From: a virus
Lineage: Duplodnaviria > Caudoviricetes
Strand: one strand, 5' to 3'
Length of the DNA: 64,000 bases
Virus record (IMG/VR): IMGVR_UViG_3300031998_000044
Span: 26,712-90,711 of that record
Made by a program: the position numbers and the translations under genes. How positions within the stretch are numbered: position 1 is the first letter of the stretch; each line of letters opens with the position of its first letter. Below, one piece after another: positions 1-64,000 of this stretch. The notes under the pieces are model-generated. The model did no database searches and was not told where the DNA came from. It saw nothing but the letters and a program-made list of their open reading frames with translations.

Positions 1-1
1 A

Positions 2-463
2 AATGACCAAACATTAAGAGAAATGTTATATAATTTATTTATGAAAATGTCGTATGACTACAATATGGAAATAAGACACGAATGGAGCGAAATATTAAAT
101 AGAACAATTTTTATTAAAAAATGGACGAATAATATTGAGTGTTATATATCAGTAGGAGTAAAAGCAAAGCATCCAAAAGTTGGAGAATTAGATGTTGTAG
201 AAACAATCAGTATAAAAGAAAGAGATGGTAAAATATATGTAGATAATATTTACAAAGGACAAAGATATGATAACGGAGTATCATTTGGAATAAAATGGAT
301 TGATAATGTTGAAGAAATATTGAAAGAAAACGGAGAAAAAATTAAGAAAATTCTGATAGATAATGATTTAAGAATAGAAGAAGACGAAATTGGACATTTT
401 ATTGTATTAAACGGAACTAACAAAATCTACAGAATCGATGGAAAAGAAATACAGAAAAGTTAA
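2..463 (+). CDS. Hypothetical protein, 5'-partial
   Basis: The frame stays open from the window edge (NDQTLREMLYNLF...), so the ORF-track start at 23 is probably internal. No recognised motif. Confidence 0.6.
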   Translation, partial: NDQTLREMLYNLFMKMSYDYNMEIRHEWSEILNRTIFIKKWTNNIECYISVGVKAKHPKVGELDVVETISIKERDGKIYVDNIYKGQRYDNGVSFGIKWIDNVEEILKENGEKIKKILIDNDLRIEEDEIGHFIVLNGTNKIYRIDGKEIQKS

Positions 464-1085
464 TTATTATTACAACTCAGAAATCCTCGATAAGTTCAAA
501 GCTATCGGGGATAAACTGATAGGAGAGTTTGTTATAGACAAGTACAACAAATTTGTGATTGAGAATATTATTCGTTATTATTTCGGAGAAGAATTTTTAT
601 GTAATATTATTGATAGCAAAGAAAAGAAAGAAGGAAAATTGAATAAAGGACTGTTTATCGCAGGAGAGTGCGGAACAGGCAAAACTACTTTGATGAGAAT
701 CTTTAAGAAGTTTTGTAAAGAATATAATCAAATATTTTATATTAACGACAAGCCTGTGTATCCTAACTGGGTAAGTTACAACGCACAGGAACTCTGTAAT
801 ATCTATCGAAATGGCGGAAATATTGAATCCCTGTACAACGCTCCGATAATCTCCATAGATGATTTCGGTACTGAACCTGAAAGTTCACAATACATGGGAA
901 ACAAGATTGACGTATTAAGGGAGATATTAGAAGTGAGGTCTGACAAGAACGTTATTACGTTCATAACATCAAATCTAACTCCCGATGATTGTATTACAGA
1001 AAGAAAGTATGGAGAACGATTAGTAAGCAGATTAAAAGAGTATAATTATTTCGCATTAAGAGGAGACGATAGGCGAGAATCATAA
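438..1085 (+). CDS. DnaC/IstB-like AAA+ ATPase (putative helicase loader)
   Basis: Walker A GECGTGKT, Walker B ISIDDFG, C-terminal ITSNL and RLVSRLKE motifs typical of DnaC/IstB-like loaders of Bacteroidota phages. Confidence 0.75.
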   Translation: MEKKYRKVNYYYNSEILDKFKAIGDKLIGEFVIDKYNKFVIENIIRYYFGEEFLCNIIDSKEKKEGKLNKGLFIAGECGTGKTTLMRIFKKFCKEYNQIFYINDKPVYPNWVSYNAQELCNIYRNGGNIESLYNAPIISIDDFGTEPESSQYMGNKIDVLREILEVRSDKNVITFITSNLTPDDCITERKYGERLVSRLKEYNYFALRGDDRRES

Positions 1086-1127
1086 ATATTTAGTATAATT
1101 TTTTAAACAACTCTCTATTTTTTACGG

Positions 1128-1161
1128 ATGCGGTCTGATGTGAATCACACCGCATTTTTTA
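1128..1161 (+). terminator. Intrinsic terminator
   Basis: Stem ATGCGGT/ACCGCAT with inner TGAT-GTGA-ATCA hairpin, followed by T6. Confidence 0.75.
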
Positions 1162-1192
1162 AAATTAAAACAAAGTAAAAATAATAAACTAT

Positions 1193-1900
1193 ATGAAAAA
1201 CAACAAAAAAAGTCCGATGACCTCATTTGAGGAGTTGGCACAAAACTACGAAGGTTTTGATTATCAAGATGCTCTTAAAAGAAAAGAACTCGAAGATTAT
1301 AAAAGGTCTTACAAAGACAAAGAAGAGTACGAAACTTTTAAAGCAAAAATAAAGAGAATTGATGAAGCAAGAAGAGAGTATTATAAGTGGAAAAACAGAA
1401 GTCAATATATTGAAAACATTTCAAACATTTACGAACTCAGGCTCAAAATAAAAGAAATATTTAAGAAATATGCAGATAAAAAATATAAATTATCTAAAAG
1501 AGAAGAACAAGAGTTCGATTGTACTTGCTTTTTCAATAGCATAGAACGACCCAAAAATTTCCTCGACATTAAAAACGAAGTAAAAGTAGGATTGATTGCA
1601 GCAGAACAAGAACTCAAGGAAGAAATTGAAAAAGCAAATATTAGAGAATATTCAGCAGCAATCAGAATCTTCAAGAAACTTAATAAAGCAAACATAGATG
1701 ATGAAATTCAAAGCATTTCGAGTTATGCACGTGCAGCAAGTACAAAAGAAGAATACAAATATGCTAAAATAGCAGCACGACTTGAAATTGCCTTTGAAAA
1801 CTACGCATTTAAGCACGTAGTAAGTGAAAACTACGAAAATCGGATTAATTGGCTGAATTACAATCAGCACAAGTACGAAAAAGAAATTAAATACATTTAA
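1193..1900 (+). CDS. Hypothetical charged, coiled-coil-rich protein
   Basis: 235-aa ORF with an A-rich initiation region; its 3' end is duplicated at 2268-2406. Confidence 0.6.
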   Translation: MKNNKKSPMTSFEELAQNYEGFDYQDALKRKELEDYKRSYKDKEEYETFKAKIKRIDEARREYYKWKNRSQYIENISNIYELRLKIKEIFKKYADKKYKLSKREEQEFDCTCFFNSIERPKNFLDIKNEVKVGLIAAEQELKEEIEKANIREYSAAIRIFKKLNKANIDDEIQSISSYARAASTKEEYKYAKIAARLEIAFENYAFKHVVSENYENRINWLNYNQHKYEKEIKYI

Positions 1901-1921
1901 ACAATAAACAAAATAATATGG
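1783..1921 (+). repeat. 139-bp direct repeat, copy 1
   Basis: Matches 2268-2406 with 3 mismatches; covers the last codons of ORF 1193-1900, the intergenic region and ATGG. Confidence 0.95.
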
Positions 1922-2247
1922 CTTGGAGTAGTGCAGATTTTAATTTTGATGGCTATATTTATGTTTATAAGACTAAGGAAAGCACTAAATCATTTTACCA
2001 ATGCGAGTGCTTAGGAGATTTAGCCTACAAAATAACTTACGAAATATACCAGAAAACAAAAAAGTACAATAATGTGGATAAAACTAAATTTCTTCCACAA
2101 GAAGAAAAAGTACTAGAACAATACGCCAATTGTATTTGCAGAGGGAAAGGAACAAAGGGAAAAACTGTAAAAGAGTTATGCCCAGAGTTATTTACCAAAG
2201 AAGACTATCTAAAATGTGTAGCAATGTACAAAAGAAAGTATTGGTAA
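1918..2247 (+). CDS. Hypothetical protein bracketed by the 139-bp repeats
   Basis: 109-aa ORF starting within repeat copy 1 and ending just before copy 2. Confidence 0.65.
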   Translation: MAWSSADFNFDGYIYVYKTKESTKSFYQCECLGDLAYKITYEIYQKTKKYNNVDKTKFLPQEEKVLEQYANCICRGKGTKGKTVKELCPELFTKEDYLKCVAMYKRKYW

Positions 2248-2267
2248 AAAGGTCATCCCCTCAGACC

Positions 2268-2406
2268 TGAAATTGCCTTTGAAAACTACACATTTAAGCA
2301 CGTAGTAAGTGAAAACTACGAAAATCGGATTAATTGGCTGAATTACAATCAGCACAAGTACGAAAAAGAAATTAAATACATTTAAACAATAAAAACAATA
2401 ATATGG
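2268..2406 (+). repeat. 139-bp direct repeat, copy 2
   Basis: Copy of 1783-1921; supplies the start of the DUF932-like gene. Confidence 0.95.
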
Positions 2407-3374
2407 AAGAAAATAAAATTATGAGTACAACAGAACTCGATTGGACATCAAACAAAGTAAACGTCCTAAATATGGAAATGCTTCGTCAGACACGTCATCC
2501 GAAAAATGGCGCAGGAGAGCCATTAGGCGGAATATATCACACTGATTTCATCGACGCAGTGCTTGAAAGAGCAAACAATCACGGTCTTAATATCGGTATT
2601 TGGGAAATTTTTGCAGCAGAAAGCGGAAACAGAAATCTACCAGGAGTAATCAGAGATGATGATTTGGAAAAAATATACGGCATAAACAACATTAAGGCAC
2701 AACAACTGAACCGAATATACGTAAATGCACGTATTACCAACTACGATGATGACAATTATACGACTAACATTGCAATCGCATATCACCAAAAAGGCATTCA
2801 GGTTGCAGTTGGCTCAAACGTCAAGATTTGCCACAACCAAATGGTATTAGGCACAAAGGACTTCTATACAGCGACATACTCCGACCGTGGAACAGGAAAG
2901 GTATCACGTAAGGATAGTCCTGACCCAAGAAAAGTAATCGACTTAGTAGACGGTTATTTCGATAAAATCGGTGACAGAGTGTACGAGCAACGCAAACTTA
3001 TCGAGAAAATGAAAGAAGTAGAATTGACAACAGAGCAAATCTATATTTTCATCGGAATGTTGCAGTGTATGCGTGTTGCTATTGACACAAAGCAAGAAAG
3101 AATCCGTCAACAGGGCGTATATCCTTTGGGTAACGGAGAAATCAATAAGTTTACAGAAGAAATTATGCTTCGTAAATACGACAATAAGGTAGTTACATTG
3201 TGGGATATGTATGATGCAAGTACTAATCTCTACAAGGCTAAATCAATGGAAATCCCGAATATTTTGCCGCAAAGTTACGCAATGGCAGAATTCATCGAGA
3301 ATTGGGAAATAAAACCTGATACGAAATCGTATATCATCGAAGCACCAAGACCGTTGCAAATCGAAACATTGTAG
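2403..3374 (+). CDS. DUF932/DUF945-like protein
   Basis: HQKGIQVAVGSNVKICHNQMVLG and LWDMYDASTNLYK segments resemble Bacteroidota DUF932-family proteins (recalled, not searched). Confidence 0.6.
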   Translation: MEENKIMSTTELDWTSNKVNVLNMEMLRQTRHPKNGAGEPLGGIYHTDFIDAVLERANNHGLNIGIWEIFAAESGNRNLPGVIRDDDLEKIYGINNIKAQQLNRIYVNARITNYDDDNYTTNIAIAYHQKGIQVAVGSNVKICHNQMVLGTKDFYTATYSDRGTGKVSRKDSPDPRKVIDLVDGYFDKIGDRVYEQRKLIEKMKEVELTTEQIYIFIGMLQCMRVAIDTKQERIRQQGVYPLGNGEINKFTEEIMLRKYDNKVVTLWDMYDASTNLYKAKSMEIPNILPQSYAMAEFIENWEIKPDTKSYIIEAPRPLQIETL

Positions 3375-3416
3375 TTGTTTATTTATAGTTTGTTAATTAA
3401 TTAAATTAATTGTTAG

Positions 3417-3448
3417 GGAACGTAGTATTCGTACTGCGTTCCTTTTTT
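3417..3448 (+). terminator. Intrinsic terminator
   Basis: GGAACGTAGTA-TTCG-TACTGCGTTCC stem with UUCG loop followed by T6. Confidence 0.85.
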
Positions 3449-3477
3449 ATTGTCAAACCATTTAAAATTTTACTATT

Positions 3478-3789
3478 ATGAGAAACTTAGTTAAAACATT
3501 GCTACTTGCAATAATCATTATCAGCACAAACGTTGCATCTGCAACAAATCCTGTTACTCCTACAGAAGAACAAAAGGAGTTCAACAAAGCACAGTTCCTA
3601 ATCTTCTTAGACGAGGAAAACGCCAAATACATAGACGAATACCTCTTTATCATCGACCATTCTTGGTACGAAGTATCAGAGGATTCATTTTACGCATTCT
3701 GCGAGAATTACTGTATTTGTAAACAAGCAATCGACGAATATAACGCAGGTAACAAAAACGTAGACTTTGACTGCGTATTTGACTACTAA
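3478..3789 (+). CDS. Small exported protein with Sec-type signal peptide
   Basis: N-terminus MRNLVKTLLLAIIIISTNVASA (basic, hydrophobic, AxA site), acidic mature part. Confidence 0.6.
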   Translation: MRNLVKTLLLAIIIISTNVASATNPVTPTEEQKEFNKAQFLIFLDEENAKYIDEYLFIIDHSWYEVSEDSFYAFCENYCICKQAIDEYNAGNKNVDFDCVFDY

Positions 3790-3905
3790 ATAAATATTTT
3801 TGAAAGCAATATTGCATAATTAATGACGTCGGGCTTAATATTTCGGTTAACCCTTTGAGAATGCGCCCCCCGATGAGAATCGGTAAATGTGAAAGAGGTT
3901 AAACA

Positions 3906-3964
3906 AAAAATGAGCCAAAATGATATGTTCGCATTTAGCGATGAGAATCTATTGGCTCATTTTT
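3906..3964 (+). terminator. Long hairpin, probable (bidirectional) terminator
   Basis: 13-bp stem AAAAATGAGCCAA/TTGGCTCATTTTT with A-tract before and T-tract after. Confidence 0.65.
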
Positions 3965-3982
3965 ATTTTATAAATACATTTG
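3951..3982 (+). promoter_or_regulatory. Putative Bacteroidota sigma-A promoter
   Basis: ATTG, 20-nt spacer, TACATTTG (-33 TTTG / -7 TAnnTTTG consensus), upstream of ATG 4007. Confidence 0.5.
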
Positions 3983-4006
3983 TCTAACAACAAAAATAAC
4001 AGAATT

Positions 4007-5177
4007 ATGGAGAAAAAAATACAAGACTTGGAATGGTATCAATCATTCCGTTACAATGGTTATAGCTACTTTATTAAGCCTAACCAACAGAGAATTAACT
4101 ACACGCTCTGTGTCAAGAAACAAGGTGGAGAAATAAAAGAATTTAAAAACGACACAATTGTAATAATCTAAATATAAAAACAATGATAAAAGAGATAGAA
4201 TTATACTGCGTATTTGAGAAGTCAAACAGTGATGAAAGGCTAATTGACGCATTTCGTAAAAAAGAAGATGCAGAAAAACGATTGATAAAGGAAGATAGCG
4301 AATATTTAGCATGGCTACAATCACACGACAAAGGCTTGAACGATAGATGGTGTAAAAATCTTCATTATGAATACTATATGAAAAAATCACCTGTACAAAT
4401 ATACGTAGATGAAGAACCAGAAAAACATCCTACAATTGCAGAAAAAATAGCTGCTTTGCTTTTATATTGTGGCTATGACGATATACCTTATCTGTTCAAA
4501 GATATGGACTTCAAATATATCAGTCAAGCATACGTCTATTTGCAATCAGATGAACTGCCAATAGATTCAAATACTTTGATTACAAGTGCATTAAATATGA
4601 TTGCATACGAAGTATTTGGAAGTTGGGATTACATAGACGTAGATGCGAACAATTCAGCAACAAGAGTTAAACTTATCAAAAACACAAGTAAAAAGAAAAT
4701 AAAGGAGTTTGAAGAAAAATCAGGCTTTCCAATGTACTAAAAAATTATAAGGAGATTTAACTATGAAAGAAAATAATTGGGCAGTTATCTGCATCGAAGA
4801 AAACGGAGAACAGTGGGTATTTGATACCTACAAAACTCCATCAAAGGCACAAGCAGCCTGTAAACGCTTAAACAAAAATGCCGAAGGAGAATCATACAAA
4901 ATAGGCTATGTCGGATTATAAATAAAAAATAAATGCTATGAGATATGTACTACATTATTTAAACATAAATAAAAACTACACAATTAAAGACCAGTGTAGA
5001 GATGATTATCACAGCAGTTGGCAAAAAATGGAGTGTAAAACATTAAAAGAAGCAAAAGAATATGCCGCACTTGTAGAACGTTATTATATAATTGATAACA
5101 TCACTTTAAAAGTAGTTGCTATATCAGAAGGATTAAACGCAACAAATTTTATTGACAAATTAAGGAAGATTAAATGA
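4007..5177 (+). CDS. Run of small hypothetical genes (4007-4171, 4183-4740, 4763-4921, 4938-5177)
   Basis: Tightly packed co-oriented ORFs with A-rich initiation regions; no motifs recognised. Confidence 0.55.
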
Positions 5178-5434
5178 ACGCAAAGCAAATTCAAAACCAA
5201 TACAAGTCAATCAAGGAGAATTATCCTAATATGATATTGCTATTCAACGTAGGCAGTAACTACATTGCACTTCGAGATGATGCCAATGTTGTTGCCAAGG
5301 TATGTGGAATAGAGAAAATAAATACTATTGTAAAATTTAATTGTAACAAACTTGATGACTATTTGTTCAAACTTGTACGGTCTGGACATAAAATAGGAGT
5401 TTGTGAAGAATTACCAAAACCAAATGACAAATAA
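5174..5434 (+). CDS. Stand-alone MutS domain I-like protein, copy 1
   Basis: QYKSIKENYPNMILLFNVG...DDANVVAKVCGI...LDDYLFKLVRSGHKIGVCEE follows the MutS_I pattern (YxxIKxxYPDxILxFRxGDFYE...DAxxxAxxLGI...YLxKLVxxGxxVAICEQ). Confidence 0.8.
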   Translation: MNAKQIQNQYKSIKENYPNMILLFNVGSNYIALRDDANVVAKVCGIEKINTIVKFNCNKLDDYLFKLVRSGHKIGVCEELPKPNDK

Positions 5435-5791
5435 AAAAAATGAGAAAATCAAAAACAGAAAGGTCTTGTGCCGGTTGCAAAAAACATTTTGACAAACACG
5501 GTCACCCTTGTCCCAATGTATATAAGGAAGGATTTAACCCTTGTGAAAAGTTTGAATGGAATGCAACATACAAGTCGTTTAATATACGCAAAGGAAAGAA
5601 AAAATGATAAGTTTTTTTAACAAAGAAGGATAAACAATTTTAAATATAAACGCTATGGGAACATTTACAGAACAAGATTACGCTGATTGGGAAGCAAGAA
5701 ACCAAGAGCGTGATGACGAATGGGTAGAGCAAATGCTTGCTTACTATGAAAATAAACAAGAAAGCGGAGTACCGTTAATGTGTATATAGTC

Positions 5792-5843
5792 CTTACGTTT
5801 TTTGTAAGTTATAGTTATTTCAGAAGAAATATGAATAATTTTG
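5792..5843 (+). promoter_or_regulatory. Palindrome-plus-(-7) promoter A
   Basis: CTTACG-TTTTT-TGTAAG (5792-5808), 27-nt spacer, TAATTTTG (5836-5843). Confidence 0.7.
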
Positions 5844-5863
5844 GAAAACTAAAATTTACAAAA

Positions 5864-6334
5864 ATGAGAATAGTAAATCAAAAATCAAACCACGATGCTT
5901 ATGTAGAAGCTGAAAAAACAGCATACGATACGTTTACAACTTGGTTAAAAGAGAATATCAACGAACAAGTGAAATCAAAATGTAAGATAATACAGTCTTG
6001 GCTACTCGAATTTTTCAAACTAAACAAAAAGCCTACTTTTAGCCAAGTTCAAACGTATTGCAATAATCTTAAATCACAATATCTTCCAAATTCATCGTAT
6101 GAAGATATGAATATCGTTATAACAAAAGTAAATTCTCTTGATAATGACAAAACGTTCTATTTCGATATTTTTATTGACTTTAACGGCATATATCAAAGGC
6201 AGTTGATACAAAGTAACTGTATGCCTAATAAAGACGGTAAACCGATTATTTTGGACATAGAAATTACTGACGATGAATTAGATGAACGTATCAAGCAACA
6301 AGCGATAATTGACGGTGAATTTGAAGAAATATAA
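5864..6334 (+). CDS. Hypothetical protein
   Basis: ORF track 5780-6334; start moved to ATG 5864 (MRIVNQK) because it lies downstream of promoter A. Confidence 0.6.
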   Translation: MRIVNQKSNHDAYVEAEKTAYDTFTTWLKENINEQVKSKCKIIQSWLLEFFKLNKKPTFSQVQTYCNNLKSQYLPNSSYEDMNIVITKVNSLDNDKTFYFDIFIDFNGIYQRQLIQSNCMPNKDGKPIILDIEITDDELDERIKQQAIIDGEFEEI

Positions 6335-6642
6335 TGAAGGATTACACACTTTATCTCAAATTAATATCACAAGAAATTGGTGAAGAAATCGTTCCCGAAT
6401 TCAAGTTCCATCCGACAAGAAAATGGCGGTTCGATTATGCAATTCCTTCAAGGAAAATTGCTATCGAAATCGAGGGTGGACTTTGGATTTCGGGCAGACA
6501 TAATCGCCCTTTTACAATGATAAAAGACTTTGAAAAGTACAACGAAGCCGCTAAACTTGGTTGGCGATTGTTAAAGTATACACCTCAACAGATTGCTAAT
6601 GTTAGCGAAATAAGCAAATTTTTAAAAGAAATGATAAAATAA
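6334..6642 (+). CDS. PD-(D/E)XK endonuclease (Vsr/DUF559-like phage nuclease)
   Basis: PEFKFHPTRKWRFDYA...IAIEIEGG...GRH...KYNEAAKLGWRLLKYT. Confidence 0.75.
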   Translation: MKDYTLYLKLISQEIGEEIVPEFKFHPTRKWRFDYAIPSRKIAIEIEGGLWISGRHNRPFTMIKDFEKYNEAAKLGWRLLKYTPQQIANVSEISKFLKEMIK

Positions 6643-6647
6643 ACACT

Positions 6648-7817
6648 ATGGAAAAGTTATATGTTTGTATGGATAAAAGTGGTAGTGTCCATATATCTAA
6701 TACTAAGCCAATTAAACCACAAAAAACAAAGAAAAATCCCGATGCAAATGACGAAATATTCATTCCATCTGATTACGGATATTCACAAAGCAGACAACCA
6801 AAATTTTTCATTGCATTATACGGTCAAATTCGACAAAAATTAATTGACCAAGGACTTACATTTGAGAATAGTCCAATGGAAGTTGAACTGACAATAAAAT
6901 AATAAATATGTATAAAGGAAAAATTACGTGCATCGGATGCGGAAAAACAGGCGAAGAAGCACCTCGTAAATCAAAAGATTGTTTGTGTGATGATTGCGAA
7001 AACTCTCTTAAAATTGGAAGAGCAATTGTCAAAGAGAGAAATCTTGAAAGCAAAAGTTACTGTCTTGATGAGTTTAAGATTGGAAGTTTTAAATGGAACA
7101 CCTACACAGATGATATAGAAAACGCATTGATTAACCTTTTGAACTCCTTCTCTCAGTTCAAAGAAACAAATAAAATTTGGGGATTCAGAGAATCCTTATA
7201 TTACAATAAATTACTTTCATCATATGGAGCATCACACGAGGTTATTCTACCAGTAGAAACATTCGAAGCTGCAAAAAGACTCTGTGAAACACTTAAAAAA
7301 GCCAATGACGAATTAAAAGAAAAACGTCAAACATACAAGGAAGAAGTTTTTAAAGAACTTATTGCAGAAAAGCATAAATTATATAAAGAAATTGCTGATG
7401 AAAAGAATAAAATCTACAACGATGGAGTTCATTATGGACGAAATTTGTTGGTCCAATTGAACAATGGAGAAATTGCCCCAAATGAGATATTGAAAGATGT
7501 TAAACCTTTTTAAAAAAGATTCTATATACCTCGATGATTACGCTGAGGATATGTTAAATAATAAAGAAACAAACAAAATATTAATTTACGTTAAATAATA
7601 GGAGATTAGTAAAATGGAAAAACACGACGTACCTACAAATATGATAATCAAAACCGATATTGGTGATATATTGGTACAAGAAGCAAAACCTAACGTACAC
7701 CGTTGCACAGACTGTGTTGGATTAAAAAATGCTCCAATATGTCATTTTTTAATCTGTCGAGCAGAAGAGAGGAAAGACGGCAAAAACGTAATTGTAATAC
7801 CTTATAAAGAAAAATAA
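6648..7817 (+). CDS. Hypothetical genes 6648-6902, 6908-7513 (N-terminal CxxC...CxxC zinc finger plus coiled coil), 7614-7817
   Basis: Contiguous ORFs; CIGCG and CDDC pairs in 6908-7513. Confidence 0.55.
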
Positions 7818-7818
7818 T

Positions 7819-8115
7819 ATGACAAACGAAAAATTAGTTTTAAGCATAGTGCCTGCCGACAACTTAACAGCGTACAATTGTGCGTTAGAAGTTGCAAGGA
7901 GAAAAGATGAGGAGTACAATATAAAGCCAATCTCCGAACTCGGTGGTTGGCACACAGAACCGCCGACAGAGGACGGCTGCTATCTCGCAGAAACATTCCG
8001 TATTCCATACAAGAATTGTCATTACATAGTCGCAGAGTACGACACAAACGCAAAATGTTGGTACGATGAAGCATACGAAAACGAAATTGAAATAAAAAGA
8101 TGGAAGAAAATCTAA
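7819..8115 (+). CDS. DUF551-like phage protein
   Basis: WHTEPPTEDGCYL...Y...W...IKRWKKI pattern. Confidence 0.5.
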   Translation: MTNEKLVLSIVPADNLTAYNCALEVARRKDEEYNIKPISELGGWHTEPPTEDGCYLAETFRIPYKNCHYIVAEYDTNAKCWYDEAYENEIEIKRWKKI

Positions 8116-8985
8116 CAATAGAACAAAAAGCCAACGCCCTGATTGGATGTGCCAAAGTCGGTGGTTGCAAAAGTCAAGATGTCAACTTCTGCAAAAAAGC
8201 ATACAAAGACGGCGGATATATGTGCAAAACCAAAAAGATGTTGCTTTTAATGGCTGACTTTGTTATCGACAAAGCCATTGATTGGCTGCGAGAAAACGCC
8301 ACCGACTACCTCGACAAGATTGAGGATTGTACTGGTGGTAACGAATGGGAATCTCAGACTTGGAGTTTCCCAGAGGAATTTTTCAGACGATTTAGAAACG
8401 AAATAAAAAATGGAAACAAAGAAAGAAACATCTCCTGAAACTGAATTATACATTTGGCAAGTAATCGGCGATAATCTCGGAATAAAAGAAGTCGGAGAGC
8501 AGATTACAAAAGGCGAGGAATACGCATTCAAGAATCCTATTGTCTTTAAAATTGCTGCTGAAATATGTAACTATATGAATGAGCAGTTAAACGAGAAAAT
8601 GAAGTTAATAAAGACTTTGACCGATGAAAACGAGAAAATAAAACAAGAACACAATAAATGGAAAAAGGAAGTAATTGATTGCACAGAATTAAATGAACTA
8701 TTAACAGCACAAGTAGTATGTAGAGACGAAGAAATCGAAAGATTAAGCAAACGTATTAAGGAGATATCAAAACAACTTTATTGCTCTGATAAAAATCAAG
8801 AAAAAGAACACGGAAAATTATTAAATCAAATTGCATTATTTAATCAGCAAGTTAAAAAACGTAAAAAAGCAGAAAATGAATTAAAAATAGCAAAAGAAGA
8901 AATAGCAAGATTAACAGAACGCATTAAGAATCTTGAAGCCGACCTCGAAGAAGGAGGTTTTAACGATGAAAGAAACTTTATTTAA
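8100..8985 (+). CDS. Two hypothetical genes (8100-8438; 8410-8985, long coiled coil)
   Basis: Overlapping co-oriented ORFs; heptad-rich sequence in the second. Confidence 0.55.
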
Positions 8986-9017
8986 CGAGAATTGTATGAA
9001 ACTTAAAACAGACGATA

Positions 9018-9221
9018 ATGCCAATAATGGTTAAATTTCTCATCATTTTATCAAGTATTATTTGTATCATCTTTGGAGTAATATGTATAATCGGAAGCCT
9101 ATTGTACATACTTAACAATCAGACGTACACATCATTATTTTTATTAATCGTAACATTTTTAGGCAGCGAATCCATTGACATAGGTTGTGAAACCATCAAA
9201 AAGATAACACGAAATCTATAA
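9018..9221 (+). CDS. Small two-helix membrane protein
   Basis: Two hydrophobic stretches; converges on and overlaps the integrase 3' end. Confidence 0.5.
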   Translation: MPIMVKFLIILSSIICIIFGVICIIGSLLYILNNQTYTSLFLLIVTFLGSESIDIGCETIKKITRNL

Positions 9222-10404
9222 CCTTCCTATTAGCAGAATCCACCTTATTATAATCAAACTTAATGTAAATATCTGTAACTGTATTGCCTTCGTGTCCAAG
9301 TGCGTGAGCAATGACATCACGGCTAATATCTAACTGTGAAGCGAGAGTAGCCCAAGTATGTCTTGCCCAATATGTACTTAGTTCAGGGAACAACGGAGAT
9401 ACAGTTTTCTTTCCACATTCGTCATATTGAACATCTCCGACACGCTTCAAGTTCTTATTAAATCGTTCCAAGAAGTCCTTGTAGTTGTGATAACCGTCAA
9501 GGATATTCAAAAGATAATCGACACCTTTATATATATTAAGAATATCCAACGCTTCGGGTTCAAGTTTAATTGAGTACAGACGTGATGTCTTTGCTCTTTT
9601 AAATTCCAATCTACCGTTAACAATATTGTCTTGCGTACAGTGAAGTAAATCAACCATATTGATACCTATAAGATAAAAATCAAGAATAAAGAGGTCTACA
9701 TATTTTTTAAGATAGTCCTCAACAGGATAGGTCATAAACATACGTAGCTCAATAACTGTTAACGAGCGTTTACGTGTCGGTATAGGTCGAATTTTAAATG
9801 TACGGAAAGGATAATGCGAAGTGATTTCGTTATCTATGGCATCATTAAAAACAGCACGAATATTACGTAAATGAACATTGCGACCGTTTTTAGAATTAGA
9901 GGTCAAGGCTAAGTGATTCTCGAAATCAGTAAGCCAACCTTTATTCAAATCTTCAAATCGCTTAAAATCAATATTTTTGTCGAAGTCGTGAATACGTTTT
10001 AATGTGAATAAGTAGATGTTTTTTGTAGTAACGTTTAATTTTCGATTAGCAAATTTTAAAAAATAATTACAAAACAAATTTTCATCAGTAGGCTTATTAT
10101 CAGACAATTGCAAATCTATTGCTGCCTTTACTTCATTAACATCGTTAAAATTTATATTTTTATTTACAAACGAAAATATTATTTTATCAATTTTATTTTT
10201 AAACTCCAAGATAAAGGACATTAATGTTTCTTTATTAGGCACACGAAGAATTTTTTGTGATACGTTGTCCCAACAGTTAGGTTGCAGTTTTATTTTTAGT
10301 GGAAAGTAGACGGCTTTTTGCTTGTAGGTAACAGCCAATTTTAATGATGCAGGTGAGCCGTCCTTCGTGTGCCTTTTATCAAGGTAAAATTTTGTCGTTA
10401 TCAT
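9196..10404 (-). CDS. int: Tyrosine integrase (Bacteroidota type: arm-binding, SAM-like and catalytic domains)
   Basis: N-terminal MITTKFYLDKR arm-binding domain; RNIRAVFNDAI; FYLIGINMVDL; FKRAKT; YWARHTWATLA; ALGH; C-terminal DIY tyrosine. Start placed at ATG 10404 rather than TTG 10434. Confidence 0.9.
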   Translation of the reverse strand: MITTKFYLDKRHTKDGSPASLKLAVTYKQKAVYFPLKIKLQPNCWDNVSQKILRVPNKETLMSFILEFKNKIDKIIFSFVNKNINFNDVNEVKAAIDLQLSDNKPTDENLFCNYFLKFANRKLNVTTKNIYLFTLKRIHDFDKNIDFKRFEDLNKGWLTDFENHLALTSNSKNGRNVHLRNIRAVFNDAIDNEITSHYPFRTFKIRPIPTRKRSLTVIELRMFMTYPVEDYLKKYVDLFILDFYLIGINMVDLLHCTQDNIVNGRLEFKRAKTSRLYSIKLEPEALDILNIYKGVDYLLNILDGYHNYKDFLERFNKNLKRVGDVQYDECGKKTVSPLFPELSTYWARHTWATLASQLDISRDVIAHALGHEGNTVTDIYIKFDYNKVDSANRKVIDFVLSF

Positions 10405-10516
10405 AACTTCAAATTTTAAACAAATTTTTTGCAAGTATTCTTGCTAATTTAATTTTTAATTTATAATTTAGTGCTTTGAATTACGATGATAACAGGTTGA
10501 TAATGTGCCATAAAAA

Positions 10517-10562
10517 GTCGGGGCAGAGAGATTCGAACTCTCGACCTTCTGCTCCCAAAGCA
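10517..10562 (-). mobile_element. attP core: 3' half of tRNA-Pro(TGG)
   Basis: Reverse complement TGC-TTTGGGA-GCAGAAGGTCGAGAGTTCGAATCTCTCTGCCCCGAC contains the anticodon loop (TGG), T-arm GTTCGAATC and 3' acceptor strand; the 5' half is absent; ~110 bp from the integrase start. Confidence 0.85.
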
Positions 10563-10633
10563 ATATGTTCAATCCTGTGTTTCATCAACTTACAAATGCA
10601 TTGCAAGTAAATTGCAAGTTAATCGCAAATTTC

Positions 10634-10650
10634 CTTACAAATTTCGTAAG
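10634..10650. promoter_or_regulatory. Copy of the CTTACA-N5-TGTAAG palindrome upstream of dnaB
   Basis: CTTACA-AATTT-CGTAAG; only 13 nt from a -7-like TTAATTTG (10664-10671), unlike the 27-nt spacing elsewhere. Confidence 0.55.
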
Positions 10651-10698
10651 GCAAAAATGAGCATTAATTTGCAATAAACAAAAAAATAAACACAAAAA

Positions 10699-12027
10699 AT
10701 GGAAGAAAAGAAACTACCTACAAGCGTAGAAACTGAAAAACTTATTCTCGGTGCAATTTTAATAGAGAAAGATGCAATTGAGAATGTTGTAGACATACTT
10801 AAACCTGAAATGTTCTACGATACAGCAAATAAAAGTATCTACGAAGCTTGTCTAAAACTCTACAATGGCAACAAACCAATCGACATTTATACTGTTAGCG
10901 AACAACTTGCAAAAGATAACAAGTTAGAAGAAGTCGGTGGAAGTTACTATGTTGCTACACTAACTGAGAATGTAGGCTCTGCAAGTCATATCGAATATCA
11001 TTCTAAAATTGTCGTAGAAAAGTATATCAGACGTAAATTGATTAAAGAATCGTATGAGATAGGACAAGATGCATATAACGCAGCAGTTCCATTGGAAGAA
11101 ATTGTCGAACGTCAAACAAAAATGATTGATACACTTGGTCAACATTTTGCAAATGAATCGGCAGAAACAATAGAAACTATATTCCCGAAGGTATTAAAGG
11201 AAATCGAACAAGCATCACAGCAAAAGTCAGGAATTAGCGGAATAAGCAGTGGTTTTACTCAAATTGATAGCCTTACACACGGTTTTCAACATACAGATAT
11301 GATAGTAGTAGGTGCAAGACCATCTATGGGTAAGACTGCATTTGCTTTATCGCTTATGATTCGAATGGCTATGAAAGGTGTAAGATGCTTGTTATTTAGC
11401 CTTGAAATGTCGAAAGTAGCGATTACCAAACGTATCACGTCTATGATAAGCAATATTACAGGTGATAAAATTCTTAGCGGAAGATTATCCGTAGACGATT
11501 GGAATGCACTCGAAGGAGCAGCACCAACAATTATGGGATTGCCTATAATTATAGACGATGAAGGTGGAATCAGCACACTGCAACTCAAAACTAAGTGCCG
11601 ACAGTATATGAAGAAGTATGGTTTTGATATTATAATGTTAGACTATCTTCAACTAATGAAAGATACAGAAACAAAATCAGACAAGAAAAATGATGAAGTT
11701 TCGGAGATAAGTCGCAAAATCAAAAACATAGCAAAGGAACTCAATGTACCATTCATTGTACTAAGTCAGTTGAACAGAAACTTGGAAAGCAGACCCGACA
11801 AAACTCCTATCAATGCAGATTTAAGAGATAGTGGCTCTATCGAACAAGATGCAGATGTAATAATGATGCTATATCGTCCAGAAGTTTATGGAATAGAACT
11901 TATGCCTAATGGATTAATTACCGACAAATTAGCACAAGTTATTATTACTAAACAAAGGAATGGCTCATTAGGAACAATTGACCTTCAATTCGACAAAGAG
12001 AATACCCGATGGACGGAGATGGAATAG
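10699..12027 (+). CDS. dnaB: Replicative DNA helicase DnaB
   Basis: GARPSMGKT, FSLEMS, LDYLQL, LSQLNR, DLRDSGSIEQDAD, KQRNG; N-terminal DnaB domain present; no intein. Confidence 0.95.
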   Translation: MEEKKLPTSVETEKLILGAILIEKDAIENVVDILKPEMFYDTANKSIYEACLKLYNGNKPIDIYTVSEQLAKDNKLEEVGGSYYVATLTENVGSASHIEYHSKIVVEKYIRRKLIKESYEIGQDAYNAAVPLEEIVERQTKMIDTLGQHFANESAETIETIFPKVLKEIEQASQQKSGISGISSGFTQIDSLTHGFQHTDMIVVGARPSMGKTAFALSLMIRMAMKGVRCLLFSLEMSKVAITKRITSMISNITGDKILSGRLSVDDWNALEGAAPTIMGLPIIIDDEGGISTLQLKTKCRQYMKKYGFDIIMLDYLQLMKDTETKSDKKNDEVSEISRKIKNIAKELNVPFIVLSQLNRNLESRPDKTPINADLRDSGSIEQDADVIMMLYRPEVYGIELMPNGLITDKLAQVIITKQRNGSLGTIDLQFDKENTRWTEME

Positions 12028-12320
12028 AGATGTGCAAAGGATGTAGTTTCTATATTAGTAAAGGTGTTTGCAGTTTAAAACACATAAAAGTAAGTTCTAA
12101 GACCGCTGCCTGTTCGTCGTATAGCGACGTAAACACTGTCCCGGTAAGAACTGAAACTTGTGCCACTTGCAAACACCATTTTTTACCTGACAAAGAATAC
12201 CCTAATTATTCGCTGTATAGAGATTACAAAGGAGATTTTTTTCTCTGCAAATGCAAGTTTCACAAAGAAGCAAAATTTTTAAACAAAGATTATTGTAAAA
12301 AGTATGAAAAAAGCAGATAA
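12009..12320 (+). CDS. Cys-rich hypothetical protein
   Basis: Two CxxC...C...C clusters (CKGC, CATC); probable start MCKGC at 12030. Confidence 0.5.
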   Translation: MDGDGIEMCKGCSFYISKGVCSLKHIKVSSKTAACSSYSDVNTVPVRTETCATCKHHFLPDKEYPNYSLYRDYKGDFFLCKCKFHKEAKFLNKDYCKKYEKSR

Positions 12321-12852
12321 TAACTTCATATTCAAATACGACGAAATGAAAGCAATAGAACTTCAAAACAATTACAATAAAATCAAGGTAAAATATCCTG
12401 ATGCAATTTTGCTATTTCGCGTAGGCAACAACTTCATTGCACTTCGAGATGACGCAAACATTGTAGCAAAAGTCTGCGGAATACAGGAAACAAACACGAT
12501 TGTTAAATTCAGTTACAACAAACTTGACGACTATTTGCCCAAACTTGTACGGTCGGGACATAGAACGGCAGTTTGTGAAGAACTCCAACTCCCAAAGAAA
12601 ACGCCACACCAAATATCAAACGAATGGCAAAAGTTTGAAATCAAATATGGAGTACCAAGGTTTAGCCAACTTCTTGACAACAACCTTGCACTACTTGGAA
12701 AATTTGTTATCGACATAATTAAATTTGACGATTGGTTGCACAAACAATTCGGCGACTATGAATCAGAAGACAAGTCTATGAGCGGCATTTTGTTGGAGAA
12801 GTACGGATACGACATACAACAATATGTCAAACAAATGATTGAAACTTTATAA
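12304..12852 (+). CDS. MutS domain I-like protein, copy 2, with C-terminal extension
   Basis: 54/74 aa identical to 5174-5434 over the MutS_I-like domain, followed by ~85 unrelated residues. Confidence 0.8.
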   Translation: MKKADNNFIFKYDEMKAIELQNNYNKIKVKYPDAILLFRVGNNFIALRDDANIVAKVCGIQETNTIVKFSYNKLDDYLPKLVRSGHRTAVCEELQLPKKTPHQISNEWQKFEIKYGVPRFSQLLDNNLALLGKFVIDIIKFDDWLHKQFGDYESEDKSMSGILLEKYGYDIQQYVKQMIETL

Positions 12853-12905
12853 ACGAAAAATGCAATACAAAAGAATTAAAATACGCAAAAAATTATAAAT
12901 AAATT

Positions 12906-13250
12906 ATGATAGAAACAACTTGTCCTTATTGCAATAACGTAGACGAATTCGACGCTGATGGTTTTTCAGACGATGACAGAAGTTTACAAGAATGTTCAAA
13001 GTGCGGCAAAGTATATAACATCTACATTAAAATTACAGTAGATTGTGATTGTACACCGTGTCCGTGTCAAGGCATAAACCACGAATGGGAACTAATACCA
13101 ACAATTCCAAAAAATTTTACAAAAAAAAGATGTAAACACTGCGGAGAAGAAAAAGAACTCACCGATGAAGAACGCAAGCAGTACAAAATTCCGTCAAAGG
13201 AATCATACTTCAAAGAATTAGAAAAACTTAGTAAAGAATCACCATTTTAA
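12906..13250 (+). CDS. Zinc-ribbon protein
   Basis: CPYC, CSKC, CPC..H and CKHC motifs. Confidence 0.55.
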   Translation: MIETTCPYCNNVDEFDADGFSDDDRSLQECSKCGKVYNIYIKITVDCDCTPCPCQGINHEWELIPTIPKNFTKKRCKHCGEEKELTDEERKQYKIPSKESYFKELEKLSKESPF

Positions 13251-13260
13251 TAATAACTCT

Positions 13261-13686
13261 ATGAAATATTCAGAAAATTACGTTAGTTTTGATACCGCAA
13301 AACTTCTTAAAGAAAAGGGATTTGATATTCCATGCAGACAATTCTTAACTCAAGCTGGTAAACTTTGGTTTAGTTTGGGTAATGGCGATATTAATGATGG
13401 TAGTGCTGATTGGAACTCTACAACAATGGAATAAACAAGTGTTCCAACTCTTCAAATGGCAATGAAGTGGATTCGAGAAGTAGGTAATTTATTTATAGAA
13501 ATTGATTATGACTCCTATGAAACTGAGGATGGTGATAGTGTTGCTACACAAATAGGATACTCATTTTCTTTACAAAGGAAAGAAAATCCAGGTAATTATG
13601 AATATATCCATAATTGGGTTTATGAAACTTATGAAGAAGCGGTGGAAGCAGCAATTAATTATTGTTTAACAAATTACGTAAAATAA
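13261..13686 (+). pseudogene. Bacteroidota-phage family protein interrupted by an in-frame TAA
   Basis: MKYSENYVSFDTAKLLKEKGF...STTME*TSVPTLQMAMKWIRE is one frame; the stop is at 13432-13434. Confidence 0.65.
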
Positions 13687-13687
13687 T

Positions 13688-13945
13688 ATGCAAACACATA
13701 GAACATTAGTACTTTGGAAGATACAAGTAAAATTCAAATATTCTTCAACATTTACAACATTTAGAATTGAAAGTACTACAAAGGAAACAGCAAAAGAAGA
13801 TTTTATAAATTATTATATAACAAAATATCCACACGTACCTATTGAGGAAGCAGAAGTATATGTTGAGGAAGCAGAAGTATATGTTGAAGGTGATATACCT
13901 TGCAATGTTATTGATGCTGTAAAATTACAAGATATTAACTACTAA
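13688..13945 (+). CDS. Hypothetical protein with an in-frame 21-bp tandem duplication
   Basis: TTGAGGAAGCAGAAGTATATG x2 at 13842-13883 (EEAEVYV x2). Confidence 0.6.
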   Translation: MQTHRTLVLWKIQVKFKYSSTFTTFRIESTTKETAKEDFINYYITKYPHVPIEEAEVYVEEAEVYVEGDIPCNVIDAVKLQDINY

Positions 13946-14126
13946 ACATTTTTAACAATGGCAAATTATACTTCATTAGAACAATCAGAACTATTAAATC
14001 ACGAACAAACAATATTTTGGACATTTATTCATATTTTAGATAAACTTTGTATCGAAGGTGAAGCACGTGAAATTGCAATAAACGAATTTAAAGATAAACT
14101 TATAAATAAAAATTTATTAGAATAAT

Positions 14127-17100
14127 ATGGCAAGTTATATAGAATTTACAAAAGTACAAAAGGTTAGAGTTCCAATTAAAGAGGAAATGTGCGTAAATGA
14201 GTTTATAGACTTTATGAACGGAGATTCTAACATATACGATTACGAAAAAGAACTCTTTGACTTCGATAATGAAGAAGTAGTAGAAGAAGAACACTCTTAT
14301 ATGAATAACGATTGTAAGTTAGTTTGTAACGACAAAGTTGATTTTGAATATAAAAGCCCATATCAAGGATTAGTTTTAATGAAATTACAAAAACAATAAA
14401 TTATGACACACACATCAATAGAGTAATCAAAAGCACTAATGTACTTAGGCTTGGATGAGAAAACTGCGGATTTAACAATCACGTCAGATATTATCTTAAT
14501 CAACAATAATTTAATACAAAAAGTATGAAAGTAGCAGATGTTAGAAAACTCACAGAGTATACACAAATAAAATTAATAGGTGATAAGACAGGTAAAATAT
14601 TATGTCAATCTTGGTTAAATAAAAAAGAAACCATTGATAAGTACAATGATTATGAAGCCTCTGGTATATATCCAGATGTTAGAAGCTCTCAAATAGATGG
14701 AGTTATTTATCCAATTATTTGTATTTATGTTAGAGGTTGTTAAACAATAAACAAAGACAATGAAAGCATTTACTGATTTTGAACAAAGTAAGAAACTTGC
14801 AAAAATATTACCACTTGAAAGTGCTGATATGCACTGGCAATATATTGAAGAAGATAATGGACAGTTACAGTGGTTTTGTCTTCCAAAAGATTTGTCAATT
14901 AATAAACACGATGTAATTTCAGCTTGGAGTCTTGCTGCACTGATAGATATTCTACCAGTAGATTTGTGGGGCTACACTGACCATTATTTCCTCGAAATCT
15001 CTAAGATGGGAGATGCCTCTAAACCTAATGAAGTTCGTTATTTTAGGTTTAAAAAGAACATACTAGATACATCTGATAGGATAACACATATCTTACACTC
15101 AGCAGAAAATCTAGTTGATGCGTGTGTAAATATGATTTTTACACTACATACACATAAATTTTTATCAAATAAATAAACAATAAAACATGGAATTAGAAGA
15201 AGTCAAAAACTATGCTGTTTCAAAAGAAACAACTCCACTTGCAAAATATATAGCAGGAAAATTAGTTGAACTAGGTAATGAACACCTCAAGTATGTTAAA
15301 AACCCTTACTGTTTTGCAAATGGAGTAAATGTAGGAATGTCTAAGGCATATCAAGATATTCTTGACAAATTACATGAAGAACAAGCTAAAACTGAGGACA
15401 TCGACACCCTTGGAGTAAAAGAAGATGAAATAGATGAGAAACATAAAATTGGCAAGTGGTTTATGGGACTGATTCCTTGTTGGGTAGATGCACCGTCAAC
15501 CTTGCAGGCTGCTCACGACCATCATGGGAAGAATATTGTAGCTGTTCACTTAAAGAACGGTGGGTACAGATGCTGTTGTGTTGATGACAAGGAACCAATT
15601 ACATTTTCTTTAGCAGAAGGTACGCCTCTTGTTGAAGGATGGCATAATAAAAAATAATACTAATATGACACAAGAAGAAAAAATATTGTTATTAAAAGAC
15701 CTTTGTGCAAGATTGCAATCTGGTCTTATTTGTAAAGTCGCACATAAAGATTCTGAAGGTTGGAAAGAAGAAGATATGGTGCTTAATGGCTAATTACAGC
15801 TTTTGCGATTAGTATAATGTAACAAAAAGCAAATGGCAGAAAATACTAACTTACGTTATCAAGTATATGGTTTAGATAATAAAGGAAATTTAAGTTCTCC
15901 TATTACAAAACCAATAATTACAAAAGAACGCTGTTATAAATACTTCAATGAATGTGTACAATGTGCCATTGTTTCTATTAACGAACACGGTTCTATCATT
16001 GAAGTTATTGATAAAAATTTAACACCAAAAGAAAAATGTAACCGAATCACAAATATTAATTAGCGAATTTTACATTGAATAATTATGAGCGGAAGTTACG
16101 AATTTATCAACAAATACGAGGCTTGCATTGCATTAAAGCAGATAGCAAGCAAATTTGGAATATACGTAGAAGGAAATTCTCTTAACGAAGAATGTCATCG
16201 TATTGATATTGACGAAATCCAAATTGACGAAGATACGGATATTGTTATAAAACTAAACAAGGAAACCAATGGGCTACGTTGAAGAAAAAATCGAAGAAGC
16301 AGTTAGTATTTATGCTGACTTAAAGTTTCAATTCTATTTGATTAGTGCAGAAATAAATAAAGAGCCACGTTTCTTAAATTATTCAGGTACATTCAGCGAA
16401 TTAAATTTAAAAGGAAACAAAAAGTTTTCTGACTTAGAATCAGCACAAAACGAGCAAAAACAATGCAAACGTAAAAACACAAAGATTCACAAAGTCACAA
16501 TACTCTTAGAAGACCAATGACAGAAACAGACGAATACATTGAGAAATTCAAAGACAAACTATTTACCGTCAATAGAAACATAAATTTTGTTGTACAACTT
16601 ATAAAAAACGACATAACAATATATGTACACGAAGATGGTATTCGCTCGTTAGGAGCGCAAAAAAGAACCATTGACGGCTATTATGGCAATCATTCTCCAA
16701 TCTCTCTCAAACAAGCATACGAAATGCTTGTTAATGGCAAAGAAAATGAACTTTTTAACGAAAAAATGCCATTCTAATGGAAGAAATTTTACGTTCAGAA
16801 GGTTTTACACTCAATCGAAATGGAGTATACTATCTTGCTTATTATGGCAAAGAAATGTTCATAACATTAAAAAAAGACTACATCAGATATTGCACAGATT
16901 ACGCTATGCACTGTTTCGGTTACGGTGGAATTATCCAAGCCGTACCGAGCATATTGCAAAGGCTTATTAAACGATTTAAAGAAATTAAAGATAAAATGTC
17001 AACAATAAAACGCAAAAGATATGAGCAAAACTATGGATTATATTCTCAGGATGCAAGAACAAGGTATAGATGTTCTGCATAAAAAAATGCCTGATGAACC

Positions 17101-18287
17101 GCAAGATGAACCACAGCAAAATGAAAAACAAATAGTTGATGAACAACAAGATAACTTAGTGGAATCATAATAGTAAAAAAGAGGTATGCCGACTTCCTCT
17201 GAATAGTCGGCATTTTTTTAAACTAAGTAATATGGCAGCACTATCTAAACAAGGGAAAAACGATTGGGCAAAGATAATCAAAATAATCGTAGAAAATAGT
17301 AAGTTTCCTGATGCAATAATGAAAATAACTGTCAATCAAGATGATTGGTATCAAATACAATTTAGGTTAAAATATCCTTATTGCGTAATAGCAACAGACG
17401 AAACTACGAAAGACAACAAAGCGTACAGAATAGTTCCTGGAAATTGGTGGGAACACTTTAAACGCTATACTCTCAAAATAAAAGGCTTATGTTTCGATTT
17501 TAGATTCCATAACTTAGAAGGCTTTTATCCAAAAGGACTTCATACAACAAGTTATCATACTATGATTGAAAGTAGACCTTATAAACATAAATATTGGTCG
17601 GACCACGATTATAATATCAAATTAATCACAGAAGATGTTATTCACGAAAAACACATAAAAGATTTTATAAACGATGTCATTAAACTAATAAATTTACCAA
17701 AAGCAAAGATTTAAAACTATGGCAGATAGAAAATATAGAGGAATCATATCAGCAATCAGAAATGGACGATTGAACTGCGATAAACACGCAGACGATACAA
17801 CTTTCCTTTGGTTTGGAAGAAAATTACGTATAAGACCGTTTTTCGTATCATACGGTCAAGGAGGATATGAAATAAAAGACGAAGAATTAGACACAACTCT
17901 CACTTGGGACTTCGACTGTATGCCTCGGTTCGAGGTTCACGATGAAAATGGCAAAAGTATTTACGAAGAAGATAAATTTTAAACATTATGAAATACACAG
18001 AATTGAAAAAGGGTATGGTAGTAGAATTAACTTGTGAAGATGATAAAAGTTATCTTTACACAGTTATGGTATTACCTGTTGTTAAAAAGGATTTGAAAAC
18101 GATGATAAATGCTACTCACGAAGGATTATATGGATTTAGAGGATTTTGGTATGGTAGCGATAGAAACAAACATAAAAACTATGGGAAAATTTTTGATTTA
18201 AGTCTTTTTAAAGATACAGAAATAAAACTTATAAAGCAAAATACTGTCGGACTAACAAACAAACAATTAAGAACTTTAATAGATTAA
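14127..18287 (+). CDS. Cluster of small hypothetical early genes (14127-14399, 14525-14743, 15187-15657, 15833-16063, 16085-16282, 16269-16520, 16517-16777, 16777-17082, 17020-17169, 17232-17714, 17719-17982, 17988-18287)
   Basis: Head-to-tail ORFs with A-rich initiation regions; no recognisable motifs. Confidence 0.55.
14403..14528 (+). pseudogene. Decayed paralogue of the TSxEQSKKL family
   Basis: MTHTSIE*SKALMYLGLDEKTADL; TAA stands where paralogues have CAA (Q). Confidence 0.55.
14760..15176 (+). CDS. Hypothetical phage protein (FTDxEQSKKLA..LP..SADM family)
   Basis: Paralogous to 19281-19643 (shared N-terminus, AWSLAAL and ENLVDAC/ENPVDAC motifs). Confidence 0.7.
   Translation: MKAFTDFEQSKKLAKILPLESADMHWQYIEEDNGQLQWFCLPKDLSINKHDVISAWSLAALIDILPVDLWGYTDHYFLEISKMGDASKPNEVRYFRFKKNILDTSDRITHILHSAENLVDACVNMIFTLHTHKFLSNK
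15665..15793 (+). pseudogene. Truncated MTQEEKxLLLKDLCARL-family gene
   Basis: 42 codons then stop; this N-terminus normally begins a longer Bacteroidota phage protein (recalled). Confidence 0.4.
17186..17219 (+). terminator. Intrinsic terminator
   Basis: ATGCCGACT/AGTCGGCAT stem followed by a T tract. Confidence 0.75.
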
Positions 18288-18298
18288 TAAACAACAAA

Positions 18299-18889
18299 AT
18301 GAAAAAGATAATGTTCAATGACCGTTTTAGGTTAACCCAAGCAGTAATAAGTGGAATAAAAACACAAACAAGACGTATTATCTCCGAAAAACTTTTAAAT
18401 AAATACGGACACAATAAGTATAATGATAAGTCTTACGAACTTGTTGCCAATGCTCCTTATAAAGTTGGTGATGTACTCGCTGTGGCTCAAAACTACTATG
18501 AGGTATGGGATTTTATCAAAGCAACGCAGGACGCACTAACAAAAGCGACAATCCACCTTACTAATGGATGGGGAAATAAAATGTTCGTCAAATCGGCATT
18601 AATGCCGAACCTAATCGAAATCACCAAAGTAAGGGTAGAACGTCTGCAAGATATTTCAGATAGCGATTGTTTAGCAGAGGGGATTGAAGAATATTATCCA
18701 TACATAGAACGTAATCCTGATGATAAGTTAAAAACTTACAGATTTTGGGATAACAAATTTAAATACAAATATCACTCCCTCAGCCCAATCAAAAATTGCT
18801 TTGCTCACTTGATATATTATATTTGTGGCAAAGAAACTTGGGAGCGAAACCCTTGGGTGTACGCATATACCTTCAAGTTGGTTAAATAA
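18299..18889 (+). CDS. ASCH-like phage protein
   Basis: IMFND...AVISGIKTQTRR...PYKVGDVLAV...KVRVERLQDISDSDCLAEG...WERNPWVYAYTF. Confidence 0.7.
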   Translation: MKKIMFNDRFRLTQAVISGIKTQTRRIISEKLLNKYGHNKYNDKSYELVANAPYKVGDVLAVAQNYYEVWDFIKATQDALTKATIHLTNGWGNKMFVKSALMPNLIEITKVRVERLQDISDSDCLAEGIEEYYPYIERNPDDKLKTYRFWDNKFKYKYHSLSPIKNCFAHLIYYICGKETWERNPWVYAYTFKLVK

Positions 18890-19280
18890 TAAAAATTAAA
18901 ACTAAACGGAGATATGTCTAATCAAGAAGAAGTGAATTTACTTAAAGGTGAAGTTCGACGACTTAAAATGGCGTTAAAGAAAAAGAATGACACAATAAAA
19001 AAACTTAAAGAAAAACTAAGTAAATCAAATAAAAACGAAAATATCGAAAAATTATAGTGGAAAAAGGTCAAAACAATGGCTTATAAACGAATTATTTGAA
19101 TCAAGTACTTATTCAGAACAACGCAAAGAAAATCCTGAAAAATTAAAGGAAGAACTTAATAAAATGTCATATTCCGATTTGCTTGATAAATACAAGTGGT
19201 TGTTCGGCGAAGATTATTAACATTATCAGAACGGCTAAGCCGCCTTGCCTTAATAGGTGGCTTAATTAAATAAAAAGAAA

Positions 19281-19643
19281 ATGAAATCATTCACAGACAT
19301 TAAACAAAGCAAAAAGTTGGCAGAGATACTGCCTATTACAAGTGCAGATATGTGGTGGCTATATATCACAGCACAAGGTAAGCATATTGCTATGATGCAC
19401 GAAGAACCAGACCCTAATTATCTTGCAAGAATGGAAAGGTATGGAATAACAGATGCTGCAATTCCATGTTGGAGTCTTGCAGCGTTGCTTGATAATATTC
19501 CACAAGCAAAATTGGATAACCTTAAACTTTGGAGGTGCTGTGCGTATTATGCATTAGATTGGCACAATAGTGATTGGTATGAAAATCCTGTTGATGCTTG
19601 CTTCGAAACAATATTGAAGTTACACGAACATAATATATTATAA
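19281..19643 (+). CDS. Hypothetical phage protein, paralogue of 14760-15176
   Basis: MKSFTDIKQSKKLAEILPITSADMWW...CWSLAALL...ENPVDAC. Confidence 0.7.
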   Translation: MKSFTDIKQSKKLAEILPITSADMWWLYITAQGKHIAMMHEEPDPNYLARMERYGITDAAIPCWSLAALLDNIPQAKLDNLKLWRCCAYYALDWHNSDWYENPVDACFETILKLHEHNIL

Positions 19644-19647
19644 TTAA

Positions 19648-21810
19648 ATGTATAACGAATATAAAACATTCAGGGAAATAGTAGAAGAATATCCTGAAAT
19701 AAAAAAATATTATGTTTATGATTTATTCCCAAAAGGTAAAGCATTAAACCAAGTCAAAACAATTTATAAAATAAACGAAAATTGGGAACATACAATAGTT
19801 CAAAAACCATTAGAATCAGATGATGATTTGTTACATCCAAAATTTAAAGTAGTAGACGAATGACACAATATCCCGATAACGAACAAAAACAAGCCGCATT
19901 TGAGAACGCTTGCGATTATCTCTATTACGGCTACGGACGTAAGAGATGGATTAAAAACGGACATAATCTCGGTTTGTCCGAGAAAGAATCAAACGAAGTA
20001 TGGCAAAAAGCATTCGAGTATATGTCTAACAAAAACTAAAAAGCAATGACAATCAAAGAATCTTTAGAACAAGAAATAGCAAAAGATGCTAACGAGTTCG
20101 AGCAAAAGTATGGGAAAATGTTTTCTGAAGGAATAATCAGTAGCATCAAGTCTTTTGGCAGGATGCAAATCTATTGCAATAGATATTGTAAATCAACAAA
20201 CCTCTTAGGAATTTGTCCGAAAGACGAACTTGCCTTCCGTGAATTTGTAAAAAAACAAGGTCTTAATCTCCACGAAGAAAGAAATTCTTATGGAGCAAGG
20301 ATGTTAGTTGTAACAATGTAAAACGTAATAATATGAAAAACATCTATCATCAGCACACATCTTCAAATTCATATTGGGATAGCAGTTGGACAGATTCAGA
20401 TTGGTTGCTCTGTGATAACGAAGAAGAATATCAAAAAATGGTAGCAGACCGTAAAGAACAGACAAAGACCTATCAGAATTCAGAAAATGCAAAAATTTAC
20501 GGAGCGTGGAGAATAACTTGCTCCGACGAAGCACCTCTGAAAGCCAACGAATACTACTACGCACACGAGTGGCAAGGTAAGTCATTTAATTGCGTAGGCG
20601 TTTGTTTCGTCAGACACCTTGAACGTAGTAATCACTACGAATACATTATAAAACCAAACACAGTTACTAACTTACAAAATTGCACCGACCATGGATGCGG
20701 TTGGATGTACGGTTCTTAAATCGAAACTGCAATATGGAACAATACAAAATTAATATCGGGAGCGGATTTGTATACTATCGAAATACTTTAGCAGATGCTG
20801 AAAAATTAGCAGAAATGCTTAACTTTGACATAAGCAAAAAGTTCGTAGTTGCCGAAAATTGGTACGAATATCCCCACTTAACAAATGAATTTAGAAAATG
20901 TGAAATAACTAAAATAAATAAACAATGACAAGTACACAAATTCACAGATTATATCTTCTACTTAATGAATTGCATCACGATGCAATATGTAGAATAAACG
21001 TTACATTAGATGATACTCCACCTATGACATTGATATTCCAACATCTTGACGATGAATATGTTTCGTTCAATCTTGTAGGATATTTCAAAGGACGAAAACG
21101 TACAATGCCATATTGTATAACTTTCTCAGAAATGAAGACTTGGAACATTGATGATTCCAATGGACTTCTTTACGGATGGTTGAAATATATACAAAAAAAC
21201 ACAGTAGACAACTGTGGAGAGCCGCTTTGTTAAAACAATTAAATATGTTTATAATACACGATTTCGGAAGTAATTTTACATTACAACAAATAAAAGATAT
21301 ATTAATCGAAGGCAAAGGCTATGTATGCGAACTGCAAAAAGAAATGCCTTTCAATGAGAACGATTATCTCGGATTTGATGGTATATTACATACTTATAAA
21401 GATTGGAAAGAATTTTTTAGATTAAAAATATGAACTTAGAAATTAAAGAAAAGCAATTAAAGAAAGAATGTTATACGTATGCATTCAATTTTTATCACGG
21501 TTGGATTATCGAAAAATTAGCACAAACAATATCACCAAGATATTACACAAAACATTGTAACGTATATATTGTTACAGAGTACAAAGATGGTACTTATATG
21601 ACAGCATTTACATTTGGCGGATATAATAATAATCTCGGTGTTGTTTGTCCAGAAAAACTGATGATTAAATATAACAAAAAAGTTATGAATATGTATAAGA
21701 GGAAGAATTTTCCATCAAAAAAGCAAATATATAATTTCTTTAAAGAATTAATAGATGCTATTGATAAAGAAATTGATAATATGCCACATTACAAAAGAAC
21801 AAAAAGATGA
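19648..21810 (+). CDS. Cluster of small hypothetical genes (19648-19863, 19860-20039, 20046-20321, 20333-20719, 20925-21233, 21430-21810 and neighbours)
   Basis: Contiguous co-oriented ORFs; no function recognised. Confidence 0.5.
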
Positions 21811-22127
21811 AAAAAACAATTAAAACAGCAATAATCATCATCGTTTTAACCGTATTGGCAATAATTGCATACAATGCTTATAAGTCAATATCAGAAACGA
21901 CTGTTACAAAAACCGAGTTCGACAAAGCAAATGCCATTCTAAATCATCGTATTGAGAATATATTGCAAAATCAAGACAGCATAAAACGAGAACTTGCAAA
22001 ACTCGGCTATAAAGTAGATACCGTTAATATACGGTTAGATACAATTCAAGCAGTTGACATATTAATTTATCAATCGATGCAAGAAAACTCAGGCAAAACT
22101 ATTTGGGATTGGCTTAAATTTGAATGA
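21807..22127 (+). CDS. Membrane-anchored coiled-coil protein
   Basis: MKKTIKTAIIIIVLTVLAIIAYNAY transmembrane helix followed by heptads. Confidence 0.55.
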   Translation: MKKTIKTAIIIIVLTVLAIIAYNAYKSISETTVTKTEFDKANAILNHRIENILQNQDSIKRELAKLGYKVDTVNIRLDTIQAVDILIYQSMQENSGKTIWDWLKFE

Positions 22128-22300
22128 TATGGCAAGACAGAAGGAATGGAGATTGTACTTTCAACACGTCATCGTTACGGCTTACATAGTCGAAAATGAT
22201 GGCGTGTTTGAAGTTACTTTTAGCAATGATAAGATAAAGCCTATGCGATTAAAAGCCATAAGCAGAGAATTAATTTATAATCACGCAAAAAGATATATAG

Positions 22301-22519
22301 ATGTTTGACTACGAGAACACAGGAATTAAAGATGACAATAACGAACCAATTTTTGAAGGGAATACAGTAATTGGTTATCCAAGCAAAACAGAATACAAGG
22401 TAATTTATTCACCTGAATTTGCCGCTTTTGTAGGAAGGCATACAAGTAAAAACAAAACATCAGATGTGCCTTTATTTACACTGAAACTTATGTATAAAAA
22501 CAAATTATTTAAGAAATAA
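22301..22519 (+). CDS. YopX-like short protein
   Basis: TGIKDDNNEPIFEGNTV matches the YopX signature TGLKDKNGKEIYEGDIV. Confidence 0.55.
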   Translation: MFDYENTGIKDDNNEPIFEGNTVIGYPSKTEYKVIYSPEFAAFVGRHTSKNKTSDVPLFTLKLMYKNKLFKK

Positions 22520-23028
22520 TGGGAGCAATAAATTATTGTACATCGCCAAGAATTTGTACTTTGGGATATTACTTTACAGATTACGAAGAACCTGATGAAA
22601 ACGATATTCTTGAAACAATAGCGATAAATAACGTTAGCCGTGAAGTTGCAAAAGAAATATTACGTGATAATTTTTACGATTCAATAAACGAAGATTTTGA
22701 TGCAGTAGATTCTTTATTAGATAAAGATAAAAATGATTGGAAGTATTACGAAATCACAGTTAAAGATGGCTATCATGAAGGATTTTATGTAAATTTCGAC
22801 AATGTATACATAGCATTTGATGAAGATAGGCAAAGACTTGAAATGCACAAAGAACTTACTCAGATAAGACAAAGAATACTCAAATGCATAAAAGAATATG
22901 GTATGCGAATTACAATACCTCATTGGTGTCCAACTTGGTATAAAACAATCGATGAATCGTACAAAAAACTAAATGAATTAATTAAAGAAGAAAGAAAATT
23001 TATAAACTCTATTAAAGTCGAATCATAA
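22519..23028 (+). CDS. Hypothetical protein
   Basis: 169-aa ORF with start/stop overlap. Confidence 0.55.
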   Translation: MGAINYCTSPRICTLGYYFTDYEEPDENDILETIAINNVSREVAKEILRDNFYDSINEDFDAVDSLLDKDKNDWKYYEITVKDGYHEGFYVNFDNVYIAFDEDRQRLEMHKELTQIRQRILKCIKEYGMRITIPHWCPTWYKTIDESYKKLNELIKEERKFINSIKVES

Positions 23029-23034
23029 AATTAT

Positions 23035-23042
23035 TATATTTG
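23035..23042 (+). promoter_or_regulatory. -7 element upstream of the SSB gene
   Basis: TATATTTG 24 nt before ATG 23066; no clear -33 element. Confidence 0.4.
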
Positions 23043-23065
23043 TAAAATTTTAAATATCAAAAAAA

Positions 23066-23464
23066 ATGTTAGTAGAAATCACAGGTAAATTAGTATTAGT
23101 AGAAAAACCTACAGAACGTAATTGGAACAATCAAATTATCAAAAGTCAGAAAATCTTACTTGACACATACGATTGGGACAAAGTTAACAAAGTACAAATC
23201 GAAATCAATCCCGACAAGATTAATATGGGTAATGCTCAAATCGGAGACATTATTACCTTCAAGTGTAAAATTGAATCGAAAGAATCCAAAAATGGAACGT
23301 GGTTTACGAATATCAAAGGATATGCAATAAGCGACCATAAGCAGAGCCAATCACAGCCACAACAACCACAGCAGCCACAGTCTTATGTTCAAACTGCTCA
23401 ACCTGTTCAGCAACCTCAACCTGTACAGCAGCAACAAGTTAACGATTCAGATTTACCTTTTTAG
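23066..23464 (+). CDS. Single-stranded DNA-binding protein, DUF3127 family
   Basis: OB-fold-like N-terminus (EITGK...GDIITFKCKIESKE...WFTNI), Q/P-rich linker, acidic DLPF tail. Confidence 0.8.
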   Translation: MLVEITGKLVLVEKPTERNWNNQIIKSQKILLDTYDWDKVNKVQIEINPDKINMGNAQIGDIITFKCKIESKESKNGTWFTNIKGYAISDHKQSQSQPQQPQQPQSYVQTAQPVQQPQPVQQQQVNDSDLPF

Positions 23465-23466
23465 AT

Positions 23467-23778
23467 ATGCACGCAGGACTAAATATTATATTCCAATCTT
23501 GCAAAGACCGAATAATATCTGACATCAAATGTTATTTGGAGGACAAAAAAGACCAATGCTGTCAATTGGAAGAATTACCGTACAAAGTATGGAACGATAT
23601 TGATGGCATTGTAATTACTTATTATTTTGCAAACGTTTTTATCGACAATGACGGTATAGTGAAAGTAGTATACCGTTATGGCTTAGGTACTACACCACAA
23701 GATACAAATCCTGATACTTGCCCATTAGATGACCTCTCAATGGATGAGTTGTGGGCAATAATTCAACGTATCGAATAA
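23467..23778 (+). CDS. Hypothetical protein
   Basis: 103-aa ORF followed by a hairpin with T tract at ~23797-23836. Confidence 0.55.
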   Translation: MHAGLNIIFQSCKDRIISDIKCYLEDKKDQCCQLEELPYKVWNDIDGIVITYYFANVFIDNDGIVKVVYRYGLGTTPQDTNPDTCPLDDLSMDELWAIIQRIE

Positions 23779-23999
23779 AAATAAATCTCCTATTTTAGCA
23801 CCTTTTCGCAACTTTCTGCGGAGAGGTGCGTTTTTATAGGAATAACAAATTAACTAAGTAGTATATGACACGCAAAGAAGAACTTGAAAAAAACTCGATA
23901 GTCTGTTAGAAGAATTTAAGGACATCGATTACGAAGAAGTGGTTGAAACACTCGAATACTATGCTTTTATCTACCAATCAAAAATAAACCGAGAATAAT

Positions 24000-24593
24000 A
24001 TGGTTACACTAAATGACATAAAGAACGCAAATAATATTTGTTCTGTGTTTAAACGTCACAGATATAACAAGGGAATATTACTTGATGCTTTCTTGTTTGA
24101 TACACTTGAAGATTTCGACATAAATTGTCATTATAAATACGATTTCGATGTTTATTTGACAAAGTTTGGAATAAATTTGCAAAGACCGTATGTTTGGGAA
24201 TATTACCAACAACAAGAATTAATATTATCTCTACTTTTTGAAAAACAAGTTGAAAAGGTTGTTGCTATATTGCACAATAGCGATTTAAACCGTAAAAATG
24301 CAGTAATGTTTATCATTGACGGAAAGCAACGATTATTAACAATTTATAAATTTATACACAATGAGTTCCCTATAAATCTTAATGGGAAACAAGTATACTT
24401 CAAAGATTTTGATAAGGATGCTTACTACTTTTTCCGTAGTCGAGTAAATTATATTCTTGCTGATGTATATTACTCTTATGATAATGAACCGATTTCTGAC
24501 GAGGAAAAAATAATCATATTCAATTTTTATAACTTCTCAGGCACTCCACAGACTGAAGAACATAAGAAAAAACTTGAAGCATTATTACAATAA
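24000..24593 (+). CDS. Stand-alone DUF262 (ParB/Srx-fold, GmrS/SspE-like) protein
   Basis: LQRPYVW, IIDGKQRLLTI and FNFYNFSGTP match the QRxYxW, DGQQR and FxxxN motifs. Confidence 0.75.
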   Translation: MVTLNDIKNANNICSVFKRHRYNKGILLDAFLFDTLEDFDINCHYKYDFDVYLTKFGINLQRPYVWEYYQQQELILSLLFEKQVEKVVAILHNSDLNRKNAVMFIIDGKQRLLTIYKFIHNEFPINLNGKQVYFKDFDKDAYYFFRSRVNYILADVYYSYDNEPISDEEKIIIFNFYNFSGTPQTEEHKKKLEALLQ

Positions 24594-24626
24594 ACACGAA
24601 TTACTAACAATTAAAACATTACAGCT

Positions 24627-25244
24627 ATGAAGAAACTATTATTTATCTTGCTCGCAACGATATGGTGTATCGGAGCAAACGGACAAAATACAAATAATCA
24701 AACACAAAAATATTATGAAGATATTTGCACTCCAATGATTGAAATCAAAAACATTCATCCAGAATCAATAACCAAAGAACAAATAATAGAATTAAATATT
24801 TTTGTTGATAAATATAATAAAATAAATGAAAATAAAATTATTGACCATATTGAGATTGAACCAAATATTGAACCATTTAGAGTTATTTGTCTAAATAAAG
24901 AAAATTCGGTTATTGGTCATATATGTTTAGCGTCAACAGGAAAATATAATACAACATATAAGATATTAAAAAAAGGTAGAATTTATTGCAAAAGGAATTT
25001 AGAAAAAAATGAATATTACTTAGGCAATGAAATTCCTAATCAATATGAACATGATAAAAGGTTTAATATTATTGGATTATTTTTTATGCCATATATGAAT
25101 AGCGAATATCCTTATTATGGTATAGGGTTATTTGGATATGATTTGAATCGTTTAGAAATAGATTATGAGAATAAAATTGTAGATTTATTAATGGAAAAAC
25201 ATATATATTATACTACGATAATACAACAAGCCTTAAACAATTAA
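24627..25244 (+). CDS. Exported protein with signal peptide, very AT-rich
   Basis: MKKLLFILLATIWCIGANG signal peptide; followed by its own terminator. Confidence 0.6.
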   Translation: MKKLLFILLATIWCIGANGQNTNNQTQKYYEDICTPMIEIKNIHPESITKEQIIELNIFVDKYNKINENKIIDHIEIEPNIEPFRVICLNKENSVIGHICLASTGKYNTTYKILKKGRIYCKRNLEKNEYYLGNEIPNQYEHDKRFNIIGLFFMPYMNSEYPYYGIGLFGYDLNRLEIDYENKIVDLLMEKHIYYTTIIQQALNN

Positions 25245-25250
25245 TATTTA

Positions 25251-25286
25251 AGCCGTCTTGGGTAACTTCCCTTGACGGCTTTTTTT
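25251..25286 (+). terminator. Intrinsic terminator (GCCGTC stem type)
   Basis: AGCCGTC...GACGGCT followed by a T tract. Confidence 0.8.
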
Positions 25287-25300
25287 CTTAATAACTAATT

Positions 25301-25352
25301 CTTACATATAATGTAAGTGTTTGTTTTTGTATTTAGTTTATTTCTTTATTTG
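25301..25352 (+). promoter_or_regulatory. Palindrome-plus-(-7) promoter B
   Basis: CTTACA-TATAA-TGTAAG (25301-25317), 27-nt spacer, TTTATTTG (25345-25352); extra palindrome GAAGTTA-T-TAACTTC at 25354-25368. Confidence 0.7.
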
Positions 25353-25383
25353 TGAAGTTATTAACTTCTAAAAAATTAAAAAA

Positions 25384-26808
25384 ATGAATATAAATACAAA
25401 TGACTATGTAGTAGTAAATGGAAAAAAATATTACGCAGAAGGTGGTATAAAATATTTTGATAATGGAGGACCAACTAAAAAAGAACTTAAACAATTTGTT
25501 GATTGGAATTCCAATCGTATGAATAAAAAATCATTAAGAGGACCAACTTCATGGCGTTCAGGGGATGAAAAAGACGAAGATTTTGCAAAGCAATTTATTC
25601 AGAATATGCAAAACTATGTAAATCCAAATGATAAGAATAAATTGACATTAACTCAAGCAATGCATATTCAAGATTTATTAGATTCAGTACCAAAATATGT
25701 AAAAGACGAAGATTTATACGATGTATATAATAGTGAAGGTAAATTTGCTGGATTTGAAGATAGTCCTGAACTTATGAATTTACGTTGGGCAGATAAATAT
25801 AATAATATTGATGATATTATTAGTAATCGTAGTCTAATGTTTAAAAATGTATATAATTCACCTGAATTTCAAAATAAAGTAAAAGAATTTCTTTCTACAA
25901 AACGTGGTAATGGTTCATATATTGAATATAAACATCCAATAACAGGTGATGATATGTATTATAGGTTTTATATTGGTAAAGATGGGGCAGGATTTGTACC
26001 TGATTTTAATGCAAAAAGTAAAGGATTTGAGCCTATTGTTACACTTAGAGGAAATGGAATAGAAAATACAGAAGAATATGAAATTGAACCTGAAAAAAGA
26101 GAAATTTATAATGGTGAAGAAATCGTAATTCCTGCAAAAAAAGGTAGAAGATTTATTATTAACCAAAATGAAAAAAATAGAATAGACAACGGTTATAGTT
26201 ATGGAAATTTTTATGAAGGTTCTGAATCTAATCCTGTAAATCTTGGAACAGGAGAAAAAATAGAGTATTATAACAATTTAAAAAATTTAAATGCCAACGA
26301 CCAATATAAACAAATAAAGGAAAACCATGCATACGGTGGTCCTACTACTCGTCTTTTCGCAAGCGGCGGTGATATGGGTGCTATTCCTATGGGTGAACAG
26401 CCTGACTACAATATGGTAGGCGCAGGTGGAAGCCACGAAATGAATCCGCAAGGCGGTGTGCCATACGGAATGAACACAGACGGAAGCCAAAATATGGTAG
26501 AACAAGGCGAAGTTTCTGTTGGAAACAACGTATTTAGTGACCGCACAGCAATATCGCCCGAACTTTGTCAACAACTTGGATTACCCGAAGGTACATCACA
26601 CGCACAGGCAATGCAGCAAATTGAAGCATTGTATGAGCAAGGACAAATTGGCGAACAAGAATACCAAGAAATCTCCCAAATTCTTTTCCAAGACCAAGAA
26701 GCGCAAAAACAAGGTGGTGGTATGCCGCAACCTCAAAACGAAGGTATTCAGCCTGAAATGGTAGCACCCGAAGGTTATGCTTGGGGTGGTCGTAGAAGAT
26801 GTAGATAA
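25384..26808 (+). CDS. crAss-type putative virion cargo protein with repeated xxxGG motifs
   Basis: YAEGG, FDNGG, HAYGG, FASGG, YAWGG; C-terminal GGSHEMNPQGGVPYG...NMVEQGEV...VFSDR segment recalled from crAss-like virion proteins. Confidence 0.55.
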   Translation: MNINTNDYVVVNGKKYYAEGGIKYFDNGGPTKKELKQFVDWNSNRMNKKSLRGPTSWRSGDEKDEDFAKQFIQNMQNYVNPNDKNKLTLTQAMHIQDLLDSVPKYVKDEDLYDVYNSEGKFAGFEDSPELMNLRWADKYNNIDDIISNRSLMFKNVYNSPEFQNKVKEFLSTKRGNGSYIEYKHPITGDDMYYRFYIGKDGAGFVPDFNAKSKGFEPIVTLRGNGIENTEEYEIEPEKREIYNGEEIVIPAKKGRRFIINQNEKNRIDNGYSYGNFYEGSESNPVNLGTGEKIEYYNNLKNLNANDQYKQIKENHAYGGPTTRLFASGGDMGAIPMGEQPDYNMVGAGGSHEMNPQGGVPYGMNTDGSQNMVEQGEVSVGNNVFSDRTAISPELCQQLGLPEGTSHAQAMQQIEALYEQGQIGEQEYQEISQILFQDQEAQKQGGGMPQPQNEGIQPEMVAPEGYAWGGRRRCR

Positions 26809-26831
26809 TTTCCATAGAGTGTTTATTTTTT

Positions 26832-26863
26832 GCCGTTAGGTACTTCACCTGACGGCTTTTTTT
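26832..26863 (+). terminator. Intrinsic terminator
   Basis: GCCGTTAGGT-ACTTC-ACCTGACGGC followed by T7. Confidence 0.8.
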
Positions 26864-26919
26864 ATTACAAAAATAGTAAGGATAATTGTTGGTTATAAAT
26901 TACCATAATTTTATATTTG
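26864..26919 (+). promoter_or_regulatory. Degenerate palindrome plus sigma-A-like promoter
   Basis: ATTACA-AAAAT-AGTAAG (26864-26880); GTTG, 20-nt spacer, TATATTTG (26912-26919). Confidence 0.45.
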
Positions 26920-26955
26920 TATCTGTTTTTGAAATTTTTATATTATTATTCCTCA

Positions 26956-26986
26956 GCCGTCGGTAGTTTTTATCGACGGCATTTTT
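26956..26986 (+). terminator. Intrinsic terminator
   Basis: GCCGTCG...CGACGGC followed by ATTTTT. Confidence 0.75.
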
Positions 26987-26990
26987 ATTA

Positions 26991-27042
26991 CTTACACATT
27001 TTGTAAGGTATTAAAAATCAACGGTAATATATAGTATTTTTG
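26991..27042 (+). promoter_or_regulatory. Palindrome-plus-(-7) promoter C
   Basis: CTTACA-CATTT-TGTAAG (26991-27007), 27-nt spacer, TATTTTTG (27035-27042); heads the Bro-N/DUF3310/ring/muzzle unit. Confidence 0.75.
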
Positions 27043-27067
27043 TACATCTTATAACAATAATTACAAT

Positions 27068-27317
27068 ATGGGAAATAATATAAGAATTTTTAAAAATGAA
27101 ACATTCGGAGAAGTTAGAGTAACCGAATTGAATGGAGAGCCAATGTTTTGTTTGGCAGATGTAGCAAAAGCGTTAGAATATGCAAACCCTGCTAAGGCTG
27201 TTATAGACCATTGTAAAGGGGTTACCATTTTAGAAACCCCCACTACAGGTGGTATACAGCATATTAAATAAGGCAATATTATCATTATTAATTAAATCAA
27301 AGATTAATCCTTTTTAA
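27068..27317 (+). pseudogene. Truncated Bro-N (antirepressor-type) gene
   Basis: IFKNETFGEVRV...GEPMFCLADVAKALEYANPAKAVIDHCKGV...GGIQ ends at TAA 27269-27271; LLIKSK continues in another frame. Confidence 0.7.
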
Positions 27318-27319
27318 AT

Positions 27320-27513
27320 ATGGATAACACAAAACCAAAATATTATCAAAAAGGCAAAATTGAAGTTTGGGATTTTATTAAAGACCAAAACTTAGATTTT
27401 TTTGCAGGAAATGTAATTAAATATGTATGCCGTACAAGGACAAAAACGGCTTAGAAGATTTAAAAAAGGCACAAGTATATCTTGAAAAACTGATTAAAAA
27501 TATGCAAGAATGA
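27320..27513 (+). pseudogene. Frameshifted DUF3310 (SaV-like) gene
   Basis: KPKYYQKGKIEVWDFI...GNVIKYVCR, then a 1-nt deletion, then (Y)KDKNGLEDLKKAQVYLEKLI; paralogue of 35243-35479. Confidence 0.75.
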
Positions 27514-28226
27514 GTACATTCAGAGAAATTCTATATATGATTCAAGATGAGTGTAAATACGATACTGATGATTCGTATTACACACATGAACATATATTAT
27601 GGCTAATGCAACGTTATCGTTCACTACTTTTTACACAAAAATACGGTGGTGTTAACGGCAACCTAAAAAAGAAAATTCCTGATAGCAATCAACAGGAGAT
27701 ATGTATAGAATTAATGAAGGTTTATGGCAATAATAACGCCCGCTGTGACAGTGGACTATATCTTACGTCTACTAAGCCAATACCGAGCATAATGCCGTAT
27801 ACAAAACCAAAACTATACACAGTTGATATGTACTCAACAATTAGCCACATTGACTTTGTAGGCTACGAGCAAATGAAATATAGTGGCACAAATAAATATT
27901 TCAAGAATATCATTTATGGTAGTATTGCACCAAATAAACATTTATTTTTAAAGGCGCAGAATCCCACTTTTTCTAACCTTGGAAAGATTAAAATGTCTGC
28001 TATATTCGAAGATATTACCGAAGCAGCTAAACTCTCTTGTGACGAAAATTGCGATACTTTGGATAATTCATTTCCTCTCGAAGATGCACTTATTCCTGTA
28101 TTGGTGCAATCAGTAGTCAAAGAACTGACTGAAAGATTAGTTGTACCTGAAGATAAGTCAAACAACGCAGACGACAACCAAAACGAAAATATGTACGCTA
28201 ATGGCAACGCAAGACCTACAGAATAA
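27510..28226 (+). CDS. crAss tail ring/adaptor protein
   Basis: MSTFREILYMI...ILWLMQRYRSLL...QEICIELMKV...YGSIAPNKHLFL...FPLEDALIP...VKEL pattern of crAss ring proteins (recalled). Confidence 0.65.
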   Translation: MSTFREILYMIQDECKYDTDDSYYTHEHILWLMQRYRSLLFTQKYGGVNGNLKKKIPDSNQQEICIELMKVYGNNNARCDSGLYLTSTKPIPSIMPYTKPKLYTVDMYSTISHIDFVGYEQMKYSGTNKYFKNIIYGSIAPNKHLFLKAQNPTFSNLGKIKMSAIFEDITEAAKLSCDENCDTLDNSFPLEDALIPVLVQSVVKELTERLVVPEDKSNNADDNQNENMYANGNARPTE

Positions 28227-31200
28227 TGCACAACAACAAGGTAATGTGCAATCTTTTAAGATTCATGGAATGAAGCATGATTTATCAGAATCTGCTTTTG
28301 AAAATGAGTTTGCATTTGAGAATATGAATATGCGAATTAATATCGTAGATTCAGATAATACTCTATTGAATCTTACAAATGAAAGAGGAACTAAAGCACT
28401 CAGTTTAACTTTGCTCGGCAGACCTATTGGTTGTAAAAAATATGCTAATGACAAGATATTATTAATTACAACGCAAGACGGTTCTTCATCAACAAAGGAC
28501 CACATTTATAATATAAAAATCAATAGTAGCGATGTTATTAGTGCTGACGATTTAACAAATGGAAAGAACTATGGCTTCTCATCAAACTATCCTATAGAGA
28601 TTGAACACTATCACGATGGCGAAAAAGATTTCTTCTATCTCGCTGATGGTTTAAATAATTTTAAGACGTTTTGGATAGAAAATAATACACTAAAACCGAA
28701 TGTAAACAACATTGACTACAATAAAGAAATAAGTGGCACAGATTCAATTTTATACAGAATAATAAAGGCACAAAATGCTGAATTTTATTCTGGTGTAATT
28801 GTTTATTGTTTTTGCTATGTTACAGAACAAGGTCATAAAACAGGTATAATTGATATGACACCTGTAATAAAATTGACTAACCATGGTTTATCACATGGTT
28901 TAGAGCCAAACAAAAAAACAAACGTAGCAATTAATATCAAATGCCTAAAATTAAGTTCTAATTTTAAAAATGTAGAAATATATTCATTGTACCGCAGTTC
29001 CCTTGATGGAGATATGATAGTTAGGAAGGTAACATCAATTAACATCAAAAATTCATCTATAAAAGCACAAACAATTATTGATGATTTTAATGGCGAGAGA
29101 ATTTTAACTCCTACGGAAATACAAAATTATTATGCAGACGCTAACTATGCTATACAAAATAGGAATATAGATTTTGTCGATGAAAATAAAGGAGATATAA
29201 TCTCTTACCAGGAACTTTTAACTCGTGTTAATTCAGTACTTATACCAAGTACATTGTGTTCTAAAAATAATACTTTGTTTCTTGGTAATATAAAAACAAA
29301 TAATTTCACTGCACTTAAATCTTTAATTTCGATTAGCGGTGGCAAGACAGTAACAGATAAAGGTTCATATAATGAGAACTATTTTTATAGTAAGAACAAA
29401 TATTATGCAGGTGTACAACTACAAGACAAATACGGCAACTGGACACCTGTTATTGGAGTAAGTCAAATAACATACAAACAAAACGTTGTACTTAGTTCTA
29501 CGTTTGTAAATGCTGCAATTAATCAAGGATATATAGCAGCAAGAGGAATGATGTTAGATGATAAGAGAGTTCGTAACTCTATTGCTCAAGGAATAGGTCT
29601 GAAAACAATCAAAATAGAAGAAGGCAAATATGGTGTAGATATATATGCAGCATACTCACATACTCTCCAAAATGCAATTTTTGAAGGATTTGATGCTGAA
29701 AATCGACCTAATCTTGCTCCAGCAGAAGACACGCCATATTATCCTCCATATTTGGATGCTAAAGGTTATTCTATTGGATATACTTCATTTTATGATTTAT
29801 ATTCTCCAGATGTCGAATTTGATGAAAATTTCTATTTGGATAGCAGTGTAACACATAAAATTGAATATGCTTCCTGTGTTCCAACAGAATATTACCCAGA
29901 GATTGATGTAACACTAAGTAGTAACAATGGTGTTTTATTCAATAATTCTGACGAAATAGGTAAAGCTATATACGATACTGATTTGAATAAATTTTATTGG
30001 ATTGATTGTATTGCAAACTATCAGAACGCATTACAATTACAATTCGGAGGAGATAGCCTAAGCCAAACAAATATTTCATTGACACCTTTATATTTTCTTG
30101 ATTCTTATGATTTATACGAAGAACCAACAAAATTTAAAATATATGTTTGGCAGCCATCTGGAAGTTTAAATGATTCAGACGGCAGAGTTTCCGTTCTAAA
30201 TACTAAAAAAATTGGTTGGTATTCAGTTTGGAGCGCAGGTGCGTCAGGCAGTGGTACATATTCAACCACACTAAATAAACAAATTTATACATTTGATGGA
30301 ACTAATTCGATTATACCATTAAATTATACTACTGATTTAGGAAGTGAAACAAAAACTTATTGTGGCATAGTAAATCTAAAACTTTTCCAAAAAACATGGA
30401 CTGTTGGAACTGTAACAAATGATGATTCGAGTTCTGGATATTTTGACAGTTACAATGAACAAACAATTTTTTATGATTTTGCTCGTTCATTCATGCGTTC
30501 TACATCATTTGTAGGTCAGCCTATAGAATTTCAATATCCACAAAGAGGTGATGGACAAGCTGATTATGAATATTATAAATTCTTAATAAACTATACTGTA
30601 CACCAAAAAATACTTGATGATAATATAACAGTTAATGCTAATGCAAAAGTTTATAAATGGGATGATACATCAATACATATACATTCATATAGTAATATAA
30701 ATGGTTGGCATGACAAAGATTTTATAAACCATAGTGGTGATGGATTACCTATACTTGTATCTAACAATTTCTCAAGGAAGAATCAAATAACAGTAACATA
30801 TAGGACAAATAAACATCTTATTGCAGAACTTAATGGAAACAATGTTAAGATAAAATTTTTAATCTCTGATAATGAATCGTTAAATAACGTAGATATTGAA
30901 AGAGGTAGATGGATTGTAGCATCGCCAAAAGACATATTAACACAAAATCAAGGATTAACACTTAATATGAATCTCGATGATGTGTATGTATGGAATTCAG
31001 GAGAAAGACGTTATCAATCTCTGATTTCTGAGCCATATTCACAATATGATACGAATCAAGTTTGTTATCTTGCATCAGTAGAAGGAGTAAGCTCTTATAT
31101 CAATCCTTTTTGTAGGTGTGATAAATTTGTTAACACTACAAGCCCGATGAATATGTCTAATGAGTTCTTTAATAAGATGAATATGGTCTACAATCAGAAG

Positions 31201-32343
31201 AACAACTTTTTCATATACACAGGCATTACTGCAGATACTGTAACAGATGATACGTTGGATAACACTATTTTATATTCTGATTTAAAAGTGTCTAATGAGA
31301 AAGAAGATTCATTTATAAATCTTCCAACAACAAATTTCTTTACAATAGACAGTTCCATAACAAAAATTAACAAGCTTATAACGTATAACGATAAAATACT
31401 ATGTTTTAGCGATAATGCTATATCACAGATACTTTATAACGAAAATGTTGTAATTAATACTGAATCTGTACAATCTCTTGGATTAGCTTCTACCGATAAA
31501 GTTACAGGTTCGCAATTAATAACCAACACTTACGGTTGTTTGAACAAATGGAGTATAGGTATATTCAATAATGACTTGTACTTCATCGATGATTTGAACA
31601 ATAAATTAATGGTATATAATGGCGAATTTTTGGCTTTGAACGAGAAATTAGGTATAGAAACACTAAACAATAAGCTGATTAAAAATAAAGTGTGGAATCC
31701 AAATTCTTGGTACAATACTAAGTTTAATATTGATAAATATGCCAAAGACGTACATTACACAACAAGTGATTTTGACATAGCATTTAATAGCGAATTAGGG
31801 TCTTTCACAAGTATATACAGTTACGAAAACATATCGTTTATTGAAACAATAGGCAGTCATACAATAGCATTTAAATACAATAGTGGTAATACAAACGCAG
31901 TATATTTGCGTGAAGGAAACTATAATCAGTTCTTCGGAACTTATAAACCATTCTATACGACTGTCATTGTCAACCAAAACAGCATAATCAATAAGACGTT
32001 ATCGTATATTGAATATAGTTCAGAAGCATATTCAATGTCGAATAATACATTAGTTCCTCAACATAATTATACATTTAGCCATATCGAATTTTGGAACGAC
32101 TATCAAGAATCAAAAGATAGCCACAAAGTAAAGATTGATTACAAAATGTACGGTCAATCATTACTTAAACGAAAATTCAGAATATGGAGAATAAATCGTT
32201 TTAGAGATTATACACGATTGCCTGGACGTAATTACGATATGTTATCTAACACTTGGCACTATATGAAGTTGCTAACTGATGGTACTGCGTTAGAACAGAA
32301 TTACAAACTTACATTCCATTGGTTGAACGTATACTACCGATAA
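28201..32343 (+). CDS. crAss tail stabilisation / muzzle protein
   Basis: GMKHDLSESAFENEFAFENMNMRI N-terminus, YGCLNKWSI and C-terminal KRKFRIWR motifs; probable start MATQDL at 28201. Confidence 0.7.
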   Translation: MATQDLQNNAQQQGNVQSFKIHGMKHDLSESAFENEFAFENMNMRINIVDSDNTLLNLTNERGTKALSLTLLGRPIGCKKYANDKILLITTQDGSSSTKDHIYNIKINSSDVISADDLTNGKNYGFSSNYPIEIEHYHDGEKDFFYLADGLNNFKTFWIENNTLKPNVNNIDYNKEISGTDSILYRIIKAQNAEFYSGVIVYCFCYVTEQGHKTGIIDMTPVIKLTNHGLSHGLEPNKKTNVAINIKCLKLSSNFKNVEIYSLYRSSLDGDMIVRKVTSINIKNSSIKAQTIIDDFNGERILTPTEIQNYYADANYAIQNRNIDFVDENKGDIISYQELLTRVNSVLIPSTLCSKNNTLFLGNIKTNNFTALKSLISISGGKTVTDKGSYNENYFYSKNKYYAGVQLQDKYGNWTPVIGVSQITYKQNVVLSSTFVNAAINQGYIAARGMMLDDKRVRNSIAQGIGLKTIKIEEGKYGVDIYAAYSHTLQNAIFEGFDAENRPNLAPAEDTPYYPPYLDAKGYSIGYTSFYDLYSPDVEFDENFYLDSSVTHKIEYASCVPTEYYPEIDVTLSSNNGVLFNNSDEIGKAIYDTDLNKFYWIDCIANYQNALQLQFGGDSLSQTNISLTPLYFLDSYDLYEEPTKFKIYVWQPSGSLNDSDGRVSVLNTKKIGWYSVWSAGASGSGTYSTTLNKQIYTFDGTNSIIPLNYTTDLGSETKTYCGIVNLKLFQKTWTVGTVTNDDSSSGYFDSYNEQTIFYDFARSFMRSTSFVGQPIEFQYPQRGDGQADYEYYKFLINYTVHQKILDDNITVNANAKVYKWDDTSIHIHSYSNINGWHDKDFINHSGDGLPILVSNNFSRKNQITVTYRTNKHLIAELNGNNVKIKFLISDNESLNNVDIERGRWIVASPKDILTQNQGLTLNMNLDDVYVWNSGERRYQSLISEPYSQYDTNQVCYLASVEGVSSYINPFCRCDKFVNTTSPMNMSNEFFNKMNMVYNQKNNFFIYTGITADTVTDDTLDNTILYSDLKVSNEKEDSFINLPTTNFFTIDSSITKINKLITYNDKILCFSDNAISQILYNENVVINTESVQSLGLASTDKVTGSQLITNTYGCLNKWSIGIFNNDLYFIDDLNNKLMVYNGEFLALNEKLGIETLNNKLIKNKVWNPNSWYNTKFNIDKYAKDVHYTTSDFDIAFNSELGSFTSIYSYENISFIETIGSHTIAFKYNSGNTNAVYLREGNYNQFFGTYKPFYTTVIVNQNSIINKTLSYIEYSSEAYSMSNNTLVPQHNYTFSHIEFWNDYQESKDSHKVKIDYKMYGQSLLKRKFRIWRINRFRDYTRLPGRNYDMLSNTWHYMKLLTDGTALEQNYKLTFHWLNVYYR

Positions 32344-32363
32344 ATTCCTTATATTTTGTATAT

Positions 32364-32401
32364 TAAAAGAAAACGCCCGACATTAATTTGCCGAGCGTTT
32401 T
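32364..32401 (-). terminator. Terminator between the convergent virion operons
   Basis: On the - strand AAAACGCTCGGCA-AATTAA-TGTCGGGCGTTTT pairs fully with G-U wobbles; T tract follows. Confidence 0.7.
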
Positions 32402-32426
32402 CATTATAAACACGTATTACTAAAAA

Positions 32427-33728
32427 CTAACCCTTTGTATAAGTTATGTCAGCTACATCAGAATCAGTCATAGTTGCTTTTATAGCAATTGCCTTGATTG
32501 TGGTTGTTTCTGAAAGAGTAATCTTAGTTGCTGGGTCGTATTCAGTGCTGCCTGATGTCGGTGTAGTTGTACCATCAGTAGTATAATAAATAGTTGCACC
32601 ATCAGTAGCGCATGTAATTTCAACTACTTGGTCAGATGAAGAATCTTCCCATGCAGCAGGACTGAACTCAGGAGTTGCTACTTTTGTAGGAGTAGTATCA
32701 TCATCATCGTCGTCATCATCATCGTCGTCATCATCAACAGTGATAGTTGGATAAGAACATCCAGTTGCATTATTGATTTCTGTAACGATTGAATTGATAA
32801 CTGCTGCTTTGTCAGAAACTACAACGATGTCTTTCTCTGATTTCTGTACGCTCTCGTTGCTACCTACATAACAATAGTGAATTGTCAAGTAGTTGTACTC
32901 TTTTAAGGGGTCAACCAAAGGTTCGCTTGAAAGCGGATAAGTGTAACCATGAGGATAATCGCCGTTGATAGCAAGTGAGAAATCTTCTGCATCGGCTGTT
33001 TTCTTGCCGTTACCGAAGTATTCTGTTTCAGATGTAGATTCAGTAATGGTTGCCCATTCAACGTCTGAATTAGAATATTTAATAACAGAATCATTAAGAG
33101 TAATGCGATAACGTTCAAATGAGAACGAATTACGTTTCCAATACGGTTCAGCTTCTTTGATAATAACACTTGAAGCACTGATATCAGAAAGGTCGGTTTC
33201 CTTTGTAAGAGGAGTAATTTCCATTTCACTCGATGACGAGTAACCGATAAATACAGAAACAGGCTTGTCAGGCTCACGAGAAAAATTCTTAGCAATAGAG
33301 ATTGCAAGTTTCTTGTAAAAGTCGCTGTTAGTAAGACCTGCATAACCATGTACAGCACCGTATTTAATGTACTCATTAATATCAGACTTGTCGTAATAAC
33401 CTGCGGTTTTAACACGCAAGATATAATCTTCACCCGAGACAATATTACCCGAGTTAACATTGCTGTTAAGAGTAACAGTAAATACTTTTTTGTACATACG
33501 TTGAGATTCTGCTGATGCTGTTTTAACCCAAAGTATGTTTTTTACAGGGATGAGGTCAGAACGTGTCTGAATTCCTTTTGCGTCTACATACTTCAAAATA
33601 AGGTCACAACCGTCTCCGCCTACTTTTGCTTTAATTGTGCCAGGCGCAGCGACTACTCCGTCAGAAACGGTATTGCCGTATGCATAGGCAACAAATAATT
33701 TCTTTGCTTGGTTTGTGTTTCTACTCAT
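32427..33728 (-). CDS. Auxiliary capsid protein-like with poly-Asp linker and C-terminal CHB_HEX_C/Fn3-type domain
   Basis: Position after the two ring genes matches the order recalled for phiCrAss001 (gp32-gp36); D13 linker, then VATPEFSP...ITCATDGATIYYTTDG...TTTIKAIAIK. Confidence 0.6.
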   Translation of the reverse strand: MSRNTNQAKKLFVAYAYGNTVSDGVVAAPGTIKAKVGGDGCDLILKYVDAKGIQTRSDLIPVKNILWVKTASAESQRMYKKVFTVTLNSNVNSGNIVSGEDYILRVKTAGYYDKSDINEYIKYGAVHGYAGLTNSDFYKKLAISIAKNFSREPDKPVSVFIGYSSSSEMEITPLTKETDLSDISASSVIIKEAEPYWKRNSFSFERYRITLNDSVIKYSNSDVEWATITESTSETEYFGNGKKTADAEDFSLAINGDYPHGYTYPLSSEPLVDPLKEYNYLTIHYCYVGSNESVQKSEKDIVVVSDKAAVINSIVTEINNATGCSYPTITVDDDDDDDDDDDDDTTPTKVATPEFSPAAWEDSSSDQVVEITCATDGATIYYTTDGTTTPTSGSTEYDPATKITLSETTTIKAIAIKATMTDSDVADITYTKG

Positions 33729-33760
33729 TGTACTAAAGTATTAAATTTAACATATGTTGA

Positions 33761-34501
33761 TTATTGGTTGTTTTCTTGTGTCTGTTGTATCTGTTGTGTT
33801 ACATTGTTTCTTCTTGATTGTATTGCCATTTGAACTGCAAGTTCCAATATGTCATGATGTATACTTTCATGCAACTCACATTCGGTACGTGTCTTGACTT
33901 CTCCTCTCGTTCCTGTTAAATCTCCGAATAATGATACTGTTTGCATATTGTATGTATCACTCAAATCAGTCAGAATTATAGGATTGAGTTTCTTAATGTA
34001 CCTTACAAAATAGCGTTTCAAATCATATTTGGTCAGAATCTCTACTACATTGTTGTCAAGATTTAATCGCAATGCACGATTTTCGTTTGGTCCTTTAAAT
34101 GGATTACCAAGTATCTTTGTTAACTTGTCATGTGTCGTAGGTGCAACCGAAACTCTTTTGTTCTTCAAACATTTGTCCTTGCTGTCTAAAACTGCTTCCT
34201 CGTACACAATTAACCATAAATCAATAGGTAATTGATAAAAGTGAGAGTTATCCGAAGCAGGATATAATGGATTAATTACAGTTCCTTCATATTCTTCATT
34301 AGCAACGAATGTTCTAATCAATGGTGCTAAAATTTCCCTTGCCATTTCATTACGTTCAAATTCTTGATATAATCTCGATACGGTTATTTCCTGTGAACGT
34401 GTAAGCCATAATGACTTTTCATATTCATCGAACATTAATCCGTCTGGAATATATGCATTGACTAATATGTCCCACTCGTTGCTAAATTGTTCGGTATTCA
34501 T
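33761..34501 (-). CDS. crAss tail ring protein
   Basis: MNTEQFSNEWDIL...DEYEKSLWLTRSQE...CELHESIHHDILELAV; paralogous to 34501-35262. Confidence 0.75.
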   Translation of the reverse strand: MNTEQFSNEWDILVNAYIPDGLMFDEYEKSLWLTRSQEITVSRLYQEFERNEMAREILAPLIRTFVANEEYEGTVINPLYPASDNSHFYQLPIDLWLIVYEEAVLDSKDKCLKNKRVSVAPTTHDKLTKILGNPFKGPNENRALRLNLDNNVVEILTKYDLKRYFVRYIKKLNPIILTDLSDTYNMQTVSLFGDLTGTRGEVKTRTECELHESIHHDILELAVQMAIQSRRNNVTQQIQQTQENNQ

Positions 34502-35262
34502 TATTCACTTCTTCCTCCAATAGTTAATAATGATTGTATATCTCCAATTGCTGTAGATTTCGCAATTTCAACAGCACGTTGCAAAATCTCTGGATGTACT
34601 GATTCATCTAATTCGCAAGTTTGTTGTTGCGTTTCACCAAGTATCGTCAGTCCACCAAATGTTTCAGTGTAATCTGTAACTGTTGATAAGTCAAACAAAA
34701 TAATCGGTTTCGGAAATCTTATATACCTAATAGCATAATCAGATATTGTAGCACCTGTTTTTACAATTATCTCGGATATTGTATTCCCATTAGTTGTATC
34801 AATTCCAAGTAATCTCCATCCTTGATATTTATATGGTTGTTTGTAAGGACGAGATTTATAAAGAGATAACTCATCAAATGTAATTGGCGTAATATTTATT
34901 TCATGAGTATGGTCAGTATCATAAGTTATTGTAGCCGTTTCGTTAATTATATACATGATATTTTGCGGCAATTGATACAGTACTCCACGTTTGTCAAACT
35001 TCGTATAGTTATTCAAATTTGTAGTTATCTCTGTTGGATTGGCTATGGTAGTAAGTTTATGGAAGTCAATTTGCCTTTTAGGACTACCGTCAAAACCTTC
35101 GCCGTATTTGTTTCCTTTTGGATTAAATATATTTCTACAATATTCGATTTCAGCCTTTGTCAGCACAACAGATTTTTCGTATTCGTTCAAACCTGGTGCG
35201 GCATTGGACGATACGTTGTTATACAGAATATCAAATTCGTTACTAAACTCTTGTGCTGTCAT
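34501..35262 (-). CDS. crAss tail ring protein
   Basis: MTAQEFSNEFDILYNN...GLNEYEKSVVLTKA...CELDESVHPEILQRAVEIAK. Confidence 0.75.
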   Translation of the reverse strand: MTAQEFSNEFDILYNNVSSNAAPGLNEYEKSVVLTKAEIEYCRNIFNPKGNKYGEGFDGSPKRQIDFHKLTTIANPTEITTNLNNYTKFDKRGVLYQLPQNIMYIINETATITYDTDHTHEINITPITFDELSLYKSRPYKQPYKYQGWRLLGIDTTNGNTISEIIVKTGATISDYAIRYIRFPKPIILFDLSTVTDYTETFGGLTILGETQQQTCELDESVHPEILQRAVEIAKSTAIGDIQSLLTIGGRSE

Positions 35263-35479
35263 TGTTGTATGTATCTATCAGTTTTTCTAAATAGGTTTTA
35301 GCTTTAATCAAATCTTCTAATCCATTTTTCCCTTTGTATCGGCAAACATATTTTATTATGTTACCTTCCAAAAAACCAAGATTTTGTTCCATAATAAAGT
35401 CCCATACTTCGGTTTTACCACGTTTATAATAAGGTGGCTTTATTCCAATACTATTTGCTTCCTGTATGTCCGAACCCAT
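35243..35479 (-). CDS. DUF3310 (SaV-like) protein
   Basis: PPYYKRGKTEVWDFI...GNIIKYVCRYKGKNGLEDLIKAKTYLEKLI. Confidence 0.75.
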   Translation of the reverse strand: MGSDIQEANSIGIKPPYYKRGKTEVWDFIMEQNLGFLEGNIIKYVCRYKGKNGLEDLIKAKTYLEKLIDTYNNDSTRV

Positions 35480-35876
35480 TTTCGCCTCGTTCTCCTTCTT
35501 CTATATTTTCAACTTCTACAAAATCTGCATATAAGCAAGGAATAAGAATAATTTGAGTAACTTTATCTCCAATCTTAATCTTTTTATCTCTGCCAATATT
35601 TTGCAGCGTAGCAACTATTTCTCCTGAATATCCTTCATCAATTACTCCACGGCAAGTAATGCCGCATTTTGAATTAAGTCCAGATTTCGATTGCAACAAA
35701 CCGAAATATCCTTTTGGCATCTCAATATGCACTCCAGTATGAATATTTGCCCAATGTCCGTGTTTCAATAAAACTGTTTCGTTAGCATAAAGGTCAGCAC
35801 CTGCATCTGTAGGATATTCTCGTTTAGGGGCTTTCGCCCCCTTATCGAGCTTTATTTTAACTTGTACGTTTGTCAT
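35451..35876 (-). CDS. dut: Trimeric dUTPase
   Basis: AGADL, SKSGL, GVIDEGYSGEI, KVTQ and ERGENGFGHTG motifs. Confidence 0.9.
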   Translation of the reverse strand: MTNVQVKIKLDKGAKAPKREYPTDAGADLYANETVLLKHGHWANIHTGVHIEMPKGYFGLLQSKSGLNSKCGITCRGVIDEGYSGEIVATLQNIGRDKKIKIGDKVTQIILIPCLYADFVEVENIEEGERGENGFGHTGSK

Positions 35877-36826
35877 TTGTCAGAATTTACTTTTTGTTCA
35901 ATAGAGAACTTAATGTTATCATTTTTTATAGTATTAAGGTATTTGCAAGCGTTTGTAAGTGTCGGGTCTTCTCCGTTCTCGCACAAAGGAGTGTTTGTTT
36001 CTTTATCGTAGTAATATGTACCACGTTTAACAATAACACCTTTATCTGTTGCTCGCAAAATAAGAACTTTCGTCTTAAAGTATTTGTCTTGAACGATTTT
36101 TAAGAATGTTTTCGGGTCTGTTTCTACGTAGTTTGATACCTGCTCTTGTAAGAAACCAATCTTAGAAGTAGGCGGAATTATCTTACGCTCGAACACAGAT
36201 AATACAACTCGCATAGAATCGATACTTTCTTGAATCTTTCCAAATTCCATCCAAGATTGTTTTTTGTAATTAATCTTAGATGCTATTCTGTCATTCTCGT
36301 TATCGTTCATAATAGCGACAAACTGATATGTTTCCAAAGGACGTTCTTGCATTTCTGAAAGTGATGATGCTACAATTGCTTTGTTTGTCATCAAAATCTT
36401 GAACTTAATATAGTCCGTAGGATTAGATAAATCAAAAATAGTATCGCTCTTGCCTATCGTTACTCTGCTAATACCATATTTGTTACGTTCGTCAAAAAAG
36501 TTATCATCATGTTTATTGGGATTTAAATCACCAGGTTTTAGTCCCATTGCTTTTTCCAAACAACGTTGCTCATCTTCTGTCAAAAATTCTACGTATGAGC
36601 CATTTGGATTTTTGCGTAAACAAAATGAACGATGGCTATTGTCAGTCATACCACCAAAAAGAATGTGGTCTTTGTCCGTTACTATTCCCTTTTGTTTAGG
36701 AACAAAACGAATTATAACTTTTTCATTTGTCAAACAATTGAACGGTTCTTGTTTCTTATCAATATCAAAATCTGAACCTGCAACTGTTTCGACTTTTTCG
36801 TTAATTTGTTTTTTTTGAAAAGGCAT
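35873..36826 (-). CDS. Conserved crAss protein downstream of the major capsid gene
   Basis: LTNEKVIIRFVPK...HILFGGM...DLSNPTDYIKFKIL...TYQF; synteny with crAss-like capsid modules. Confidence 0.6.
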   Translation of the reverse strand: MPFQKKQINEKVETVAGSDFDIDKKQEPFNCLTNEKVIIRFVPKQKGIVTDKDHILFGGMTDNSHRSFCLRKNPNGSYVEFLTEDEQRCLEKAMGLKPGDLNPNKHDDNFFDERNKYGISRVTIGKSDTIFDLSNPTDYIKFKILMTNKAIVASSLSEMQERPLETYQFVAIMNDNENDRIASKINYKKQSWMEFGKIQESIDSMRVVLSVFERKIIPPTSKIGFLQEQVSNYVETDPKTFLKIVQDKYFKTKVLILRATDKGVIVKRGTYYYDKETNTPLCENGEDPTLTNACKYLNTIKNDNIKFSIEQKVNSDK

Positions 36827-36847
36827 AATATTAAAAATTTAAAAATT

Positions 36848-36902
36848 AAAAAAGGCGGGCGACACAAATCGTCGCAATGTTCCGCAGCGCAGTCGCTCGC
36901 CC
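36848..36902 (-). terminator. GC-rich hairpin/terminator after the major capsid gene
   Basis: - strand GGCGAGCGAC...GTCGCCCGCC (one mismatch, 28-nt loop) followed by T6. Confidence 0.65.
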
Positions 36903-36919
36903 ATAATTACTATAACTAT

Positions 36920-38449
36920 TTATCCTTGCAAAATTTCAGGAATAAACGCAATACACTGTGTCGGGTCGTAAACGATGATACCGCAGCTTGTCATACGGTG
37001 AATAACAGCTGAATCCTCATCGTAACTCATGTTGCCATTGTTGATTTGTCCTGTAAACGGATTTCTGAAGCCCCATTCGTAACCACGAAGTTCAGGCTCG
37101 TCTTTAATCTTACATTTAACGATGTTAGGCTGCTCTTTAGAACCTGCCCACATAAGGTCAAAACGATAAGACATAGCTTTGCCGTTATAACCAGGCATAT
37201 CAATTTTGTTCTGTACCGAATCATCATAGAACGGCTCTACGTTTACTGTGATAGTAATACCGTTAGGTCCACGATATTCTACGTACTGCGAACCAACAGA
37301 AAGCGATGTGTCATGAAGTGCATTAGATACTTTCTTAACGATACCAAGAGAATCGCCTGTAAAGTTAGTAGGAACGAATGTGCCAAGGTTGTCTTTCATC
37401 CACTGATGGAAAAGCATAGCACCGTTAAGACCGCAGTTAAGAATCCATTTGCGCTGTTGAATCGGGAGATTAGACGAATGGTCACGAACACATTCGATAA
37501 TCATAGGAATAACAACTGCAGGGTCGTTGTAGTAGTGAATATCACTTACGGATGTTTGTTCGAGCAAACCTGCACCTGTAATAATCGAACGACCTGATTT
37601 GCCTTTGGTAAGATACTCACCATTAGCAGAACGGTTAGAACGTCCGAAAATCATTGCACGGTTCTGGTAGCCTACAAACTCCTGCTCAACTTGGTATTCA
37701 ACATAAGACATCCACATATTGAATGTTTTCATTGCTTCACCTTGTTTTACAGGAACTGCGACAACGTACTTGTTCTTCAATGTTCCAGCGTCACCGCCTA
37801 CTTTGTGCTGAATACGTACTGTTGACCATTCGTTAGACATTCCAGAAGGACGGCTAAAACGGATATCGCCAACCTTACGAGAGAACTCACGTTCAACGAA
37901 AGCGGCAAATACTGAGAATTTCTCACCGTAAAGCAAACGCTCAGGCGGAACACCATTTGTATTGCCACCGCCTAAAACTACTTTATAAACGAAGTCAGTA
38001 CCTTCTTCTATCGGGTCTTCTTGGATAATGAATTGGTAAATTTCATTAAGGTTGCCAATGATTGTTTCACCGTCTGCAAACCATTTTTCACCAAATACAA
38101 GATAGAAGGGTTCTTGTCCAGCACCTACGAAACCTGAGTATTGGTCGTCGATTACGTTGCCATCGAAGTCTCTTGCTTCTTTAAGAGGAATGTTACGGTA
38201 GTTAGAACCAACAATATTCCAAGTAATAGGAACGTGCCGTTCAAACTCCTTAGTGGGATATTTGCTCAAGATTGAATCCAATCCTGGACCTACGTTGTAG
38301 TCGAGAAGTTGGTGAATGAATTTCTCCGAACCTTCTCTGTCTTGTTGAAAATAGTTACCTATCCAATACTTCGCAATGTCGTCTGTTGCTGTTGTGCCAG
38401 CCCAGCCTTCAAAGGATTTCATTTGATAAGGTTGTAATCTTGCTGCCAT
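36920..38449 (-). CDS. Major capsid protein (crAss-like)
   Basis: RNIPLKEARD...PFYLVFGEKWFADGE..IGNLNEIYQF...SRKVGDIRF...NEWSTVRIQHKV closely follows the recalled phiCrAss001-type MCP. Confidence 0.9.
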   Translation of the reverse strand: MAARLQPYQMKSFEGWAGTTATDDIAKYWIGNYFQQDREGSEKFIHQLLDYNVGPGLDSILSKYPTKEFERHVPITWNIVGSNYRNIPLKEARDFDGNVIDDQYSGFVGAGQEPFYLVFGEKWFADGETIIGNLNEIYQFIIQEDPIEEGTDFVYKVVLGGGNTNGVPPERLLYGEKFSVFAAFVEREFSRKVGDIRFSRPSGMSNEWSTVRIQHKVGGDAGTLKNKYVVAVPVKQGEAMKTFNMWMSYVEYQVEQEFVGYQNRAMIFGRSNRSANGEYLTKGKSGRSIITGAGLLEQTSVSDIHYYNDPAVVIPMIIECVRDHSSNLPIQQRKWILNCGLNGAMLFHQWMKDNLGTFVPTNFTGDSLGIVKKVSNALHDTSLSVGSQYVEYRGPNGITITVNVEPFYDDSVQNKIDMPGYNGKAMSYRFDLMWAGSKEQPNIVKCKIKDEPELRGYEWGFRNPFTGQINNGNMSYDEDSAVIHRMTSCGIIVYDPTQCIAFIPEILQG

Positions 38450-38473
38450 GTTATATAAATTTTGTGGTTGTTT

Positions 38474-39529
38474 CTAAACTGCGAATTTGAAATTGTCTAT
38501 CAATCTGCTTTTCTTTGACTGAACAGGAGTAAGCGTATCATCGAAAGATTCTGGATTTTTTAACTTATCTTCCATCTCAATCATTTTCTTATTCATTCTT
38601 TTTGCAACAGCTTTGTTAAAGAACTTATCCATGTTTTTAAACTCATCTGTAAGAGTGAAAAACAAGCCTAAATTTTTCAGAAATTCTGTTTTATTTTGCT
38701 TTTGATAACGTTGTAATGGAGTTAATAAAGCTCCTGTTTCTTTATCTTTAAAGATTGGCTCTGATAAGTTTTTCAATGCTTGTTTTTTAATAGTATCATC
38801 TATTTCTATTTCTCCAAGATAAGTATCAGAACCAAAGATTGCAGATTTTAATTCTTCTGTCTGCTTGTTTATTTCTTCTTCTTCTTCTGCTGCTTTCTTT
38901 TTGTTTTCCTCAATTAAATTATTAAAGGCTTCATTAAAGAAATTTTTATTATTTTCAAGTGCCTTTTTTGCTGTATTCATATCTTCGCCTTTCTTGAAGA
39001 TTTCATTCGTTTTTGCAACAGCTTCTTTTTCGTCAAGACCTTGATTTATAAAATCCTGTAATATTAGTTTTTGCCGTAATTGAAAACCTTCATTTGATTC
39101 ATCTGTTAAGTTTTCATTGGTAATCTTATCTAAAAAAGAGATTGTATTTTTGAACTCCGAAATTTCGTTAACAGACATTCCTGCATTAATTGCTTCTTTA
39201 ATTCTTTTATTTTCGTCGTCTATTCCAGAATTTATGGAATTAATAATCAACGACTTTAATGATTCTTTGTCTTTTAACTCAAGTCCTTCGTTAATATAAC
39301 CTTCATTTTTTAATTCGTCAACAATAGACTGAATATCAATATAAGATTTATTTTCTTCTACAACTTTTTCTTCTTTCGGTTCTTCTTCTACAACTTCTTT
39401 GTTTTCATCAAAAATTTGTCTTGCTTCTTCGTCAGAAATTTTCGATTCTGCTTGATTATCAGATAATAGAGCATTGTCTGCAAACAAACTCGAAATATCG
39501 TCATCCGATAAAATTTTTACTTCTTCCAT
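38474..39529 (-). CDS. Acidic coiled-coil protein upstream of MCP (scaffold-like)
   Basis: E/D-rich N-terminus, coiled coils, conserved crAss position; probable start MEEVKIL at 39529. Confidence 0.6.
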   Translation of the reverse strand: MEEVKILSDDDISSLFADNALLSDNQAESKISDEEARQIFDENKEVVEEEPKEEKVVEENKSYIDIQSIVDELKNEGYINEGLELKDKESLKSLIINSINSGIDDENKRIKEAINAGMSVNEISEFKNTISFLDKITNENLTDESNEGFQLRQKLILQDFINQGLDEKEAVAKTNEIFKKGEDMNTAKKALENNKNFFNEAFNNLIEENKKKAAEEEEEINKQTEELKSAIFGSDTYLGEIEIDDTIKKQALKNLSEPIFKDKETGALLTPLQRYQKQNKTEFLKNLGLFFTLTDEFKNMDKFFNKAVAKRMNKKMIEMEDKLKNPESFDDTLTPVQSKKSRLIDNFKFAV

Positions 39530-39571
39530 ATTATTATAATAAATAAAATAATTTGTTTTAAAATTTAAACA

Positions 39572-39623
39572 CAAAAAAATACTAAGACATTATAAAAAGC
39601 AATAGAATTATATTGAATGTAAG
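39572..39623 (-). promoter_or_regulatory. Palindrome-plus-(-7) promoter D (scaffold-MCP operon)
   Basis: - strand CTTACA-TTCAA-TATAAT (39623-39607), 27-nt spacer, TTTTTTTG (39579-39572). Confidence 0.6.
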
Positions 39624-39633
39624 GTATACTTAA

Positions 39634-42600
39634 TTATTTCATATAGAATTTAGTAGCCTCATACGGGTCAAATACATTTAACCAAGAATTATAGACAGGT
39701 ACTGCTTGCATAATTGACTTATATCCTTTGCTATGTCCTTTCCATTTTCCTTGTTCTATAATAGCGTTTTCTCCCATCCAATTCCACGGTTTAAGCACTT
39801 CAAGGAACTGTATGTTTTTATCCATTATTCGTAATCCAGCTGCAGGTGAATCAACAAGTTTTAATGCTTCATTCAACATACCTGTCGATGGTGTAAATGA
39901 AGCAAGCTCTGTATATAATCTTCGTGTTTGATAATGAATCATTTTTACAGCCCACGGTGATTGTTTCTTTTTATCTCCCATTGCTGCTTCAAGTGCAATA
40001 GTTGCCGCAAATACTAACAATGTTTGAGAAAGTTCTACAATAGAACGTACACAGTTTTGACGTTCCCATTTGTTCATTGACTTCCAAACAGTTGCTATAC
40101 CACCACGTTTTTCTTTTGTTTCTTTGTATACCTTCTTCCAGAATTTAGCAAACGTTCTGTAATATCCTTCTGTCGGAGAATCAAGGTCAAAGTTATATTG
40201 CACTTGTCCGAATCTTCTTTGAATTGATACAGGAATATATTTACGGAACTGATAGAAGAATCGTCCTGCTGCATATCTTTGAGCAGCACACCTATCTTCA
40301 TAGTTGTAAATACCGTGCATTCTTTGATTTATTGCTTGTACTCTGTGAGAATATTTATTGAAATATTCTTGAACATCTTCAATCTCAGTACCGTCTAACT
40401 TAGTAACTCCTTCTTTCAGGAAAAGTTTTTTACCGTATTCAGGATGCTCAGAATCTATATCACGTAGTTCCATTGCTTCCCATAACGGTATCTCTTTACC
40501 ACTTTTATCTTTAACTTTTGTAGACATTGCTACTGCCAATGCTGTACGTGTCTGCAAGAAATGCTCTCCTAAGTTATTGAGAATAAACAATCCTTGTTCA
40601 GAGCAACAACGAACAAAATTGTTAGTGTCAAATTCTGTATGTAATACTTCTTGTTCGTAATCTTGTAGAATATTGAACTGTTCGATAAACACAGCCATTT
40701 TGTTTTCTTTGATAAGTTCACCCGCTTGTGCTATGCAAGCACCAATATTCTTCATATACTCTACATCTGCCTTAGCAACATCTTTAACGTTGAAGAATTG
40801 ACCACAAATACTTTCGATACGCATCATAGCTTTACCTGTTTCAACGTTTGAAATACCACCAAGTACGTTGAGAGCCATACCTGTTATTGCAGTTTGTGAT
40901 AACAAGTTATTAGCAACTTTGTCTTTCGATATATTAGTGTCGCCGACTGTGCCTAAATCTACATTCCACATACCGTAGATTTGAGATTCCATATAGTCTT
41001 TAAGCATTTTAGAGATATTGCTTTCATCGCCGTTAAATGCAACAGGTAGTGCGAACTTGCCAAAGTTTGTTTCTAATGCTCGTTTAATTATCTTACTGCC
41101 CTTTGTTTCTGCTACTGTGCGTTTGTTAACAACATCTTGAATAAGTTCAATGAGACTTACAATTTGCATCTTCTCGTATCTGTTTTCGGCTGCATCAGAA
41201 TATGCTACAAGTGTAGATATAGCATCAAGGGACATATTTTCTTCTGATTCACCTTCACGCATAGATGTAAACAATTTAGGAACATCGTATACACGTTCAC
41301 CTTTGAAGTCAGTTTGATATGCTTTATCTCCTTCTGACAATTCTACATCAGACGATGTTTTTGTCCACATCTCTTTGAATGCTTGCTGTAACTCGTCTTT
41401 TACGCCTTTTATGCCCTTTGCGCTTTTAAGTTTATTGATAAGTGATTTTTCGATTTTTATTGTCTTAGCGGCTCGTTTATGTCGTCTAAATTCTCGGAGT
41501 TCTTGTTTTTTCTTTGCAATCCAATCTCCATTCTTAGCCATATCATCATATACATCATCAACATCTCTTTCACTAACACCGATTTCTTCTGCTAAATCAG
41601 TATCATATACAGTTTCCATTTCATAATACATATGATTATCAAGGCTTTCTTTCAAATCAAGGAACTCTCTTGCAAACTCTTTTTGTTTTTCTGAAAGTCT
41701 GTCCCATTGAGGATTATGGAAATTGTTATGTTTTTCCATATACTCATTGAACTTAGTTATATATTTTTTGTATTTATCTTTCTTGAAGTTACCTTTCGGA
41801 GACCATTTGTCTTTATTCTTTAATACAATTTCTTCAAATGCCTTGTCATAAGCATTATAGTCAATTTCAGATATATAATATCCTGTACGTTTACCGTCTT
41901 TATCTTTTTGATACAACCATTCAAAATCATTTCCTGTTTCTTTAACGAACTGTTTGCCAAGTGCAACTATTTTACGTTTAAGTTCAAATACGGTATTTCT
42001 GCGTTTGTCATTTGACTTTTTTACAATTTGGTCAACCATCTTCAATATCAGAGATGGAGAGTTTGCCATACTGCTAAAAAATCTTGTCAAGAAAGATACG
42101 TCTTTTTGCTTTCCATTAGATAGTTCGTCGTCCAAAGTAAGTGTTTGTGATTCATCAAGCGTCATTGGAATATCGAACTTATCACCAAACTTCTCTGATA
42201 ATATGCTCTTTGTTAATAGTAATTCTTCGTTTTGTACAAATTGTTTTGCTTGATTGAGATAGTAAGATAACTCTTTTACATACTTCTGAATAACGCCTTG
42301 AATACGAATATCACTTTCTTCTGTAAACTCCATTGATATAACGTCCATTACATTCTGAATATCAGTTGTATTCAAAATATATTCAAGCGATTGAACAGTG
42401 TTATTGAATATGATAAGATTATCACACTGACGGTTTTCATCTTTTGGATTCTCGTACATATTCCAAGCAGTATGTAAGTTCTTTATACTGTTGTGTATGA
42501 AGTATAACAAGTTACCAAGAAGGTTCTTGTTTTTCTTCATATAAAGGAATTGCTGCATTTTTCGTTTACCATCAAAGTCGGAGAATATAAATCCTTTCTT

Positions 42601-44178
42601 TCTGTTAAGTTTGTTCAATTTAGTGAGAGAAGATTCTATATTCAAAAACAACTTTGTGATTTTATCAAATTCTCCTTTTTGTTTTAAGTCATCTTCTAAT
42701 GCTTTAACATCTTCATTGAAATCTTCTTCAAGTTTTTCGAGGTCTATACGGTTATGTTTTGTCGCTTTATTTTGTTCTTCAAGCGCATCAAATCCAGGAT
42801 TATCAATACCGTTATCATTATCGAAATTTACTCCACGTAGTTGTTCTGCAAGTTCAGGGTCAGCATCTTCAAAGTCTGTATTAGCACCTTCGTCAATATC
42901 TGTATTTGTGCCTTCATCGCTACCGACACCCTCGTCATTAATATCTGTACCGTTATCTCCTATATCAAGTCCTGTATCACCATCGTCAGTTCCTGAATCT
43001 TCATCTACACCAGAATCTGTATCTATAAAATTTGGACCTTCTTCTTCATCTCTTATAATCTTTCTTTCTTTGCTTTCTGCTTGCTGTTCGTCAAGAAAGT
43101 CATTTATTGGTGTTCCTGTATCTCCATCATCACCATTATCTGATTCTTCTAATTGATAGTATTGTACTCCATTTGATTGTAAGTTAGCAAGACCTGTTTC
43201 TTTGAGTAAGTTAGAAAATAAAATCTCTTTTGAAGCCTTAGTAAGAGTAGCATCAAGTTCAATCAATGCAGTACGTAATTCCATTTCATCAATTTGAGAA
43301 AACTTGTCTTTAATAACATCAAAAACACGTTCTAACAAACTTGAACGATTGCCTATGTATTCTGCTTTGATATATTCGGATAACAGTTTACCTGCAACCT
43401 CTTTACGTACTTTGTTGAAATCACCATCATAAGCACTAAGATAACTATCAAGTTGGTCGCCTAATACTGCAATAACAAGTTCATCTGTCATAGCATTATA
43501 CAAACGACTTACAAGAGGATTATTTTCGCCGACTGCTTCTAATGCAAAGTGAGAAAATTCTTCTGGTAACGCTTCTGCGCCTTTTTCACCTTTTGCGATT
43601 CTGATAAGTTCTACTGTTCCGCTTGTAGCATCTTTTGCAAGATTGAAGTCAGTAACACCTGCAATACCACGTCTACGTTCAAGTTCGTTTACAGCACCTA
43701 CACTAACACCTACTTCTGCCAATTTGTTTTTCAGAAAGTTATTCAAGTCGGCATTTGTTTGTATCTGTTTAGAAAGTATATCAGTCTGATGATTCCTACG
43801 TACAATTTTACTTGATATTTCATCTGCATTGCGTTCAATTACAGCAACATAGTCATTCAGTTCATTATCAGAATTGAACAAAGTTACTTCTTGACATAAC
43901 AAATCGATATTCTCAGGTGATGCTTTTACAGTCTTAGGATTAAGATTGCTTTCAAGAAATTGAATTTGTAATTCAGATTTTAAATGCTGTCCCAACTTTG
44001 CTTTCTTATAAACATCTTTAAAAGATGGAACACCGTCTTTATCTTTCTTGATTTTATAATCATTCAAGAATGTCGGATTCATTATTCTTGCAAACAAATC
44101 TTTTGCCTGTTCCTCGCTATCACATAGATTGACAAGGTTATAATATAGTTTGTTATTTTCTGTGTTTATGCAATTCAT
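39634..44178 (-). CDS. Large virion cargo protein with zincin-like segment and acidic linker
   Basis: 1514 aa; IRIAKG...ALPEEFSHFALEA; long D/E/G-rich tract; helical C-terminal region like crAss cargo proteins. Confidence 0.6.
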   Translation of the reverse strand: MNCINTENNKLYYNLVNLCDSEEQAKDLFARIMNPTFLNDYKIKKDKDGVPSFKDVYKKAKLGQHLKSELQIQFLESNLNPKTVKASPENIDLLCQEVTLFNSDNELNDYVAVIERNADEISSKIVRRNHQTDILSKQIQTNADLNNFLKNKLAEVGVSVGAVNELERRRGIAGVTDFNLAKDATSGTVELIRIAKGEKGAEALPEEFSHFALEAVGENNPLVSRLYNAMTDELVIAVLGDQLDSYLSAYDGDFNKVRKEVAGKLLSEYIKAEYIGNRSSLLERVFDVIKDKFSQIDEMELRTALIELDATLTKASKEILFSNLLKETGLANLQSNGVQYYQLEESDNGDDGDTGTPINDFLDEQQAESKERKIIRDEEEGPNFIDTDSGVDEDSGTDDGDTGLDIGDNGTDINDEGVGSDEGTNTDIDEGANTDFEDADPELAEQLRGVNFDNDNGIDNPGFDALEEQNKATKHNRIDLEKLEEDFNEDVKALEDDLKQKGEFDKITKLFLNIESSLTKLNKLNRKKGFIFSDFDGKRKMQQFLYMKKNKNLLGNLLYFIHNSIKNLHTAWNMYENPKDENRQCDNLIIFNNTVQSLEYILNTTDIQNVMDVISMEFTEESDIRIQGVIQKYVKELSYYLNQAKQFVQNEELLLTKSILSEKFGDKFDIPMTLDESQTLTLDDELSNGKQKDVSFLTRFFSSMANSPSLILKMVDQIVKKSNDKRRNTVFELKRKIVALGKQFVKETGNDFEWLYQKDKDGKRTGYYISEIDYNAYDKAFEEIVLKNKDKWSPKGNFKKDKYKKYITKFNEYMEKHNNFHNPQWDRLSEKQKEFAREFLDLKESLDNHMYYEMETVYDTDLAEEIGVSERDVDDVYDDMAKNGDWIAKKKQELREFRRHKRAAKTIKIEKSLINKLKSAKGIKGVKDELQQAFKEMWTKTSSDVELSEGDKAYQTDFKGERVYDVPKLFTSMREGESEENMSLDAISTLVAYSDAAENRYEKMQIVSLIELIQDVVNKRTVAETKGSKIIKRALETNFGKFALPVAFNGDESNISKMLKDYMESQIYGMWNVDLGTVGDTNISKDKVANNLLSQTAITGMALNVLGGISNVETGKAMMRIESICGQFFNVKDVAKADVEYMKNIGACIAQAGELIKENKMAVFIEQFNILQDYEQEVLHTEFDTNNFVRCCSEQGLFILNNLGEHFLQTRTALAVAMSTKVKDKSGKEIPLWEAMELRDIDSEHPEYGKKLFLKEGVTKLDGTEIEDVQEYFNKYSHRVQAINQRMHGIYNYEDRCAAQRYAAGRFFYQFRKYIPVSIQRRFGQVQYNFDLDSPTEGYYRTFAKFWKKVYKETKEKRGGIATVWKSMNKWERQNCVRSIVELSQTLLVFAATIALEAAMGDKKKQSPWAVKMIHYQTRRLYTELASFTPSTGMLNEALKLVDSPAAGLRIMDKNIQFLEVLKPWNWMGENAIIEQGKWKGHSKGYKSIMQAVPVYNSWLNVFDPYEATKFYMK

Positions 44179-44195
44179 TTTGTATAGTTATTAGA

Positions 44196-47100
44196 TTAAC
44201 ACCATTGAATACTAATCGGGTCATATACTGACATTGGGTCGGCATTTAAATTGAAGAATCTACCAAGCGAATTGTCGTCTGACAAAACCTTCATAACAGT
44301 TTCTTTGTCAATATTTGAAAGGTCAATACCTTGTTCGTTTGCTTCTCTGATTACATTATCAACAAGATTATTGATTGCTTCTTCACGTTTTTCTTCATCT
44401 ACATCATAATCACGTTGGTTATAAGTGTATGAGCCAATTTGAAGTGAAATGACTTCATTGTCAAGTATTTCGTAAATCTTATCTTTATAATCAGGATTCT
44501 TTACTTCTCCCTTATATTCTGTATAATAAGCACCATCTTCTGTTTCATACAATTTTACAAAGTATCTACCTGGTACACGGACTTCCAATTTTGTTTTATA
44601 ATCAGTATAAGTGTAAGGTCGAGTACCTATAATTTTTGATTTAGAAGGTGTTTTAAATACAGTAGGCAATTCTTTTGGCAATCTCAAAGAGTAATCTACC
44701 AAGTCATTCTTAACAATAAACTCATTCTCAAAATTATCCAAATTATCAATCTCGAAATAGTTGAAGATATTTTGTATTCCTTCGATTTGAGAAAGCGTTT
44801 TAATAGGTATCATTGAGATAAAAGAACGTGGGTCATATCCGAAACCATTAACGCACAATGCATACTTAATTAGCTCTACTGCATCTTCGTTTGAATAAGG
44901 ATTAGAGAATAGTTCATTAAACGCTTCTTTAACTTCGTTGACTGTTTCGGCTCTCATATCCGCAATATTTTTCATCATCAGATAATCGCCGTCTTTTGTA
45001 CTAAAACGAGAAAGCATTTTTATAAACATATTGTCAGGATATTTATTCTTAAATTCCTCTAAACGTTTTGGAACGCTCTCCTTAATGTTTTCCATTATTT
45101 CATTGGTCGATATAGTCTGCAATCTTTCAGTGCTTTCTATGCCATATTTTGCGGCAATTTCGGCTTGTTCTTCTTCTGATAATTCCTGATTGTTTACAAG
45201 TATCGGTTTGAAATAATCCAAGTATCTTAATTGCTGTTTCTTGTAATCGTTAATAAATTTATTAATGTTGTCGGAATTAAATTTCGGCAATTGCATACCA
45301 AGATTGATACATTCGTCAATCATACCATCATCAATAATAGACGAGAAATATTGACGGAAATTTGCCCAAGTTAGATAGTATGCTGTTTGGTATGATTTTA
45401 CATTACCTTTGCCAACTTTTTTTTCGATTTCTTCTACAATCTGTTGTTTAGACATTTTGAGAATATCCTTGTTATTTTCAAAGTCAGGAATAAGATTATC
45501 AACTCCTTCAAGATTTGAATCTTGTTTCAATCTGTTTACTTTAAGAATATTCTCTATAATGCTTGTTACATCGTACATAGCACCGTTGGTACTATCTGAC
45601 TTCAACAAAGAGTTAAGAGTTTCAAGATTTTGAATTGTGCTTTCATAATAACCAAGCATTGCAAAGAAATTAGCACTATTTAAATCAGCACCTTTATATT
45701 CATAAGTGAATGATTCTGCCATAGGTTTTTCAGGGTTATAGTCCATTGCAAACCTTCTGAAAGCAGCAGGTCCTTTATCCATAAATTTCTTAAACTCTTT
45801 TGGATAAGTATCATTAAGATATTTGTACATAGATACAATTGTCTTAGGCGGCACTCCTAATCGCATTAAGAAACAAGTTGTAGATGCTGTATAGTTATTC
45901 TGCCATAATTTTGCTAATACAGGGTCTTTTGCGTTATCAACAGATGCAGCCAAGAACTCTGCAATATTTCGGCTTATACGACGATTATTTGTGTCTTTGA
46001 CATTGGATAATGATTTGTATTCGTGCTTTCCAATTTTAATTGGTTTAGACAAACCTAAGCCAGAGTTTTGACATAATGCGTGAGCAACGTTATGATTTGC
46101 ATAAATACCAATCAGTCGTTTGCCTGTCATATTCAAGTTAAAGAAGTTGAGATATTGGCTCTCTGTCAAGTTCATCGGTTGAGCAACTTCTGGATTAACT
46201 TCACCTGCAAGTTTTTTGAGATAGTCAAAGCCACCTGGATTCTGTTCTTTTGTAATATTGTGTGGAGATGATATACAACCACGCATTAACGAAAGCAATA
46301 AGTTACGTTTCTGTGCTGTATTATTTTCACTAATATCTTTGTTACTATCAAATCTAACAAAATAAGGTCGTTGTACTTTAAATTTTCTTTCTACACAATA
46401 AGCATCAAAATAACTGTCTGTAATTCTATCCGATATGCTTTTCTTTTCATCATCAGTAAGTTCAGGTTCTCCATTGTTTTTACGTTCAAGATTATCTTTA
46501 TCAATCTGACGTTTTATTTCAATATCAGCCATCATCTTAACTGATGATTTGTTAAAGAACTCACGTGCTTTATCTTTGTCAATATTCCATTTATCTCTTA
46601 ATTTGAAATCAGGGAAGTACATATACATTTTGTCAACATCGAAGTCGCTACCTGTAAGAGTAGTGATTTCTTGTGGCAACATAATGTTAGTACCAAATTG
46701 CATCGGAGTAAAACCAACAATCTTTAACGGTATCATAGAATATATATCCTCTGTAGGTACACGGTAACATAAAGCATTAAGTAGATTTTTATCCTTGCAT
46801 TTACGTGGGTCAAGTATACCATCAGGATTAATCATACTATCAATAAAAGATTTTGAATAAGCTGGCATAAGTGCTTCCATATAAAGAATCCTACCTGTAG
46901 ATTCATCTCTTACTATTTTTAATGGTCCGTATGTACCATCATCGTGTTTAATATTTCCACGCCAACAAGCCATCTGAATAGCCGTACCACCACGTGTAAG
47001 TTGTTTGTTAATACGGTTCTTTAAAATAGACGACATAAGCAATACGACTTTATCTTTTATCGCAGGGTTCTTCGGGTCTACAACCCATTTGCCGTCTTTT

Positions 47101-50100
47101 ACTTTCAACGCTTGTTTTATATCGTAATCATATTTAGGCGAAGTACCCATCATCTCTTGAAGTGCATTTGACAGCCTTTCGTTATCAGAAAAGATTTCTT
47201 GAACATCTTTATACTCATCAAGTATCATATCTGACAAAAGTCCGTTAAACAGTTTCAAATATCCTTCTTTATCAAGATAACGTTGTGTTTTCTTTGTGCC
47301 ATCAGGTTGTATTTCTTCTTTTTCTTTTAATTCGATTTCTTCACCATTAACCTTGAATGTTATCTTACCTTGCTCATCTTGAGCAGCATTATCAAAACCT
47401 GACAAAAGTCCTTCTGTATCAAGATAAATTTCTGCATTGTCAGGTATATCTCCTTGTAATAGTTTTTTCAACTGCGAACCAAGTTGCTGTTCGGTGTCGT
47501 ACATATGTGGCGGAGTACTTGTTTTAATGCCATATTCAGAATAAGGTATCTCGTGAATAACGTGTGAATTTCCTTTTGATTTAACTTTCTTTTTTTCGCC
47601 GTTCTCATCAATCTCATCAGTTTCGTGAACAATCTCATCTGTCTTAACACCTGTTTTTTCTTCCAAGTAATTAAAGATTTGGTCAGGTTCGATGTTGTTC
47701 AAGTCAATAAGACCTTCACGTCCAACCTTTACTGCTGATTCAAATTGTACTGTATCAATATCATATTCTTCCATAAAACGGTTTAATTCAGCAAGTGCTG
47801 AACGATTATCACCGAATAGCATATACATATTGAACAATACGTTTTCTGAGTTTTTGTATTGATAACCTACTTTGAGATTATGGCTTGCACCTTTTTCATC
47901 TTTATATTCGCTTTCTTGTTGAGTGTATACAAACGGTTTTAATGTCTGCCATACTTGTGAATAGTCATCTGCTGTAATAGTTTCTCCGTTTTGAATTTTT
48001 TGATATAATGCTTCGTCTTTATCTGTCCATTGACCAAACATATCTCTAACGCTACGGTAAGAAGATAAACAACGAAAGCACTGAGCATCTGCAACATTAA
48101 TATTACCATTACTAAAAGAACTTACAATAGCATCGACATCAATATTTACACCATCTTGTTCTGCTGCTCTTTGTAAAAAGTTTTTCATTTTTAAAAGTTG
48201 CTCATCACTCAATGACATATTGAAATCTTTTAAGTAGATAGTACGCATATACTCTCTGCCGTATTTAGATTTGGTATCAGGTCTTTGATAGCCTGCTTGG
48301 ACTTGAGCATATCGTTTCTGTACGTCTACTTCATTTTTATAGAACGCAGGGTCAGAGATTGTTAATTGCTGTATATCGGCTTGACGAATGTACGATGTCA
48401 TTACACGTTGCATACGTTCAATTATACGTTCTTCGTCATTTATTTCGTATTCATATTCATCTCCGTTTGCTTTTAATGTATCTCTTTGTTCTTGGATATT
48501 TTTATCTATTCCTTTGATTGCATTTAATGTTTCATTATAAAGAGTATAATCTTTTGCTTGTAATGCATCAATTAACGCTTTAAAAGTATTTGTTAAATCC
48601 TTATCAGAATGTTTAAATACATCTTCAAACAATATCCTACGATATATTTGAACTGCTGCTTCGTGTATAATATTTTCTTTTTCTAAGTTCGATTTTGCTT
48701 CCTGTAATACATCATACAACGATACATTATATTCTTCTCCTTTTTCATTTTTACGTGTTTTAAAATTATTCAGGAATGGTTGAAAACAATATTTATGTGC
48801 ATTACCAGGTTTACCTTTTAATATGTCGTAACAATCAATAGGTTCAAGTGTACCATTTTGAATCTGTTTCCATCTATCTTTTGCTCTACTTATACGATTT
48901 GTTTCAAGCAAGATGAGGTTTTTAATTTCAGTAATAATTTGAGGTTCTTTCGCTTCTGTATAACCTTCTTCATAAGTTACCGTACCAATTGATTCTATAT
49001 CAACAATAGGAACACGGTAGAAATGTAACGAACCCTTATCAGCATAAATAGGTGCGTGTACCCAAACAAACTGTTCTTTATTAACACCTGTTACACCTGC
49101 TTCTTTCCAAAATATCTTACGGTTAATTTCTGCAAGTTCATCAACTGTTAATTCAGAATATTTTGACGGATTAGAATCTTTTTCTTTGTAAACAAAGAAA
49201 TGGCTAACTCTGAACCAATCATCGTTTTCAGATAATGCTAATTTCTTAATCAATGAACTATAACAACCGTTTGATGCTGTTTCGTAAGATTGTCTTGCAT
49301 TTGAAGTAAACAGTTCGTATTTTAGAAACTCATCAATAATAAATTTCTTTTGGTCCTTACGTAAACCATCAAACATTCTGTCAATATAGTTCTTATCAGC
49401 ACAAACAAATACACTTTGATTTTTAGTTCTGATAATAGATTCTGTCTTTTGCTCTGAAATAGAGTTTAATATCTTTAATATATTATTGTAGAAATTTTTA
49501 TTTGAATCTATAAAATCCGTTACATCATCAAATCCATACTTTGCTCGATTAGCATATATTTGTCCAAGATTTGTTTTTATTTCTTGTAATTCATCATTGC
49601 TCAATACGTTCAGGTTGTGTTCATCATCTTGCAACTCAAATCCTGCTTGTAACAAATATTGCTTTAATTGTTCGTTATTCTGGTCATCAGTTCCTTCTAA
49701 ACCTGAATTAAGTGTAAGTATCTTTGCAAGTATCTCCGTTGAATTTTGGTCGAAATCTTCACTAAATACGCAAAGTGTAGGAATGGGATTATTTACAACT
49801 CCTAAGTTAATTGACGTTGTAGCAAATGCAGTTCCTTCATCTATAATACGGTTGCCGTTTATTGTTACATAGTTAGCAAAGTATAGATTTGCGTATTTAG
49901 TAAATAAGATGCTTTTAAGTCGTCCAGATTTATCGTTTTCAAGTTCCTGCAATAACCGTGGAAAGAATTTATATTTACGTTGGTTCTCTGATATTTTTTT
50001 TATCATATCATTTCTATCCTTAGAACCTGTTATCATCCTTGTAAGAATGTTATTAACAATCATCGGGTCATAATATAATGGTGTACCAAGTTCATCTTCC

Positions 50101-51713
50101 TTGCCGTTTTCAAATGATGATAATAAACCTAAAAGCATATCATCTTTCGGCATATTAGAAGTAGAATGTGATTCACTCCATAAAGCATCTTCTGTATTAG
50201 TGTTTTCGTAGTCTTCTATCTCATCTTCATCAAGTTTTTCTTTTATAGTGATAATAGTTTTAATATGGTCAAAGTTATCAATCAATGACTTGTACATCTC
50301 GCCCTTATACGTATCTTTTTCTTCTGCTGTCATTTCGTTATATTCATTACGTATATTGCGAAGCACTTGTGCCATCGTAACTTCCTTATCTTGACCTACT
50401 GTGAAGACCTTGTTATATTCGTGTTGAATTTTATGGCTGAATAATATAAGGTCGTGATTCTCAAAAAAATCACCATTATTTACAGTCGGAGCAGATTGGT
50501 CTATTTTAACGTTCTTATACAGATTATCAATGTTCTTTCCAATAGTTCCATTACCTGTAACAATTGCTATTTTATTATGTAGTGCAAATGCTTTCTTAAT
50601 TGAACTTGAAGAAGGATTGATATAAACAACTTTATCTTTTGATTGCTTATCTACTTTTTCAACAAAGTCTTTTTTCTCTTGCTCGTTATTGCTATATAAG
50701 ATGTATACTTCCGAATCACTGTTAATAATATCATCAATGTTATCATTAATTTCGTTATCAAAAATTTCAGATGCTGAAAAGTTCGATGTTATCTTAACAT
50801 CTTTAACTTTTTTTGTAGATAGCAAATCTTGTTTGGCAATTTTCCTTTCTTGTTCTTTTTGCTCTTTTTTTGAAAGTTTATTTACACGTTGCGGATTAAT
50901 CATTTTACTGATAACCGTAGCGTGTGATTTAGATGGTTCTGTTTCTTGCCAATACAATACCTTAGCATCCCATTTTTTTGCATCCTCAATAAGTTTAAGA
51001 TATGCTTGACGCAATTCTTCTGTTGCAAGTTTATTGCCATTATTATCGCCTGTTTTAAGCCAATTCTCAAATAAAATTGAATCTCTACCACGAACACCGT
51101 CTTTAAGCCAACCCATAAAAGGATTTCCCATTGAACGAGTTCTCAATGCATACTTAGGGTCTGCAAATTCTTCATTTTTACGGCTTGTACGATATGCTAC
51201 AATACCGTGAGGATTATCTTTAATCCAATCTTGCCATCTTAGTCTGCGTTTATTCTTACTACTTTGTTGCATCAATTGAGTGTCAACATCGATGCTTAAA
51301 TCAGCAAGTTTAAGATTATCAATTGATTCAGTTTGTAAAGTATCTTCTGATACGACTTTTTCCTCAACTATATTGTCTCTTAAAGTTTTAAGCCATTTGT
51401 TTGTATCAAATTCTACTATATCCGCTTGAAGCAAATCGTTATCAAGTTTCTTTTCAATTTCTTCTGGAATAGTTTTCTTTATACTCTTGTCAGTAGATTC
51501 TTTTAACTTTTCTTTATATCCTGCTAATAACGATTTATATGCAAGTGTAGTATAATCTTGAAACAATGTAGGATTATTGTCTTGGAAGTATTTAAAGATA
51601 TTACTATTTAATACCTCATTACAATATTTATCTGTCATTACAGATTCTACCTCTTTGTCTTTGACATAAGCGATAAAATCGTTTCTCCAATTATCGTTTT
51701 GAAAACATCCCAT
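44196..51713 (-). CDS. Virion DNA-dependent RNA polymerase (crAss gp66-like, two-barrel)
   Basis: 2505 aa; IDTVQFESAVKVG, CYRVPT...GSDFDVDKMY (DxDxD catalytic loop), IGIYANH and AASVDNAKDP motifs. Confidence 0.85.
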   Translation of the reverse strand: MGCFQNDNWRNDFIAYVKDKEVESVMTDKYCNEVLNSNIFKYFQDNNPTLFQDYTTLAYKSLLAGYKEKLKESTDKSIKKTIPEEIEKKLDNDLLQADIVEFDTNKWLKTLRDNIVEEKVVSEDTLQTESIDNLKLADLSIDVDTQLMQQSSKNKRRLRWQDWIKDNPHGIVAYRTSRKNEEFADPKYALRTRSMGNPFMGWLKDGVRGRDSILFENWLKTGDNNGNKLATEELRQAYLKLIEDAKKWDAKVLYWQETEPSKSHATVISKMINPQRVNKLSKKEQKEQERKIAKQDLLSTKKVKDVKITSNFSASEIFDNEINDNIDDIINSDSEVYILYSNNEQEKKDFVEKVDKQSKDKVVYINPSSSSIKKAFALHNKIAIVTGNGTIGKNIDNLYKNVKIDQSAPTVNNGDFFENHDLILFSHKIQHEYNKVFTVGQDKEVTMAQVLRNIRNEYNEMTAEEKDTYKGEMYKSLIDNFDHIKTIITIKEKLDEDEIEDYENTNTEDALWSESHSTSNMPKDDMLLGLLSSFENGKEDELGTPLYYDPMIVNNILTRMITGSKDRNDMIKKISENQRKYKFFPRLLQELENDKSGRLKSILFTKYANLYFANYVTINGNRIIDEGTAFATTSINLGVVNNPIPTLCVFSEDFDQNSTEILAKILTLNSGLEGTDDQNNEQLKQYLLQAGFELQDDEHNLNVLSNDELQEIKTNLGQIYANRAKYGFDDVTDFIDSNKNFYNNILKILNSISEQKTESIIRTKNQSVFVCADKNYIDRMFDGLRKDQKKFIIDEFLKYELFTSNARQSYETASNGCYSSLIKKLALSENDDWFRVSHFFVYKEKDSNPSKYSELTVDELAEINRKIFWKEAGVTGVNKEQFVWVHAPIYADKGSLHFYRVPIVDIESIGTVTYEEGYTEAKEPQIITEIKNLILLETNRISRAKDRWKQIQNGTLEPIDCYDILKGKPGNAHKYCFQPFLNNFKTRKNEKGEEYNVSLYDVLQEAKSNLEKENIIHEAAVQIYRRILFEDVFKHSDKDLTNTFKALIDALQAKDYTLYNETLNAIKGIDKNIQEQRDTLKANGDEYEYEINDEERIIERMQRVMTSYIRQADIQQLTISDPAFYKNEVDVQKRYAQVQAGYQRPDTKSKYGREYMRTIYLKDFNMSLSDEQLLKMKNFLQRAAEQDGVNIDVDAIVSSFSNGNINVADAQCFRCLSSYRSVRDMFGQWTDKDEALYQKIQNGETITADDYSQVWQTLKPFVYTQQESEYKDEKGASHNLKVGYQYKNSENVLFNMYMLFGDNRSALAELNRFMEEYDIDTVQFESAVKVGREGLIDLNNIEPDQIFNYLEEKTGVKTDEIVHETDEIDENGEKKKVKSKGNSHVIHEIPYSEYGIKTSTPPHMYDTEQQLGSQLKKLLQGDIPDNAEIYLDTEGLLSGFDNAAQDEQGKITFKVNGEEIELKEKEEIQPDGTKKTQRYLDKEGYLKLFNGLLSDMILDEYKDVQEIFSDNERLSNALQEMMGTSPKYDYDIKQALKVKDGKWVVDPKNPAIKDKVVLLMSSILKNRINKQLTRGGTAIQMACWRGNIKHDDGTYGPLKIVRDESTGRILYMEALMPAYSKSFIDSMINPDGILDPRKCKDKNLLNALCYRVPTEDIYSMIPLKIVGFTPMQFGTNIMLPQEITTLTGSDFDVDKMYMYFPDFKLRDKWNIDKDKAREFFNKSSVKMMADIEIKRQIDKDNLERKNNGEPELTDDEKKSISDRITDSYFDAYCVERKFKVQRPYFVRFDSNKDISENNTAQKRNLLLSLMRGCISSPHNITKEQNPGGFDYLKKLAGEVNPEVAQPMNLTESQYLNFFNLNMTGKRLIGIYANHNVAHALCQNSGLGLSKPIKIGKHEYKSLSNVKDTNNRRISRNIAEFLAASVDNAKDPVLAKLWQNNYTASTTCFLMRLGVPPKTIVSMYKYLNDTYPKEFKKFMDKGPAAFRRFAMDYNPEKPMAESFTYEYKGADLNSANFFAMLGYYESTIQNLETLNSLLKSDSTNGAMYDVTSIIENILKVNRLKQDSNLEGVDNLIPDFENNKDILKMSKQQIVEEIEKKVGKGNVKSYQTAYYLTWANFRQYFSSIIDDGMIDECINLGMQLPKFNSDNINKFINDYKKQQLRYLDYFKPILVNNQELSEEEQAEIAAKYGIESTERLQTISTNEIMENIKESVPKRLEEFKNKYPDNMFIKMLSRFSTKDGDYLMMKNIADMRAETVNEVKEAFNELFSNPYSNEDAVELIKYALCVNGFGYDPRSFISMIPIKTLSQIEGIQNIFNYFEIDNLDNFENEFIVKNDLVDYSLRLPKELPTVFKTPSKSKIIGTRPYTYTDYKTKLEVRVPGRYFVKLYETEDGAYYTEYKGEVKNPDYKDKIYEILDNEVISLQIGSYTYNQRDYDVDEEKREEAINNLVDNVIREANEQGIDLSNIDKETVMKVLSDDNSLGRFFNLNADPMSVYDPISIQWC

Positions 51714-51715
51714 AA

Positions 51716-54079
51716 TTATTTGTTTATATCTTTAACTATTTGAGCGTTTGCCTTTATCATAGTTTTATTAATATCGTTTGTAGTCTTAATATTAAATTCA
51801 CGTGCTTTTTCTTCAAGTGTCTGACGAACATCTTCTGTAACTTCACGTGTAGATTGTACTTTCGTATACATATTTTGTATAGAAGCATTAGCAGTAATAT
51901 TCGCAACTTCAATCTGTGCATCCGCTTTAATCTTAGCAAGTTTAAGTTGAAACTCTTGCTCTTGCTTAGCCAACTGCAATTGCATTTGCTGTTGCTGTTG
52001 TTGCATTTGTTGCTCTTGCTGTGCTTGTTGTTGTTGTTGCTGCTGTATCTCTTGTTCGTTCTTTTCGATGTATCTTTGTTTCTCTGCCATTGAAGCAGTA
52101 GAGAACATTTTAAGTGCAGTACTGAAATTAATTTGTTGATTTTGTAGACCTGCTTGTACAATAGTTTCGATTTGTTGTTTTTTCATTTGAGTATCTTCGC
52201 TATTGTCAATCATCAATCCATAATCACATTCACAATACATATCTCCGTCTATATCCATTAATTTCATTGAACCATCTGGTAGTATATATTGAAACTTCTT
52301 ACTCTTACCCTTCAATGAATATTTTGCTACTTCAAGTAATGCTTCAAGCGTTCTACGTTTTGTATCATCATGTAACTTGAAAAGCCAATCAGTAATATGA
52401 CTTGATTGTGTTGTAGCGTGTTCGATTCCACCTACGGTTTCACGGTTAGATACTTGACCTTCACGTTGAGGTGTAATACCAACCATTTTACCCATAGTAT
52501 TGTCGATATATTCAAGCAATTGTATATACTGTTGTATTTGCTGTCCGCTTGCATCAACAACAGATGCACTTGAATTAAATGCTCCTGCGGCAGTTGTATT
52601 AGTGTTTCTACCGTAATTTACTTCCTTAGCACTATCTTCTATGATTATGCCCATATTTTTGGCATAATATAAGAACTTATCCAAGTCCCACCCTTTTGGA
52701 ATACGTGTTTGGTCAAACTTAACCATAGTACCCCAACTATGTGCAATAGTCTTAATAAGTCTATCATGAATAGCATCGTAAAAGTAACTATACGGTTTCA
52801 TCATATCTACAAGCGAAAATGGAGTATCATCGTTTACAGAATAAATAGTACCGATAATTCCGAAATAACAACGGCTCGGATTACTCATACGGTTAAACTG
52901 AATAGGACACGGACGTATATCTACATAAATATCTTTACCGATAAGAGTACCTTGCCATGCTTCGTTTATCCAATATGGTTCTGCTTCTTCTCCATTTACT
53001 TCATCAGCCTTATATATTTCTGACCGTAAAAGATATTCAGGTTCACCTGTTTCTTGATTATATCGTTTGATACGTTGTATTTTTTTCTTCGACTTCCAGT
53101 ACATTCGGATAACTCTGATATTGCCGTCTAAGTCATACGGTAACAACGATTCTTGTTCTCCAAAAACTTTTTTGAAATTGATTTTGTTTTCTTCAAATAC
53201 ATCAGATAACATTTGAAGTCCGCTCGGTGTCATTGAATATTCATTTTCTTCTGAATTATCATCACCATCGAAATTCATTCTATCAATTTTTTTAATATCT
53301 GTATCTGTAAGTTTATCGTAGAATGTATCAATAATTTGCCCAGGAGACCAATAATCTTCTAAAACTATAATATCTGCTTCTTCAATTTTTGATGTATTAC
53401 CAGAACGATAGATGCGAACTTTCTTTGGATTAAGTTTTTTTATTGTCGGTTCACCACTAACAAGTTCTACTTGATAAAGTTCCCTACCAACAGTTAAAGC
53501 ATCTATAAAACCGTTATTCCATAACATAGGAACACGTAATTCTTTTACATAGTGATTAAGTAGATAGTTAGCAGTTAATTCTCGTTGGTCCTGATATTCA
53601 AGTGCAAAATAATCGCTATACTGTTGTAACTTCTGTTGAAATTCTTCTTCACTTTTACTTTGTCCTTGTATTTCTTTTTGTAAGAGTTCGAAAATAGCAT
53701 CTCTTTTTTCTATCTCCATTTCTGTGATGGCATTGCTATTTGTTACAACTACATGCCAATCAAATACTCTGTTCGCTTCCTCTCCAATAAGAACATTCAC
53801 CTTGCTATTAATAATCGGCATGTGTTGGATGTTATTAGGAATAAAGTTAGCCTGAATCTTTTCGGGATTCAATACCTTTTCCATATCTTCTATATGCACA
53901 ATACCGTTATACAAATCATAATTAATTTGCATAGCAAGTACGTCAGTTCTTGTATTATCACACGAAATAAATGATTCGTTAGCAGCCCAGTCTAAGTGCT
54001 GCCTACGCCATTTTTCCGTTTTCTTTTTGAATGGAAGTTTTTCGTATGGTAATTTATATGATTTCCCAACTTCAATCAT
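51716..54079 (-). CDS. Portal protein (crAss-like)
   Basis: 787 aa; INYDLYNG...PIINSKVNVLIGEE...GITPQREG...Q-rich C-terminal barrel. Confidence 0.85.
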   Translation of the reverse strand: MIEVGKSYKLPYEKLPFKKKTEKWRRQHLDWAANESFISCDNTRTDVLAMQINYDLYNGIVHIEDMEKVLNPEKIQANFIPNNIQHMPIINSKVNVLIGEEANRVFDWHVVVTNSNAITEMEIEKRDAIFELLQKEIQGQSKSEEEFQQKLQQYSDYFALEYQDQRELTANYLLNHYVKELRVPMLWNNGFIDALTVGRELYQVELVSGEPTIKKLNPKKVRIYRSGNTSKIEEADIIVLEDYWSPGQIIDTFYDKLTDTDIKKIDRMNFDGDDNSEENEYSMTPSGLQMLSDVFEENKINFKKVFGEQESLLPYDLDGNIRVIRMYWKSKKKIQRIKRYNQETGEPEYLLRSEIYKADEVNGEEAEPYWINEAWQGTLIGKDIYVDIRPCPIQFNRMSNPSRCYFGIIGTIYSVNDDTPFSLVDMMKPYSYFYDAIHDRLIKTIAHSWGTMVKFDQTRIPKGWDLDKFLYYAKNMGIIIEDSAKEVNYGRNTNTTAAGAFNSSASVVDASGQQIQQYIQLLEYIDNTMGKMVGITPQREGQVSNRETVGGIEHATTQSSHITDWLFKLHDDTKRRTLEALLEVAKYSLKGKSKKFQYILPDGSMKLMDIDGDMYCECDYGLMIDNSEDTQMKKQQIETIVQAGLQNQQINFSTALKMFSTASMAEKQRYIEKNEQEIQQQQQQQAQQEQQMQQQQQQMQLQLAKQEQEFQLKLAKIKADAQIEVANITANASIQNMYTKVQSTREVTEDVRQTLEEKAREFNIKTTNDINKTMIKANAQIVKDINK

Positions 54080-54987
54080 TTATTTATTATATTATTGATT
54101 TTATCTGCTATTATTTGTATGTCGCCATGTGGTTTGCCTGTTATTCCTTTTAATCTCAAATCTATAAAATGCTCCCATTCTTCTATAGTGGCTGTATAAA
54201 TTGCTCTTGTATGAGTATCAAGTGGAAGAATGCCACGAGCCTCATCAATATGAAATCCCATTCCGAATTCATTATCAGAACAGTTTCTTAAATCTTCTGG
54301 TATGTTTTTAATTGCTGTCATATAAAGCATCTCTGCATTTTTCATAGCACCTTTCCACCATTCTTTATAAACATCATTTTTTGTATTATACCAATAAGGC
54401 TTATTAAATGCAACTTCACCACCGAACTTATCTTTAGAGAAATTACAGTAACGAGTACTCTGTTCACATATGTAGAAGTTATCGTGATGACGGTTCATTT
54501 CACGAGTACAACCAATTGAAGTGTCTACTATGAAGGACCTGAAAAAACTTCTTCTTTCTTGATATTTATTTATAAAACGAAGCGTTTCATCAATAGTTTT
54601 AGTTATTGAAGTATTTTCATTCTTTTTGTTGTTATACTTGATTATTGATTCAATCAAAATTCTACCATTTATTGCATAATAACTATTACCAAGAGTTCCT
54701 TTTTGTATTGAATACTTATTTGTAACACACAAAATACAAATCATCTTCGGTTTGTAATAGTCAGGAATCAAGTGGTCATTTTGTAATTTATCAATATCGA
54801 GATAAATAACAGCGTGTTCAAACGGACTGAAATGCTTACTTTCAATAAGCCTTTCTACTAATGCTTTATCTTCAGTTGTCTTGTCACTTGCATAACAAAT
54901 TCTTGCAGCACGTGCTACTGCCTTATAGAAATTATCAACTCCTTCAAATTCTGTTACTTCTGTTACGTTTGGTTCAATGATTTTCAT
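54076..54987 (-). CDS. thyX: Flavin-dependent thymidylate synthase
   Basis: AARICY, HFSPFEH, TREMNRHH...EQSTRY and ARGILPL motifs. Confidence 0.85.
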   Translation of the reverse strand: MKIIEPNVTEVTEFEGVDNFYKAVARAARICYASDKTTEDKALVERLIESKHFSPFEHAVIYLDIDKLQNDHLIPDYYKPKMICILCVTNKYSIQKGTLGNSYYAINGRILIESIIKYNNKKNENTSITKTIDETLRFINKYQERRSFFRSFIVDTSIGCTREMNRHHDNFYICEQSTRYCNFSKDKFGGEVAFNKPYWYNTKNDVYKEWWKGAMKNAEMLYMTAIKNIPEDLRNCSDNEFGMGFHIDEARGILPLDTHTRAIYTATIEEWEHFIDLRLKGITGKPHGDIQIIADKINNIINK

Positions 54988-54992
54988 AGTTA

Positions 54993-55869
54993 CTAGTTTT
55001 TATAATTATCAACTTTAAATAAACCTTTAATGACTTCTTCTGTCGAAGGATTACATCCTAATTCAGAAATTTCGCTAAGTAACCATTGTTTGTCCTCTTC
55101 CTTAACAGCACCTATAACAGTAGATACATACCAACAACATACATCATCTCCAAAATGGTCTTTTTCATTAAATTCAGTACCTTCTACAACAGTTCTTTTT
55201 TCCTCATCAAAAAATGATAAATCATCACTATACTCAGTTGTCATTGGTATCTTTAAGTATACTTTAAAATTATCAATGATATTCTTATACCAATTAGCAC
55301 CTGCTTGAAATGCTTGGTACATAGCAACTTGTATATCAGTTTGCTTTGAAGTATTATTACTTACATATTCTTGTGCTGCTTTATTTAATTCTTGTACCAT
55401 AACTAATTTCCTCCTTTGTAAGTTTTATCTATAAATTTCTTCTACAGGAAAACATTTAAATGTCTGCATTTCACCATCAACTTCTTCAGTAACTTCGTGA
55501 GGTTCTCCTGTTATTTTAAGAGTAAAATCTGAAGATTCTGCATTGATGTTTTCAAATGGATTATCTAGAAATTCCAATAATGTAGATTCAACTCCTTCAA
55601 AGTTCATAGTTTTTTATTTTAGTTATAAATTCATTTATGTCTTTGCAGTATACAATATCTTTAACATCTGCTTGAAATCTAGCTAATGCTTGTTCTACTG
55701 TTAAATTACCCTCTGTTTCATCCGAGTAACCTACACCATGAACACCATTAATACCCATAAAATCAAGCCATACTGAATTTTTATATTCAGCGCAAGAACA
55801 AACATTGATTCCTGCTTGTCTGATTTTCTCCCTAATTTCTGGATTATTTTGCTTTAAAATAAATTCCAT
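54993..55869 (-). CDS. Three small hypothetical genes (54993-55400, 55425-55607, 55597-55869)
   Basis: Co-oriented ORFs between terL and thyX; the third probably starts at MEFILK. Confidence 0.55.
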
Positions 55870-55884
55870 AATATTAATTTTAGA

Positions 55885-55936
55885 CAAAAATAAGGGATAA
55901 TGATATTGTTTCATTATCCCTTAATAAAATTGTAAG
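55885..55936 (-). promoter_or_regulatory. Palindrome-plus-(-7) promoter E (thyX-portal-RNAP-cargo operon)
   Basis: - strand CTTACA-ATTTT-ATTAAG (55936-55920), 27-nt spacer, TATTTTTG (55892-55885). Confidence 0.7.
55894..55920 (-). terminator. Perfect 10-bp hairpin inside promoter E (terL terminator or operator)
   Basis: GGGATAATGA-N7-TCATTATCCC followed on the - strand by TTATTTTTG. Confidence 0.55.
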
Positions 55937-55942
55937 TATCGC

Positions 55943-58228
55943 TTATTGCAAAGAGAGTTTCACTTTAAATCTTATATCATAATTACGTGTAAAGAAATCG
56001 TCATTCCCAAGATAATCTTTATCAATTTCATCATCAGGTTTTACATTACCTCCGTATGCTACTATTCTATCTTCACGTAATAGCATTAACATACCGAGTG
56101 CAGAAACACGGTCATAGTTGCCATCGTTAGGATTGAATAGCATTAATTCTCTCAATAATGCCCTATTTCTTAGCGTATAAAGATGTGGAATCGAAACTTC
56201 GACAGGATTACCATTCAAGTCTTGATTGGTAACTGTATCAGGTTTTAATAGCCAATTTCGGATAAGAGTAAGAGCATAATTGTTGACTGCTTGTGTAGCA
56301 TTTGTACCTTTGCTTGTATTACCAAATGTAGAACATTTGACAAGTAATTTATCACGTAAATAATCCAATGTATCGGATAATAAATACAAACAATTCATTT
56401 TTGAAAAGTAAGCAAATATGCCCTTCTTATTGTTTTCATAGTTTAGTGTAGCATTATAAAACATACAAAGTTTGCGAACGTTTTCATAATAATCTTCTGC
56501 AAACATAGGTCTACCTGTATATTCTGCTACGATATTGTCTGTAAATAAATCAAAAACGAACATCGAACCAAGCGAAGTACTTTCGTCTGATTTATCGTTT
56601 TCATAAGGGTCAAGTCCTGCAATGTATCTACCTGAAAATGGTTTACCTGTATTCCTATCATTTTCAGGCATAACAATAATTTCTATTGCACCGTCAAGTT
56701 TTTCAGAGCCATCATTTTTATATTTATAGTAATCACGAATAGGAACTGAATTGTCAGGCTTAAATTCTATCTGATTACCGTTTTGAACAAGCGAACCTAC
56801 ATTGATTTCATTTAACAAATTAGGTTGATTGTCAAGTTGTGCCAATCTATTACCAAGTTCAGTAACAGGGAAAATATTTACACCTGTTTTTATAATTGCT
56901 TCGGCAGGTGTTATTGGATTTTCTGCTATTGTAGTAGCAATTGTTGCAGGGTCAGAAGAATTATGTTTAACTCTGTAACGATTTAGTAGAATCTCAATAA
57001 TAGCCTTAATTACGTCAGAATTACCGTCTTTATCATAGCATCCCTTCCTATTTAAATATGCAGGGAAGAAATAAACAAATCGCTTTTTACCTTGTGTTTC
57101 TTTATCGTAAACGTTTGGTAATGCATAAAGATTGTAGCCATTTGGATTGTACATTAATTCCTGAGCACCTTGAAAATCTGATTCCTTGTCACCTGCTGTT
57201 CCAACAAGGAATATCATACCAAAAACAATATCACCTTCTTGAACTGACGGTAGCCAAACGTTATACTGTTTTGATAACTTTGGGAACGAGCCGAACTCAT
57301 CAACATAAATGTGTCCTCGCTTACCACGCAGTTTACTTTCTTCATCGGCAGCAACGCCTATTACGGTATTTTGTGTACCACGTGCAATGTTTGTTTCTGC
57401 ATCTTTATATCCCATTATCCATGTCATTTCTTGAATGGATTCTTTTAAACGTCGTCGTGGAAATTCAGTATAAGAAGCACAATAGTCAATTATTGACATA
57501 AATTTATTAAGAGTACCGTCTTTAACAAGGTATTCTTTTTTCGATGTGGTAATGATTGTTTTATGTTCTTTATTAGATTCTTTGTTTTCACCGAATATAA
57601 AATTATGCGCTGCCATCGAACCGAGCATATACGATTTACTTGCACCACGTCGAGCCAACTCTGCACCGTGTTGACCACCTTTGAATTCATTATATAATCC
57701 ACCGTTTCGCATTTGGTCAATGTAATGAAAAGCATAGTAAACACCTTCCCATACTTCGGGGAAATCTATAACACGGTCCGCAATTTTACTGCCTTTACGA
57801 ATTTTTGATTGTATAATAGGAGAATAATTTAAATAGAAATACATATAACCTGTAATCCACTCGCCATCCGATTCACGTACCATACCGTTCCAACATCTAT
57901 CACGTTCTTGTCTTATCCATTTACCGTATTCGCTGTTCGGATTCGGATTTGGTTTTAAAAACGTATAACATTTATTCTTCTGATAGAATATTGCAGCCTG
58001 ACGAAAATAGTCCATATTTTCAAGAATATGTGGCTTAGTTACGTCTACAATGATACGTCCTTTGCTATCTCTTTTTAAGTCTTTCGCTTTCGGCTTATCT
58101 TCTCTTATGCAGTTGCGTATAAATGGAACTGTATTGATAAACTCAAACAATTGCTCAACTACTTCTTGTGGCAAGGTAGCAAGCAACTCTTCGGTAAGTT
58201 GTGTTTGATATTTATTGTACGTTTCCAC
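55943..58228 (-). CDS. terL: Terminase large subunit
   Basis: ARRGASKS (Walker A), HIYVDEFG (Walker B), GLDPY...GS and DRVSA nuclease motifs; 761 aa, no intein evident. Confidence 0.9.
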   Translation of the reverse strand: METYNKYQTQLTEELLATLPQEVVEQLFEFINTVPFIRNCIREDKPKAKDLKRDSKGRIIVDVTKPHILENMDYFRQAAIFYQKNKCYTFLKPNPNPNSEYGKWIRQERDRCWNGMVRESDGEWITGYMYFYLNYSPIIQSKIRKGSKIADRVIDFPEVWEGVYYAFHYIDQMRNGGLYNEFKGGQHGAELARRGASKSYMLGSMAAHNFIFGENKESNKEHKTIITTSKKEYLVKDGTLNKFMSIIDYCASYTEFPRRRLKESIQEMTWIMGYKDAETNIARGTQNTVIGVAADEESKLRGKRGHIYVDEFGSFPKLSKQYNVWLPSVQEGDIVFGMIFLVGTAGDKESDFQGAQELMYNPNGYNLYALPNVYDKETQGKKRFVYFFPAYLNRKGCYDKDGNSDVIKAIIEILLNRYRVKHNSSDPATIATTIAENPITPAEAIIKTGVNIFPVTELGNRLAQLDNQPNLLNEINVGSLVQNGNQIEFKPDNSVPIRDYYKYKNDGSEKLDGAIEIIVMPENDRNTGKPFSGRYIAGLDPYENDKSDESTSLGSMFVFDLFTDNIVAEYTGRPMFAEDYYENVRKLCMFYNATLNYENNKKGIFAYFSKMNCLYLLSDTLDYLRDKLLVKCSTFGNTSKGTNATQAVNNYALTLIRNWLLKPDTVTNQDLNGNPVEVSIPHLYTLRNRALLRELMLFNPNDGNYDRVSALGMLMLLREDRIVAYGGNVKPDDEIDKDYLGNDDFFTRNYDIRFKVKLSLQ

Positions 58229-58260
58229 TTAGTTATTCCCATCCATAATGACTTTCTTGT

Positions 58261-58812
58261 TTATTCAAGAAAGTCATCTTCCATTAAACTCTTTTCTGCG
58301 CCGCCACGCATTTTGGTTACTGCTTGTAAATCTTTTGTTAAAGCCTTTTCTGCTTCATCAAGTTTCTTGATAAGTGTTGGTACTTTATCAATAGCAGAAA
58401 CAACATTAGAAAGCGTATATATTGGCTTCCCATTAGCATCGGTAGCGTTCAAATCAATATTTCGTAAGAATATTCTTACTTTATCAATTGCAACTCTCGT
58501 ATCTTCTAAAACAAGTGCTGCCATTGGTTTGAACTTCTCATAGTATGTCATTGCTTCTTTTACAAGTGTATCAGGCTTCCATTTGGTTAAACCTTCGCCT
58601 TCGATAATTGCTTGTTCACGTTCAGGTTCAGATACGATTGAAGCATAATCTGAACGTGGGTCGCAGAAATGATATACAAACCCAAGTTCAGATATAGCAA
58701 TACTTTTATCTTTAGATTTGTCACGATTCCAAATATCAGCGAACACTTTGATTGTAAACGCTTCTTCTGAAATGGTTAGTTTGTAGTTCTCGAATTTAAA
58801 CAGTTTAATCAT
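58261..58812 (-). CDS. Conserved crAss protein upstream of terL (possible small terminase)
   Basis: IWNRDKSKDK...ELGFVYHFCDPRSDY...KMRGG pattern and position. Confidence 0.5.
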   Translation of the reverse strand: MIKLFKFENYKLTISEEAFTIKVFADIWNRDKSKDKSIAISELGFVYHFCDPRSDYASIVSEPEREQAIIEGEGLTKWKPDTLVKEAMTYYEKFKPMAALVLEDTRVAIDKVRIFLRNIDLNATDANGKPIYTLSNVVSAIDKVPTLIKKLDEAEKALTKDLQAVTKMRGGAEKSLMEDDFLE

Positions 58813-59108
58813 TTTCTAAACCATTTTTCATTTTGATAGATTATTTCAAGTACTTCTTCCTTATTCTTGCAATTTGTAGAAGCCTTTTTTAGACATTCGA
58901 TACCGTATGGATAAAGAGTAACGCCTGTATTAGCCTGATATTCAGTTATTGCTTCATTAAAATACTCATCGAATGTTTGTTTACTGCTATTACAAGTTAC
59001 GCAAAATATGGTAATAATAATAAAAAGTACAATTGGAATAGCCCAAAAGTAACCTTTAACTTGTTGATAGTTATATTTCCAAGTTCTCCATTTTATGATA
59101 GTATTCAT
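58809..59108 (-). CDS. Membrane protein / possible lipoprotein of the lysis module
   Basis: Hydrophobic FWAIPIVLFIIITIF followed by CVTC; directly downstream of the amidase. Confidence 0.45.
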   Translation of the reverse strand: MNTIIKWRTWKYNYQQVKGYFWAIPIVLFIIITIFCVTCNSSKQTFDEYFNEAITEYQANTGVTLYPYGIECLKKASTNCKNKEEVLEIIYQNEKWFRK

Positions 59109-59722
59109 AATTCGTTTCTAAATTTATCAAGATTAAACATTTTACCTGGGCAATCTGTTACATTGCCTTCCAATTCTTTGTGTCCTTTTACATTTTCAGT
59201 TGAAATATTGTATTTCTTTTGTAAGAGAACCGTAAGTGCTAATGCCGATTTCCATTGCTCTTTTGTTGGTTCTTTTTCATTAAAATTGCCCATCAAAAGT
59301 ATTGCTATTGCATTGTCGTTGTAATATAAAGAATGAGGACAATTCTCGTTGTCATTACGTAATTGATACACTTTGCCTTCCTTGTCAACCATATAGTGAT
59401 AGCCAAGGCTATGCCATTGGTGTTCTCGGAAGTGTACGTTGACCACGTCGTTTATAACTCCGTCGCCACCTGCGTGATGGATAACGATATACTCACAAGT
59501 GTGCTTACGAACATTGTTATTAGAAAACGCAGGTGTTAAATCTATAATATCAATATTTTTATGACTTTTATGGCAAAAACAAAACAAAGTAAGTCCAACT
59601 AACGCTATAAAGATAGCGATAGATTTCTTCTTGTTTTCTTCCATTAGATTTGCAATAGCAAATGGAAGATATACCCAAAGGAAAAATGCCGTTACAAATT
59701 TCTCAATTCTATTCATCATCAT
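59105..59722 (-). CDS. N-acetylmuramoyl-L-alanine amidase (Amidase_2) endolysin with N-terminal hydrophobic segments
   Basis: IVIHHAG, GYHYMVD..G, GHKE...CPG zinc-binding motifs; two hydrophobic helices in the first 50 aa. Confidence 0.85.
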   Translation of the reverse strand: MMMNRIEKFVTAFFLWVYLPFAIANLMEENKKKSIAIFIALVGLTLFCFCHKSHKNIDIIDLTPAFSNNNVRKHTCEYIVIHHAGGDGVINDVVNVHFREHQWHSLGYHYMVDKEGKVYQLRNDNENCPHSLYYNDNAIAILLMGNFNEKEPTKEQWKSALALTVLLQKKYNISTENVKGHKELEGNVTDCPGKMFNLDKFRNEL

Positions 59723-59731
59723 TTTATAAAT

Positions 59732-59805
59732 TGGTTATCCTACGAGGATTCGAACCTCAACTAACAGAACCAAAATCTGCTGTGCTGCCATTACACCATA
59801 GGACA
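59732..59805 (-). tRNA. tRNA-Gln(TTG)
   Basis: TGTCCTATGGTGTAATGGCAGCACAGCAGA-TTTTGGT-TCTGTTAGTTGAGGTTCGAATCCTCGTAGGATAACCA: full cloverleaf, anticodon TTG, encoded CCA. Confidence 0.92.
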
Positions 59806-59830
59806 TACGTAATCAGCTATGAACAAACAA

Positions 59831-60247
59831 TTATTTTTCTTTTTTCTTTTTATATACTTTTTCTGCTCCGTTTTCAATATATGTACACGATTCAATAATT
59901 TCTTTAATATCTGTATCAACTAAGCGTAAATATTCTTTGCCATCAATAGTAATTGTAGGTATTTGATAAGATACAACAGGATTATCTTTTATCGTAGTTT
60001 CAGCAAGAGACCCAGGCAAATGTTTAAGTTGTGCATACATATCAAATGATACAATAACAACATCTCCTACTTCACAGTTACGTACTGTATTGCCAATAGA
60101 TACAACACGCTGTACAGTTTGCAATTGACCTTCGAGTTCTTTAAGTTGCTGAACACCATGGATAATTGATGACTTTTCATTTCGGTCGGCAGTAGTAATA
60201 ACGCCGTTGAATGTTGGCTTAATCTCTTTGATTTCCTTTATTTTCAT
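59831..60247 (-). CDS. GroES/Cpn10-like co-chaperonin
   Basis: IKPTFNGVITT...QRVVSIGNTVRNCEVGDVVIV...IDGKEYLRLVDTDI. Confidence 0.65.
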   Translation of the reverse strand: MKIKEIKEIKPTFNGVITTADRNEKSSIIHGVQQLKELEGQLQTVQRVVSIGNTVRNCEVGDVVIVSFDMYAQLKHLPGSLAETTIKDNPVVSYQIPTITIDGKEYLRLVDTDIKEIIESCTYIENGAEKVYKKKKEK

Positions 60248-60434
60248 ATTTTACAAAATTTTTAATTTTACCTATATATGGCAATGATACACAAAAGTAT
60301 TTTTTGCCATCGCATTCTTCAATTTTTGTTTTTATTGTCTTGCAATAATTTGCAAATATTCTTTCTACCGTAGAAGGTCTAACTCCTAATTCTTTAGATA
60401 CGTCATTATATACTTTATTTAAAATGTTTTTCAT
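60219..60434 (-). CDS. HU/IHF-like small DNA-binding protein
   Basis: VYNDVSKELGVRPSTVERI...VSLPYIGKI. Confidence 0.55.
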   Translation of the reverse strand: MKNILNKVYNDVSKELGVRPSTVERIFANYCKTIKTKIEECDGKKYFCVSLPYIGKIKNFVKYENKGNQRD

Positions 60435-60921
60435 AGTGCGACGGTATTTTGTATTCTTTACCGAACTGTTCGTTCATTACTAATCTATACATAAAACAAT
60501 GCGGATAGAATAAATAACTTTTGGTTTTATTTTTTGATTTTCGTTTTAAATAAAATTTTAATATTGTATTTCCTGAATATTTCGGATTTTCATCAAACTC
60601 CGATTGATTATATTCATGAATTATCTGTTTTTCAAAATCTATTGAACGATAATCAGTTCCATCAGCATTTACTTGTGCAACTAAATTATGTTGATATGTC
60701 AAACATCCTAAGTATGGAATAGGAATATCATGTCCTTTGATAATTGCTTTTACGATTCCAATACATACTTTTCTGATAACTTCTCTTTCGTAAGAATCTT
60801 CAATAAATTCCGAATTTAATCGAATTGAAGGATATTTTGTTTTCCCTCTTGTCTGTACGAATTTTTTATATGTTTGGAAGTCTTGTCCTTCAGATGGAGG
60901 AGTTATTTTTTTAAATATCAT
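60415..60921 (-). CDS. HU/IHF-like protein (divergent)
   Basis: VIRKVCIGIVKAIIKGHDIPIPYLGCLTYQ resembles the HU helix-beta arm. Confidence 0.45.
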   Translation of the reverse strand: MIFKKITPPSEGQDFQTYKKFVQTRGKTKYPSIRLNSEFIEDSYEREVIRKVCIGIVKAIIKGHDIPIPYLGCLTYQHNLVAQVNADGTDYRSIDFEKQIIHEYNQSEFDENPKYSGNTILKFYLKRKSKNKTKSYLFYPHCFMYRLVMNEQFGKEYKIPSHYEKHFK

Positions 60922-61835
60922 TGTATATAAATTAATAAACCTAACATCGGTGTTGATGTCCCTGATATATATTCTGGAACAATCTTTGGATTTAATTTAT
61001 TATTAGATATGATTATATCATGGTTTCTCAATTTATTCAATAACACATCGAAATAATTATCCGATAAATTGGCTTCTTCTTTAATTATTTTTTTATATTT
61101 TGTTGAGAATAATATTGTATCAATGTCTTCACGATTTGTAACATTACCGTTTTTATCGGTAAAATGCTTTTCAATCTCTTTGTAATATTTGAGAAGAAGC
61201 CCTCCGAATTTGACTTCTCTATTGGTTAAATTAAATTGAGGTCCAATGTAAGTCAGCCAAATTTCGAATGGGTTATTATTCGATTTTATTAAAAAGGCTT
61301 TTGAATATTTTCTGTTGTCGTTACTCATTCTTTTTAGGCAATTTCATTAAGTTATAGATTTCTTCAACGCAATCAAAAACAAATGTTTCTCTTTCCTTGT
61401 CGTCTCCAATAAAATTGTCTTTGTCTGAGAAATAGTTTTTGTAATCAAGAACTTTAAACAGGTAGTTTAACCGAGCGAAAATTCTTTCATCCTGAAGCAT
61501 ACGAATGTCATTGTACATTTTCGATACCGTATCTTTTGCCTTTTCTAATGTTTCAGCCTGGTTTTTCGCAATTTCAATTAATTGTTCATTTGTCATTTCT
61601 TCCAAGACCTGTTGTTTTTCTACTTTCATCTCTGCCATTTTATTTATTTTTTATGAGGTTTAACAATTCTAAAATCATGTTTGGTTTCAAGGCACTTTTT
61701 CTCCCATTCTTCAAATGAAAGCCGTATAATATTTGTACCGTTACATTCACTACAATATGGAAGATTGCAGCCTATATCTTTTATTGCTAACGATAGACAA
61801 TCTTGGCAGCATTCTACATCTTCATCATCATTCAT
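60918..61835 (-). CDS. Three conserved crAss late-region genes (60918-61328, 61321-61638, 61644-61835 zinc finger)
   Basis: Co-oriented overlapping ORFs; CxxC...CxxC in the last. Confidence 0.55.
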
Positions 61836-61873
61836 TCCTTATTATTTTTATAATGAAACATTAATTTTGATTG

Positions 61874-61905
61874 CAAATATATATTACGAAAATTATAATT
61901 CCAAA
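61874..61905 (-). promoter_or_regulatory. Consensus Bacteroidota sigma-A promoter
   Basis: - strand TTTG (61905-61902), 20-nt spacer, TATATTTG (61881-61874), upstream of ATG 61835. Confidence 0.75.
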
Positions 61906-61933
61906 TCTTTTTTCAATTTTTTTTATAAAATTT

Positions 61934-62185
61934 TTAGCCTAAAATATTTTTTAGGTTCTCTAATTGCGAATAATACATAGTCGTATTATATCTTAATATA
62001 ACATCGTTGTTATAATCGATAAGCAATGTAGTTGGCACATCTGTAACATTATATCTCCTTGCAAGTTGCCTGTTCTTAAACAACTCACAAGGAATATAAT
62101 TAATGCCGTATTTTTGCAGTAATGCTTCTTGTTTTTGGCATTGAGAACAAGTTGATACCTTGAACAACAATATTTTCATTAGCAA
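61934..62185 (-). CDS. Thioredoxin/glutaredoxin-like protein
   Basis: FKVSTCSQC active-site CxxC; ARRYNVTDVPTT cis-Pro motif. Confidence 0.7.
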   Translation of the reverse strand: MLMKILLFKVSTCSQCQKQEALLQKYGINYIPCELFKNRQLARRYNVTDVPTTLLIDYNNDVILRYNTTMYYSQLENLKNILG

Positions 62186-63999
62186 TAATCTCTTTTTGTA
62201 CTTAATGCTTCATCAATATTATCTTGAATTAGATTTTCTTTGAACACTTTATCAATAGCATCTTTCAATTCATCTCCTGTAAGATTTTTTGTTCTTTCAA
62301 AAAGTGTTTTGAAGAAGTTAGGTTTATATTTCTGTTTAATCAATGAAAGCATCTGGAATATCTCTTTACCAAATTCATTACCGAAATTGTCGTTTATGTA
62401 CTTGATATTCGATTGCTGTACTCTTGAAAACTTATCCATATTGCCATCAAATTCACTAAGTTTTTCCATAGGAATATTCGATATAGCACCATCTAATAGA
62501 TTTGGCTTTATGGTTTTAAGTTTATTCAAAAACTTTTCTGAGCCGAATAATTCCTTTGCTTTCTTAGTATCTTTCGGATTCAATTGTCTTGCTTTCTTAT
62601 CTTCGATTTCAGCATCTATGTCGTCTTTTTTCTTCTGTGATGAGGTAATATCTTCGGTTATATCTTTGAAGTTGTTAGAAACGTCATAATAGCGTGTTCC
62701 GTAGATTTTATCATCGGTAGGATGAACAAGACATTCTTTACCGTCTATTACTTTAATGCTATCCTTACGATTAGTGTCAATTGCTATACCGTTCTTTAAT
62801 TTAGCATAGTTCATAATCAACAATCTTTTAGATGTCGAAGTATTGTTTCCAAATGCGTTTTTATTGAATGTATCTTCATCACGCATATACAAGTCTAACT
62901 TACCTTTATTATCCTCTGCAAGATAAATATCTTTACCGTCATACGTACAAACTTTTTCGGGATAAACTTTATTTAGTTCGTTCTCTTTAAGTTTGTACTG
63001 TTCAGGCATATCTTTGTCTGACTTCTTTTTCGTTCCTGTTGCATCAATCGGTTTAACCGTGTAATAAGCATTATGGAATTCTGTAGAAGTTAAGTTAGTT
63101 GTAAATATGTCAGATAATATATATTGTCCAAGTTGCTGTTTGTCTTTAAGAACTTCGCTATTTACATTGATAAGACATTCGCCAAAGACATTTCTAAATA
63201 CATCAACAAATTCTTCAAATGATTTAGGTCTTGGCTTTCTGCCATCAGCATTTTTGTATTTATTTCTTTTATCATTTAATGCTACAGAAATTGCTCCATC
63301 AGGTTCATATATTAAAAGCATTTCAGGTATATGTAATGCCTTATGCAATCTTGACATTATACCACCTTTTGTGCTTAATTGTGAATTCTTTGTAAATACA
63401 TCGATTCTTTGATTCGTATATAATGTATAAGCATCGTATAGTATTTCATTTAATGTTGTCGCAATAGGATTACTACTGTTAAAAATATCTTTCCATTGAG
63501 CGATGTTTAACGGTATCATCTGATGTTTGCCATCAGGTCGTTTGAACAACATTACGATTCTACCAGGTCTCTTAGAATTGATATTTCTGAAACCTTCAAT
63601 AATGCTTATATGACTGTCGTCTGCAACATAATTTTCAACAAGATTCAAACCGCCATCAAGATAACCGATACGTACGTTTTCAAGTTCACCATCTTTTATA
63701 GTTTGCTCAATTGATTTACCGTTATTCAGTGTAACTTCTTTTAGACTATGTCTATCTTCACTGAAAATTAATGAGCCATTAAGTATTTTTGATACGGTTG
63801 TAGTAACAGGATTACCATTAGGAGCAAGAATATGAAATGATTTTTCATCACCAATTTTAAATTGACCTGCTGCCTTAACCATTTTAATCTTTTCTTCTTT
63901 AAAATTGCTTCTGTTGCTTACATACATATCTTTCACTTGATTACTCAATTCTGCTGCGGTTGATGGGTCAAGTCTTGAAGATGTACGTAATGAACCAAT
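62179..63999 (-). CDS. C-terminal part of a large (probable cargo) protein, 5'-partial
   Basis: The frame stays open from TTG 63948 to the window edge (IGSLRTSSRLDPSTAAEL), so the ORF-track start is artefactual. Confidence 0.55.
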   Translation of the reverse strand: MGSLRTSSRLDPSTAAELSNQVKDMYVSNRSNFKEEKIKMVKAAGQFKIGDEKSFHILAPNGNPVTTTVSKILNGSLIFSEDRHSLKEVTLNNGKSIEQTIKDGELENVRIGYLDGGLNLVENYVADDSHISIIEGFRNINSKRPGRIVMLFKRPDGKHQMIPLNIAQWKDIFNSSNPIATTLNEILYDAYTLYTNQRIDVFTKNSQLSTKGGIMSRLHKALHIPEMLLIYEPDGAISVALNDKRNKYKNADGRKPRPKSFEEFVDVFRNVFGECLINVNSEVLKDKQQLGQYILSDIFTTNLTSTEFHNAYYTVKPIDATGTKKKSDKDMPEQYKLKENELNKVYPEKVCTYDGKDIYLAEDNKGKLDLYMRDEDTFNKNAFGNNTSTSKRLLIMNYAKLKNGIAIDTNRKDSIKVIDGKECLVHPTDDKIYGTRYYDVSNNFKDITEDITSSQKKKDDIDAEIEDKKARQLNPKDTKKAKELFGSEKFLNKLKTIKPNLLDGAISNIPMEKLSEFDGNMDKFSRVQQSNIKYINDNFGNEFGKEIFQMLSLIKQKYKPNFFKTLFERTKNLTGDELKDAIDKVFKENLIQDNIDEALSTKRDYC

Positions 64000-64000
64000 A

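Follow-up and report, generated by a model that had tools for sequence, protein, structure and literature searches.

A conserved 17-bp dyad 27 nt ahead of the -7 box in a crAss-type phage genome as a candidate activator site for host RNA polymerase

The locus raises the question of what a palindromic element is doing at the head of several gene blocks in the genome of an uncultured phage of Bacteroidota, and which protein and which polymerase may read it. The window, i.e. the whole stretch of DNA that was analysed (64,000 nt, positions 26,712 to 90,711 of IMG/VR record IMGVR_UViG_3300031998_000044), had been described in a first-pass annotation as carrying five intergenic sites at which a 17-bp palindrome, CTTACA-N5-TGTAAG, is followed after a 27-nt spacer by an 8-mer ending in TTTG. 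All five sites (A to E in the table) were recovered at the same coordinates and with the same geometry, and taken together they amount to a real cis element that is tied to promoters, rigidly spaced and not due to chance.

The sequence of the element itself had to be revised. The exact palindrome occurs in two copies only, B and C (0.01 expected), and the other three sites depart from it at one or two positions, both mismatches of D and both of E falling in the promoter-proximal half. Comparison of the window sites gives (C/G)TTACA-N7-TAA(G/T) as the conserved 17-bp element, which is not a perfect 6+6 palindrome. In the complete 90,711-bp genome (G000) CTTAC-N43-TTTG is present in seven copies, and 43 is the maximum among the 301 spacings tried (mean 1.43, sd 1.21), so that the earlier observation comes out stronger than first described. 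Within 7.7 kb of non-coding DNA of this genome TTTG stands at exactly +43 for 6 of 20 CTTAC pentamers, against a mean of 0.22 for other spacings. A position weight matrix (PWM) scan of the genome returned seven sites with scores of 22.7-30.8 (A 28.5, B 27.9, C 30.8) and nothing above 17.5 at any other position; two of these full sites, F and G, lie outside the window, at genome 16213(+) and genome 10627(-).

All four copies with at most one mismatch are intergenic, in agreement with the earlier statement that coding DNA holds no near-perfect copy, and 8 of the 10 copies with at most two mismatches fall within the non-coding 8.5% of the genome, this being the remainder after a crude ORF call. 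Site G, which overlaps an ORF in that call, becomes intergenic with a more likely start codon, and the only truly coding copy with at most two mismatches is at 21868. The earlier list of sites was incomplete, as it had missed the copies X and Y. Site Y is flanked by two terminator-like hairpins (26832-26856 and 26956-26980), and its membership of the dyad class is doubtful; such hairpins lie directly upstream of both dyads C and Y.

Table. Dyad copies, a dyad-less promoter and candidate regulatory genes in the window (window coordinates).
Feature	Position	Strand	Mismatches to perfect palindrome	-7 box	Remarks
Site A dyad, CTTACGTTTTTTGTAAG	5792-5808	+	1	TAATTTTG at 5836-5843	
Site X dyad, CTTACAAATTTCGTAAG	10634-10650	+	1	TTAATTTG at 10664-10671 (-7-like)	different register
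Site B dyad, CTTACATATAATGTAAG	25301-25317	+	0	TTTATTTG at 25345-25352	perfect dyad
Site Y dyad, ATTACAAAAATAGTAAG	26864-26880	+	2	TATATTTG at 26912-26919	degenerate, 31-nt spacer
Site C dyad, CTTACACATTTTGTAAG	26991-27007	+	0	TATTTTTG at 27035-27042	perfect dyad
Site D dyad, CTTACATTCAATATAAT	39607-39623	-	2	TTTTTTTG at 39572-39579	proximal half degenerate
Site E dyad, CTTACAATTTTATTAAG	55920-55936	-	2	TATTTTTG at 55885-55892	
HU/IHF-like protein, 168 aa	60415-60921	-			24% identity to crAss001 gp42 (HU/IHF-like), pairwise E 1e-4 (weak)
gp13-like protein, 136 aa	60918-61328	-			candidate dyad binder; orthologue of crAss001 gp13, predicted winged-helix
Zinc-ribbon protein, Cys-rich, 63 aa	61644-61835	-			alternative candidate; homologous to crAss001 gp11
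Dyad-less promoter of the published "tripartite" crAss type	61874-61905	-		TATATTTG	A-tract, ATTTGG (-33), 20 nt, -7 box

The -7 8-mer T[AT]nnTTTG is found at all seven sites of this genome and at 13 of 13 sites of its relatives (once as GATTTTTG and once as TTTTTTTG), at each of the 20 in-register sites 27 nt separate it from the end of the dyad, and the 5' leaders from the -7 box to the start codon measure 15-45 nt. A -33 TTTG (19-21 nt before the -7 box, scored over the 20 sites as TTTG within the first 14 nt of the spacer) is missing at 19 of 20 clade sites; B is the sole exception, as the first-pass annotation had noticed. Canonical Bacteroidota sigma-A promoters (-33 TTTG / -7 TAnnTTTG; PMC7366714) share the -7 8-mer and the normal start-codon distance, and the dyad promoters add to these the conserved 17-bp dyad abutting the -33 position. 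Bacteroidota promoters in general often have a weak -33 box (PMC7366714), so that its absence is no proof of activator dependence.

Five of the seven full sites head virion modules, and close to all virion blocks of the phage are tagged in this way; the gene units given earlier for B to E were all found again. Site B precedes cargo protein 1, crAss_CARG1 (25384-26808), and site C a Bro-N fragment ORF (27068-27271), tail ring protein 2 (Ring_2, 27510-28226) and the muzzle protein (28201-32343). Downstream of D are a scaffold-like gene, the major capsid gene and then head and ring genes, while E heads three small ORFs, thyX, a P22-like portal, a 2505-aa DFDVD virion RNA polymerase and a 1514-aa protein. 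The fifth module, cargo 2 with a giant protein, comes with site G. Units A and F consist of genes without assigned function, and A sits in the replication region; the label "late/virion" is thus not uniform across the seven units. The genes behind A (5831-9221) had been called an endonuclease cluster, of which a faint HNH match stands, no other family having been found among them. The description of the element as phage-wide has to be qualified for the block containing TerL, which is driven by a separate, tripartite-type promoter.

The architecture is kept among relatives. Nine related metagenomic contigs have the dyad with its 27-nt spacer at orthologous positions, giving 20 sites in 10 genomes with G000; the spacer sequences of the relatives are unrelated though their length is invariant, and the position of the dyad is kept while the flanking DNA diverges. 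At the pre-scaffold site the dyad and exactly 27 nt are present in G000 and in five of six relatives (L006, L010, L215, L217, L218), and L006 also has the orthologue of site B ahead of crAss_CARG1. Three TerL relatives (L222, L223, L224; 89, 79 and 75% identity), which were fetched once the model was fixed, served as a prospective test, and all three carry dyad, 27 nt and box directly after TerL, with two further sites, one before thyX and one before a ring gene. Outside the clade no PWM score of 22 or more was obtained in 950 kb of crAss loci, and the dyad was not found in crAss relatives with capsid identity of 51% or less.

Positions T2, T3, A4 and T14, A15, A16 are invariant across the 20 sites, pairs 2-4 being always symmetric, and part of the positional invariance among these sites stems from the regular-expression and PWM search itself. 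Conservation is far stronger in the distal half CTTACA than in the proximal one, the 5/13 pair being complementary at just 9 of 20 sites, and with a proximal half-site so poorly kept the case for a symmetric dimer is not proven. In the L222 lineage both half-sites are altered symmetrically, to CTTATA...TATAAG.

We infer, with a probability of roughly 0.6, that at late promoters lacking a -33 box the dyad is the site from which an activator acts on host RNA polymerase; a dimeric activator working with the host enzyme, as the first-pass annotation had suggested, fits best among the readings weighed. A dimeric DNA-binding protein, probably phage-encoded, would bind the 17-bp element, which would be centred near -47 and span about -55 to -39 if the 8-mer is centred on -7. 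Bound just upstream of -33, this protein may recruit or stabilise host sigma-A RNA polymerase at promoters having a good -7 box (TAnnTTTG) and no -33 box, and each of the seven full sites would then start the transcription of a separate unit. The combination of a strong distal and a weak proximal half-site with an invariant 27-nt spacer may reflect cooperative binding with RNA polymerase via a fixed protein-protein contact.

The activator itself would be made from the block headed by the dyad-less promoter of the table, which includes TerL and holds the candidate regulators; L223 has an orthologue of this promoter. The genome thus holds both classes, one tripartite-type and seven dyad promoters. 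The tripartite motif, as read from four phi14:2 promoters (g110, g108, g075 and g070), consists of an A-tract, a TTGCAT-type -33/-35 block, TCAAATATT and TAnnTTTG. Such promoters are transcribed by E. coli sigma-70 holoenzyme alone, and phi14:2 has its middle and its late genes transcribed by rifampicin-sensitive host RNA polymerase (Drobysheva et al., 10.1101/2020.03.07.982082). These "extended tripartite" middle/late promoters (phi14:2, beta-crassvirinae genus VI) belong to the same phage order, share the -7-type box with the dyad promoters and serve the same kinds of genes (portal, virion RNA polymerase, structural proteins), and the use of host RNA polymerase is probably common to both. 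The tripartite promoters have no dyad at -47, whereas neither a -35/-33-like block (TTGCAT / TTTGGA) about 20 nt before the -7 box nor an A-rich tract was found at the dyad promoters. The earlier view that the motif is not a described one is upheld to the extent that it is distinct from the published tripartite motif.

The first-pass annotation had recognised no candidate regulator in the window, which can no longer be maintained, as gp13-like, gp11-like zinc-ribbon and HU/IHF-like proteins are encoded there. The best candidate for the activator is the gp13-like protein, which has 30% identity to crAss001 gp13 over 105 aa (BLASTP, E 3e-14); the crAss001 record annotates gp13 as a "putative VpsT-like transcriptional regulator". 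Its AlphaFold2 model (pLDDT 92.6) has moderate fold matches (Z 5-6.6), the best being to winged-helix domains (RepA_N initiator, PerR, MntR, LexA, MarR/MepR and the CRP/FNR C-terminal domain), together with weak Foldseek matches (E at least 0.25), and its profile weakly matches FocB and ZitR among PDB sequences (E 0.02-0.1). The model supports a generic winged helix and not specifically a LuxR/VpsT-type HTH. The putative recognition helix YFDVLLNKLRNH is kept in the gp13-like orthologues of the clade and differs in crAss001 (HFQVIMGKLRKN). The block upstream of TerL is syntenic with crAss001 (gp11, gp15 and gp16 homologues). The family comprises 85 representative clusters and occurs also in crAss001, which is without this dyad; for the gp13-like proteins Pfam and PHROGs name no DNA-binding family. 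The alternative candidate, the zinc-ribbon gene, is the first after the tripartite-type promoter, and crAss001 gp11 is annotated as "putative transcription factor, zinc-finger fold". The HU/IHF-like protein is possibly an architectural cofactor.

Two dyads occupy classical repressing positions and bring in the reading that the element is a repressor operator, by which a prophage or temporal repressor would keep the virion operons off until release. Site X, 13 nt upstream of the -7-like box of dnaB (DnaB by Pfam), occupies the would-be -33 position of that gene, which is a repressing geometry, and in the early operon the -7 box is followed, 47 nt downstream, by another dyad, at genome 24490. 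A lysogenic state is also plausible given an integrase with Bacteroidota-type arm-binding and SAM-like domains at 9196-10404(-) and a tRNA-derived att-like core. All 20 in-register dyads, however, are clear of the core promoter and end 27 nt before the -7 box, a strict upstream register which is typical of activators contacting RNA polymerase, whereas for repressor operators the placement over the core is free to vary; prophage repressors, moreover, normally govern few early promoters and not every virion operon. We therefore give this reading a small chance. If the dyad is an activator site, the same protein may turn down the replication genes by way of the two dyads at the dnaB and early-operon promoters.

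It is also conceivable that a global host regulator of, say, the winged-helix or CRP/FNR type reads the dyad and ties virion production to host physiology, as the dyad-binding phage proteins are candidates only and a comparison of about 60 small phage proteins with Pfam and PHROGs recognised no classical regulator. Such an arrangement is improbable, because the motif is limited to a narrow phage clade and is missing from the more distant crAss relatives, which likewise live on Bacteroidota-type hosts, and because the concerted shift of both half-sites in the L222 lineage is easier to understand if the protein that reads the dyad is carried along by the phage.

The superior conservation of distal CTTACA would likewise suit an extended promoter element for an RNA polymerase-associated factor, be it MotA/AsiA-type sigma appropriation or a monomer on the distal half, and so would a lone ATTACA half-site (genome 10633-10649), which stands correctly in register at the divergent promoter of ring 1. 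The gp13-like model matches weakly, at Z 5.7-5.8, the N-terminal domain of T4 MotA and the sigma-appropriation complex, which is no better than many unrelated winged-helix matches, and the invariant proximal T14A15A16 with the symmetric pairs 2-4 makes this reading equally improbable. An RNA hairpin acting in read-through transcripts (processing, termination or stability) is largely refuted, for although A, B, C and X fold into 6-7-bp hairpins (-4 to -6 kcal/mol), D and E form none (0 kcal/mol) and hence the element works as DNA, F and several orthologues are non-complementary at pairs 5 and 6, no compensatory stem changes were seen across the relatives, and for an RNA hairpin a constant distance to a promoter box in DNA would make no sense.

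Activation from a dyad of this kind is a design familiar from other phages and not yet described for this phage group. Among temperate phages, the late activators of P2, 186 and P4 (Ogr, B and Delta) are zinc-finger proteins acting at TGT-N12-ACA, a partial dyad with its centre near -55, and Mu employs C at its late promoters and Mor at its middle promoter; these activators are small phage proteins made earlier in infection which use the host RNA polymerase. As with P2 Ogr and Mu C, several late or virion operons have here one and the same dyad upstream, at a set distance from a core with a poor -35/-33 element. Unlike those systems, the dyad promoters carry the Bacteroidota sigma-A -7 box (TAnnTTTG), a dyad sequence of their own and a position of about -47, and the candidate binder is a winged-helix protein without detectable relation to Ogr or C.

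A broader and quite tentative proposal is that the gp13-family winged-helix protein is a master middle-to-late switch, turning on every virion operon from a rigid -47 position and repressing the replication promoters by way of dyads that lie over their cores or downstream of them, and that Steigviridae-like phages may generally have the architecture of a 17-mer and 27 nt, each lineage with half-sites of its own. If true, this would be the first regulatory logic found for the expression of late genes in Crassvirales, and would offer Bacteroides engineering an activator/promoter pair that is portable and orthogonal. In crAss001, ATAAAYAAATCACTTAT is followed by 27 nt and a -7 box at the portal and gp27 promoters.

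The five intergenic sites A-E, proposed in the first-pass annotation as one promoter class of the studied crAss-like phage (G000), were all found in place, each having a 17-mer dyad, a 27-nt spacer and an 8-mer -7 box ending in TTTG. The perfect palindrome CTTACA-N5-TGTAAG that had been ascribed to the whole class holds for B and C only (0.01 expected); A has one mismatch and D and E have two each, which fall in the promoter-nearer half of the dyad. Frequency and fixed spacing were checked over the whole genome, and the claimed geometry stood out: CTTAC-N43-TTTG occurs seven times, the highest of 301 spacings (mean 1.43, sd 1.21), and in the 7.7 kb of non-coding DNA 6 of 20 CTTAC pentamers are followed by TTTG at precisely +43, compared with 0.22 for other spacings. 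Two of the seven full sites (F and G) fall outside the window and were hence invisible to the first pass. By weight matrix the seven sites score 22.7-30.8 bits and all other positions 17.5 or lower, and every copy with at most one mismatch is intergenic.

Features of G000 discussed in the text (window, the 64-kb stretch; genome, the whole record)
Feature	Position	Strand	Remarks
Full dyad site (F)	genome 16213	+	heads eight-gene block, function not known
Full dyad site (G)	genome 10627	-	heads 446-aa protein, cargo 2 and giant ORF of about 3000 aa
Ring protein 1 divergent promoter	genome 10633-10684 (outside window, 16 kb before it)		distal half-site ATTACA only
Giant ORF, about 3000 aa	genome 7191 to 1, then window 64000 to 62179	-	spans record ends
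Tyrosine integrase	window 9196-10404	-	Arm-DNA-bind_5, Phage_int_SAM_5, weak Phage_integrase
Canonical promoter TTTG-N20-TTAATTTG and the hairpin it faces	window 23798-23853, final G at 23846	-	inside plus-strand early region
GmrSD_N / ParB-like nuclease N-terminal domain protein, 197 aa	window 24000-24593	+	E 2.6e-11
Unit between two strong terminator-like hairpins	window 26832-26985	+	hairpins 26832-26856 and 26956-26980; degenerate dyad 26864-26880, 31-nt spacer, TATATTTG at 26912-26919
Bro-N / anti-repressor fragment, 67 aa	window 27068-27271	+	first ORF behind promoter C; Pfam Bro-N 8e-08, PHROG Ant 4e-17
Tripartite-type promoter (one)	window 61874-61905	-	conserved in L223
Zinc-ribbon protein, 63 aa	candidate-regulator block		gp11 homologue ("putative transcription factor, zinc-finger fold")
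105-aa protein, function not known	61321-61638 (candidate-regulator block)		conserved in L220 and L223
gp13 orthologue, 136 aa, 60918-61328 ("putative VpsT-like transcriptional regulator")	candidate-regulator block		30% identity, E 3e-14
168-aa protein	candidate-regulator block		weak similarity to HU/IHF-like gp42

The full dyad of site G stands back-to-back, 6 bp apart, with the divergent promoter that serves ring protein 1, tail hub A and B and a 1199-aa protein, and the single half-site of this promoter keeps the correct 27-nt register to TATTTTTG. Terminator-like hairpins lie directly upstream of dyad C and of Y, a degenerate dyad upstream of C, and from its sequence the inter-hairpin unit is predicted to yield a transcript of ~60 nt, perhaps a small RNA, that stops in the second hairpin. 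Within site E the spacer (window 55893-55919, minus strand) forms an inverted repeat, GGGATAATG-N9-CATTATCCC, and the T-rich -7 box comes next; the TerL unit thus has a terminator-like hairpin contained in the promoter that follows it. The spacers of the related contigs L222 (GGGTTAAG...CTTTAACCC) and L223 have a comparable GGG...CCC repeat whose inner bases differ, and that of L224 has none.

Conservation was analyzed in contigs from metagenome assemblies, which contain capsid proteins 56-77% identical to that of G000; megablast of 12 kb gave no near relative among GenBank phages, and an IMG/VR scan with a single protein gave no close one. At the position of site D, ahead of the scaffold-like gene, [CG]TTACA-N7-nTAA[GT] is followed by exactly 27 nt and T[AT]nnTTTG in G000 and in five further lineages, with no shared spacer sequence among them; in a sixth lineage (L007) the copy is degenerate and its spacer is 26 nt. 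The architecture is also present in contig L006 before the cargo 1 gene, where it is orthologous to site B, and before a full-length KilA-N/ANT gene, for which reason the Bro-N ORF behind promoter C of G000 seems a mere remnant, and in contig L010 before a 1541-aa virion protein. For a prospective test three contigs were picked by TerL identity alone (89, 79 and 75%), and in all three the dyad, 27 nt and box come directly after TerL, the position of site E, with two additional copies, one before thyX and one before a ring gene.

The whole set comprises 20 sites in 10 genomes, in which T2, T3, A4, T14, A15 and A16 are invariant, 17 of 20 have C5, every spacer is 27 nt and the -33 TTTG occurs at one site only; this positional invariance partly reflects the search design, a bias from which the orthologous-position and prospective tests are free. 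Both half-sites are altered in the L222 dyad (CTTATA...TATAAG). Loci of crAss relatives with <=51% capsid identity, about 2.3 Mb in all, lacked the architecture, and a 950-kb subset of them gave no matrix match of >=22 bits. Scans of IMG/VR, JGI metagenomes and GTDB genomes with capsid profiles yielded only such <=51% relatives and three short fragments, with the motif in none. An exact-pattern scan of IMG/VR (perfect palindrome, N27 and TNNNTTTG) gave 26 single matches, nearly all coding-like, which we judged to be chance.

The order of virion modules differs strongly among L222, L223, L224 and the window: thyX comes before or after TerL depending on the clade member, ring 3/4 is immediately upstream of TerL in L224, and ring 2 follows the portal gene in L223. 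Despite this rearrangement each virion module keeps its own dyad promoter, which may explain how modules are shuffled without loss of coordinated expression.

The element is not a crAss promoter already published. The sole experimental study reported host-RNAP dependence and a sigma-A-type "extended tripartite" motif with no regulator; the motif lies upstream of the phi14:2 middle genes g070, g075, g108 and g110 and also in IAS virus and another 13 beta-crAss genomes, E. coli sigma-70 holoenzyme alone suffices to transcribe it, and middle and late transcription of phi14:2 is rifampicin-sensitive (Drobysheva et al., 10.1101/2020.03.07.982082). In the phi14:2 record the four promoters consist of an A-tract, a TTGCAT/TTTGGA block at -33, TCAAATATT and TAnnTTTG and carry no dyad, and this identity was rejected. 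The promoters of crAss001 resemble the phi14:2 type. Those of the crAss001 portal (gp20) and gp27 genes (about 11566-11618 and 25017-25069) both have ATAAAYAAATCACTTAT, exactly 27 nt and a -7 box, that is, the same 17 + 27 + 8 layout as the dyad promoters of G000 but with everted half-sites (ATAA...TTAT); as the first 50 kb has only two copies, chance or a local duplication may account for them. A sigma-70-type promoter scan found 92 against 96.5 expected and is uninformative for a Bacteroidota host.

In Bacteroides promoters the 8-mer is centred on -7 (PMC7366714), and on this register the dyad would cover about -55 to -39, abutting the expected contact point of sigma region 4 with a -33 box. 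We propose that late units, each under separate control, are switched on by a dimeric activator that binds the dyad in cooperation with host RNA polymerase. This reading fits the fixed register, the lack of a -33 box, the half-sites, of which the distal is strong and the proximal weak, and the hairpins just before dyads C and Y. A rival is an RNAP-associated factor that would read mainly the distal half of the dyad. Another is recognition by a host factor, against which speak the confinement of the motif to a narrow phage clade and the shift of both half-sites in L222. A repressor operator would suit a phage with an integrase, but the fixed upstream register of the dyad argues against it. An RNA hairpin was rejected because D and E do not fold, and a duplicated cassette because spacers and flanks are unlike between sites.

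Two other copies occupy repressing positions, site X lying 13 nt from the -7-like box of dnaB and the copy at genome 24490 lying 47 nt downstream of the -7 box preceding the RecT operon. These positions suggest that the proposed activator of late promoters may also repress early or replication promoters, as phi29 p4 and lambda CI do.

Among about 70 G000 proteins Pfam and PHROGs named no classical regulator. Candidates come from the block under the tripartite-type promoter, which is syntenic with crAss001 gp11-gp17 upstream of TerL. The gp13-like family has 85 representative clusters, with orthologues in clade members L220, L007 and L223, and a word-indexed homologue search with the G000 protein matched only itself. 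Its model built with the family alignment is confident (pLDDT 92.6), and the best structural matches are winged-helix DNA-binding domains (RepA_N initiator, PerR, MntR, LexA, MepR/MarR and the CRP/FNR C-terminal domain), at moderate level only (Z 5-6.6; Foldseek E >= 0.25). Within the clade, conservation is highest in YFDVLLNKLRNH, the final helix preceding the wing, and this segment differs in crAss001. These features are suggestive, though not proof, of the gp13-like protein as the dyad-binding regulator.

A small phage activator acting through a dyad upstream of late promoters is a familiar design (P2 Ogr, Mu C). As far as the searchable literature shows, the present instance is new for Crassvirales and Bacteroidota phages; no described crAss late-promoter dyad was found, which is weak evidence of novelty given incomplete coverage. 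The data address how virion genes are switched on in crAss-like phages by providing a cis element that is sharply defined and conserved in 20 instances, a rigid geometry and a short list of candidate trans-factors in one gene block, which together make late regulation directly testable by simple experiments. Should the activator be confirmed, it and its promoter could be used together as an orthogonal switch for gene expression in Bacteroidota.

The G000 record is a complete viral genome of 90,711 bp with direct terminal repeats, of which the window is positions 26712-90711. Its major capsid protein has the Crass_capsid domain and 47-50% identity to those of crAss001, DAC15, IAS virus and cr85_1 (Steigviridae). 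The crAss virion set was found by Pfam and tblastn (P22-like portal, muzzle, ring proteins 1-4, tail hub A and B, cargo 1 and 2, TerL), as was a protein of 2505 aa bearing the DFDVD motif of crAss virion RNA polymerase. Replication genes include RecT, DnaB and a DUF3127 protein. With its tyrosine integrase of Bacteroidota type, G000 looks temperate, which is unusual for such phages. A sequence like a tRNA 3' half (GGTCGAGAGTTCGAATCTCTC...) adjoins the integrase at window about 10530-10600; ARAGORN called no tRNA there, so it is taken as a fragment, consistent with an attP core. Recoding was rejected as the cause of a seeming ORF gap at genome 1-7100, which is part of one giant minus-strand ORF across the record ends with no stop in frame over the first 7.1 kb; its L223 counterpart (3357 aa) carries an ART-PolyVal domain. 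The first plus-strand dyad promoter is preceded, two genes upstream, by the gene for the 197-aa GmrSD_N / ParB-like protein. The minus-strand canonical promoter with its final G at 23846 faces a hairpin with a 13-bp stem (window 23798-23829) and may yield an antisense or small RNA.

Follow-up and report, generated by a model that had tools for sequence, protein, structure and literature searches.

A candidate lambda-style integration module at a tRNA-Pro attachment site in a complete crAss-like phage genome

Can a phage with a crAss-type virion integrate into the chromosome of its host? In culture, crAss-like phages remain present for weeks without forming lysogens, and reviews up to 2023 describe true lysogeny in these phages as unsupported (PMC10136315). 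It is only the bulk catalogue annotations of 2025-26 that suggest crAss-like lysogeny. Predicted temperate crAss-like genomes, or crAss-like prophages, have been described from the pig gut (PMC12454387), from the mouse gut virome (PMC13503771), and among the Epsilon crAss-like phages (PMC11054128), with integrase modules rare in Steigviridae in the mouse gut catalogue (PMC13503771) and no integrase found in the Epsilon phages (PMC11054128). The question is raised here by a locus in IMGVR_UViG_3300031998_000044, a complete 90,711-bp circular phage genome with direct terminal repeats that was recovered from a bovine gut metagenome. A first-pass annotation of the window, the 64,000-nt stretch of this record that was analysed (record positions 26,712 to 90,711), proposed a temperate crAss-like phage that integrates at a host tRNA-Pro gene, and suspected that integrase-bearing crAss-like genomes might already have been reported. 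They have been, at catalogue level and since 2025 (PMC13503771, PMC12454387). The three published sets are bulk annotations without att sites (PMC12454387, PMC13503771, PMC11054128), whereas the present analysis resolves attP, attB and the host family, together with a natural attL/attP pair from a relative. For one defined phage the question of lysogeny can now be tested, since the exact attB and the expected junctions are known as well as attP and the host family.

The integrase and its attachment site

The locus consists of an integrase gene and an attachment site that separates it from the gene for a replicative helicase, with the following features in window coordinates.

9196..10404, minus strand: tyrosine integrase of 402 aa, with an arm-DNA-binding N-domain, a SAM-like core-binding domain and a catalytic domain
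10405..10516, minus strand: integrase-side attP arm, 112 nt, with one YTTGCRA site at 10429-10436
10517..10562, minus strand: attP core, 46 nt, identical to positions 29-74 of the host tRNA-Pro(TGG)
10563..10698, minus strand: dnaB-side attP arm, 136 nt, with phased YTTGCRA at 10601, 10612 and ~10623
10634-10650, in the dnaB-side arm: phage-wide palindrome CTTACA-N5-CGTAAG
10668, in the dnaB-side arm: inverted TTGCAA
10699..12027, plus strand: DnaB-type replicative helicase (DnaB_C, E 3e-90), the first gene past attP

The integrase frame is open from 9196 to 10434 on the minus strand and extends to a TTG at 10434, and its start is probably the ATG at 10404, because relatives begin MITTKFYLD. 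Both Arm-DNA-bind_5 (PF17293; 41.7 bits, cut-off 22.6) and Phage_int_SAM_5 (PF13102; 49.8 bits, cut-off 22.3) score above their Pfam cut-offs, the pairing that marks the heterobivalent Bacteroidales integrases. The Phage_integrase family (PF00589) matches below threshold (17.2 bits, cut-off 27.1), and in PHROGs the protein matches phrog_1 integrase (E 2e-23). Every column that is invariant across 25 family members is retained. R270, Y345-x-x-R348, H371 and Y380, invariant across 25 relatives, supply the Arg I, box II (H/Y)xxR, His/Trp III and Tyr nucleophile of a tyrosine recombinase, and R270/R348/H371/Y380 align with LRH...GH...Y of the XerC-like recombinase 4A8E (box II R, H, nucleophile Y). 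The histidine of the HxxR box in classical tyrosine recombinases is a tyrosine throughout this integrase family. The open frame, the domain matches and the retention of all family-invariant residues bear out the earlier description of an intact tyrosine integrase.

The protein is 60-63% identical to its nearest full-length relatives, ~50% identical to thousands of Bacteroidales chromosomal integrases, and 43% identical to the annotated integrase of the temperate Bacteroides phage BS-TP2. A phmmer search of the PDB gave no match, and none of the crAss-like genomes in GenBank has a comparable match to the integrase. IMG/VR scans with the integrase, the integrase alignment, DnaB and two att-core DNA patterns returned no close relative, although the phage's own record possibly lay outside these scans, and an integrase scan of JGI metagenomes returned L055 as the sole close relative. 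MT835494.1, a 99.8-kb 'Bacteriophage sp.' in GenBank with an integrase 26% identical to this one, was rejected, as it has no crAss MCP match.

NBU-type elements target the 3' ends of tRNA genes. The integrase described here resembles the IntDOT/NBU-type integrases of Bacteroidales in its Arm-DNA-bind_5, Phage_int_SAM_5 and catalytic domains, its tRNA 3'-end target and its arm-type repeats, and differs from these and from the integrase of BS-TP2 in sitting in a genome with a crAss-type virion. Phage lambda Int with its attP (POP'), and the integrases of P4 and P22, represent lambda-type and tRNA-targeting systems. They have in common with this locus a heterobivalent integrase, phased arm sites flanking a core shared with the host, and insertion into a tRNA gene that is rebuilt in the process. 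In contrast, no sequence relation to them is detectable beyond the catalytic box, no Xis/excisionase homologue was found here, and the core measures 46 nt in this phage and ~57 nt in a relative rather than 15 nt. As machinery for integration, the module is ordinary.

The core agrees at 46 of 46 positions with the 3' part of six complete tRNA-Pro(TGG) genes. The match begins at TGC, 3 nt 5' of the anticodon loop, as the first-pass annotation had noted, and runs from these last 3 nt of the 5' anticodon stem through the anticodon loop, 3' stem, variable loop and T arm to the 3' acceptor strand, the discriminator base and the C that follows it. ARAGORN makes no tRNA call at 10517-10562, so this segment is part of a tRNA only. 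For the same reason, the result of Rfam on 9-11 kb, which gave no tRNA call and a weak tmRNA-like match on the T arm, is to be expected. The core is single-copy in the whole 90,711-bp record, with up to 3 mismatches allowed, and lies 112 nt from the integrase start; host tRNA identity, a single copy and this proximity together characterize a tRNA-targeting attP. One match in a circular genome also agrees with the earlier reading of a single att copy as the attP of a free phage.

The repeat TTGCAAGT is found on the plus strand at 10429, 10601 and 10612, and a degenerate third phased copy at ~10622-10623 preserves the 11-nt spacing. There are 13 exact copies of it in the window where 3.5 are expected, a number reached in none of 100 shuffles. 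Written in the tRNA sense, YTTGCRA has 4 copies within 341 bp around att, compared with ~0.24 expected from its window-wide frequency. The sites share a single orientation, lie on both sides of the core and are phased at 11 nt. The direct repeats that had been described as flanking the core, three of them at 11-nt spacing, are thus present, with the third in degenerate form. The dnaB-side arm is homologous in L055 and in L011, a contig carrying a related element. In L011 and its integrated counterpart L010, TTTGC(A/G)G occurs three times in the integrase-side arm, at 11-nt intervals and shortly before the integrase start. Local enrichment, phasing and the analogous repeats in relatives point to the YTTGCRA repeats as predicted arm sites for the integrase.

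The host family and a related module in integrated and free forms

An exact 43-nt stretch of the core was found in 6 of 185,579 species genomes. All six are ruminant Bacteroidales MAGs from one 25-species family, and all carry it in whole tRNA-Pro genes. A host tRNA-Pro with the exact core therefore exists among rumen Bacteroidales, consistent with the bovine source of the phage, and the sample that yielded the phage also contains the host tRNA's 5' half. A second tRNA-Pro-like copy in host-family genome G002 and variant-core copies in G006, G025 and G015 were set aside, since each is a complete tRNA gene that lacks an integrase or phage gene in its vicinity. Because an intact integrase adjoins a core identical to the end of the tRNA-Pro gene of this family, comparison of the sequences indicates that the phage very probably inserts into that gene.

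A related int/att module occurs in both integrated and free forms. In the bacterial contig L010, bacterial genes are followed by a tRNA-Ser, a whole tRNA-Pro, an integrase, early genes and RecT; the integrase is 62% identical to that of the phage and RecT has 72% nucleotide identity to its counterpart. The same element is present in L011, L012, L065 and L066, where the 5' part of the tRNA is replaced by a phage arm homologous to the arm described above. L010 and the free forms (L011, L012, L066) give, for a related module, attL and attP as they occur in nature. The core of this relative (~57 nt) differs from that of the phage at three positions, two of which are a compensatory T-stem pair, and matches a tRNA-Pro variant that three further genomes of this host family carry; the relative's core carries the tRNA substitutions of its own host. 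L065/L066 was considered as a complete 13-kb circular element and rejected, because its ends do not overlap and one of them runs into poly-A, so that both look like assembly breaks.

The integrated form shows early genes only. The same pool of early genes occurs in a non-crAss prophage, and L010 is therefore no proof that a genome with a crAss-type virion integrates; the integrated relative may lack such a virion. L010, from sample ERZ28594490, comes from one study and could reflect a short-read misjoin across the ~57-nt core, and walking outward from L010/L011 by exact-protein look-ups (RecT, a 207-aa gene and a host aminotransferase) gave no longer contig. In L055, from a JGI metagenome, the same dnaB-attP-int order is found with the catalytic half of the integrase lost and attP intact, indicating that the module can decay.

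A crAss-type virion joined to a temperate-type early half

The first-pass annotation had assigned the genome to a crAss-like phage with a virion RNA polymerase, and the matches of MCP, TerL and the polymerase confirm this assignment. The MCP matches crAss001 gp32 (PDB 7qof; E 5.5e-147), TerL is 60% identical to that of Kahnovirus cr85_1, and a 2505-aa protein, for which phmmer found no match in the PDB, matches the 'putative RNA polymerase' of cr85_1 (E 3e-106). In PHROGs, the portal matches phrog_6547, TerL phrog_6681 and the major head protein phrog_11589, and crAss_CARGO2, crAss_CARG1 and CrAss_Ring_2 domains are present in the genome. The full set of proteins by which a Crassvirales virion is recognized is found: MCP, portal, TerL, ring, cargo and muzzle proteins, and a giant virion RNA polymerase. 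Relative to Steigviridae (cr85_1, IAS virus, crAss001), TerL is 60%, the portal 51% and the MCP 49% identical, and the ring, cargo and muzzle proteins as well as three giant RNA-polymerase-related proteins are common to both.

In contrast to this agreement, the phage has one tRNA gene compared with 22 in cr85_1, and its replication half is entirely different, with RecT, DnaB, SSB and an integrase in it. Nothing in cr85_1 matches the early half, no homologue of the cr85_1 primase, RNR or UDG genes was found in the phage, and megablast of 8-13 kb against GenBank phages gave no match. Neither PolA (PF00476) nor PolB (PF00136) was matched anywhere in the complete genome, and the controls were positive. 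The phage thus departs from described Crassvirales, which have their own PolA/PolB and primase. Since these enzymes are typical of the order and not defining, it is still filed as crAss-like on the strength of its virion module.

RecT and the integrase are nearest to those of temperate Bacteroidota phages, and early genes are 65-70% identical at the amino-acid level to a Terminase_3-type prophage in the host-family genome G010. The phage is a mosaic, in which a Steigviridae-like virion and virion-RNA-polymerase module is joined to a temperate-type early half, and the latter appears to come from the genes of ordinary temperate phages in the predicted host family. Among 52 early-half ORFs, most of which match no family, Pfam and PHROGs recognised no excisionase or CI-type repressor, and genome-wide HTH_3 and HTH_17 searches gave nothing above cut-off. 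The locus had been called a complete integration module. Integrase, core and arms justify part of that description, but with neither excisionase nor repressor recognised, 'complete' is too strong.

We lean slightly towards a history in which a crAss chassis swapped its whole replication half for a polymerase-less temperate module of initiator, helicase, RecT and integrase, and so became a truly integrative temperate phage. If true, this would provide a concrete route by which module exchange switches lifestyle in Crassvirales. The mosaic suggests that a crAss virion module can function together with a host-dependent replication and lysogeny module, and it bears on how abundant gut phages change their lifestyle and their relation to the host.

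Proposed integration and competing readings

The locus is likely to be a functional attP/integrase module of the lambda style, carried by a free crAss-like phage whose genome assembled as a circle, and the phage is probably temperate. The earlier proposal of a temperate crAss-like phage integrating at host tRNA-Pro is accordingly supported, none of the observations that it had named as contrary having been made. In the mechanism that we infer, the heterobivalent Bacteroidales-type integrase would bind the phased YTTGCRA arm sites flanking the core as well as core sites formed by the anticodon-stem inverted repeat, and the 46-nt core would recombine with the identical 3' part of tRNA-Pro(TGG) in the rumen Bacteroidales family. 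Crossover would most likely occur within or beside the anticodon loop. The phage copy of the core would restore an intact tRNA-Pro at the integrase end (attL), with the integrase-side arm directly behind the rebuilt gene, and a 46-nt partial copy of the core would remain at the dnaB end. Integration would split dnaB from the integrase, moving dnaB to the other end of the prophage (attR).

Searches of 25 host-family genomes, 401 Bacteroidales genomes, JGI metagenomes and Logan contigs from 4 runs turned up neither attL nor attR of this phage; the junction check that had been recommended thus succeeded for a related module, in L010, and not for the phage itself. Contigs built at k=31 break within the 46-nt core, where attP plus attB is indistinguishable from attL plus attR, and the Logan search therefore decides neither way. 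A 187-nt skip joint in run X3 (21-nt side) was treated as noise. The tRNA-Pro sites inspected in host-family genomes adjoin no integrase or phage gene. The crAss MCP was not found in the 25 host-family and 401 Bacteroidales genomes searched, and MCP plus integrase searches of five att-matching MAGs, their family and the 401 Bacteroidales genomes gave no crAss prophage. P0223, listed with a crAss MCP and a longest contig of 245 kb, proved to have the match on a phage-sized contig of 94.9 kb. The first 60 kb of the window matched the host family only at tRNAs and early genes (G010, G011), with no convincing spacer.

The lack of a lysogen in the genomes searched fits a reading in which the module is a recently captured passenger that no longer, or not yet, serves stable lysogeny, in a phage that is lytic or carrier-state like cultured Crassvirales; lysogeny is not seen in cultured crAss-like phages (PMC6235969, PMC10136315). 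The module would then have arrived with the temperate-type early module by recombination, and the truncated integrase beside an intact attP in L055 and the failure to recognise a repressor or excisionase point the same way. However, the core is still identical at all 46 positions to an extant host tRNA, the arms are intact, and every family-invariant integrase residue is retained. The missing Pfam/PHROGs regulator matches are weak evidence, because in uncultured Bacteroidales phages small regulators frequently escape recognition. We consider a passenger module unlikely.

It is very improbable that the integrase does another job, such as resolving genome multimers or maintaining a plasmid-like state, and that the likeness to tRNA-Pro is incidental. 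The prototypic crAssphage has been reported as a non-integrating phage-plasmid (PMC10983915), and the att region also bears the phage-wide promoter palindrome, but a resolution site needs neither 46 nt of host tRNA identity nor an arm-binding domain with phased sites, and the same module in a relative is inserted at tRNA-Pro.

A further reading makes the segment at 9.2-10.7 kb, or the whole early half, an assembly chimera of a crAss-like and a temperate phage. This suspicion draws on an early half resembling a non-crAss prophage rather than the nearest classified crAss genome and on short-read contigs that break within the core; independent contigs leave it with almost no credibility. Contigs of 20 kb and 22 kb from a second assembler (Logan) have even depth and connect early genes and attP with crAss genes for cargo, ring and muzzle proteins, and a contig in another study's run covers 10412-10957. 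The int-attP-dnaB order was assembled independently in other samples, with the same local layout in L055 (JGI), L009 (ENA) and run X5. The record closes on a 127-bp terminal repeat, and the same palindrome precedes early genes and crAss virion genes. In the nearest crAss clade (L053), temperate-type early genes (KilA-N/ANT) likewise adjoin capsid genes, and L053 and L009 have one gene in common.

Integrase and attP core

The phage carries a tyrosine integrase gene and part of a host-type tRNA gene, flanked by short direct repeats, with the following features:

9196-10434, minus strand, open frame of the tyrosine integrase, with a probable ATG start at 10404 giving 402 aa
10517-10562, minus strand, 46-nt attP core, the 3' part of a tRNA-Pro(TGG)
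10429, 10601 and 10612, arm repeats TTGCAAGT

The start codon is placed at 10404 because relatives of the protein begin at MITTKFYLD. The Arm-DNA-bind_5 and Phage_int_SAM_5 domains exceed their Pfam cut-offs, the catalytic domain falls under its own, and the protein matches the phrog_1 integrase of PHROGs (E 2e-23). In an alignment with 24 relatives the phage integrase keeps every invariant column, which, together with the open frame, bears out its earlier description as intact. In a profile of this 25-sequence alignment, Y345-x-x-R348, H371, and Y380 align with the box II motif, histidine, and nucleophilic tyrosine of a solved XerC-like recombinase. The machinery is ordinary: the integrase belongs to the arm-binding family of Bacteroidales, which is very large (5,234 matches at E<=1e-10, ~50% identical) and includes full-length relatives that are at closest 60-63% identical to the phage protein.

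ARAGORN calls no tRNA at the core, which occurs once in the whole genome with up to three mismatches allowed. The repeats lie on both sides of the core in one shared orientation, and a degenerate copy is found another 11 nt beyond the two at 11-nt spacing. TTGCAAGT has 13 exact copies in the window (3.5 expected), and the 341 bp around att contain four YTTGCRA sites in tRNA-sense orientation (~0.24 expected). The first-pass annotation had described a 46-bp 3' half of tRNA-Pro(TGG) with homology ending 3 nt 5' of the anticodon loop, a single att copy, and direct repeats on both sides, three of them 11 nt apart; this observation is confirmed in every item. A chimeric assembly at 9.2-10.7 kb, which the same annotation had raised against its own reading, is very unlikely because independent contigs span or link attP. 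One Logan contig runs from ~2.4 kb to 22.5 kb of the window, a second runs from the core to ~32.7 kb and joins attP to the cargo, ring, and muzzle genes, and a 564-nt contig from a bovine run of another study spans 10412-10957.

Host tRNA-Pro and relatives of the module

As had been proposed from the sequence, the core was compared with Bacteroidota genomes and MAGs, as part of a search with an exact 43-nt core stretch against one genome per species (185,579 species). Six species genomes match, and all belong to one 25-species family. They are MAGs that carry the label Bacteroidales bacterium; one is a 'Tb.RUG' bin and the others come from gut compartments of yak, goat, and sheep. In each, the match is within a full tRNA-Pro(TGG) gene preceded by tRNA-Ser(TGA). 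The alignment of core and host has 46 identical columns, from TGC, the three bases before the anticodon loop, to the discriminator base plus C, with unrelated flanks on both sides. Runs labelled bovine gut metagenome contain the phage DNA, and in the phage's bovine sample the 5' half of tRNA-Pro is seen as loose ends at 10562; phage and candidate attB therefore coexist in that sample.

The integrated form of such a module is found in a relative. In L010, a 17-kb ENA contig, bacterial genes for HMGL-like, GH127, and class III aminotransferase proteins are followed by tRNA-Ser, a whole tRNA-Pro, an integrase 62% identical to that of the phage, small genes, and a RecT gene with 72% nucleotide identity to the phage RecT. 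The order from integrase to RecT is that of the phage, with ~9 kb of small genes between them. Four contigs from two other assemblies (L011, L012, L065, and L066) contain the same element at 99.7-100% identity, and in them the 5' part of the tRNA gives way to an arm with homology to the phage's dnaB-side arm (palindrome and TTTGCAG repeats included). L010 and L011 therefore form a natural attL/attP pair. Their common core of ~57 nt is longer than that of the phage and differs from it at three positions, two of which are a compensatory T-stem pair, and three further host-family genomes have this variant tRNA-Pro. The core of each phage follows the tRNA of its own host. Two more relatives are of interest. 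L055, a JGI metagenome contig, has the layout dnaB, arm, core, arm, integrase at 78% nucleotide identity, with attP intact and the integrase (L055:332-1144) ending after about residue 199, where unrelated genes replace the rest, through either module decay or local misassembly. L009, an ENA contig, is 93% identical over the integrase.

Proposed integration at tRNA-Pro

The comparisons establish the anatomy of the module and the existence of an attL form in a relative, and we consider it likely that the phage itself integrates at tRNA-Pro. By analogy with heterobivalent integrases, the N-terminal domain would bind the phased YTTGCRA arm sites, and the anticodon stem, an imperfect inverted repeat (TTGC and GCAG on either side of the 7-nt loop), would be the binding site of the other two domains, core-binding and catalytic. 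The strands would be exchanged within the loop or close to it, which fits the start of identity only three bases before the loop. The integrated order would be host, tRNA-Ser, rebuilt tRNA-Pro, arm, integrase, early genes, virion genes, dnaB, arm, 46-nt core, and host, and the module would work like those of lambda-type attP systems.

The earlier proposal of a temperate crAss-like phage that integrates at host tRNA-Pro, to be checked by contigs spanning attL or attR or by prophage relatives, is supported, with qualifications, by the exact core in the host and by the integrated relative, but attL and attR of the phage itself were not found. The tRNA-Pro sites viewed in the host family adjoin no integrase or phage gene, and the crAss major capsid protein was found neither in the 25 family genomes nor in 401 Bacteroidales genomes searched. 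Contigs built with k=31 break inside the 46-nt core, so that in them attP plus attB is indistinguishable from attL plus attR. The integrase, attP core, and arm repeats of the 'complete integration module' are present, but the term is overstated because no excisionase or CI-type repressor was recognised among 52 early-half ORFs or in genome-wide HTH_3 and HTH_17 searches.

Studies of crAss-like phages in culture, and a review from 2023, describe lysogeny as unsupported (PMC6235969, PMC10136315), and repressors but no integrase were found in Epsilon crAss-like phages (PMC11054128). Bulk reports of some crAss-like prophages and of integrase modules have appeared in catalogues since 2025, as the first-pass annotation had suspected, and a mouse catalogue describes integrase modules as rare in Steigviridae (PMC12454387, PMC13503771). 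To this known kind the present genome adds an attP and attB that are both resolved, the prediction of a host family, and a clear exchange of modules.

Virion genes, early half, and lineage

The window covers bases 26712-90711 of a 90,711-bp IMG/VR virus record, which has direct terminal repeats (127 bp of exact terminal overlap) and a 100% completeness rating. The record is therefore a free, circularly assembled phage genome. Its major capsid protein aligns over its full length with crAss001 gp32 (PDB 7qof; E 5.5e-147), and its portal, TerL, and head proteins match phrog_6547, phrog_6681, and phrog_11589, respectively, with the three genes also matching Steigviridae genomes. TerL is 60% identical to those of Kahnovirus cr85_1 and IAS virus (Steigviridae), and the Pfam domains crAss_CARGO2, crAss_CARG1, and CrAss_Ring_2 are present. 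Three cr85_1 genes carry annotations as RNA polymerase or a subunit of it; they match the phage proteins of 2505, 1514, and 2944 aa (E 3e-106 for the 2505-aa protein). Judged by its virion genes the phage is crAss-like, and the capsid and 2505-aa matches agree with the initial call of a crAss-like phage with a virion RNA polymerase.

Several further features were noted. The sole tRNA gene of the phage, tRNA-Gln(TTG) at 59732-59805, is 94-95% identical over 64 nt to tRNA-Gln in most host-family genomes; cr85_1, the nearest classified relative, has 22 tRNA genes. Just upstream of the cargo gene, at 24000-24593, is the gene of a 197-aa protein that carries the N-terminal domain of GmrSD restriction endonucleases (GmrSD_N, DUF262-type). 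Over its C-terminal part, the crAss_CARG1-domain protein (25384-26808) is 63% identical in amino acids to a chromosomal gene of a host-family MAG (G011:C40:132.7-134.1 kb, L087), in whose genome no crAss capsid gene was found. A 35-45-nt stretch at about 32697-32740, in a 433-aa gene, matches one or two places in many host-family genomes at 85-92% identity; the stretch does not behave like CRISPR spacers, as one and the same phage position finds imperfect matches across many genomes.

In a protein comparison, cr85_1 matches the virion genes, the RNA-polymerase genes, and a thymidylate synthase, and nothing in the early half (16-52 kb of the whole record, up to ~25300 in the window). PolA, PolB, and homologues of the cr85_1 replication genes are absent from the whole phage genome, and the early half has no ORF of DNA-polymerase length. 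The RecT, DnaB, and SSB encoded in the early half form a set of the kind that temperate phages have. The early half also encodes an AAA-type ATPase, the integrase, and two separate small proteins that consist of or contain MutS domain I, at 5174-5434 and 12304-12852 on either side of the integrase region (both E ~5e-13), with a homologue also in the relative L049. The closest relatives of RecT and the integrase are from temperate Porphyromonas and Bacteroides phages; for DnaB, the top matches among phages in GenBank are faecal phage fragments without annotation and Firmicutes phages, with no crAss-like genomes among them. A prophage in a host-family MAG (G010:C52 ~40.8-62 kb, L085 and L086), with an HTH repressor-like gene, a Terminase_3-type terminase, and sugar and amino-acid metabolism genes, has early genes with 65-70% amino-acid identity to those of the phage and is likely in the donor pool for the early module. 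The early and lysogeny half therefore derives from the gene pool of the ordinary temperate phages that live in these hosts, which supports a temperate design as well as the host assignment. It follows that L010, known only by its early genes, may have a virion that is not of crAss type.

The palindrome CTTAC-N7-GTAAG is present at four places in the phage genome, some of them preceding early genes and others the crAss cargo and ring genes, and in all module-relative contigs except L009, with none expected by shuffling:

Positions of CTTAC-N7-GTAAG in the window and, once each, in contigs of relatives
5792-5808, window
10634-10650, window
25301-25317, window
26991-27007, window
16716, L010
10347, L049
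5045, L050
16261, L053
87, L055
416, L066

It is absent from the 98 kb of cr85_1. The palindrome probably serves as operator for a regulator specific to the lineage, and it is a candidate repressor site. L053 is a true crAss contig; its clade is the closest among crAss-like clades with a long contig, and its major capsid protein is 56% identical to that of the phage. Beside its capsid module is a KilA-N/ANT anti-repressor-type gene (L053:15273-16097), which hints at temperate-type regulation in the whole L053 clade. L053 also has one early gene in common with L009. The distribution of the palindrome, including its presence in L053, points towards a common lineage.
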